This document shows positions 1-33,490 of a stretch of DNA of 33,490 bases, piece by piece. A model generated the notes under the pieces. That model was not told the DNA's origin, did no database searches, and saw only the letters and a program-made list of their open reading frames with translations. The translations under genes and the position numbers were made by a program. The stretch is from positions 1 through 33,490 of IMG/VR virus record IMGVR_UViG_3300017727_000068. One strand, 5' to 3'. This DNA comes from a virus (lineage: Duplodnaviria; Caudoviricetes). Position 1 is the first letter of the stretch, and each line of letters begins with the position of its first letter.

Positions 1-234
1 GTAATCTGACACAGAAATAACTGGTTCTTTGATAATCTTTACAGAGTCTCCGAAAGAGGATATTTCACCGGCATAGTCGGTGTTTGTAATAGCTTCAATT
101 ACCGAGGCTTTTCTAAAGAAGTTTAAAACCTTTTTAGAGTAAACCGAAGGTAAGAAGAAACTATTAGTTTGTCCACTTACGGAGTTTGCAAAGTTAGCAT
201 CGGTATCTGTTGAGGGTTCAAAAAATTGAGCCAT
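1..234 (-). CDS. Major capsid protein, 5' part (runs off window)
   Basis: Not in ORF track. ATG at 234 with AGGAGA SD. My translation: MAQFFEPSTDTDANFANSVSGQTNSFFLPSVYSKKVLNFFRKASVIEAITNTDYAGEISSFGDSVKIIKEP. The FLPxxYSKKV and NTDYxGEI..GDSVKI motifs are typical of podoviral MCPs, and it lies directly after the scaffold gene. Confidence 0.88.
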   Translation of the reverse strand, partial: MAQFFEPSTDTDANFANSVSGQTNSFFLPSVYSKKVLNFFRKASVIEAITNTDYAGEISSFGDSVKIIKEPVISVSDY

Positions 235-262
235 GATACTTTCTCCTTTAAGTTAATATAGT

Positions 263-1150
263 TTAATCTGATATAAGCCCGTTCTGCATAGCATCCGATA
301 TTTCACTTTCGTACTTATCAAATTCTTGTACAGACATTGCTTCTATCTCCTTTAAAGACCAGATTTTCTGTTGGTTTGGTTCTATACTTTGTGTTTTAGT
401 AGAGACCATATCTGCAGCAGATTTTCTAGTCGGTTTTTTAGAAGATGACTTTGTCTTTGTAGGAACATCCATACCAATATCACGTTTAAATAAATCTAAA
501 GCACGAGAAGCTAAGTCGGCATCGTCAGAGTTTGAGTATATCCAATCTTGAATAGACTTTGGCTGCTCTTTTGCCCAATCATGGAAATCATCGCTGTTTC
601 TAATATCTTCAAAATCAGGATGTTTGTCCACTAACCTTTTTTCTGCATCAGCTTGTATTAACTCTTGTTCACGTTCTTGGAGTTTACTAAGGCGTTCTTC
701 TAGAACTTTTGCTTTAGACTCCGATTGCATATGTGCAACAGTTTCTACAACCTCATAAACATCAGGATATTGTTCTTTAAATTGTTCAAGTTCTTCTTCA
801 GATTTGGGAGCTGTATATTCAGTTCTATTTTTAGTAGCTTCTTCTATAAGCTCTTGTTCCCTAGATTTAAACTCATTCAATTTAGAATCATAATGTTTTT
901 TTAAATCATCATAACGTTTTTTATAGTTTGGTCTCTTATAAGGAGTATCCTTTGTAGATTCCAATTCCTCTGTATTTACACTTCCTTCTTCACCGACTTC
1001 CATTACGTCATCGCTGTTAAAAAGTTTATTCTGAGGTTCTTCAAAAAACATACTATTTGATGATACAAAAGGTTTATCTTCTTTTCCGTGCCAATCTTTT
1101 TTTTGGTTATAAGGATTTGGCGTTTCCTTTTTTTGGACTTCATTAGTCAT
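263..1150 (-). CDS. Capsid scaffolding/assembly protein
   Basis: Acidic coiled coil with YKKRYDDLKKHY, HPDF..I..S..F..W and C-terminal MSVQEFDK..EI..A...G.I. Immediately upstream of the MCP. Confidence 0.8.
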   Translation of the reverse strand: MTNEVQKKETPNPYNQKKDWHGKEDKPFVSSNSMFFEEPQNKLFNSDDVMEVGEEGSVNTEELESTKDTPYKRPNYKKRYDDLKKHYDSKLNEFKSREQELIEEATKNRTEYTAPKSEEELEQFKEQYPDVYEVVETVAHMQSESKAKVLEERLSKLQEREQELIQADAEKRLVDKHPDFEDIRNSDDFHDWAKEQPKSIQDWIYSNSDDADLASRALDLFKRDIGMDVPTKTKSSSKKPTRKSAADMVSTKTQSIEPNQQKIWSLKEIEAMSVQEFDKYESEISDAMQNGLISD

Positions 1151-1167
1151 TTTCTTTTCTCCTAATC

Positions 1168-1274
1168 AGGGCTTCGTTTAACAAGGTAGCTGCAATGTGC
1201 ACTAGCAGGGCTTGTCTTGTAAAGGTCGCCTTTCGGTTTTTTGTTTGATAGAGTGCCTACGCTAATAGGGTAGC
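1168..1274 (-). promoter_or_regulatory. Three 23-nt stem-loop repeats in scaffold leader (putative RNA operator)
   Basis: Plus-strand AG(G/T)GC(T/C)T-N8-A(A/G)GGT(A/C)GC at 1168-1190, 1207-1229 and 1252-1274, with a compensatory CTT/AAG to CCT/AGG change. Confidence 0.65.
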
Positions 1275-1285
1275 TCTATCCCTAT

Positions 1286-2509
1286 CTAGCTACGAACATA
1301 TCTTGATTGTGTAGATGGGTCCATCATACGTTTTTTAATCTCATCGCCTACTAAGTCTTCATCTTCAGGAACAAAGCCCCTGTCAAGTATTACTGTTTGA
1401 CGTTGAGTATTCGCATCAACTTCTTCTTCTCCACTATCAAGCATTCCACCCATAGCTACTTGTTGTCTTTCTTCTGCTTGAGCTTCAGCTTCTTTCATCA
1501 TTGACATTAAGTTGTCACTTCCGATTTCTTCTACAGCTTTTGCAGTAAAGACAAATTCCCCATCCGATAACCTAGCAGGTATCGAATCGGATACTCCTGA
1601 ACCCGGACCTTCAACAGGACCAGACCCAGCAAATTCTTGAGCTACATCTACTACTTTATCAAATAGCATTGATAGCTCCATATCTTGTTCTAGTTTAGAC
1701 ATTAACATATCTTCTTCTTCATCTGTTAATGCTTCGTTAATTATAAATCCCATGTAATCGTCTTCCATTTGAGTATCTGGAAGTTGCTCTTCCATCATCA
1801 TTCCACCCATTTCTTTCTTTACACGTGTGTTGGAATCTATAGCATCTTGTCTAGCTTGTTCATATTCATTAAGTGTACCATCTTTATCTAAATCTCCTAC
1901 TGGTCCACCTGCATCATAATTTATTTTACCACCATCATATTTCTTTTCTTTGTTTATAAAAGAATCAGAAACTGTGTAGTTTAATCCACTATCTTTAAAT
2001 TGTGTATTTATCATATTTAACAAATCAGTATCTGAACGGTCATCTCCCATTTCCCTTCTAACTTGTTTTAAATCATTTAAAAGTCTTTCTCCTTTTCCAA
2101 AATCTCCTAAAGCTTGTTTAGTTCTTTTAAATAATCCTGAACTTCCAGCATTATAATAATCATCACCTAACTCTTTTAAATATTTTATGTCTTGATTAAT
2201 AAATGAATTATATCTTTTTTCAGCAGTAACATCAACATACTCTCCTTCATTGTACATTATTCTACTACCACGATACATTCTAGATTCATCTTCTAAAAGA
2301 CTTTTAGGTTTTTTTGGTAAACGTTCAATAGACATAGGCTTTTGCTTTTTAACTTTCTTTGGCATTTTAGCAATTTTTATTTTTTTAGGTGGTTTAGGGT
2401 CAGGTTCTCTATGGTCTTTAACTCTACGACCTCTATAGCCTCCACTAGCACCACCTCTTTGTTGACTTTTTGTTTTTGCTTTGTTTTTTAATTTTCTAAA
2501 AATTCCCAT
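1286..2509 (-). CDS. Putative virion-associated protein (basic N-terminus, xxGG motifs, GPGSGVSDSIPARLSDGEFV domain)
   Basis: 407 aa between portal and scaffold. Carries the GPG.G.SDSIPA.LS.GEFV motif familiar from phage virion/tape-measure proteins. Confidence 0.6.
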   Translation of the reverse strand: MGIFRKLKNKAKTKSQQRGGASGGYRGRRVKDHREPDPKPPKKIKIAKMPKKVKKQKPMSIERLPKKPKSLLEDESRMYRGSRIMYNEGEYVDVTAEKRYNSFINQDIKYLKELGDDYYNAGSSGLFKRTKQALGDFGKGERLLNDLKQVRREMGDDRSDTDLLNMINTQFKDSGLNYTVSDSFINKEKKYDGGKINYDAGGPVGDLDKDGTLNEYEQARQDAIDSNTRVKKEMGGMMMEEQLPDTQMEDDYMGFIINEALTDEEEDMLMSKLEQDMELSMLFDKVVDVAQEFAGSGPVEGPGSGVSDSIPARLSDGEFVFTAKAVEEIGSDNLMSMMKEAEAQAEERQQVAMGGMLDSGEEEVDANTQRQTVILDRGFVPEDEDLVGDEIKKRMMDPSTQSRYVRS

Positions 2510-2742
2510 TAGATGTCCTCTTCTTTCCTTAATAATGCTTCTTTAACTTGCAAGTCCAGTTGCTCCAACCGAACCAGAAAATTCACTTTCCCCTGCAACC
2601 GGTACATTTCCTGTTCCGATGTTGCCACCACCAGTCCCTGTAACTCCAAGGTCTTGAGGTTGTTCAGGTGCTCCTTGAAGGCTTCCCATTGGGGGCTGTT
2701 GACCAGAGGGTTGAGCTTCTTCGCCATTTGTTTGTCCAGCAT
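2509..2742 (-). CDS. Small conserved phage protein downstream of portal
   Basis: 77 aa with W..F..HL and E..MYRLQGK pattern. Its stop overlaps the next ATG at 2509, and it overlaps the portal 3' end. Confidence 0.65.
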   Translation of the reverse strand: MLDKQMAKKLNPLVNSPQWEAFKEHLNNLKTLELQGLVVATSEQEMYRLQGKVNFLVRLEQLDLQVKEALLRKEEDI

Positions 2743-4744
2743 TTTGCATTCCTATTATTTGTGCCATGATAGCTGCTTCTTCAGGGTCATTGAGTATTTC
2801 ATCAGGGTCTAAATCTAAGCTATAAGCAAGTTCACTAACCAATTTAGAAATTTTAACAAACGGAGCAATAGCAGGACTTTGTGCAGTTTGCAAGAATGTA
2901 GTCAGTCTTTGACTTCTTACTTCTTTCTGCATCAAGCTATTTGTTCCAGTAGCTCTAACTTCTAAATCACCTTTAACATCCAAATCATCTTCTAAGAATT
3001 GCATGTTCCATTGGAAATAAGCTTCTCCTAATGGTTTTAATAAAAAGTCATCAAGGTTCTTAACGACTGTTTTAATATTTAAACTAGCTGCTCCAAGCAA
3101 CATAGACATACCAGAAGCAGTCCTTGTCATACTTTGAACACCTGTCTGTCCGTGTGAGTAACTAGGTATTCCTGTTTGCTCATCTGCAAGTTGTCTAAAC
3201 TTGTCGAACATCATTAAATTTTCTTGTGCTGTATTAGGAAACTTTAATCCATGTATTGCTTGTCCCGGCATTCCAGCTTGTCTACGGAATATTTTTCCGG
3301 GATATATTTCCATTGATTGTCCACCAACTAAAGCAGACTCATCTACATCAAATACTAAAGAACCAGCCATTGCTAAATTATCAATAGCCATTCTTGCATG
3401 ACCATTCATAATCTGTTGACTGTCATCCATATTTTCTGCTATACCAATACCAAAAAAGTTATATGGATTTCTTTCATAAGGGAAAGAATGATAAGGTATT
3501 CTGTAAGGTGTAAATGGATTAACAACTGCTCTTAATAGATAGTGTCCACATGTCCATACATTTACTTGTACTTCATCTAAGTCATCAATTTCATCTGCAA
3601 GTTCTATACCAACTTCACGTGCATATTCTGCATCCATGATTCCCCAGTATTCAAGAACTTCAAAGTTAGAACTATATTCTTCATCAGCTCTAACGTCATC
3701 TTTTAATTGACTTTCAAAATCTTTTTCTACGTAGTTTGCACCCATCTGGATAGCATTACGTATTGCATCTTCATCAAAGTAAGGCATGTTACGTAGCTGC
3801 CTTAATTGACTTCTGTTCATTTTATGCCTATGGATAACGTATTCACATTCTTCCATATTAGTAGCATTAGGGTCAGGGTAAAAATCCCAACAACTAACAA
3901 ACTCAATTCTTGGTACTCTGACTTCTAGTGGGTTGTAATTTCTACTTCCGTCTTCGTCTGTGTCCCACTTGTGCAGTTTTTTATTAAAGTTAAATGGTCC
4001 TTTTACAATCCCTGTACCTAGTAAAGAAGATTCTAAAAGAGCATTTCTAATTTCAGAAGAACCATTTGATTCTTCAATTTGGTCATGGATTAATTTTTCC
4101 ATTCTCCTTGCAGCTCTTTGTGCAGGAGATACTTCAATAGCTTGTGGGTCAGGACTAACTCCATCAGTTAGTATTCCAGCTTCTTCAGCTTTATCTTCTA
4201 AGCTATCTTCAAAAATTCCATTGTAAAACGAAGCTCCCGGTTTTAAAGTTTTACCATCTCCTTCATAACCAACATCGTAAGGACTTTGATAATCTACAGA
4301 GTTTCCATTTACTTCTTCAGGTTCAGATGTTTCTAAACTTGGAGTAGGATTATTAATATCTAAATGAGCAAAATCGGTTTCGCCTTCTGGTATTTTGGTT
4401 TCTTGAACACCAATAGGAAATTTACCAGTTCCGAATATAACATCTACTAATTGACCAAATGCTGCTAGTACTTTTGTTTTGGTAATCTTTACAAAGATAC
4501 GAGACTTTTCTGATTCTCTAAACTTTATAGATTTACTATACAAGCCTCTATAATTTTCATAAGCTTGTAACCATCGTCTTTCATCAGTCTGCCTAGCATC
4601 TTCAGCTTGGGCATACCGACCTTTAATAATACCAATTAGATTTCTTTGCTGGTCTTCTTCTAAACTAAGTTTAACTCCAGACTCGCCTTCTACTTCTTCA
4701 TAAATAGAATCAGCATTCAGAAATGTATTATCTTTTTCTACCAT
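2543..4744 (-). CDS. Portal (head-tail connector) protein
   Basis: 733 aa directly after TerL. LLGTGIVKGP, VSCWDFYPDP, NPYNFFGIG and RTASGMSML motifs, with a low-complexity Q/G/P tail. Confidence 0.88.
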   Translation of the reverse strand: MVEKDNTFLNADSIYEEVEGESGVKLSLEEDQQRNLIGIIKGRYAQAEDARQTDERRWLQAYENYRGLYSKSIKFRESEKSRIFVKITKTKVLAAFGQLVDVIFGTGKFPIGVQETKIPEGETDFAHLDINNPTPSLETSEPEEVNGNSVDYQSPYDVGYEGDGKTLKPGASFYNGIFEDSLEDKAEEAGILTDGVSPDPQAIEVSPAQRAARRMEKLIHDQIEESNGSSEIRNALLESSLLGTGIVKGPFNFNKKLHKWDTDEDGSRNYNPLEVRVPRIEFVSCWDFYPDPNATNMEECEYVIHRHKMNRSQLRQLRNMPYFDEDAIRNAIQMGANYVEKDFESQLKDDVRADEEYSSNFEVLEYWGIMDAEYAREVGIELADEIDDLDEVQVNVWTCGHYLLRAVVNPFTPYRIPYHSFPYERNPYNFFGIGIAENMDDSQQIMNGHARMAIDNLAMAGSLVFDVDESALVGGQSMEIYPGKIFRRQAGMPGQAIHGLKFPNTAQENLMMFDKFRQLADEQTGIPSYSHGQTGVQSMTRTASGMSMLLGAASLNIKTVVKNLDDFLLKPLGEAYFQWNMQFLEDDLDVKGDLEVRATGTNSLMQKEVRSQRLTTFLQTAQSPAIAPFVKISKLVSELAYSLDLDPDEILNDPEEAAIMAQIIGMQNAGQTNGEEAQPSGQQPPMGSLQGAPEQPQDLGVTGTGGGNIGTGNVPVAGESEFSGSVGATGLAS

Positions 4745-4747
4745 ACT

Positions 4748-6397
4748 TTAATATCCAAATGTAGAATCAGAAGGTCTATACAATTCTCTCTTCAATCCTC
4801 TGATTCTTTCTAATGGGCTTTCCATTCTTGGTCTACTCATTATCATATAACGTAACGCATCGTATGCGTGGTCCGAAGCATGTGTATCCACATCTTCAGG
4901 ATTCGTTTTAGAAAGAGGGATAGATTGTAACTCTCTTATTAAGTTCGGACATGTATTAAATATCTGTAACTTAGGTCTACCGTTCTCTCTAACCTTTAAA
5001 TACTCGTGTATTTGTATTTTACCTTGTATTCTATTTTTATCAGCTCGTCTTAATTTATGACCAGCCTTTATCAAAGCTTCTCCTACAGTTGGACCAGTCG
5101 TACCTGTTCTTGCCCATGCTGCAGTATCCAATACACCATTCACAGAAAATGGGTCTTCCATTTCCATATCTGTTATTATACTACCTAATTCCTCACCTGT
5201 CAAGCCTTTTTTGTATAATTCTCTATAAATTATTAAAGTTCCGTCATTTATATCCAATATTCCCCATAAACAACAGCTTTCTGCAGCATATCCATAGTCA
5301 ACTGCTTTTATTCTTTCCCAGTTAATTGGTAGTTCAAATGGTGTAATAACGTGTGCATTAGGGTCAAATTCTACAAATGCAGCTCCTTCAGCTACATCCC
5401 AGTTACCTTCAAGTAGTTGTCTACGCTGTATAGGTGGTAATGATTTAAGCATTTGCTCATACACACCATCTTCAGATAAGTAAGGGTTGTCTGCTAATTT
5501 AGCTGGTATAAACTTTCTACTAAGACCGTCTTTACCTTCAAAGCTTGTGTAATGTTCTGCAGGTTCTATATATCTTTTCTTTACCCATTGTGAACCAACA
5601 CCACCGGGGTTAGCAGTACATCGTAAGTATGTTTGTATTTCAGGGTCTGTTGTTCTTAAACGTGAAGCAAGATAGTTCCAACTAAACTCTGTAGGTAAAT
5701 GTGTTATCTCATCAAAGCCTATCCAGCTATATGCTTGTCCTTGGTATCTATAAACATCAGCATCTCTTTCAAGGAATCCAAACTCTACTTTTGCACCGGA
5801 TGGAAAGTTCCATAGTTTTTCTACTTCTCTAAACTTAGCACCGGGAAAAGCTTGTGGATATAACTCACGAGACTTATCAATCATCTCACGAAGTTCTGGC
5901 ATAGACCTTCTAAGTATTAAAGCACGATGAGCTTTCTTGTGTGCATAACGTAAAGGGTCTACTAACATAGCATATGATTTACCACCACCTGCAGCTCCAC
6001 CATACAATACATCTTTCTCACCAGCAGCAAGGAAGTCTGTTTGTGGACCTTCGTTAGCGTGAAATAATACGTTATGATTGTCTAACTGTTCTTTAACAGC
6101 TTGAGGAAGAGTGTCTAAGTCTTCAGGACTAACTACTCCTTCTTTAGTATTATCTAATTTTTGAAGAGTATCTTTTTGTTTTTTAAAAGATTTCTTAGCA
6201 TTCTGTAGCTTCTCTTCAAGTTTCTGAATGTTTTTTTGTTTACGAGTAATTGTTTTACGGGCTACAGCTTCTGCATCCTTTTTAGGTCTACCACCTTTCT
6301 TACGTGGTGTACCATCTTTATTCTTTACAAAATTGCCTTCGCTATCTTGTACGTAAAGATGAGGATTAACTTCCCAGTCTTTCGCTTCGTAATCCAT
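4748..6397 (-). CDS. terL: Terminase large subunit
   Basis: Walker A YGGAAGGGKS, Walker B WIGFDE, motif III TANPGG, nuclease acidic residues AVDYG and DHAYDALRY. Confidence 0.95.
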   Translation of the reverse strand: MDYEAKDWEVNPHLYVQDSEGNFVKNKDGTPRKKGGRPKKDAEAVARKTITRKQKNIQKLEEKLQNAKKSFKKQKDTLQKLDNTKEGVVSPEDLDTLPQAVKEQLDNHNVLFHANEGPQTDFLAAGEKDVLYGGAAGGGKSYAMLVDPLRYAHKKAHRALILRRSMPELREMIDKSRELYPQAFPGAKFREVEKLWNFPSGAKVEFGFLERDADVYRYQGQAYSWIGFDEITHLPTEFSWNYLASRLRTTDPEIQTYLRCTANPGGVGSQWVKKRYIEPAEHYTSFEGKDGLSRKFIPAKLADNPYLSEDGVYEQMLKSLPPIQRRQLLEGNWDVAEGAAFVEFDPNAHVITPFELPINWERIKAVDYGYAAESCCLWGILDINDGTLIIYRELYKKGLTGEELGSIITDMEMEDPFSVNGVLDTAAWARTGTTGPTVGEALIKAGHKLRRADKNRIQGKIQIHEYLKVRENGRPKLQIFNTCPNLIRELQSIPLSKTNPEDVDTHASDHAYDALRYMIMSRPRMESPLERIRGLKRELYRPSDSTFGY

Positions 6398-6632
6398 ATT
6401 TTTTATCTACGTGTTTCTTTAATCCGGGACTAGAAATTCTTCTACCTGTTTTATATTCTAACCAATCACATGCAGCTTGTAATGATACTTCTTCGTTCAC
6501 TACCATATTCTCAGCTACTTGTAGTGCATCTAGTTCTTCTTCTACAGGTTTTAAATAAGTACTTGATTCATCTACTAACTCGTAACCAAATGGTATTGTT
6601 GATGAGGTACGTCTAATATATTCATTTGTCAT
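6366..6632 (-). CDS. Small putative DNA-binding protein (IPFGY motif plus HTH-like segment)
   Basis: Likely start MTNEY at 6632, overlapping the upstream stop region. IPFGY...SLQAACDWL...ISSPGL resembles recombinase-type DNA-binding domains. Confidence 0.55.
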   Translation of the reverse strand: MTNEYIRRTSSTIPFGYELVDESSTYLKPVEEELDALQVAENMVVNEEVSLQAACDWLEYKTGRRISSPGLKKHVDKKYGLRSERLGS

Positions 6633-6813
6633 GCTGTTCTCTACGTCTAAGTTCATTTTGAATTTTTTGTTTTAACTTAGGTTTTAAATGTTGAGACTCT
6701 AATTCCTTTAATAAATCGTCTTTACTTGTATTCTTAATATAGTAATGCTCTACTGTATTTACTCCAGTTTTCCTGTCGTGCTTTTTAACTGAAGGTTTAA
6801 ATTTAATTGGCAT
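6622..6813 (-). CDS. Hypothetical basic protein
   Basis: 63 aa, abuts the upstream stop, tightly packed in the operon. Confidence 0.6.
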   Translation of the reverse strand: MPIKFKPSVKKHDRKTGVNTVEHYYIKNTSKDDLLKELESQHLKPKLKQKIQNELRRREQHDK

Positions 6814-7056
6814 TTACTTTTTTTGTGTTGTATTCTTCTTCTTTGTCTTTGTTGATTTTGTAGTTGTTTTTTGAACCTTTGCTTCATTATTAATAAACTT
6901 CCTTACAATTTTATTAATTCTAGTTTGTTTCATAAATTTGTGAAAATGCTGGACCTTCTGAGAACACCACGTTTTACACACTTTAAGTTTCTCAGAAAGC
7001 CTCTTACGCACACTTAGAAACCAATCAGCCACTAAGTTAATCTTTTGTTTTCTCAT
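6814..7056 (-). CDS. Hypothetical Lys-rich protein
   Basis: Likely start MRKQK at 7056 after GGGAG. The longer ORF-track start would overlap the neighbouring gene extensively. Confidence 0.5.
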   Translation of the reverse strand: MRKQKINLVADWFLSVRKRLSEKLKVCKTWCSQKVQHFHKFMKQTRINKIVRKFINNEAKVQKTTTKSTKTKKKNTTQKK

Positions 7057-7219
7057 TTTTATCTCCCGATTTTTTACCAAAAATCTTATCGAAATTATCT
7101 CTATACTGTTGAGTATACACTCCGGGTCTAGGATTTGCTCCTTTACCACCATCGCTTTTACCATAAATACTTTGTCTAAAAGTAAAAGGTTTATCGTCTG
7201 TGCCTATTTGTTTACTCAT
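7037..7219 (-). CDS. Small conserved phage protein (GKG..PRP...YRDNFDKIF)
   Basis: Start MSKQ at 7219 overlaps the iscU end. I recognise the motif from small phage proteins. Confidence 0.6.
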   Translation of the reverse strand: MSKQIGTDDKPFTFRQSIYGKSDGGKGANPRPGVYTQQYRDNFDKIFGKKSGDKNEKTKD

Positions 7220-7637
7220 CTGTATAATAATTATGTTGTCGTCTTGCAAGTTTTTGTTCCCAATCTTCTATAGCTTTAGAAATACTATCTTCTGCTAACA
7301 CACTACAATGTAGTTTGATTGGTGGTAACTCTAAAGCTTCTGCAATATCTTTATCTTTGATAAGCTTTGCTTCTTCTATAGTTTTACCTTTTAACATATC
7401 CACGAATAGAGTTGAGGATGCAATAGCACTTCCACAACCGTAGGTTTTAAACTTAACATCTTCTATAACGTCTTCGTTTAGTTTAAGTTGTAACTTCATA
7501 ACATCTCCACATGCAGGTGCTCCTGTCATGCCTGTAGCAACGTTAGGGTCTTTAGGGTCAAACCTTCCAACAGCATGTGCTTCTGGATTGTTTAAAACAC
7601 TTTCAAACCTATCTACTACTTTTTGAGAGTATGCCAT
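7212..7637 (-). CDS. iscU: Fe-S cluster assembly scaffold IscU (auxiliary metabolic gene)
   Basis: MAYS start, GAPACGDVMKLQ, FKTYGCGSAIASS and LELPPIKLHCSVLAED. All three Cys, the Asp, the His and an LPPVK-like HscA motif are present. Confidence 0.96.
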   Translation of the reverse strand: MAYSQKVVDRFESVLNNPEAHAVGRFDPKDPNVATGMTGAPACGDVMKLQLKLNEDVIEDVKFKTYGCGSAIASSTLFVDMLKGKTIEEAKLIKDKDIAEALELPPIKLHCSVLAEDSISKAIEDWEQKLARRQHNYYTDE

Positions 7638-7928
7638 CTACCACTTCACCTTGTCAGCCCAATAAGCTGCTGACATTTTACCTCGTTTAATGTTCTTCGC
7701 ATGACGAGCTTTAAAAGATTTGCGTTTTGCTTTCATACGAGCAGATTCACCTGACTTAGGTTTACCTGCAGTCTTAGCTCCTTTCTGACCAAACCTAATG
7801 GTTTTAACTTTATCTCCCTCTTTAGCTACGACAATGTGCGATTTAGTTTTGTGATTCGGAGTACGCTTGGGTTTGTTATAACCACTAACTCCTGCTCGTT
7901 CTAATCTTGAATCTTTTTTCTTTGCCAT
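7638..7928 (-). CDS. Small highly basic phage protein
   Basis: K/R-rich with KTIRFGQ.G, RKSFKARH and SAAYWADKVKW. A family common in marine phages. Confidence 0.75.
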   Translation of the reverse strand: MAKKKDSRLERAGVSGYNKPKRTPNHKTKSHIVVAKEGDKVKTIRFGQKGAKTAGKPKSGESARMKAKRKSFKARHAKNIKRGKMSAAYWADKVKW

Positions 7929-8170
7929 TATCTTTTCTTTCCTTTGTGTAAACCATGTTTAGCATGTTGTTTACCTTTTTTAGTAGCTGCTCTTTTCTTT
8001 TTATTAGCTGCTGCAAGTTTTTTACGACCTGCTGCAGTAGACTTTAACTTCTTTATAGTCTTTGCAGGTGCATAAACTTCTCCAGTTTCTGAAGATTTCT
8101 TACCACTTGCAGTTGTCCATTTCTGTTTAGTCCACTTCTTTAAAGACTTTTGAGATTTTTTAAGTGCCAT
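7928..8170 (-). CDS. Small basic protein, DUF5872-like (QKSLKKWTKQKW)
   Basis: Motif recall, with TAATG-type coupling on both sides. Confidence 0.65.
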   Translation of the reverse strand: MALKKSQKSLKKWTKQKWTTASGKKSSETGEVYAPAKTIKKLKSTAAGRKKLAAANKKKRAATKKGKQHAKHGLHKGKKR

Positions 8171-8364
8171 TACTTGTAACCTCCACCGGCAGCCTTGTAC
8201 TGTTTAGCTAACATCTGAGCTTTACGAGCACTCCATTGTCCGGACTTACCACCTTTACTACCAGCTTTTATCTTATTAAAAAGTCTTTTACGCATAGTAG
8301 GCTTAGTATAGTTACCTGCTTTATTTACGGTTGACTTCTTTTTAGTTGTTGTTTTCTTTGGCAT
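8170..8364 (-). CDS. Small basic protein (GGKSGQWSARKAQ...GGGY)
   Basis: Start MPKK at 8364, just after the upstream stop. Conserved YTKP..R and GG..GQWSARKAQ motif. Confidence 0.7.
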   Translation of the reverse strand: MPKKTTTKKKSTVNKAGNYTKPTMRKRLFNKIKAGSKGGKSGQWSARKAQMLAKQYKAAGGGYK

Positions 8365-8365
8365 A

Positions 8366-8566
8366 TTAGTGTATAGTCTCCTCAAAAGAAAGCTCAGTAT
8401 AGTGAGAATTACCAGAGTTATCAACTACTATTGTATCTAACTCACCAACTAGCTCTAATCCATTCTGTTCTGCAGCTATGGCTGCTGTATCCATGTTTTC
8501 AGCAATAATGTTAGGACCGGCATATGTTTTACCATGCATAGTTAATTCAGTTAAAAATACTTTCAT
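8366..8566 (-). CDS. Hypothetical protein
   Basis: 66 aa, packed between terS and the basic-protein genes. Confidence 0.6.
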   Translation of the reverse strand: MKVFLTELTMHGKTYAGPNIIAENMDTAAIAAEQNGLELVGELDTIVVDNSGNSHYTELSFEETIH

Positions 8567-8571
8567 GTTAT

Positions 8572-9000
8572 TTATTCTTCAACTATATCTTCGTACACAC
8601 CATCAGAAGTCTCTTTTAACTCTACAGTATGTTTCTCTGGTAATATAAATATACCTCCACTAACATTATGGTCTACTTGCACCTTATCTGTCTTAACCAC
8701 ACCGGCTCTATCCAGTATAGTTTGTGCAGCTTGTAACTTATAGTTAGCTTGAGGCACAGGTCTATCTGAATTGAGGACTTCAATTAACTTAAAAGCTGCA
8801 GTAGGGGCTTCCCTTGCAAGTACGTCTGAGGCTAAATCCACTACTTCATGTTTAAGTGATTTTAAGATTTGATAGTGATTTCCTTGGTATCCTGCAAGTT
8901 CGGCTGACTTTTTAAAATCGCCCCGTGTTTCCACGAGGTTATCTAGAAACGATTGCTGCTTCTCCGTTAAGTTTCTTTTCTTTTCCGGTAAGTAAGACAT
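8572..9000 (-). CDS. terS: Terminase small subunit
   Basis: LTEKQQSFL...SAELAGY HTH and AAQTILDRAG. Start revised to ATG at 9000 because the promoter occupies 9008-9036. Confidence 0.78.
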   Translation of the reverse strand: MSYLPEKKRNLTEKQQSFLDNLVETRGDFKKSAELAGYQGNHYQILKSLKHEVVDLASDVLAREAPTAAFKLIEVLNSDRPVPQANYKLQAAQTILDRAGVVKTDKVQVDHNVSGGIFILPEKHTVELKETSDGVYEDIVEE

Positions 9001-9007
9001 GCCTATT

Positions 9008-9036
9008 ATTATATACGCCATTTACCAGTTTGTCAA
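9008..9036 (-). promoter_or_regulatory. Consensus sigma70 promoter for the packaging/head arm
   Basis: TTGACA (9036-9031), 17 bp, TATAAT (9013-9008) on the minus strand. Confidence 0.85.
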
Positions 9037-9073
9037 GCTTTATATTGCTTTTTAAAATTAATTTCGATAGTAC

Positions 9074-9102
9074 TTGACAAAAAGTGTTTTCATATGTATA
9101 AT
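9074..9102 (+). promoter_or_regulatory. Consensus sigma70 promoter facing the non-coding region
   Basis: TTGACA (9074-9079), 17 bp, TATAAT (9097-9102). Confidence 0.85.
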
Positions 9103-9273
9103 GAGTGTAACGATACCCCCCGTTACATACCAGTAGAATACCCAACAAAAACTACTTTACAAGCTTGTCAAAAAACATATACAGATTATCAAGATTGTAG
9201 AGTTTGTAGTGTTAAGCCGGGCAACTGGTTAACGTCTGAAACTGGGTAGAAATGTGTAACCACTATATATATA

Positions 9274-9307
9274 CCCACCCACCCCCCGTGGCACACCTGC
9301 CCACCCC
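9274..9307 (-). other. C-tract/G-tract element (G-quadruplex capable on minus strand)
   Basis: CCCACCCACCCCCCGTGGCACACCTGCCCACCCC, preceded by TATATATATA. Confidence 0.5.
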
Positions 9308-9383
9308 TATAAAGCCCGTAGCTACAGCGTTTAAACTGTACACACTTGCAAAGCGTAGCAAGATTTACGGGCTACTTATCAAG

Positions 9384-9488
9384 CTGTACAAAATTTATAC
9401 AGTTGCAGAGCTGTACAAAATTTATACAGTTGTAAAACTTGCAAAGCTGGTTAATGCGTTTGGCAAGTTGTACAAAATTTATACAGTT
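9384..9488. repeat. Three copies of near-palindromic TGTACAAAATTTATACAGTT
   Basis: Copies start at 9385, 9412 and 9469. Confidence 0.9.
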
Positions 9489-9634
9489 TATATTCAAAAC
9501 TTTACAACGTGCAAAGCTTCACAAAACCACCCCTAAAAATAAATTAAAGTTTTTTCATTTTGGGGGTTGTGTTTAAACTCAATCTGTGAAATAATTCTCT
9601 TATGTTTAACAATAATCAAAAGGAGAATATAAAC

Positions 9635-10222
9635 ATGAATAATATTAAATATAGAGAAGAGTGGCTTAACAAAGTAGCCGAAGAGTTGGACAAGGTGGCG
9701 TTTAAACCTAACGGGCATAAATTACCACCAGTCAAAATATCTTGCAGTTGGGCATTAGGAAACAGAGCAAAGAATAAAAAGACTTTAGGGCAATGTTTCC
9801 CGACAAGTTGGAGTGATGGCAAAGTGAATGAGATTATACTTGTTCCTACTGTTCAAGATAGTTTTGAAATTGCCGACACTTTAGCCCATGAGTTGGCTCA
9901 TGCTGTTGATGATTGCAAAAGTGGACACGGAAAAGGGTTCAAGGATATTTGTCTAGCTGTTGGATTAGATGGCAATACTCAGATGAGATATGCCGAAGCA
10001 GGGGAAAAGTTAGGAGAACAAATAAAAGCAATCATTAAAAAGGTTGGAGAATATCCCCACGATAAAATGACGATAACCGACAGAAAGAAACAGAGTACAA
10101 GAAATTTAAAAGTTGAATGTTCATACTGTGGGTTTGGTTGGAGAGCATCTAAAACCATGATTGAAAGAATGAATAACTGGACTTGCAACGATTGTGGAAG
10201 TGATACGCTAGAGATTGTTTAA
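9635..10222 (+). CDS. SprT-like zinc metalloprotease with C-terminal zinc ribbon
   Basis: TLAHELAH...GHG..F (HExxH), CSYC...CNDC. AAGGAG SD before ATG 9635. Confidence 0.8.
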   Translation: MNNIKYREEWLNKVAEELDKVAFKPNGHKLPPVKISCSWALGNRAKNKKTLGQCFPTSWSDGKVNEIILVPTVQDSFEIADTLAHELAHAVDDCKSGHGKGFKDICLAVGLDGNTQMRYAEAGEKLGEQIKAIIKKVGEYPHDKMTITDRKKQSTRNLKVECSYCGFGWRASKTMIERMNNWTCNDCGSDTLEIV

Positions 10223-10238
10223 ACTCTCTCTAAAAATT

Positions 10239-10263
10239 AGCCCCTTAATTGGGGCTTTTTTTT
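10239..10263 (+). terminator. Rho-independent terminator
   Basis: AGCCCC-TTAATT-GGGGCT followed by a T run. Confidence 0.9.
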
Positions 10264-10562
10264 GTCTGTAATTTCTCACACTTGCAAAGCGTTTAAACTT
10301 TGCCCTTTAATCATTCAAGCTAATTAGAGCCGTTTTAAGGGCTTGTTTGTCTATCTGATGTTATGCCCTTAACTACTTGCTAAACGTTCAATAGAGAGCA
10401 TTTAAAACGTTGTATGTTTATACAGTAATTTAGTTAAATAAACTTATAAAAACTATTGCATTTTATTTCTAAAAATGTTAGTTAAAAAAATCACTAGCAC
10501 AAATTGACAGAGAACACAAGCAATTTAATTAAAATAAATTTAAAATAATTTGATTAAAATAC

Positions 10563-10591
10563 TTGCAATGTGATTAATAATTTTATAAGGT
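10563..10591 (+). promoter_or_regulatory. Putative early sigma70 promoter
   Basis: TTGCAA, 17 bp, TAAGGT with a very AT-rich upstream element. Confidence 0.45.
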
Positions 10592-10637
10592 GTTCATATT
10601 GTTTAATTAAATACAAATATAAAAGGAGGTTTAAACA

Positions 10638-10901
10638 ATGCGAGTACAAAATATGACAAGTGCGAGAGGTAATAAAGTGGCGAATCAATTTATTATAAAT
10701 GATGAGGGGGCTGAATATTTCCAAAGTTATAGAAGTATCATAGCTAAGAAATCACAAGGTAAAATATATCTTGATGAATATTACTGGGATTATTCAACGA
10801 CTACAGGAAAATACAGGAATCAATTTCTAAATGAGGGCATAGCCGACACAAGGAAAAAGATTCAGAGTGGCGAATATATATTAACAGACTTAAATAACTA
10901 G
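10638..10901 (+). CDS. Early hypothetical protein (FQSY.S.IA...WDYS.TT.KY)
   Basis: Strong SD. Motif recurrent in phage early proteins. Confidence 0.8.
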   Translation: MRVQNMTSARGNKVANQFIINDEGAEYFQSYRSIIAKKSQGKIYLDEYYWDYSTTTGKYRNQFLNEGIADTRKKIQSGEYILTDLNN

Positions 10902-10917
10902 AGGAGGTTTAAACAGT

Positions 10918-11061
10918 ATGAATAAATTAAAAAAAGAGTGGGCAATTTTTCAACAGGATTTTAAAAGACAGGCAGAAGACAGCTTGATATTTAGAATAAA
11001 TTGGTATATATTAAAACCAATAGCAATAGTATTAGTTATTATTGCGATAACAATTATATAA
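10918..11061 (+). CDS. Early 47-aa protein with C-terminal transmembrane helix
   Basis: Not in ORF track. GAGGAGG SD, MNKLKKEW...KPIAIVLVIIAITII. Confidence 0.7.
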   Translation: MNKLKKEWAIFQQDFKRQAEDSLIFRINWYILKPIAIVLVIIAITII

Positions 11062-11082
11062 ACTAAAGGAGGTTTAAACGTT

Positions 11083-11268
11083 ATGATTAAAATATACAGA
11101 GATACTTTCACACCAAAGAAAAAGTTTAGGCATATCAATATCTTAGGCTTTAAATTTAGAGTGAAGACTTACGCAAGAGATTCAATTACTAAGTATAATA
11201 TTTATACAGATAGGCAAGGCTTGGGGTTGAACTTTAGAAGAATGAATGTTAAGATATATAGAAGTTAA
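11083..11268 (+). CDS. Early basic hypothetical protein
   Basis: AAGGAGG SD, 61 aa. Confidence 0.75.
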   Translation: MIKIYRDTFTPKKKFRHINILGFKFRVKTYARDSITKYNIYTDRQGLGLNFRRMNVKIYRS

Positions 11269-11291
11269 AAACTTAAGGAGGTTTAAACACT

Positions 11292-11459
11292 ATGAGTAGA
11301 GAAAACGCAGAGGGGTACGACATACCAGAGACAACAGCAGAAGCTTTTGAAGTGGTGGTGGATGTATGCAACAGAGAAATAGAATGGGCTTATGAAGATA
11401 CAGAAGACATTTCAGAAGCTTTGAAAATTTTACATAACTTTATATATAAGGAGGTTTAA
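11292..11459 (+). CDS. Early 55-aa acidic protein
   Basis: Not in ORF track. AAGGAGG SD, MSRENAEGYDIPETTAEAFE...IYKEV. Confidence 0.75.
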   Translation: MSRENAEGYDIPETTAEAFEVVVDVCNREIEWAYEDTEDISEALKILHNFIYKEV

Positions 11460-11464
11460 ACGTT

Positions 11465-11653
11465 ATGGACAAAGAAATTATATCGCAAATTTACTTTGAT
11501 GCTGTTGATTTAAAAAGAACTTTAGAAGTTAATAACTTAACTCATTATAAAAGAGTTCATGGAGGAACAGACAACGAGGATACTACAGGAGATTTAATCG
11601 AAAATATTTTATATCATATAGATAATATGTATAACAACTTAGAGGAGGTTTAA
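11465..11653 (+). CDS. Early hypothetical protein
   Basis: AAGGAGG SD, 62 aa. Confidence 0.75.
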   Translation: MDKEIISQIYFDAVDLKRTLEVNNLTHYKRVHGGTDNEDTTGDLIENILYHIDNMYNNLEEV

Positions 11654-11658
11654 ACATT

Positions 11659-11916
11659 ATGAACGTAGATAGCGACAAACCAAGATACATTGAGTGTATC
11701 TATCAAGCACCAATTACTTTTGATTTAGAAGAATTAGAGGTTGACTTTGATAAGGTAGAAGATTACTATATCAAATATGGAACGCTACATATTACCTATA
11801 AAGATGGTAGTACAGCAGAACATGATGGAGATATTGGCGACCCAGATTATAAATGGGCAGAAGAAGAAAGTATATTAACAGAAGATTGGTATTTAGTGGA
11901 GGGACTTAATGGATAA
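11659..11916 (+). CDS. Early acidic hypothetical protein
   Basis: GAGGAGG SD, D/E-rich, 85 aa. Confidence 0.78.
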   Translation: MNVDSDKPRYIECIYQAPITFDLEELEVDFDKVEDYYIKYGTLHITYKDGSTAEHDGDIGDPDYKWAEEESILTEDWYLVEGLNG

Positions 11917-12226
11917 TGACTTAATTAAAACGGAGCAAATGTATCAGATAAGAGAACGTTTAAACAGATTGTGGCAGATACCAGACAGACCAGATTTGTT
12001 TGATGATTGTTGCGAGTTCATGTATGATAGGCAGGGGCAAGATGTTGATGCGACTTTACTTATAAAGTTTTTATCTCATCATGCTACGAATGGTATGTCA
12101 TCACAAGAGTTAGATGATATGGCTAATGACTATCAACAGGATATGTTTAAACAAGATGAAGATTATTGTGAGCATTGTGGAGATACACTTGACAAATGCA
12201 CAGGATATAAATGTTGGATAAAATAA
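11909..12226 (+). CDS. Early hypothetical protein with C-terminal Cys cluster
   Basis: GGAGG SD, CEHCG....KCTGYKCW. Confidence 0.72.
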   Translation: MDNDLIKTEQMYQIRERLNRLWQIPDRPDLFDDCCEFMYDRQGQDVDATLLIKFLSHHATNGMSSQELDDMANDYQQDMFKQDEDYCEHCGDTLDKCTGYKCWIK

Positions 12227-12236
12227 AGGAGGTACT

Positions 12237-12392
12237 ATGATTACACTTAAAAGAATAAAAGATATTGCAGACGATATTATTGCAGATACAGAATGGGTAA
12301 ATGATACTCATACTGAAGCTGAACATAATGGAATTGTAGATGGTTTGAATAGGTTAATTGAACATTTAGAAGAAACTGAGGAGACAACATGA
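12237..12392 (+). CDS. Early 51-aa acidic protein
   Basis: Not in ORF track. AAGGAGG SD and ATGA overlap with the next gene. Confidence 0.72.
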   Translation: MITLKRIKDIADDIIADTEWVNDTHTEAEHNGIVDGLNRLIEHLEETEETT

Positions 12393-12883
12393 ATATATTT
12401 TATTTTTATGACAGCCCTATACAATCGGCAGAAGCACAACCAGATAAGATGCTAGTGAAGATGCCCTTAGAAACTGCACAAATGCTCTGTACTGCACACA
12501 GAGAGTTAGATGGGGATGAGTATGCAGATAGTGTAGGACTTTACAAACGAGCATACTGGAATCATCCGTGTACGATATGGGCTAGGGAGTGTAATGAAAA
12601 TTACTCATGGTTATATGCTCATTTTCTAGCACTAGGAATGGAGTATACTTACAGATATGGTAAGGAACATGCAAGTATTACTAAGTTGGCTAAACCTTTA
12701 ATGCAATTTCCTAAAAATATAAAGAGTGGTAAGATGACAACAGTTGCACAAGCTATGCCAGATGAGTACAAAAATGATGACCCTATCAAGGCTTACAGAG
12801 ATTACTGTACCCATGAAAAACACTATGCTAAGTGGGAGAAAGGTAGAGCCAAACCAGACTGGTGGACTAAGGAGGTAGCATGA
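12389..12883 (+). CDS. Pyrimidine-dimer DNA glycosylase/endonuclease V-like family protein
   Basis: MNIF...DK..VKM.LE.AQML.TAH, NHPCT.W.R...NY.WL, AQAMP.EYK..D...AYR.Y. Confidence 0.7.
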   Translation: MNIFYFYDSPIQSAEAQPDKMLVKMPLETAQMLCTAHRELDGDEYADSVGLYKRAYWNHPCTIWARECNENYSWLYAHFLALGMEYTYRYGKEHASITKLAKPLMQFPKNIKSGKMTTVAQAMPDEYKNDDPIKAYRDYCTHEKHYAKWEKGRAKPDWWTKEVA

Positions 12884-13098
12884 TTATAGATATAAGAGAA
12901 AAGAACGTAATGTATATTACGACAACAACAGGTAAAACAATATACATAGATGACTCAACAGATGAATTAATAATAGATACTTGGGATATGGATGGACAAC
13001 CTATCGAACCTATGATAATGTTCACCCCAGATTTTGAGATAGATGATAAACCAACCCTAACATTAGTGAAAGATAACAAGGAGGAAGATGATGAGTGA
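12880..13098 (+). CDS. Acidic hypothetical protein
   Basis: AAGGAGG SD, ATGA overlap. Confidence 0.72.
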   Translation: MIIDIREKNVMYITTTTGKTIYIDDSTDELIIDTWDMDGQPIEPMIMFTPDFEIDDKPTLTLVKDNKEEDDE

Positions 13099-13330
13099 TA
13101 CATTGAGAGTAGGAGATGCTGTCTCTTGGAGTGGTGGCTTCGGTATGGAAGCACACAGAGAAGCAACAGTCGTAGGTATACAGGTAAATTATTCTAACGG
13201 AAGTAAGGATGGTGTAGCTGTAGATGAAATAGACTGGTGGCATATACAAGAACGAAACCAAATCATTGATTTAGATAATGGTCATTGGGCTTGGGCATTT
13301 CAAATCAAACCAATAGAAGAGTATGTTTAA
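13088..13330 (+). CDS. Hypothetical protein (small beta-barrel-like)
   Basis: GAGGA SD, LRVGD.V.W and LDNGHWAW. Confidence 0.7.
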   Translation: MMSDTLRVGDAVSWSGGFGMEAHREATVVGIQVNYSNGSKDGVAVDEIDWWHIQERNQIIDLDNGHWAWAFQIKPIEEYV

Positions 13331-13356
13331 ACAGACTCAATTAATTAACAAAGTGT

Positions 13357-13385
13357 TTGACTTACCCTTAAAAAAATGTTATAAT
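13357..13385 (+). promoter_or_regulatory. sigma70 promoter with extended -10
   Basis: TTGACT, 17 bp, TATAAT with TGn. Confidence 0.8.
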
Positions 13386-13469
13386 CTTTTAAATTTTTTA
13401 AGGTATCAAACAAATAATTATAATAATTAATAAATTAAATAATTAAAATATTTTAAAAAGGATATAAAT

Positions 13470-13604
13470 ATGAGTGATGATACAAAAAGAATTATAAATA
13501 TTGATGATGTTGTAGATGATTACTACAATAATGCACCAATTATAGATACAAACGAGTATAGTGATGATATGTTAGGAGAGGAGGACTATGATGACAGAAC
13601 ATAA
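13470..13604 (+). CDS. 44-aa very acidic peptide
   Basis: Not in ORF track. AAGGA SD, MSDDTKRIINIDDVVDDYYNNAPIIDTNEYSDDMLGEEDYDDRT. Confidence 0.6.
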   Translation: MSDDTKRIINIDDVVDDYYNNAPIIDTNEYSDDMLGEEDYDDRT

Positions 13605-13860
13605 TGATAGGGTTAGTCAACAAAAGTTGCTAATTGAAGCAGAAGAGTGGGCAAAAGTTCCTAAAAGCATTCATGTTCACAGCTTAAAATCTATGTGGTA
13701 TGACGATAGACCTTGGGATACTGAGGTTGGGAAGGTTGTGGACATAGAATATAATAATGGATTGGTTGTTAGAAAAAAATATGGCGAGACAATACATATT
13801 TTTGGAGAAGAAAAAACAGGACAAGAGTTAGTAGATTTGTATTGTAGAGGTGGAGCATGA
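13588..13860 (+). CDS. Hypothetical protein
   Basis: GAGGAGG SD, 90 aa. Confidence 0.75.
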   Translation: MMTEHNDRVSQQKLLIEAEEWAKVPKSIHVHSLKSMWYDDRPWDTEVGKVVDIEYNNGLVVRKKYGETIHIFGEEKTGQELVDLYCRGGA

Positions 13861-13991
13861 CACCACAATTTAATGGCAGAGATTTTATATATTTATTTTT
13901 TATGTTAGCGTGTTTCATTACTGCATTTAGTATTTGCGACACAACGTTTAAACATGATTGCTATGTTATAGATACAAGGTACGTAGCATGA
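13857..13991 (+). CDS. 44-aa membrane peptide
   Basis: Not in ORF track. ATGA overlaps at both ends, hydrophobic FIYLFFMLACFITAFSIC. Confidence 0.6.
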   Translation: MTPQFNGRDFIYLFFMLACFITAFSICDTTFKHDCYVIDTRYVA

Positions 13992-14287
13992 CACAGAATT
14001 TTAGTAAACAAGAATTAGAAAATTCTAAAAGAATATTTAAATCAGCAACACCTAAATATGATTTATCTTGGTATGTTAAATGGTCAGCATCAGCCATCAT
14101 GTTATTAGCAATGTCGTTTAGAGGTGCACAAGTTTTACCACAGTTTGATTTAATGCTATCCTTTGTAGGATGTTTAGGTTGGTTGTGGGTAGGGGTTCTG
14201 TGGAAAGACAGAGCATTAATTATTTTAAATGCTGTAGCAGTAGTGATATTGTTTAGTGGTATTTTAAAACTATTCTTAGGAGGGTAG
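13988..14287 (+). CDS. Small 3-TM membrane protein (DUF6552-like)
   Basis: Start MTQNF at 13988. LSWYVKW, GWLWVG.LW.DRALI.LN. Confidence 0.65.
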   Translation: MTQNFSKQELENSKRIFKSATPKYDLSWYVKWSASAIMLLAMSFRGAQVLPQFDLMLSFVGCLGWLWVGVLWKDRALIILNAVAVVILFSGILKLFLGG

Positions 14288-14288
14288 T

Positions 14289-14486
14289 ATGAGAGAAGAA
14301 ATTTTACAAGCGTTGAAGAATACATTTGAAAGTCATATAGGTTGGCACATTATGAATGTAAATATTATGTTAGATAAATCAGTAGGAGTGGCAGAGCATC
14401 CAGATACTTTACAAACGTTAGAGGATGAGCTACAAAAGATTTCTGAATACAATGACAAGCTTGAAGTTCTCAGCAAATATTTTTAA
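14289..14486 (+). CDS. Conserved phage hypothetical protein (VGVAEHPD)
   Basis: AGGAGG SD. Helical hairpin family common in marine phages. Confidence 0.75.
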   Translation: MREEILQALKNTFESHIGWHIMNVNIMLDKSVGVAEHPDTLQTLEDELQKISEYNDKLEVLSKYF

Positions 14487-14494
14487 AATAATTG

Positions 14495-14523
14495 TAGACT
14501 TTGTAATTAAGATATGATATAAT
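14495..14523 (+). promoter_or_regulatory. sigma70 promoter with extended -10
   Basis: TAGACT, 17 bp, TATAAT with TGn. Confidence 0.7.
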
Positions 14524-14533
14524 GCACATTATT

Positions 14534-14731
14534 ATGAACAACAAAACAAAAACTTTAACAAGGGATGAGTATAGAAACTTTCAAAAGTTTATAGAAGACT
14601 TACCTACTCAAACAGGATATATGGTAGAGCATGTAAACGATTACTATAAAGTTTCTTTTCTTAAGGACATAGACTTTTGTTGGACAGAATTTTTTAATTA
14701 CAATGATGGAGATGTTCGTGGCGTGTCATAA
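14534..14731 (+). CDS. Hypothetical protein (near-leaderless)
   Basis: ATG 14522 overlaps the -10 box, so the in-frame ATG 14534 is preferred. No SD. Confidence 0.6.
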   Translation: MNNKTKTLTRDEYRNFQKFIEDLPTQTGYMVEHVNDYYKVSFLKDIDFCWTEFFNYNDGDVRGVS

Positions 14732-14943
14732 GGATAGCCCTCATAAAATTCCTTTTATACTTATGACAAGCGATTCAGTCGTGCAAGTTTCTGGTCTTGT
14801 GCCCTCAAAACCAGCTCCTTTTGAACCGTTTAAACGTGGTGCAAGAGCCACCGTAAAATCCTTTCCCCTTATCAATCAGGTTTGTGAAAGGTTGTGGATG
14901 AAGCAGGATAAGAACTACACCAAGTACTGCCACCCGTTTAAAC
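14724..14943 (+). ncRNA. Candidate structured non-coding element
   Basis: GC-richer intergenic segment with several hairpins and C/U-rich loops. Confidence 0.4.
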
Positions 14944-14969
14944 AACTTCAAATTAATTTCAAAAAACTA

Positions 14970-14998
14970 TTGAACTCAAAGCCAAAGTATGATATAAT
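14970..14998 (+). promoter_or_regulatory. sigma70 promoter for the replication operon
   Basis: TTGAAC, 17 bp, TATAAT with TGn. Confidence 0.75.
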
Positions 14999-15033
14999 GG
15001 CTACACTTAATACAACCTATGGAGGACAAAACT

Positions 15034-15447
15034 ATGTATGAGTATTTAGATGGAAAGAGTATGTATGCTAACGTGACTACACCTAACAGGAGATTTGAAC
15101 CACACAAATATCAAATCGTTGTACTTACAGATGAGGATACTGCTAATAGACTGGAGGGTCTAGGTTTAAAACAAGTGAGAACCAGAGATGGTCAACTTAA
15201 GTATGATGAACCTGCATTCTCTTTTAGTAAACAAGCCAATAGAAAAGATGGCACACCTAATGATGCACCTAAGTTAGTTGATAGCGAAGGTAATTCTATA
15301 GATATGTCTGTTGGAAATGGCTCAACAGTAAGGGTTAAGATTAAACCTTATACTGGAACATATGGTACATTCGCAGAGCTTATGGCTGTGAAGGTATTAA
15401 ACTTAGTTGAATATGCAGAGGAAGACTCTGACAACGAGGAATTTTAA
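15034..15447 (+). CDS. Single-stranded DNA-binding protein (T7 gp2.5-like)
   Basis: GGAGG SD before ATG 15034. VGNGS.V.V and L.AV.V..LVEY, with an acidic tail ending in F. Confidence 0.8.
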   Translation: MYEYLDGKSMYANVTTPNRRFEPHKYQIVVLTDEDTANRLEGLGLKQVRTRDGQLKYDEPAFSFSKQANRKDGTPNDAPKLVDSEGNSIDMSVGNGSTVRVKIKPYTGTYGTFAELMAVKVLNLVEYAEEDSDNEEF

Positions 15448-15448
15448 T

Positions 15449-15715
15449 ATGATTATTAATATAAAAAATGATGATGGTGAAGTCCAATATGATGTTAATA
15501 AAATAGCAGATGAGGATAAGAAGCGTGGAGCAACTGTGACTATATCTAAGGTAGGTAGTTTAGAAACTATCATAGAAGCATTACAGTTTGCAAGTTCTAC
15601 ACATAGAAGTAATCTTGAGAATCTTTTAAAAGAAACTCCTGAAGCTATGGTAGAAGTAGAAGAACCTGTTGAAGAAGTGGAGACTGTAGAAGCAGAAACA
15701 ACAGATAACGTTTAA
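15449..15715 (+). CDS. Acidic hypothetical protein
   Basis: Start MIINIK just after the ssb stop. Confidence 0.7.
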   Translation: MIINIKNDDGEVQYDVNKIADEDKKRGATVTISKVGSLETIIEALQFASSTHRSNLENLLKETPEAMVEVEEPVEEVETVEAETTDNV

Positions 15716-15720
15716 ACATA

Positions 15721-17394
15721 GTGAGGGCTAACATGGAAAAAACTTGGGATAAGTTACATCAACCTTGTCCACTTTGTAACAGTAGTGATGCTGTTGGAAT
15801 CAACGAAGATGGTTCAGCAAAGTGCTTTAGTTGTGGTGAGTTTATGCCTGACTATAATAAAGCATGTGAGGGAAAAGATATGGAATTTAAAACAGAAACT
15901 AAACAACCTGACGTAGTAGATGAGGGAGTGTTTTCATCTTTAACAGATAGAAAAATCTCTCAACCTACTGCAACTAAGTATGGAGTAAAGGTAGTACATG
16001 ACCATCAAGGTAATGTCATTAAACATTTTTATCCATACTACAACGGACATGAACTTGCAGGTACTAAGTGTAGGAATGTAAAGAGCAAAGACTTTTTTGT
16101 TTCCGGTACTTATAATGAAACAGGTTTGTTCGGACAACAACTCTTCAAGAGTGGTAAGTATGTTACTATAACGGAAGGGGAGTGTGATGCGATGGCAGCT
16201 TACGAATTGCTAGGAAGTAAGTGGGCTGTGGTATCCATCAAACGTGGTGCTCAAGGAGCTGTACGTGATGTAAAAGAAAGCCTAGAGTTCTTTGATGAAT
16301 TTGAAAATGTAATCATTGCATTTGATAATGACAAAGCAGGAAAGGAAGCAGCAATAAAAGTAGCGAGGCTGTTTAAACCTAGTAAGGCTAAGATAGTTAC
16401 ACTCCCCAATGGGTACAAAGACCCTAACGATATGCTTAGAAACAACAAGCATAAAGAGTTTGTTGAATCGTGGTGGGCAGCTAAAGTCTATACACCATCC
16501 GGTGTCATCAATGTCTCAGAGCAACGAGAAAAATTTCACAATAGAGAAAAGAAACAAAGCGTTCCTTATCCTTACAAAGGATTGAATAAGAAACTCTATG
16601 GACTCAGACAAGGAGAACTTGTAACTCTTACAGGTGGAACAGGTCTCGGTAAGTCTAGTGTGACTAGAGAGCTAGAGCATTGGCTTATCAAAGAGACTGA
16701 AGACAACGTAGGTATCATAGCACTTGAAGAAGATTGGAGAAGAACCATTGATGGTATCTTATCTATTGAAGCTAATGCTAGACTATACATTGACCAAGAA
16801 CGTGAGAAGTTTTCAGTAGAAGAACTTGACAAAATGTTTGACATACTGTATGATGGCGATAACAAGAATAGAGTATGGGTACATTCTCATTTTGGTACTA
16901 ATGATATTGATGACATCTTTACTAAACTTAGGTTTATGATTATAGGATGTGATTGTAAGTGGATAGTCGTAGACCATCTACATATGTTAGTTAGTGCTGT
17001 GCATGAAGGCGATGAACGAAGAGCTATTGATTCTATTATGACTAGGCTTAGAAGTTTAGTAGAAGAAACAGGTGCAGGTATTATTTTAGTTTCCCACTTA
17101 CGTAGAGTAGATGGTAACAAGGGACATGAGAATGGTATAGAAGTTTCTCTATCACACTTACGAGGTTCAAATAGTATTGGACAACTTAGTGATTGTGTGA
17201 TAGCATTAGAAAGAAACCAACAATCGGATGACATGGATGAAGCTAGAACAACTAAGATGCGTGTATTAAAATCAAGATATACAGGAGATGTAGGTATGGC
17301 TTGTAGAGTAATATATGATAACGAAACTGGGAGGCTTACTGAACTAAGTGATGAAGACATAGAGTTTGATGACAGTTCAGATGAAGCATTTTAA
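15721..17394 (+). CDS. Primase-helicase (T7 gp4-like)
   Basis: CPLC...CFSC zinc finger, TOPRIM EGECD/FDND, Walker A GGTGLGKS, VVDHL and LRGS. Start could be ATG 15733. Confidence 0.95.
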   Translation: MRANMEKTWDKLHQPCPLCNSSDAVGINEDGSAKCFSCGEFMPDYNKACEGKDMEFKTETKQPDVVDEGVFSSLTDRKISQPTATKYGVKVVHDHQGNVIKHFYPYYNGHELAGTKCRNVKSKDFFVSGTYNETGLFGQQLFKSGKYVTITEGECDAMAAYELLGSKWAVVSIKRGAQGAVRDVKESLEFFDEFENVIIAFDNDKAGKEAAIKVARLFKPSKAKIVTLPNGYKDPNDMLRNNKHKEFVESWWAAKVYTPSGVINVSEQREKFHNREKKQSVPYPYKGLNKKLYGLRQGELVTLTGGTGLGKSSVTRELEHWLIKETEDNVGIIALEEDWRRTIDGILSIEANARLYIDQEREKFSVEELDKMFDILYDGDNKNRVWVHSHFGTNDIDDIFTKLRFMIIGCDCKWIVVDHLHMLVSAVHEGDERRAIDSIMTRLRSLVEETGAGIILVSHLRRVDGNKGHENGIEVSLSHLRGSNSIGQLSDCVIALERNQQSDDMDEARTTKMRVLKSRYTGDVGMACRVIYDNETGRLTELSDEDIEFDDSSDEAF

Positions 17395-17396
17395 TT

Positions 17397-19127
17397 ATGG
17401 ATTTAGTATTTGATATAGAAACAGATGACTTACAAGCAACTAAAGTATGGTGTATTGTAGCTCAAAACCCTGAGACTGGAGAGTTATTTAAGTTTACTCC
17501 AGATGAATTACAACAGGGCTATGAGTTTCTAGCTACTGCTGATAAACTTATAGGTCATAACATCATAGGCTTTGATATACCAATGGTACATAAGTTTAGT
17601 GATGTAGATTTATCAGCCATCCCTGTTATAGATACATTAGTTCTTTCACGTTTGTTTAATCCTACACGAGAAGGTGGACACAGCCTAGAGAACTGGGGAT
17701 ACAAGTTAGGTTATAATAAAATAGACTTCAATGATTATCTTAATTACTCACAGGAAATGTTAGACTATTGTGTAAGAGATGTAGAATTAAATACACAAGT
17801 ATTAAAAGAATTAAGAAAAGAGAGTAAAGGATTTTCTCAAGACTCAATTAAGATTGAGCAAGGTGTTGCTAAGATTATTAGACAACAAGAAACTAATGGA
17901 TTCAGATTTGATATGCAACATGCTGAACTATTATTAGCTGAGTTAAGAGAGAAGAAACAATCAATAGAAGAAGAAGTACAGAAGACGTTTAAACCTAAGT
18001 GGGTAGATGATAAGTTAGTCACACCTTACATTAGAAAAGATGGTCAGTTATCTAAACGTGGATTAACTGATGAAGAATATACAAACTGTTTAAACACTTC
18101 CAACTTTAATCCATTCATGCGTAAGACTTTACAAGAGTTTAATCTTGGTAGTCGTAAACAGATAGGCGAATACTTAATTGACTTTGGTTGGAAGCCAGAT
18201 AGATTTACACCAACAGGTCAGCCTATCGTAGATGAAAAAACTTTATCCAAGATAACTCATATCCATGAAGCTAAATTAATTGCAGACTTTCTTTTATTAC
18301 AAAAGAGAATTGCACAAATTGATTCATGGTTTGAAGCAGTTAAAGATGATGGTAGGGTACATGGCTTTGTAATACCTAACGGTACTATAACAGGTCGCAT
18401 GACTCATCGTAATCCTAACATGGCACAAGTTCCTAGTTCTCATAGTCCTTTTGGTAAAGAGTGTAGAGCTTGTTGGACTGTGGATGAAGGTAATGTTCTA
18501 CTAGGAGTTGATGCTAGTGGATTAGAAATAAGAATGTTGGCACACTATATGGCTGACGAGGAGTTCATAAATGAAATCATTAACGGAGACATACACACCT
18601 CTAATCAAAAACTTGCACAGCTTGAATCTAGAGATAAGGCAAAGACATTCATCTATGCCCTCATGTACGGAGCAGGAGATGAAAAACTTGGAAGCGTGGT
18701 TGGTGGAAGTAAAACAGATGGTCGAAGAGCTAGACAACATTTCTTCGATAATAAGCCTTCATTTAAATCTCTTAGAGACAGAGTACAAAGAGCATCTACA
18801 AAAACTTATCTCAAAGGTATAGATGGTCGTAAGCTTTATGTTCGTAATCAACATTCAGCTTTGAATACTTTGTTACAAGGAGCAGGTTCTATAGTAATGA
18901 AGAAGGCATTGGTTGAGTTAGATTCTATATTACGTTTAAACTCAATCAGTTATAAGTTTGTTGCCAACATACATGATGAGTGGCAGATAGAAGTAAAAGA
19001 AAGTCAAGCAGATTTTGCAGGTTCTTTAGCTGTTGAAAGTATAATCAAGGCTGGAGAAAATTTTAATCTTCGTTGTCCGTTGGATGGCGAATACAAGATA
19101 GGAGGGAACTGGAGTGAAACACACTAG
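17397..19127 (+). CDS. polA: DNA polymerase family A (T7 gp5-like)
   Basis: Exonuclease FDIET and GHNI..FD, motif A DASGLEIR, motif B RDKAKTFIYALMYG, motif C IHDE. Confidence 0.96.
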   Translation: MDLVFDIETDDLQATKVWCIVAQNPETGELFKFTPDELQQGYEFLATADKLIGHNIIGFDIPMVHKFSDVDLSAIPVIDTLVLSRLFNPTREGGHSLENWGYKLGYNKIDFNDYLNYSQEMLDYCVRDVELNTQVLKELRKESKGFSQDSIKIEQGVAKIIRQQETNGFRFDMQHAELLLAELREKKQSIEEEVQKTFKPKWVDDKLVTPYIRKDGQLSKRGLTDEEYTNCLNTSNFNPFMRKTLQEFNLGSRKQIGEYLIDFGWKPDRFTPTGQPIVDEKTLSKITHIHEAKLIADFLLLQKRIAQIDSWFEAVKDDGRVHGFVIPNGTITGRMTHRNPNMAQVPSSHSPFGKECRACWTVDEGNVLLGVDASGLEIRMLAHYMADEEFINEIINGDIHTSNQKLAQLESRDKAKTFIYALMYGAGDEKLGSVVGGSKTDGRRARQHFFDNKPSFKSLRDRVQRASTKTYLKGIDGRKLYVRNQHSALNTLLQGAGSIVMKKALVELDSILRLNSISYKFVANIHDEWQIEVKESQADFAGSLAVESIIKAGENFNLRCPLDGEYKIGGNWSETH

Positions 19128-19617
19128 AGTATTAAGTAAAAGATTTGAAGATGGCGAATGGTGGTATATAAGACCTAATGGAAATCGAGAACGAGTAGAG
19201 TCTCATCTAAGAAAGAATGATAAACGAATGTTTGTTAATGGTAAGTATATACCACAGTCTCATCCATTATGGAAGTCAGGTAAGTATAAAACTTTTGACG
19301 ATGCTGCATTTAGTTCTCTTCAAAACTATGAATCTTCTACAGAAGGAGAAGTATATATTATAACTAATAAAGCTTGGGAAGGATGGATAAAAATTGGTAT
19401 GGCTGTAGATGCTGAAGACCGATGTAAAGGTTATCAAACTTCTAGTCCTTTACGAGATTTTAAATTAAAGTTTAAAAAATATTTTAATGATAGACGTTCT
19501 GCTGAATCACAAGCACATTTTTTATGTTCTAAAAAAGCACAAAAACGTAAAGGCGAGTGGTTTAGATTAGACACAAAAATAGCTGAAGATATTATAAATA
19601 ACATGGAGATAATTTAA
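19114..19617 (+). CDS. GIY-YIG/T5orf172-domain protein
   Basis: GEVYII...WIKIG.A...EDR...YQTSSP...AE...H...GEWF. Confidence 0.8.
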   Translation: MKHTRVLSKRFEDGEWWYIRPNGNRERVESHLRKNDKRMFVNGKYIPQSHPLWKSGKYKTFDDAAFSSLQNYESSTEGEVYIITNKAWEGWIKIGMAVDAEDRCKGYQTSSPLRDFKLKFKKYFNDRRSAESQAHFLCSKKAQKRKGEWFRLDTKIAEDIINNMEII

Positions 19618-19618
19618 A

Positions 19619-20437
19619 ATGAATAAATCAACAAAAACACTTGACACTTCTACACAAGAAGTATATAATACATTATCGGCTACTAAATTTAAGTCGGAGT
19701 CTGGTCATTGGTATACCAGAGATGGTGAACCTATGTATACAATCATAGGTGCTAATGGTAAAGAAAGAAATACTACACTTCGAGATGCAAAGAAGGAAGG
19801 CTTTGTCCCTTCGGTTACTACTATTCTAGGGATGGTAGCTAAACCATCATTAGAAAACTGGAAAATAAATCAAGCTCTTAACTCTGCACTTACGTTAGAA
19901 AAGAAAGACAACGAATCATTAGAAGAGTTTGCTTACAGATGTAAACAAGATTCTAAAGAGATAGGTCGTAAGGCTGCTGAACGAGGCACAGAGATTCATG
20001 CTAATATTGAGAAAGGATTCTTAGGATTAGGTACGTCTAGTACTTATGAGATAATCCAGTCGTGGTTAGATGAAAACTTTCCGGATGAAGAATGGATTGC
20101 AGAAGATTCTTTCTGTGCTAATCAAGGTTATGGTGGTAAGATAGACTTGTATTCTAAGTCTGGTATCTTTGTTGACTTTAAAACTAAAGACAATCTTAAA
20201 GGTAAAGACCCTGCTAAGTTAGTCTATGATGACCATGGTATGCAGTTATCTGCGTATGCCCAAGGCTGTAACATAGATAACCCACAAAGAGTTTCTATCT
20301 TTGTTGATAGAGAAGATACTGATTTAGTGGCATGTCATATCTGGGATACAGAGTCACATGAGAAACATAAACAAATGTTTAATAGTATCCTACAATTTTG
20401 GCAACTGGTAAAAAATTATGAATGGCAAGAAAGCTAA
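19619..20437 (+). CDS. PD-(D/E)xK exonuclease
   Basis: PSVTTIL, RGTEIH, YGGKIDL, VDFKT, QLSAY. Confidence 0.85.
   Translation: MNKSTKTLDTSTQEVYNTLSATKFKSESGHWYTRDGEPMYTIIGANGKERNTTLRDAKKEGFVPSVTTILGMVAKPSLENWKINQALNSALTLEKKDNESLEEFAYRCKQDSKEIGRKAAERGTEIHANIEKGFLGLGTSSTYEIIQSWLDENFPDEEWIAEDSFCANQGYGGKIDLYSKSGIFVDFKTKDNLKGKDPAKLVYDDHGMQLSAYAQGCNIDNPQRVSIFVDREDTDLVACHIWDTESHEKHKQMFNSILQFWQLVKNYEWQES
19641..19669 (+). promoter_or_regulatory. Consensus sigma70 promoter inside the exonuclease 5' end
   Basis: TTGACA, 17 bp, TATAAT. Confidence 0.7.
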
Positions 20438-20669
20438 ACTGATAAGAAGAAAAGCAGAGAACATGTTGATTGATTGGTTAAGAACCATGACACCTGATAG
20501 TGAAGACACATCTAAAATTAACAGGAAGAACTTACATGAGTTCTTACCAGAACAAACACATGTTTTTGGTATGGGTAGAATGTTACTAAGTGCTTATAGT
20601 CTACGATGGTTTACTAAGAAAATTAAACGTAATCCAAATGTAACATTAGAAGAGTTATTGAATGGCTAG
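20418..20669 (+). CDS. Hypothetical protein
   Basis: 83 aa, MNGKKAK.IR start, overlapped operon packing. Confidence 0.7.
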   Translation: MNGKKAKLIRRKAENMLIDWLRTMTPDSEDTSKINRKNLHEFLPEQTHVFGMGRMLLSAYSLRWFTKKIKRNPNVTLEELLNG

Positions 20670-21093
20670 AAAACCTAGAAAACCTAGACCTAAAAAAACA
20701 AACGTGCCTAAAGGTTATGATAGTTTATGGGAAGTTACTTTACATGAGACTGTCTTACAAAATTGGAAACATCATTTCGATACTATTGATTATATAGTAC
20801 GACATAAATATGAACCTGATTTTGTAAAAGAAATAAAAGGTAAAACAATATTACTAGAAGCTAAAGGTAGATTCTGGGACTATGCAGAGTATAGTAAGTA
20901 CATACATATACGAACAGCATTACCTAAGAATTATGAATTAGTATTTTTATTTCAGAAACCATTCTCTCCTATGCCACAAGCAAAGAAAAGAAAAGATGGT
21001 ACAAAAAGAACCCATGCTGAATGGGCAGAGACAAACAACTTCACATGGTATAGTGAAGAAACATTACCGGAGGAATGGAAAAGTGAAACGTAA
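20662..21093 (+). CDS. Endonuclease I/Holliday junction resolvase (T7 gp3-like)
   Basis: YDS.WE, YEPDF, LEAKGRF, T.AEWA....F.W. Confidence 0.85.
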   Translation: MARKPRKPRPKKTNVPKGYDSLWEVTLHETVLQNWKHHFDTIDYIVRHKYEPDFVKEIKGKTILLEAKGRFWDYAEYSKYIHIRTALPKNYELVFLFQKPFSPMPQAKKRKDGTKRTHAEWAETNNFTWYSEETLPEEWKSET

Positions 21094-21367
21094 ACTTAAT
21101 TATAAATTTAAAGAAGATTTAATTATCGCTGATATAAAAAAACATATTGATGCTACGTACACTCAACACTATGCTAACGGTAAGTACCAAGCAACTGATA
21201 TGATATTAGATGCTGGACATGGTGAAGGTTTCTGTCTTGGAAACATTATGAAGTACGCTATGAGGTATGGTAAGAAAGATGGTAAGAACTCAAATGACTT
21301 GCTAAAGATTATTCACTATGCTATAATAGCTTTATATATAACAGGAAACGAAGATGATAGAAGATAA
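21083..21367 (+). CDS. DUF3310-family protein
   Basis: GTG start after GGAGG. HY...Q, GFCLGNIMKYAMRYGKK.G...DLLK. Confidence 0.8.
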   Translation: MKRKLNYKFKEDLIIADIKKHIDATYTQHYANGKYQATDMILDAGHGEGFCLGNIMKYAMRYGKKDGKNSNDLLKIIHYAIIALYITGNEDDRR

Positions 21368-23249
21368 GATAGGTAAGAAACCTTACTTAGGAATTTGTAT
21401 AGATTATAATAAAGAGAAAACGTTTGATAAGTTTAGTCTAGATACTCTTAAGGACAGATACTTTTGGGATAAAGAGACCCATGCTCAAGAAGCTTTTGCA
21501 AGAGCTTCGGTATTTGGAGCAACGTACAAAGGAGAAACAGATTATGAATTGGCTCAAAGACTTTATAACTACAGTTCCGACTGTTGGTTTATGTTCAGTA
21601 CTCCTATACTTAGTAACGGAGGAACAACTCGTGGGCTTCCTATCAGTTGTTTTCTTAATTACGTACCTGACAGCAGGGGTGGTCTCTCTGCTCATTACGA
21701 TGAGAACATATGGTTGGCGAGTTCGGGTGGAGGCATCGGTGGATATTGGGGAGATGTTCGTAGTAATGGTATTTCTACTACTCATGGCTCTCGTTCTACT
21801 GGAAGCATTCCTTTCATGCATGTAGTTGATTCTCAAATGTTAGCCTTCAATCAAGGCACTACAAGGAGAGGAAGCTATGCAGCTTACATGGATATAAGTC
21901 ATCCAGAGATTGAAGAGTTTGTAAACATGAGAAGAGAATCAGGTGGTGATATTAATAGGAAGTGTTTAAACCTTCACAATGGAATTAATATAACCAACTC
22001 ATTTTTAGAAGCTGTTGAGAATGATGAAGACTGGAGATTGATTGACCCTAAAACTAATGAAGCTGTAAAGACAATCAACGCTAGAGATTTATGGTGGCAA
22101 ATACTTTTTGCTAGAGCCGAGACAGGTGAGCCTTACATGATTAATATAGATACATGTAATGATGCTTTACCTAAAGAACAAAAAGATTTAGGATTAAGTA
22201 TTAGACAAAGTAATCTATGTTCAGAAATAACTCTACCTACAAGTGAAGAACGCACAGCAGTATGTTGTTTGTCTTCAGTAAACTTGGAACACTTTGATAA
22301 GTGGTCAAAGGATGAATCTTTTATTAATGATTTAATTACAATGCTTGATAATGTTTTACAACACTATATAGATAATGCTGTAGACACATCACAACTAGGA
22401 GAATATAGTGCAAACTTCAAACGTTTTTCAAAATATATTAGAGAAGGTAAGGAAGGCTATACCAAATCAGCTTATTCAGCGTATAGGGAAAGGTCTCTTG
22501 GTCTTGGGGCGATGGGCTTCCACGCTTATCTTCAATCTAAAGGAATACCTTTTGAAGGTATATTCGCAACTGGCTTCAATCATAAAGCCTTTAGTTACAT
22601 CAAAGGTGAAGCGACAAAAGCTTCTCAATACTTGGCAGAAGAAAGGGGTGAAGCTCCTGATATACATGGTTCAGGGCTTAGAAATGCTAATCTATTGGCT
22701 GTTGCTCCTAACGCTTCTTCCGGTATTATTTGTAGTGGGACTTCCCCTAGTATTGAGCCTTATAGGGCTAACGTCTATACGCACAAAACTTTGTCAGGTA
22801 CTTACCAAGTTAAGAACAAATACTTAGAAAAACTTTTAAAGTCTAAAGGATTGAAAGCCACAGAACTTGAACAAGTTTGGAAAGATATTGCTGGTAGTGA
22901 AGGTTCGGTACAACATCTAGATATATTAGATGAGAAAGAAAAAGAACTATTTAAAACAGCAAATGAAATAAATCAAATATGGATTGTCGAACATGCACAT
23001 ATGAGACAAGAATTTATTTGTCAAAGTCAAAGTGTAAATTTATTTTTTACACTACCTAAGACTACGGATGACCAAGAGGTACATGATGAATACATGCAGT
23101 ATGTAAATGATGTCCATTGGTATGGTATGCATAAACTTAAATCGCTATATTACTTTAGGTCTAATGCAGCTAGAAACGTAGAGAATGTTAATTTAAAAAT
23201 CCCTCGTATTAAATTAGATGAAGAGGGATGTATTGCCTGTGAAGGCTAG
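21354..23249 (+). CDS. nrdA: Ribonucleotide reductase class Ia alpha subunit (no ATP cone)
   Basis: STPILSN, PISCF, QSNLCSEI, APNASS, KSLYY, C-terminal CIACEG. Confidence 0.96.
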   Translation: MIEDKIGKKPYLGICIDYNKEKTFDKFSLDTLKDRYFWDKETHAQEAFARASVFGATYKGETDYELAQRLYNYSSDCWFMFSTPILSNGGTTRGLPISCFLNYVPDSRGGLSAHYDENIWLASSGGGIGGYWGDVRSNGISTTHGSRSTGSIPFMHVVDSQMLAFNQGTTRRGSYAAYMDISHPEIEEFVNMRRESGGDINRKCLNLHNGINITNSFLEAVENDEDWRLIDPKTNEAVKTINARDLWWQILFARAETGEPYMINIDTCNDALPKEQKDLGLSIRQSNLCSEITLPTSEERTAVCCLSSVNLEHFDKWSKDESFINDLITMLDNVLQHYIDNAVDTSQLGEYSANFKRFSKYIREGKEGYTKSAYSAYRERSLGLGAMGFHAYLQSKGIPFEGIFATGFNHKAFSYIKGEATKASQYLAEERGEAPDIHGSGLRNANLLAVAPNASSGIICSGTSPSIEPYRANVYTHKTLSGTYQVKNKYLEKLLKSKGLKATELEQVWKDIAGSEGSVQHLDILDEKEKELFKTANEINQIWIVEHAHMRQEFICQSQSVNLFFTLPKTTDDQEVHDEYMQYVNDVHWYGMHKLKSLYYFRSNAARNVENVNLKIPRIKLDEEGCIACEG

Positions 23250-23258
23250 GAAAAAGTT

Positions 23259-24242
23259 ATGAGCTTATTATCAACAAGAGATTATTATAAACCGTTTGAG
23301 TATCCATGGATGTATGATTACTACAAACTACAAAACCAAATGCATTGGATGCCTGAGTCTGTACCTTTACATACAGATGTAAAAGATTGGCAAGACATTT
23401 CAGAAACAGAAAAGAATTTACTAACACAAATATTTAGATTGTTCACTCAGTCAGATGTAGATGTAGCTTCAGGATATATAGATAAGTATATGCCTATCTT
23501 TAAAAAACCAGAAGCAAGAATGATGATGAGTTCTTTTGCTAACATGGAATCAATACATCAAGATGCCTATAGTTTATTACTTGACACAGTTGGAATGCCT
23601 GAGTTAGAATATAAAGCATTCTCTGAGTATGAAGAAATGGCAGACAAGCATGATTATGTGGGAACGTTTAAACCACGTAAGAATGATAAGAGAACGATTG
23701 CAAAAACTTTAGCAGTTTATTCTGCATTTACAGAAGGACTACAATTATTTAGTAGCTTTGCAATCTTGTTAAACTTTCCTAGATTTGGAAAGATGAAAGG
23801 GATGGGACAGATTGTAACTTATTCTATACGTGATGAGTCAATGCACGTTGAAGCAATGACTAAATTATTTAGAGAGTTTATTCAAGAGAACATAGATATA
23901 TGGACAGATGATTTCAAAGGCGAACTATATCAAATATGTAGAGAGATGGTTGCACTTGAAGATAAGTTTCTTGATTTAGTATTTGAGATGGGAGACTTAC
24001 AGGGATTAACTAAGAAAGATATGTATGCTTATAATAGATACATAGCAGATAGAAGATTATTACAGCTTGGTCTTAAAACTAATTACGACCAGAAAGAGAA
24101 TCCACTTGGATGGATAGATGAAGTCATGGGTGTTGAACATCAAAACTTCTTTGAAGGTAGAGCTACAACTTATATGAAAGCTGGACTCAGAGGAAAACAA
24201 GACCTAATGAACTTCGCAAACTTAAGGACAGTCAATGAATAA
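23259..24242 (+). CDS. nrdB: Ribonucleotide reductase class Ia beta subunit
   Basis: W.PE, FTQSD, ESIH..AY, EGLQLFSSF, RDESMH, NFFE.R...Y. Confidence 0.96.
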   Translation: MSLLSTRDYYKPFEYPWMYDYYKLQNQMHWMPESVPLHTDVKDWQDISETEKNLLTQIFRLFTQSDVDVASGYIDKYMPIFKKPEARMMMSSFANMESIHQDAYSLLLDTVGMPELEYKAFSEYEEMADKHDYVGTFKPRKNDKRTIAKTLAVYSAFTEGLQLFSSFAILLNFPRFGKMKGMGQIVTYSIRDESMHVEAMTKLFREFIQENIDIWTDDFKGELYQICREMVALEDKFLDLVFEMGDLQGLTKKDMYAYNRYIADRRLLQLGLKTNYDQKENPLGWIDEVMGVEHQNFFEGRATTYMKAGLRGKQDLMNFANLRTVNE

Positions 24243-24450
24243 TAAAACAGAAGCTAATCTTATTAGTTTCAAAGTTCTACTTACTAAAGATAACAAGATA
24301 GTAACTGAATTATCTCAGCTACCATTAGATAAAGTTGATGGGTGTTTTCCAGAACACGATAGAGTTTTAATAAAAACTTTACTCAGACGAGCAAAAGAGA
24401 AGCTTGACCCCATACATAGGTTTTTAGAACGTGAAACTGGGGTTTTATAA
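24235..24450 (+). CDS. Hypothetical protein
   Basis: 71 aa, AAGGA SD, last gene of the plus arm. Confidence 0.7.
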   Translation: MNNKTEANLISFKVLLTKDNKIVTELSQLPLDKVDGCFPEHDRVLIKTLLRRAKEKLDPIHRFLERETGVL

Positions 24451-24472
24451 AAAAACGACCTCACACAATAGC

Positions 24473-24552
24473 CGTAGTTAAACGAACAGGATGTAAGTAA
24501 TACCATTGGTCCAAAAACATCTAACGTTTAACCACGAGCTTCTATGTAGCTC
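24473..24552. other. Imperfect long hairpin at the convergence of the two arms
   Basis: CGTAGTTAAACG (24473) / CGTTTAACCACG (24525), inner GATGT/ACATC, then GAGCT/AGCTC. Confidence 0.55.
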
Positions 24553-24570
24553 TCATAGCATTTACCTATT

Positions 24571-26307
24571 TTAAGCTATTGTATAAATGTTTATTGGCTT
24601 TTCTTTGCCTTTTACATGGATAGAGTCTAACTTTTGGTACATCGTACCATTATAATTCTTAATAGTTTCTTCACCTATAACTAAATCCTTACCTACAGTC
24701 TTACAACTAGACTCTAAACGAGCTGCTAAATTTACAGCATCACCTATAGCTGTGTAATCAAACCTAGTATCGCTTCCCATATTACCTATCACAGCATCAC
24801 CTGTATTTACACCGATACCTATATCAATATCTAAATCTGATTCTTTCATTTTAGTTTTTATTTCTAACGCTGCTAAGATTGCTTGATGTTCATGTTTCTT
24901 TAAATCCATAGGTGCATTAAATATAGCCATCATTGCATCGCCTATATATTTATCTACCATCCCACCATACTTTTTAACTGCATCAGCTTGGATAGTTAAA
25001 GCTTTGTTCATAATCTCTGTGACTTCTTCCGGTTCTAACTTCTCTGATAAACTTGTAAAGCCTCTGACATCTGTAAATAAAAAGGTACATCTTCTTCTTT
25101 CACCACCTAATTTTAAAAGCTCTGGATTATTCTGTAATCTTTTAACTTGTGCTGGGTCAAGGTAATGTTCAAATTGTTTTTTAATTTGTTGACGTAGTTT
25201 AAACTGTGTCCTAAAATTAAGATAGAATTGTTGAGTTGCAATAAGTGTCATACTTATCATACTCCATGTAACGTCTATCAAGTATCCAATAGAAATAAAG
25301 TAATATCCTAAGTATGCGATTGCAGACATTAAGATACCAAATGATATAACACCATAGGTCACACCAAGATAAGACAGGAGGAACGCTGTGAGTAAGCCTG
25401 AGATACATAATATAAATAGCTCAGTCAACAATCTAGTATCAGGAATATTAGGAGTATCCAGTAACATACTTTCAGATAGGGCTGCTTGAATCTTATGTGG
25501 TTCTAATAAACCTGTAGGTGTTGCAAGTTGTGGTGATATTCCTTTAGCTGTAAATCCTACGAACACAAACTTGTTAGCAACATTCATTTCTTGTATTGTA
25601 GTTTGTGGTGTATCAACCCAACTAATCCATTTACGACCAAGACTATCTGTAGGTATTGGATTTAATCCTCTTACTCTTATCATCTCAATACCATTTGGAT
25701 TTGTTACAATCTGATATGTCTTACCTCCACCAAGTATCTTCAATACTTCTGTGCCAAAGGAAGCAACCCATCCTTCTGGTGTTTGTTGTAGTAAAGGTAT
25801 TCTTCTTACAAGATTATCTACATCAACTGGAGCAGAGATAGCACCTTGACCTGCAGACTGTTTAAACGTTGTTATGTTCTCTATGAATCCTCCGGCTTTC
25901 GGTAAGTTTACATCTGGTCCTTTAATAACTGTACCATGTGTTGCAGGATATAAACCATTATCTAACTCTGGCATACCTATAACAGATGGAGAACTTTGTA
26001 AAGCTATAGAGAATGCATCATCTCCTCCTAGTCTATCCGGATGTGGAAATAACATGACCCATCCTACACCTAAAGCTCCTGCTTCTATTAATTGATTATG
26101 TATATCAGCTAATCTTTGTCTGGGTAAGGGGTATCCTCCCTCATCATTCAGGTCTTGTTCGGTAATGTTTAGTATAGAAAAATATCCAGTAGGTTCTGGA
26201 GTTTGTACGAAAGTATCAAAGGTCTTAAGCCTAAGTATTTCTAAAGGTACAGAGTTAAAAAGTAAAGGTACAAGTAAGAGTCCAAGTAAAGGTAAAGACC
26301 ACTTCAT
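24571..26307 (-). CDS. CHASE2-domain class III adenylate cyclase
   Basis: N-terminal TM, CHASE2 (G.YP.PR...A, DVDNLVRRIPL), three TMs, and cyclase motifs FTDVRGFT, DKYIGDA and YTAIGDAVNLAARLES. Confidence 0.93.
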   Translation of the reverse strand: MKWSLPLLGLLLVPLLFNSVPLEILRLKTFDTFVQTPEPTGYFSILNITEQDLNDEGGYPLPRQRLADIHNQLIEAGALGVGWVMLFPHPDRLGGDDAFSIALQSSPSVIGMPELDNGLYPATHGTVIKGPDVNLPKAGGFIENITTFKQSAGQGAISAPVDVDNLVRRIPLLQQTPEGWVASFGTEVLKILGGGKTYQIVTNPNGIEMIRVRGLNPIPTDSLGRKWISWVDTPQTTIQEMNVANKFVFVGFTAKGISPQLATPTGLLEPHKIQAALSESMLLDTPNIPDTRLLTELFILCISGLLTAFLLSYLGVTYGVISFGILMSAIAYLGYYFISIGYLIDVTWSMISMTLIATQQFYLNFRTQFKLRQQIKKQFEHYLDPAQVKRLQNNPELLKLGGERRRCTFLFTDVRGFTSLSEKLEPEEVTEIMNKALTIQADAVKKYGGMVDKYIGDAMMAIFNAPMDLKKHEHQAILAALEIKTKMKESDLDIDIGIGVNTGDAVIGNMGSDTRFDYTAIGDAVNLAARLESSCKTVGKDLVIGEETIKNYNGTMYQKLDSIHVKGKEKPINIYTIA

Positions 26308-26308
26308 A

Positions 26309-27418
26309 TTAATTTCCTTGAGTTATTGTTATAGTAGAGTCACCCCCACCATTCACCACAATCTGTGTGCTCTTGCCATTCTGTATTAGTATGACAGTAT
26401 ATGAACCACTCTTGTCTAAATCTAATCTAACAGTATCTTCTAAAGCTTTATAAAAAGTTATAAGATTGTCTGTGGAAAAAGTATTGATTTGAGTTTCTTG
26501 GTCAAACCCAAATGATGTACCTTTTAAATCTATGTCTGTTTTTAATAGTGTGTTTGTATTATCTAATTCGTTTATGTCTTCAATAATATTTAGTAGGTCT
26601 TCTAAAAAATTTACATCAAGATAATTTATATCTAACTCTGTAAACTCTAACTCATCACCTGCTAAATAGTCCTGCTCTAAATCGTCAAAATCGAGATAAT
26701 CAATATCAAGAACATTACTTGAACTACTACCTCCGTCTTGTCTTCCTGCAACTTCATTCTCCTTTGGTTTACTTACAATCAACATGTTATCAATTAACTC
26801 AAGTGTCAAGTCAAGGATAACTGGTTTAGTGGGTGCAGCTTCAAACATTGAAACTGTTGTAGCTTGGTAAGGCTTGTTAAGTACAACCTCTCCCATAGCT
26901 GTAGCAACTACAATCTCTCCACTAGGTAGACCTTCGTTGTCAGGTAATAAGATAACTAAACTGCGACCTAGTTCATCTACAGTCACAGTAAAATCAGTCC
27001 CACGAATACCTATCGTAGCACTTGGAGTTTTTATAAATATGTTTTGTTTATCTATAGTTGCTAGTTTTCCTGTGATAAATCTTGCAGTACCACTAGCAAA
27101 CTGTAGAGCCATCTTAGATTTAGATGGGTCAGGGTCATATATAAACTCATCAATTATGAGTTCAGAATGTTCAGTCAATCTAACTTGACTATCATCTAGA
27201 AACGTAATGCCCACTCTCCCATTAGAAGTTTGGACATTATCGTAACTATTTATGTTGAAAGATAATGAAGCTTCGTAAGTATTGTCTCTTACAACTCTAC
27301 CAAAACCTTTAAGTTCTGTAATGCTGCCTATATCAGCAACCGACTGCTGTTCCCCCATCGTTCTGGATGACACAAACAGTACCACTAGAACCAGTAGAAA
27401 GTATCTTAAGCCAATCAT
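26309..27418 (-). CDS. Exported FecR-domain protein
   Basis: Signal/TM, D.VQT..GR..I.F.DDS.V.L..HS.L.ID, TPSATIGIRGTDF, acidic C-terminal half. Confidence 0.85.
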   Translation of the reverse strand: MIGLRYFLLVLVVLFVSSRTMGEQQSVADIGSITELKGFGRVVRDNTYEASLSFNINSYDNVQTSNGRVGITFLDDSQVRLTEHSELIIDEFIYDPDPSKSKMALQFASGTARFITGKLATIDKQNIFIKTPSATIGIRGTDFTVTVDELGRSLVILLPDNEGLPSGEIVVATAMGEVVLNKPYQATTVSMFEAAPTKPVILDLTLELIDNMLIVSKPKENEVAGRQDGGSSSSNVLDIDYLDFDDLEQDYLAGDELEFTELDINYLDVNFLEDLLNIIEDINELDNTNTLLKTDIDLKGTSFGFDQETQINTFSTDNLITFYKALEDTVRLDLDKSGSYTVILIQNGKSTQIVVNGGGDSTITITQGN

Positions 27419-28043
27419 TATCCAATGTACTCTGTTGTTGTATGTTAAATGTTCTAGAACTTCCTGTCTGGTCTAAGTAAAAGTAACCACCTGCATAGCC
27501 TTGTCCATCAAAGCTAACCGTGTTTGAATCTCCATCAATATCCATATACGATGTACCACCATCATAATCAATATCAAAGTCAATCGTGTTACCTGAACCA
27601 TTGATTATCCAATCAAGGTCTGTATTACTAGCCATAGCACTTGTCGCTAAGTCAAGCGTAAAAGTGTTAGTACTTCCAGTTACATCAACATTTAAGTTAG
27701 AACTATCTGCTCCGTATGTGTTTGTAGGGTCTACTTGAATTGTGAAACTATTACTGTCTCCATCAAACTCAAAGAAACCTGTCAAACTATCAGCAAGAAT
27801 ATCTCCTAAGAACTTATTAGTATCACCAATTTGATTGATGTCTAATGTCATACCAGTTCCATCTAAATCAAGAGGTGTTAAAGTACCGGCTACGGAATTT
27901 AAACCTCCAATAATATTAGCAGAACCGAGTTGCTCTAAATCAAGATTTGCTGTAGCACCAGATTGCTCAACGTATATTTCATTATCAGCAGCATAAATAC
28001 CTAAAGATATTATAGCTACTAAACTTAATATTATTTTATTCAT
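27333..28043 (-). CDS. Secreted curlin-like (CsgA/CsgB-like) beta-repeat protein
   Basis: Sec signal (..YA-ADNEIY.EQ.G), repeated Q.G..N and .G.SN strand-turn units, N/S/T/G/D-rich, directly after csgG. Confidence 0.65.
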   Translation of the reverse strand: MNKIILSLVAIISLGIYAADNEIYVEQSGATANLDLEQLGSANIIGGLNSVAGTLTPLDLDGTGMTLDINQIGDTNKFLGDILADSLTGFFEFDGDSNSFTIQVDPTNTYGADSSNLNVDVTGSTNTFTLDLATSAMASNTDLDWIINGSGNTIDFDIDYDGGTSYMDIDGDSNTVSFDGQGYAGGYFYLDQTGSSRTFNIQQQSTLDNDWLKILSTGSSGTVCVIQNDGGTAVGC

Positions 28044-28826
28044 ATTCCCAATAGCCTCTCTCTATTCCTATATTTATTATATTTAATACTCCTGTTTCTA
28101 TTGCCTTTTGTAAAGCTATAGAGACAGATTCATTCTCAGCTACACCACCTTCTATTTCTACCAGCTCTGTTTGCTGCTCAATAAAACGAAATATATCCTG
28201 AGAAATACTTGTTGATAAAATGCTCTTGGTCACTAACGTTTCCATTAACACTTCACCAGTTGATACAGAAACTAATCGTAGTGATATTGTAACTGTATCT
28301 TCTCTGTATTGTTTACTGTTACCTATTCCTAAATAACGAGCACCCAATCCACCAGACTTTAGATTAGCCTCATATGAGACTACTCCACCCTGAACTAACA
28401 ATCCTGCAAAGAGCAGGGGTTTTAATTTATTATCTTCTTCAAACTCTTTACGAGTACTTCTAATAAGTTGTCTTTCTTTTGTAAGGTCATCTAATCCTAC
28501 ACGTTCTACAACTCTAAAAAACTTACCATGTGCAGTATGTTTAAACGCCCTAATTAAAAATGCTTCGGGTGCTTGAGTAATAGCTGTACTAAATAATGCA
28601 AAGGTACTATTACTTCTACGCTGCCCTGTTAAATCTTTAAAACTATTTGGGTATATAGCTATCGTTGGCTGAACTTTTGCTGCTGGTAAATTTTGTAAAG
28701 TTTCTGATTGTAGCTCTAGGATATATGGAGACTGTATTTTTTTGTTAATACTAAGTCGTCATTCTCATTTAGAACAGCACAACTAGAAAGTAAAACTGCC
28801 AATAGGCAACTGAATAACCGTGACAT
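28036..28826 (-). pseudogene. csgG: Curli secretion pore CsgG, reading frame split at A7 run (28737-28743)
   Basis: Lipoprotein signal MSRLFSCLLAVLLSSC from 28826. After a -1 shift: FKDLTGQRR, FSTAITQ, FRVVERVGLDDLTKERQLIRSTR, GG.GARYLGIG.S.QYRED.VT.SLR.VSVSTGEVL. Confidence 0.88.
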
Positions 28827-29277
28827 TTCCATCTGCATCCGTAATTGTAAGTGTTATTATATCACCATCACTTGTGTAAGAAATGGTATTCCCTTCAAGT
28901 TCTATAGTACCTTCTGTACTAGGATTCTCCCCAAATAAATTCTCTACTAATTGTCTTGACAGTTGTGCATAAATACGAGACTCCAAGTTTCTTATAAATC
29001 TTGCAAGTGTTGTATTTTCTTTATCTCTTTTAATTTGTTCTTGTAAAGCTTTTAACTCTTCTTTAATAGTCATCTTACGATTGAACTCTTGGTTTTCTAT
29101 TGTAAGATAATGTGAGCTAGTATTGTTACCATTGAAAGATGGTGACTTAAACTTGTGTATCATTTCATCTGCCATACTATTAACAGACCAAAACATAATT
29201 AACATAGACCAAAAGAATATGCAAAACTTGCAGTTTCTAATAGCCTTGTCGCTTTTAAATGTAGGTATTAATTTCAT
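28783..29277 (-). CDS. csgF: Curli assembly protein CsgF-like
   Basis: Signal peptide, F.SPSF.G, F..NLESRIYAQLS.QL...LFG, and adjacent to csgG. Confidence 0.82.
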   Translation of the reverse strand: MKLIPTFKSDKAIRNCKFCIFFWSMLIMFWSVNSMADEMIHKFKSPSFNGNNTSSHYLTIENQEFNRKMTIKEELKALQEQIKRDKENTTLARFIRNLESRIYAQLSRQLVENLFGENPSTEGTIELEGNTISYTSDGDIITLTITDADGNVTVIQLPIGSFTF

Positions 29278-29278
29278 A

Positions 29279-29461
29279 TTAAAATACTGTACTTATTAAT
29301 AACATAGATACACCCATAAATCCTAACACACAAACCTGTATTATAGAAGCTATTGTAATTTGTTTCATAGGATGTACGTCTACAATTTTTTCTATCCAAG
29401 TTTCACTAGGAGCAAGATTTACCACTTGTAAAATTTTCTTGTTAGTCTTTTCGTTGGTCAT
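29279..29461 (-). CDS. Small membrane protein
   Basis: C-terminal hydrophobic helix. Likely start MTNEK. Confidence 0.55.
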   Translation of the reverse strand: MTNEKTNKKILQVVNLAPSETWIEKIVDVHPMKQITIASIIQVCVLGFMGVSMLLISTVF

Positions 29462-29792
29462 CTCTATCTGCTTTCGCAATCTTATCTATCTCTATAAGGT
29501 TTGGTGTACCTAATAAAGTTTTAAGTAGAACATCCTGTCTAATACTTTGATTATCCATTGCTCTTACTCTGTCTATTAAACTAACTATGATACCATATTG
29601 ACTATCTAGTTTAGTTGATACTCGTTCTTCCATCGTATCTAAACTTGCTTGTACTTTATCATCTAAAGTATCTAGCTTTGTTTCCATACCATCAATAATT
29701 CTGTTGATAAGTTTCCATATAAACAAACCTAACCCTAACGCTGCTGCGATTGGAAAGCCTACCTCGTTTATTAAACTTATAACTTCAGCCAT
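29442..29792 (-). CDS. N-terminal TM plus coiled-coil protein (possible lysis accessory)
   Basis: INEVGFPIAAALGLG.FIW followed by heptad repeats. Confidence 0.65.
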   Translation of the reverse strand: MAEVISLINEVGFPIAAALGLGLFIWKLINRIIDGMETKLDTLDDKVQASLDTMEERVSTKLDSQYGIIVSLIDRVRAMDNQSIRQDVLLKTLLGTPNLIEIDKIAKADRDDQRKD

Positions 29793-29914
29793 TCTTTGTA
29801 CCTAAAATAATCCCTACGTTCTGGACACCAATACCAGCCTTTAGGATGTGTTGTTTCTTCTTCTGTCTCTTCCTTCTTCTTGTCCTCGTACCAATGACTT
29901 CCACCGTCTTCCAT
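29777..29914 (-). CDS. 45-aa hypothetical peptide
   Basis: Not in ORF track. TAATG coupling to the holin stop, MEDGGSHWYEDKKKEETEEETTHPKGWYWCPERRDYFRYKEWLKL. Confidence 0.6.
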   Translation of the reverse strand: MEDGGSHWYEDKKKEETEEETTHPKGWYWCPERRDYFRYKEWLKL

Positions 29915-30387
29915 TAGTCTTTGTTGGTGTTTGAAGCACCGAAGTAAAAGCTAATAACAGCACTAGCAAGACCACCAAGATAACCTAATACTAAGTTAAT
30001 TAAAGCTTCTGAGTTCTGCTCTGGTGGTTGAAGGGTAACTAAAAATATATAACCCATGAATCCACCGACTACAGCTATACCCATAATACGAGCTGTCCAA
30101 TCTTTACTAAATTTATTTCTAGCATCTTGACCATCAGCTACTTCTAATTTAAATACATCAACGTCAAGCTCTTTCATCTGTACTTCAAAATCATTCTCAG
30201 CTTTTTTAAGTTCTAGCATTTGTTCAGGAGTAGCTTCTGCTACAGCCTTCTCTATTGCCTTTGGATTGTTAGGACATCCTAAGACATCAGCTATCATATT
30301 AGCTGCCATGCCTCCCATTGGTCCACCTAATGCAGTTCCTAATGTAGGTGCAACAGCTCCAACTATGTTTTTTAATAATGCTTTCAT
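29914..30387 (-). CDS. Putative holin (3TM/GTA-holin-like)
   Basis: APTLGTALGGP.GG, two C-terminal TMs ending ISFYFGAS, directly after the endolysin. Confidence 0.72.
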   Translation of the reverse strand: MKALLKNIVGAVAPTLGTALGGPMGGMAANMIADVLGCPNNPKAIEKAVAEATPEQMLELKKAENDFEVQMKELDVDVFKLEVADGQDARNKFSKDWTARIMGIAVVGGFMGYIFLVTLQPPEQNSEALINLVLGYLGGLASAVISFYFGASNTNKD

Positions 30388-30388
30388 T

Positions 30389-30838
30389 TCATACTCCTAA
30401 TACCATATCTTGTAACTCTTTACTACGTCTACCAACTTGACCAAACCAACGACTGTCTTCCATTTGTACAGCCATTTCTTTCCAGTCATGTCTTCGACAA
30501 GCTCTTAACATATTTTTAAATTTGGCAAGTCTAGAACCACCAAGATTAAAACACATATTAACGATAACATGTTGTATGTCTTCTGGTAATCCATCCCAGT
30601 CTTCGTTTATTCCAAATACATGTTTCGCTTCTATGTAATGTTTTTTAAAATCTTCTTCGTAATACATATCTACAACTTCTTGTGATACTTTCGTTCCTAC
30701 TTCCCAATCATATTCAGGGTCTTGAGGTTGACATAAATGTCCTATACCTAAAGTCTTATATCCTAAACTATCTTCATAAATCTCTAACACTTCTCCTTCG
30801 TGTCTTTTGATTTGTTCTTTGCATACATCTATGTTCAT
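30389..30838 (-). CDS. Endolysin, T4-type lysozyme (GH24)
   Basis: HEG.....Y.DSLG..TLGIGH (E-D-T triad), NM.FNLG, DSRW..QVG.R. Confidence 0.92.
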   Translation of the reverse strand: MNIDVCKEQIKRHEGEVLEIYEDSLGYKTLGIGHLCQPQDPEYDWEVGTKVSQEVVDMYYEEDFKKHYIEAKHVFGINEDWDGLPEDIQHVIVNMCFNLGGSRLAKFKNMLRACRRHDWKEMAVQMEDSRWFGQVGRRSKELQDMVLGV

Positions 30839-33490
30839 CCTAATAAATCCTCCATTTGGTCTGAATATGGTAAGCCTGTGTTAGGGTCTCTCCTATCAGC
30901 AGGGTCTTCTTTTGTATATGGTACTTTAAAATCTCCTTCAACTAATCCACCTGTAGAAAAAGTAGAAACTCTTAATGGAGGTTTAGGTTTACTTTCTTTT
31001 TGTTTGTTATTTTGGACTGTAGTAGGGTCTAAATTTCTAACTGCTTTCTTAATTTCTTTATATCCTTCTGGATTAGTAGTCTGAAGTAAACCAATAGCAG
31101 GTACTTTATCTAAAGCTACAGTTAATAATCCTTCATTTCTAGAAAGTAAATCAAGTATATCATTTACAGCCGGACCAGTAAAGTTTTTTGTTAAGGCAAA
31201 AATAAGATTGTTATATTCTACATCTTGACTAGCTCTATAAGATGATTCAACTGGTCCTAGCATACCTGTTCTGAAGGCTGCTTTTAACACTTCATTACTT
31301 AGACTGCTATCAAAAGGACCTTTAGTTTTTCCTTCTTCTATATCTTCTAGATTCTTACCACCAGTTCTTAATGTGTTACCAAACATAGCAATACTAATCA
31401 TCGTTGCTGCACCCATAACAACACTTGGAGTAGAATGAATACTACCACTTCTTATATCCTTAGTTACTTCTCTTACTGCATTTTTTACTACGGTATTACT
31501 AAATGCTGTAGGGAATCCCATTAAACCAAAAGCCCATCTTGTTGAAGGCATAGAATGCCATAGTGGTTTTTGATTAGCTGCAGCAGTAGGATTCATAATA
31601 ACTTCGTCTACATATCGTGCAGCACTAGGTAAAAAAGTTTCATCATAAAATTTACTTGAAGGTTTTCCTCCAGCCAATACCCACTTTTTACCATCATTAA
31701 CATTTACTCCTAGTTCTTTTAATTCATTTTCTAAACGTAAAGTTTTCTTTGCATTCAATCTTTTATTAGTAGCTAGTTCAAATAAATTGTCATACATTTT
31801 AGATTTTGCTACATTAAAACTTGTTAGCTGCACAAATCGTGTCCAATCATGTAATAAATTTATTTTAAAAAATTTGTTTTGTGCTTGAGTAGCTCTTCTT
31901 CCAAACCCTTGTCCATACATAGCAAGTGACCTATCTTCTCCAGCTCTGTCAAGTGCTCTATTAAATCTATTTAATTCTTTTAAAGATTCAGGTCTATTAT
32001 CAGCAAGGTCTTTTTTAACAACATCATTCCACCACATTTTACGATATTTATTTCCAGACTCAAATAACAATCGTATACCACCATCACCTAAGTTATCTTC
32101 GCCTTTTCCTTTTTGTAAAAACTTTTTACCTGCTCCTCTAACTAAAGGTACAGCAACTTCTGATAAACTTGTTATGGTTGCTAACGGTAAAAGTGCTAAT
32201 TGATTTCCAACAATAGCTACATCAGCTAGTGCTCGTAGTGCAGCATTATCAATACCAGCAACTTGACCAGTTGTAACTAGATAAATATTTTCTAAAGTTT
32301 TAATTTCTTTTGAAGTTAATTCATTACCTTTCTTTTGTAAATCTCTAGAAATAGGAACAATAAATCGTTCACCAAATTCGTTTAAGTCTTCACCTAAATG
32401 TATTTTTCTTTGAACATAACCACCGGCTTGTTGTATATAATCATGTATTAAATTTTCTACATTATTATCCAAATAATTACTAATTTTTGTTTCATCTATA
32501 TTAGTTAATTTTCTTTCTTTTGTCATTTTTGGAACTGATTTAGAATAACCAACTTGTCTAGCTTGTCCTCTTCCTAACGTGACTAATTCAGTATAACTTT
32601 TACCAACCATAGATGTAGGATTAATAATATCTTCTAGAACATCTCTTACTTCTTGATTTGTTTTAAATCCTTCAGCTCGTTTTAATTCTTTAACTAAATC
32701 TCCTTCAATATTCTTATCTAAATTTTTAATTTCTTGTTTAACAGCATTATAGTCAAAGCCTCTAGGTAAATAATTTTTTACAAATCCTAAATCTAATCCA
32801 GCATCTACTCCATCTTTCCTAATTTTACTAACTATGCTTCTAATTTGACTACCGGCTAATGCTATTTCGTTTGTTGTTTTTTCAGTCATGTTAAAAGCTT
32901 TTTCTAAGGAAACTCTTTTACCATCAACATCAACTGTTTTTCTACCTGTCCTTAAATAATAAGCTAATGCATCGTTTGTTTCATCAGCAATTCTTTGGTA
33001 TTCTAATCGTGTTTGTTTGACACCAGCAGTCTTACCTCGTTTACTAAATGGAATTTTAAAGAATGCATCTCGTGAACCAATTTGAGGTATAGTAACTGTT
33101 CCTCTATCTTTTAAACCATTAACAATATCTTGAAACTCATCTCTAAATTTACCATTATATGTATTAACATCTTCATAAAAAGAACGTTTAGATACTTCTT
33201 GTGCTACATCATAATCTTTACCTGACACACTCCTACCAGTATCATATCTAAATTTTTTAATAAGAGCCTCTAACTGCTTGTTTTCTTTCATTATCCGTAC
33301 AAAACGTGCAGTTGGTTTTTGAATAAACGCACCTAATCTAGATACTTTTGGAGTAACTGCTTCAATGACATCATCTGACATTTGTATAGTTTTATCTATA
33401 ATGTCACCTTTATAGTCTTCTCCACCATCAATTCTAGCTTGTCTACGTGAATCCATTGACTTATTAAACTTAGAAATACTAGCACCAGCA
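30835..33490 (-). CDS. Large internal virion/ejection-type protein, 3' part (starts beyond window)
   Basis: Frame is open to the window edge upstream of 33456. Helical, with NYLPR, P.AA.QKP.W...P......GFPTAFSN and C-terminal FSTGGLV. Confidence 0.65.
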   Translation of the reverse strand, partial: AGASISKFNKSMDSRRQARIDGGEDYKGDIIDKTIQMSDDVIEAVTPKVSRLGAFIQKPTARFVRIMKENKQLEALIKKFRYDTGRSVSGKDYDVAQEVSKRSFYEDVNTYNGKFRDEFQDIVNGLKDRGTVTIPQIGSRDAFFKIPFSKRGKTAGVKQTRLEYQRIADETNDALAYYLRTGRKTVDVDGKRVSLEKAFNMTEKTTNEIALAGSQIRSIVSKIRKDGVDAGLDLGFVKNYLPRGFDYNAVKQEIKNLDKNIEGDLVKELKRAEGFKTNQEVRDVLEDIINPTSMVGKSYTELVTLGRGQARQVGYSKSVPKMTKERKLTNIDETKISNYLDNNVENLIHDYIQQAGGYVQRKIHLGEDLNEFGERFIVPISRDLQKKGNELTSKEIKTLENIYLVTTGQVAGIDNAALRALADVAIVGNQLALLPLATITSLSEVAVPLVRGAGKKFLQKGKGEDNLGDGGIRLLFESGNKYRKMWWNDVVKKDLADNRPESLKELNRFNRALDRAGEDRSLAMYGQGFGRRATQAQNKFFKINLLHDWTRFVQLTSFNVAKSKMYDNLFELATNKRLNAKKTLRLENELKELGVNVNDGKKWVLAGGKPSSKFYDETFLPSAARYVDEVIMNPTAAANQKPLWHSMPSTRWAFGLMGFPTAFSNTVVKNAVREVTKDIRSGSIHSTPSVVMGAATMISIAMFGNTLRTGGKNLEDIEEGKTKGPFDSSLSNEVLKAAFRTGMLGPVESSYRASQDVEYNNLIFALTKNFTGPAVNDILDLLSRNEGLLTVALDKVPAIGLLQTTNPEGYKEIKKAVRNLDPTTVQNNKQKESKPKPPLRVSTFSTGGLVEGDFKVPYTKEDPADRRDPNTGLPYSDQMEDLLG

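Follow-up and report, generated by a model that had tools for sequence, protein, structure and literature searches.

The window, the whole stretch of 33,490 nucleotides of DNA that was analysed, is classed here as an HTVC103P-like marine podophage. It raises the question of what reads the palindrome GTTTAAAC, which is repeated along one side of the genome only, and what the phage would gain from such an array.

The palindrome array and the likely genome end

Exact counting over the whole window found 27 copies of GTTTAAAC, spanning 9329–28546, and none in 1–9328 or beyond 28546; the probability of zero sites in 1–9300 given uniform placement is 1.5e-4. The original prediction had counted 25 copies, distributed as 12, 9 and 4, and the recount changed these figures to 27 and to 13, 9 and 5, while the one-sidedness, with no copies in 1–9300 or after 28546, held. 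Its estimate of about one to two expected copies agreed with 100 dinucleotide shuffles of the window (mean 1.35, maximum 5). Nor did the strong over-representation vanish under a higher-order null, as GTTTAAAC ranked first among the 8-mers at Markov orders 2, 3, 4 and 6 (expected counts 1.4, 2.8, 3.9 and 11.6, respectively).

4748..9021, minus strand: start of the late arm, with TerS (8572–9021), small genes, IscU and TerL (4748–6397); site-free side of the edge
9267..9520, unstranded: putative genome end and terminal-repeat region, non-coding, with short direct repeats, between the divergent late and early arms
9329..12152, unstranded: dense block of 13 GTTTAAAC, starting at 9329, 9571, 9700, 10217, 10291, 10629, 10907, 11072, 11281, 11454, 11648, 11958 and 12145; six follow GGAG
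13325..18941, unstranded: nine GTTTAAAC, starting at 13325, 13946, 14828, 14936, 15710, 16371, 17987, 18088 and 18934
21964..28546, unstranded: five GTTTAAAC, starting at 21964, 23666, 25197, 25860 and 28539, in ribonucleotide reductase and where the minus-strand late arm has its distal end

The codon-aware null counted, over 50 hand-listed ORFs, the places where the protein allows the word by synonymous codons. Between 9.6 and 28.4 kb, 11 of the 17 such places carried GTTTAAAC (1.7 expected), against 0/8 outside (Fisher p = 0.003), so the word is not equally frequent in the other arm. Codon or amino-acid bias was ruled out as the source of the excess, which survived both the Markov and the codon-aware nulls. 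The copies had been described as lying in coding sequence; only 11 are wholly within the 50 ORFs, while the claimed selection on the DNA itself was borne out by the codon-aware nulls. Seven sites stand 1–4 nt ahead of a start codon and six are immediately preceded by a GGAG ribosome site; a ribosome-site repeat alone would account for only these 6 of the 27. Four sites of the middle block are synonymous codon choices in the primase/helicase and the DNA polymerase. The site is an 8-bp palindrome with only a pyrimidine/purine preference in its flanks, and all six synonymous misses in the zone are Gly-Leu-Asn, which imposes a disfavoured G flank.

The gaps between the sites grow along the order (Spearman 0.64, p = 4e-4), in line with the density gradient originally described. 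Synonymous use within the zone is, however, flat with distance (3/6, 4/5, 2/2 and 2/4), and the slope thus partly reflects coding constraint, the small early genes having greater freedom. The array fills a zone of some 19 kb almost to saturation and has a sharp edge.

It begins at the likely genome end adjoining the terminase genes, where the gene layout around 9267..9520 matches the HTVC103P record. The contigs of all four runs break at 9267–9296 with higher depth on the right (162 vs 57, 34 vs 16, 28 vs 22 and 22 vs 17), which is a weak hint of a genome end, as strain mixtures give the same pattern and the comparison is one of contigs. Across the loci compared, the array was upstream of TerL in 86 of 87. 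By the last-in-first-out rule the end packaged last enters the cell first, and the array end would therefore be the first-entering end. The suggested tie to that end is upheld as to position, the order of entry resting on this general rule.

The SprT-like gene and the word across phages

The first clear gene past the putative genome end encodes a candidate reader.

9567..9595, plus strand: weak promoter-like element seen by eye (TTGTGT-17-AATAAT, 8 of 12), its -35 overlapping the site at 9571; putative autoregulatory operator
9602..10222, plus strand: SprT/SPRTN-like zinc protease with a C-terminal zinc ribbon, 206 aa
9887..9901, plus strand: HELAH zinc-protease motif, residues 96–100, missing from 32 of the 59 array loci with a ribbon
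10082..10219, plus strand: KKQSTR (QxTR) and C4 zinc ribbon, residues 161–206; putative DNA-binding module
10239..10266, plus strand: computed terminator-like hairpin after the SprT-like gene

The HEXXH motif and the profile match (Pfam SprT-like PF10263, E 1.4e-7, 31.8 bits vs a cut-off of 25.6; also phrog_6361) place the predicted protein among the SprT-like zinc proteases. Its predicted model (pLDDT 88) was closest in fold to human SPRTN 6mdw (prob 0.99, E 1.8e-3, TM 0.33), and 6mdx was also matched (E ~2e-3); no fold match at E <= 0.001 was obtained for either model searched, the ribbon included. The PDB sequence search and the Atlas search of the ribbon (best 0.84) named nothing. Residues Q164, R167, C173 and C195 are invariant across 32 aligned ribbon sequences. 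The promoter-like element scores below the promoter-scan threshold, and the same layout is present in loci L011 and L238.

The ribbon was present in 59 of the 78 array-bearing viral loci, and in the remaining 19 none was found within the locus DNA covered. When loci were picked by the protein alone, 70/86 were enriched for the word, with 511 sites vs 17.0 expected. All ten named phages or plasmid with the ribbon carry GTTTAAAC or the variant GTTTACAC, whereas neither of the two named isolates without it does (homologues in CN1 and Epa5, no sites). The gene was found in 0/3 near-complete array-less relatives and in the one complete array-bearing relative (1/1), and array-positive and array-negative lineages are interleaved on the primase tree. 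Seven or more unrelated phage groups show the pairing, and the same word occurs in phages of 34–63% GC with named hosts in several phyla. Relatives, for which an analogous polarised motif had been anticipated, thus share it with unrelated phages. At the DNA level the word is under selection, and in these groups it accompanies the ribbon. Since it goes with one small gene in many unrelated phages, it is likely the landing site of that gene's protein; GTTTAAAC is probably read by the product of the first gene of the phage itself (9602–10222), and the ribbon very probably is what binds the word.

In the loci compared, the ribbon is the part of the predicted protein that is kept, and some lineages hold nothing else: it stands alone in eight loci (one cut by a contig end), and the protease is degenerate or cut in 24 ribbon loci. 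Median site numbers were 32 and 38 with a dead or absent protease vs 17 with an intact one, a comparison confounded with lineage; as the densest arrays accompany a dead or absent protease, cutting cannot be what the protein chiefly does. In lineages without the gene, synonymous use of the word was 2/25 (G008) and 0/18 (G010). No comparable replacement word was found in the 19 array-less loci and two HTVC records scanned; the best alternatives in array-less relatives (~1e-10) were mostly codon or ribosome-site words, and a suspected CRP box turned out not to be one. The GTTTACAC variant was accompanied by a GSGY loop in six loci plus Emotion and Maureen, but UNTPL and loci L360, L362 and L374 use it with a normal CxxC loop, and therefore no specificity residue is claimed. 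Literature searches found no description pairing the SprT-like gene with the word, nor a host link of the word or gene.

Candidate functions of the array

The preferred reading, put forward tentatively, is that the array is a self-mark tethering the protein to the first-entering DNA as a shield, combined with autorepression; of the roles proposed in the original prediction, the protective mark is the one that comes out best, as a candidate only. Encoded at the end that likely enters first, the SprT-like protein would be the first to be made, and its zinc ribbon would bind the GTTTAAAC copies upstream of the terminase genes and coat that DNA. Bound protein would block host loaders or sliders on the incoming DNA, i.e. 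restriction translocases, H-NS/Lsr2-type silencers or covalent adducts, which is the weakest step, and an intact HEXXH would cut those host proteins as SPRTN does DNA-bound proteins. One site in the gene's own promoter would limit the protein level. Each added site would bring a small benefit, fading for later-entering DNA, so that synonymous positions would fill up. A broader version, possible but more doubtful, is that tailed phages share a mobile module for self-marking, made of two parts, in which the ribbon would read a fixed word written into nearly every free synonymous or spacer position of the first-entering DNA, tethering an SPRTN-like protease or a plain coat that strips or blocks host defence proteins; this would be a sequence-based self/non-self marking by the invader, without methylation.

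A precedent is ArdC of plasmid R388, a DNA-binding antirestriction protein with an SPRTN-like protease whose activity is not needed; according to the available text its N-terminal domain binds single-stranded DNA without sequence specificity, and no site array is described (PMC7213743). The window protein differs in having the protease first and the zinc ribbon last, with no Pfam match to an ssDNA-binding domain, and ArdC was not found in the PDB sequence or fold searches. The crosslink proteases SPRTN and Wss1 share with it the HEXXH and a zinc-binding DNA module, here predicted, and include the best fold matches. They are eukaryotic and target DNA structure, not a word, and in the phage family the protease is often lost.

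A close rival, also possible though doubtful, is that the same reader is a stoperator-like repressor acting at its own and early promoters and as an RNA polymerase road-block at numerous positions. It would slow early and middle genes and so permit lysogeny, waiting without integration, or shut-off at a later stage; the protease, dispensable as this would allow, may be the switch. In the named isolates with few sites, the word lies <100 nt upstream of the gene in 7/10, often at the -10 or in the promoter spacer, and operator-like sites mark the promoter of the gene itself in Bas97, Alexa, Mica, Pan1, Emotion, Maureen and UNTPL, a placement counted against the shield. Actinobacteriophages have oriented, promoter-linked GTTTACAC repeats. 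The gene lies near an integrase in Bas97, Alexa, Mica and Maureen, and G014 has a tyrosine integrase, but the two integrase families tested (PF00589 and PF07508) are absent from the complete array genomes G011 and G013. Also the contrast in cluster AZ between Liebe (truncated gene, clear) and Maureen (turbid) points to lysogeny control and away from shielding; the available text of the preprint identifies no repressor (bioRxiv 2025.05.26.655371).

Promoter overlap gave a divided result. Sites overlapped 18 of 98 strong promoters vs 12.6 expected, and 13/652 intergenic sites lay on a promoter matching at least 10/12 positions vs 3.25 in shuffles; 98%, however, overlapped no strong promoter, there was no excess at the 9/12 cut (19 vs 16.5), and none of the window's eight best promoters in the scan carries a site.

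Density was 2.3–2.8 sites/kb at 1–5 kb upstream of TerL vs 0.07/kb in the first kb of TerL, and synonymous use across the loci was 517/666 upstream vs 37/115 downstream. In three groups, including that of the window phage, the sites keep to the early/middle arm, which is transcribed away from TerL (39/51 vs 2/10, 52/61 vs 4/13 and 40/49 vs 1/4), and in one group they end at the strand switch, as repression would have it and contrary to shielding. Against repression, the density in the actinophage-like group (21 loci) climbs, from 0.3 to 4.1/kb, in an operon transcribed toward the end, away from the promoter, and the rise continues across the strand switch. Also counted for the shield is Venkman, where the array peaks at the genome end even though transcription of the gene runs toward it. 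Synonymous use in G013 and G014 is high genome-wide, also downstream of TerL (16/23 in that group), and 'first-entering only' is thus not general. With primase and polymerase saturated, a repressor would brake lytic genes, which tells against it. From host to host the word stays the same, which favours the shield, while immunity operators diverge between phages (PMC6550527, available text).

That some host protein of wide occurrence, such as a restriction enzyme, a methylase, or a nucleoid or defence factor, reads the word, the phage offering marks or decoys and the SprT-like gene being a linked counter-measure, is improbable. GTTTAAAC is the PmeI site, some array loci show no ribbon in the DNA covered, and the phage wholly avoids GATC, GGCC, GCGC and CGCG, so that restriction pressure is real. 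Clusters of CtrA sites in alphaproteobacterial phages (lytic deferment) set a precedent, being skewed, of one site and evolved repeatedly in unrelated phages, as far as the available text goes (PMC9437464). They are read by a host regulator and favour promoters, whereas the reader here is probably the phage's own, sites fill coding DNA, and no such promoter concentration was found. The word tracks the phage gene, identical across very different hosts and GC contents, and ribbon-only forms retain arrays while the ribbon-less homologues in CN1 and Epa5 lack sites; the original prediction of a host protein or host methylation mark is not supported. In SAR86, the presumed host group, all five genomes have just 10–18 sites per 1.1–1.2 Mb, 19 of 20 inspected sites are inside open frames, and the protein is encoded in none of these five incomplete genomes. 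In 400 kb, 4 sites were found vs 5–11 expected, with no clear depletion at higher Markov order; a three-fold depletion against a reversed control fades to 4 vs 5–6 at orders 4–6 and therefore counts as no evidence. As the word is rare and without pattern in SAR86, a host word or mimicry was rejected; phages that copy iterated words of their hosts (HIP1, uptake sequences, Chi) take words over-represented in the host chromosome, which was not seen in these genomes.

Still less probable is an entry ratchet, in which the protein would bind each site emerging from the capsid, stop back-sliding and help pull the genome in. The position of the array and of the gene at its leading edge would suit it, as would the strand-independent slope in one group and the scan of 54 window ORFs, in which no phage RNA polymerase was found. 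Capsid pressure peaks at the start of ejection, however, and entry help is therefore needed late, whereas site density is highest at the start and the arm entering last has none in the window's group (0/10); close relatives also do without gene or array. The slope thus disfavours the translocation aid originally suggested. Drive, in which a bias in repair or recombination where protein is bound would let sites accumulate without a benefit of their own, an idea put forward for the iterated palindromes of cyanobacteria, is very improbable: near-saturation and the lower number of one-mismatch words within the zone (5 in 9.9 kb, against 16 in 14.2 kb) fit it, but the sharp terminase edge and fast decay in gene-less lineages demand an extra assumption, and no methylase or recombinase accompanied the arrays in the co-occurrence check of array loci.

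Known repeat systems and significance

Cluster A mycobacteriophages (L5, Bxb1) have 20–30 stoperators for a phage-encoded protein, scattered over the genome and mostly off promoters, one proposed to be autoregulatory, according to the available text of PMC6550527. The 27 sites of the window, few at promoters, are similar in this. Stoperators are, however, 13–14 bp, asymmetric, oriented and phage-variable, and their reader is a helix-turn-helix immunity repressor; the window has an 8-bp palindrome, the same across hosts, co-occurring with a zinc ribbon on a protease, and arrays of its type are anchored to the packaging end, with no integrase in the two complete genomes. The cluster AZ SprT-like protease (Lizalica gp46, Maureen gp49) is another close system. 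The available preprint text gives no binding site, and repeats are 'data not shown' (bioRxiv 2025.05.26.655371). Maureen carries 17 GTTTACAC, whereas the window has the palindromic form in a dense one-sided array.

If the shield were true, it would be counter-defence by self-marking, with no described precedent, and the phage groups concerned include abundant aquatic viruses. If the repressor were true, the operator of a new repressor family would be named, a candidate for the missing cluster AZ immunity factor. Either reading would give the common 'SprT-like' phage gene a sequence-specific candidate partner, and the array edge may predict genome ends of uncultured phages.

Palindromes are usually purged by phages; the window phage is entirely free of four 4-mers, yet brings a fifth word close to saturation.

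Distribution of the palindrome in the window

The 8-bp palindrome GTTTAAAC was found 27 times in the window, against a mean of 1.35 and a maximum of 5 in 100 shuffles of the window, and it was the top-ranked 8-mer at Markov orders 2, 3, 4 and 6. The strong over-representation claimed in the original prediction thus persisted under a higher-order null. The predicted one-sided placement also held, with all copies inside 9329-28546 (p = 1.5e-4). Of the predicted gradient, the lengthening of the gaps between successive sites was recovered (Spearman 0.64), but part of the slope reflects coding freedom.

Among 50 hand-listed ORFs, the word was used at 11 of the 17 places between 9.6 and 28.4 kb where the protein sequence permits it through synonymous codons (1.7 expected), as anticipated for selection on the nucleic acid, and at none of eight such places outside (inside vs outside p = 0.003). 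All six unused opportunities inside the zone were Gly-Leu-Asn, imposing a G ahead of the word, while among 1181 distinct contexts pooled from both strands 79% have T or C as the flanking base. With the Gly-Leu-Asn cases removed post hoc, use was 11/11 inside and 0/7 outside. A start codon follows the word by 1-4 nt at seven window sites. On the basis of the synonymous use, the Gly-Leu-Asn misses and the start-codon-adjacent sites, the array fills a zone of 19 kb nearly to saturation and breaks off sharply on the left. GATC (0 vs 107 expected), GGCC, GCGC and CGCG are absent from the whole window; GATC avoidance has been given up in one large clade of the primase relatives, which also lacks the array.

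Genome layout and close relatives

7212-7637, -, IscU/NifU gene among the late genes
leftward from 9021, -, terminase, portal and capsid genes
9008-9102, two back-to-back perfect (12/12) sigma-70 promoters, one facing TerS, the other the inferred genome end
9602-10222, +, SprT-like zinc protease (HEXXH) with C-terminal zinc ribbon
9.6 to 24.5 kb, +, primase/helicase, polymerase and reductase genes
24571-29277, -, group of host-like genes carried by a podophage: CHASE2-adenylate/guanylate cyclase, FecR, and CsgG and CsgF curli genes

The CsgG ORF (28036-28401) spans profile positions 92-207 only and has stops in frame upstream, which may mean a split or broken gene.

The nearest isolates are HTVC103P-type pelagiphages (primase 47%, TerL 65%), described as podoviruses of the same two-module plan (bioRxiv 2019.12.14.876532). 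Since the HTVC103P record opens with small early genes and closes with TerL, the window probably shows the genome in permuted form, its end falling near 9.1-9.6 kb; short repeats are present there, and contig depth gives a weak hint of the same end. At this inferred terminus TGTACAAAATTTATACAGTT repeats take the place of the CTTTATAAAG and TGTCACA repeats of array-less relatives, which are clustered, for example, at the inferred terminus of the primase relative L041 (2120-2570). The nearest cellular matches to the window IscU are in SAR86 genomes, at 70-72%, from which SAR86 is guessed as the host; five matches score higher (75-81%), on short contigs with mixed labels.

As for the recurrence of the motif in relatives that the original prediction called for, the array is present in 11 of the 80 primase loci, which total 112 sites in 110 kb, and absent from the other 69, which have altogether 22 sites in 583 kb. 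The relative L011 (89%) has 17 sites, with flanks mostly unlike those of the window. The complete relative G011 combines 13 sites with the SprT-like gene, and the fragment G006, which begins beyond the expected position of that gene, has 15. Three near-complete array-less relatives have 1-3 sites each, and the SprT-like gene was not found in them. Array-bearing and array-less lineages interleave on the primase tree (65 rows after removal of duplicates, short hits and stop-bearing hits; several nodes weak), so gain or loss of the trait took place on several occasions. Some array-less loci keep single sites where the window has them (L033, L041, L047 and L065 at primase +2266/2269, L052 and L068 at +656/662, L039 at +3216); these are either remnants of lost arrays or easy codon contexts.

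The partner gene

Scanning viral contigs for three spaced copies of the word gave 103 matches, of which 78 distinct flanked loci were scored and 23 short ones left out; a few pairs shared a contig. These loci range over 25-55% GC. In a grouping by shared genes, 83 array loci fell into 14 groups, seven holding two or more loci. The sole family common to the array groups is that of the 9602-10222 product, counted apart from a neighbouring amidoligase. A profile of the C-terminal ribbon, built from 54 sequences of these same array loci, matched 59 of the 78: 27 with HEXXH, 24 with a degenerate or cut protease and eight ribbon-only, one of these truncated by the contig end. Of the 19 loci that the profile did not match, three hold just three sites; a divergent SprT is present in L204, the contig of L243 has a ribbon beyond the locus, and four other fragmentary records gave no convincing match. 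Where fragmentary records hold an array and no ribbon was detected (L205, L209, L210, L198 and L250), the ribbon gene may lie off-contig, or there may be a second reader.

Starting from the protein, 86 loci were taken (six plus the best 80 of at least 459 matches to a query derived from array loci; three on earlier contigs). The word was enriched (p < 0.001) in 70 of these, with 511 sites against 17.0 expected, and nine of the 16 unenriched loci carry the variant GTTTACAC 2-15 times. Twelve named records were also picked for host spread from 172 phage and 70 plasmid matches, with 6.6-45.8 kb examined in each. The word occurs in Venkman (34), Pan1 (5), Bas97 (4), pPDL2 (3), Alexa (2), R5C (2) and Mica (1), and GTTTACAC in Maureen (17), Emotion (8) and UNTPL (8); the stretches examined of the ribbon-less CN1 and Epa5 have no sites.

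All 32 aligned sequences keep Q164, R167, C173 and C195, but not all keep HEXXH. The modelled protein (pLDDT 88) has SPRTN as its nearest fold (E 1.8e-3), and its ribbon resembles generic zinc ribbons only. Judged from this co-occurrence in sequence, the ribbon very probably reads GTTTAAAC. In actinophage-like loci (L213:10606-11630, L188:5797-6749 and related loci) an amidoligase comes next after the ribbon gene, with a glutamine amidotransferase-like gene nearby.

Position relative to TerL and possible function

Of 87 loci that have at least three sites and match TerL, 86 have most of their sites upstream of TerL. The exception is Venkman, in whose record the cut falls between array and terminase genes. 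Pooled over loci that are not independent and often centred on arrays, site density was 2.3-2.8/kb at 1-5 kb upstream of TerL and 0.07/kb in its first kb. As in T7 and lambda, the end upstream of TerL would be packaged last and enter first. Synonymous opportunities were used at 517/666 places upstream and 37/115 downstream, the downstream use being 0/10 in this phage's group, 0/29 in that of L330, 2/10 in that of L184 and 16/23 in the actinophage-like group. Among whole records, use was zone-limited in G011, G012 and Venkman, nearly genome-wide in G013 and G014, and at chance level in G008 (2/25), G010 (0/18) and HTVC103P (0/21).

The array is real, selected, widespread and tied to a phage gene, and its function may be that of a shield or of a repressor. 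Quite possibly, the array and the SprT-like protein act as a shield on phage DNA. In 21 actinophage-like loci the slope continues across the strand switch and density climbs along an operon read toward the genome end. Strong promoters are barely favoured (18 of 98 overlapped vs 12.6 expected, and just 13 of 652 intergenic sites on them, with a rough gene caller), and in the window the eight best promoters are all clear of the word. Integrases of two families were not found in the complete G011 and G013, and the word does not diverge between phages. A precedent is ArdC, a related protease fold which is used against restriction without need of catalysis (PMC7213743).

A repressor acting at the word sites is only slightly less likely. 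In 7 of the 10 ribbon-bearing named records a site lies no more than 100 nt ahead of the gene, often on a promoter, but of 34 dense-array genes just 17 have one in the 125 nt inspected. A cluster AZ preprint names the SprT-like protein as a repressor candidate, and Liebe, with a truncated gene, is clear while Maureen is turbid, with three other base differences between them (bioRxiv 2025.05.26.655371); its unshown repeats or supplements could hold GTTTACAC. Sites track the early/middle arm in three groups, end at the strand switch in that of L330, and a working protease is absent where arrays are densest. The shield and repressor readings are compatible: autorepression may be the ancestral role and the array an expansion of it. 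In Maureen (L420: 19639, 35412, 36338, 37114) and the loci L369 and L373, oriented promoter-like repeats TTGCG..-17-TAG.CT hold GTTTACAC within the spacer or just beyond the -10, and are candidate operators of cluster AZ-type phages.

Reading of the word by a host protein is unlikely; CtrA clusters, by contrast, are read by a host regulator (PMC9437464). An entry ratchet is slightly less likely still, and accumulation of sites by drive is highly improbable.

The nearest likeness is to stoperators in layout (PMC6550527) and to ArdC/SPRTN in protein, with some defining features of each absent here. No description of the pairing of word and SprT-like gene was found in a literature search mostly outside subscription papers. 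Other repeats are described in a survey of Microbacterium phages, which in its accessible part mentions neither SprT nor the word (PMC7302621).
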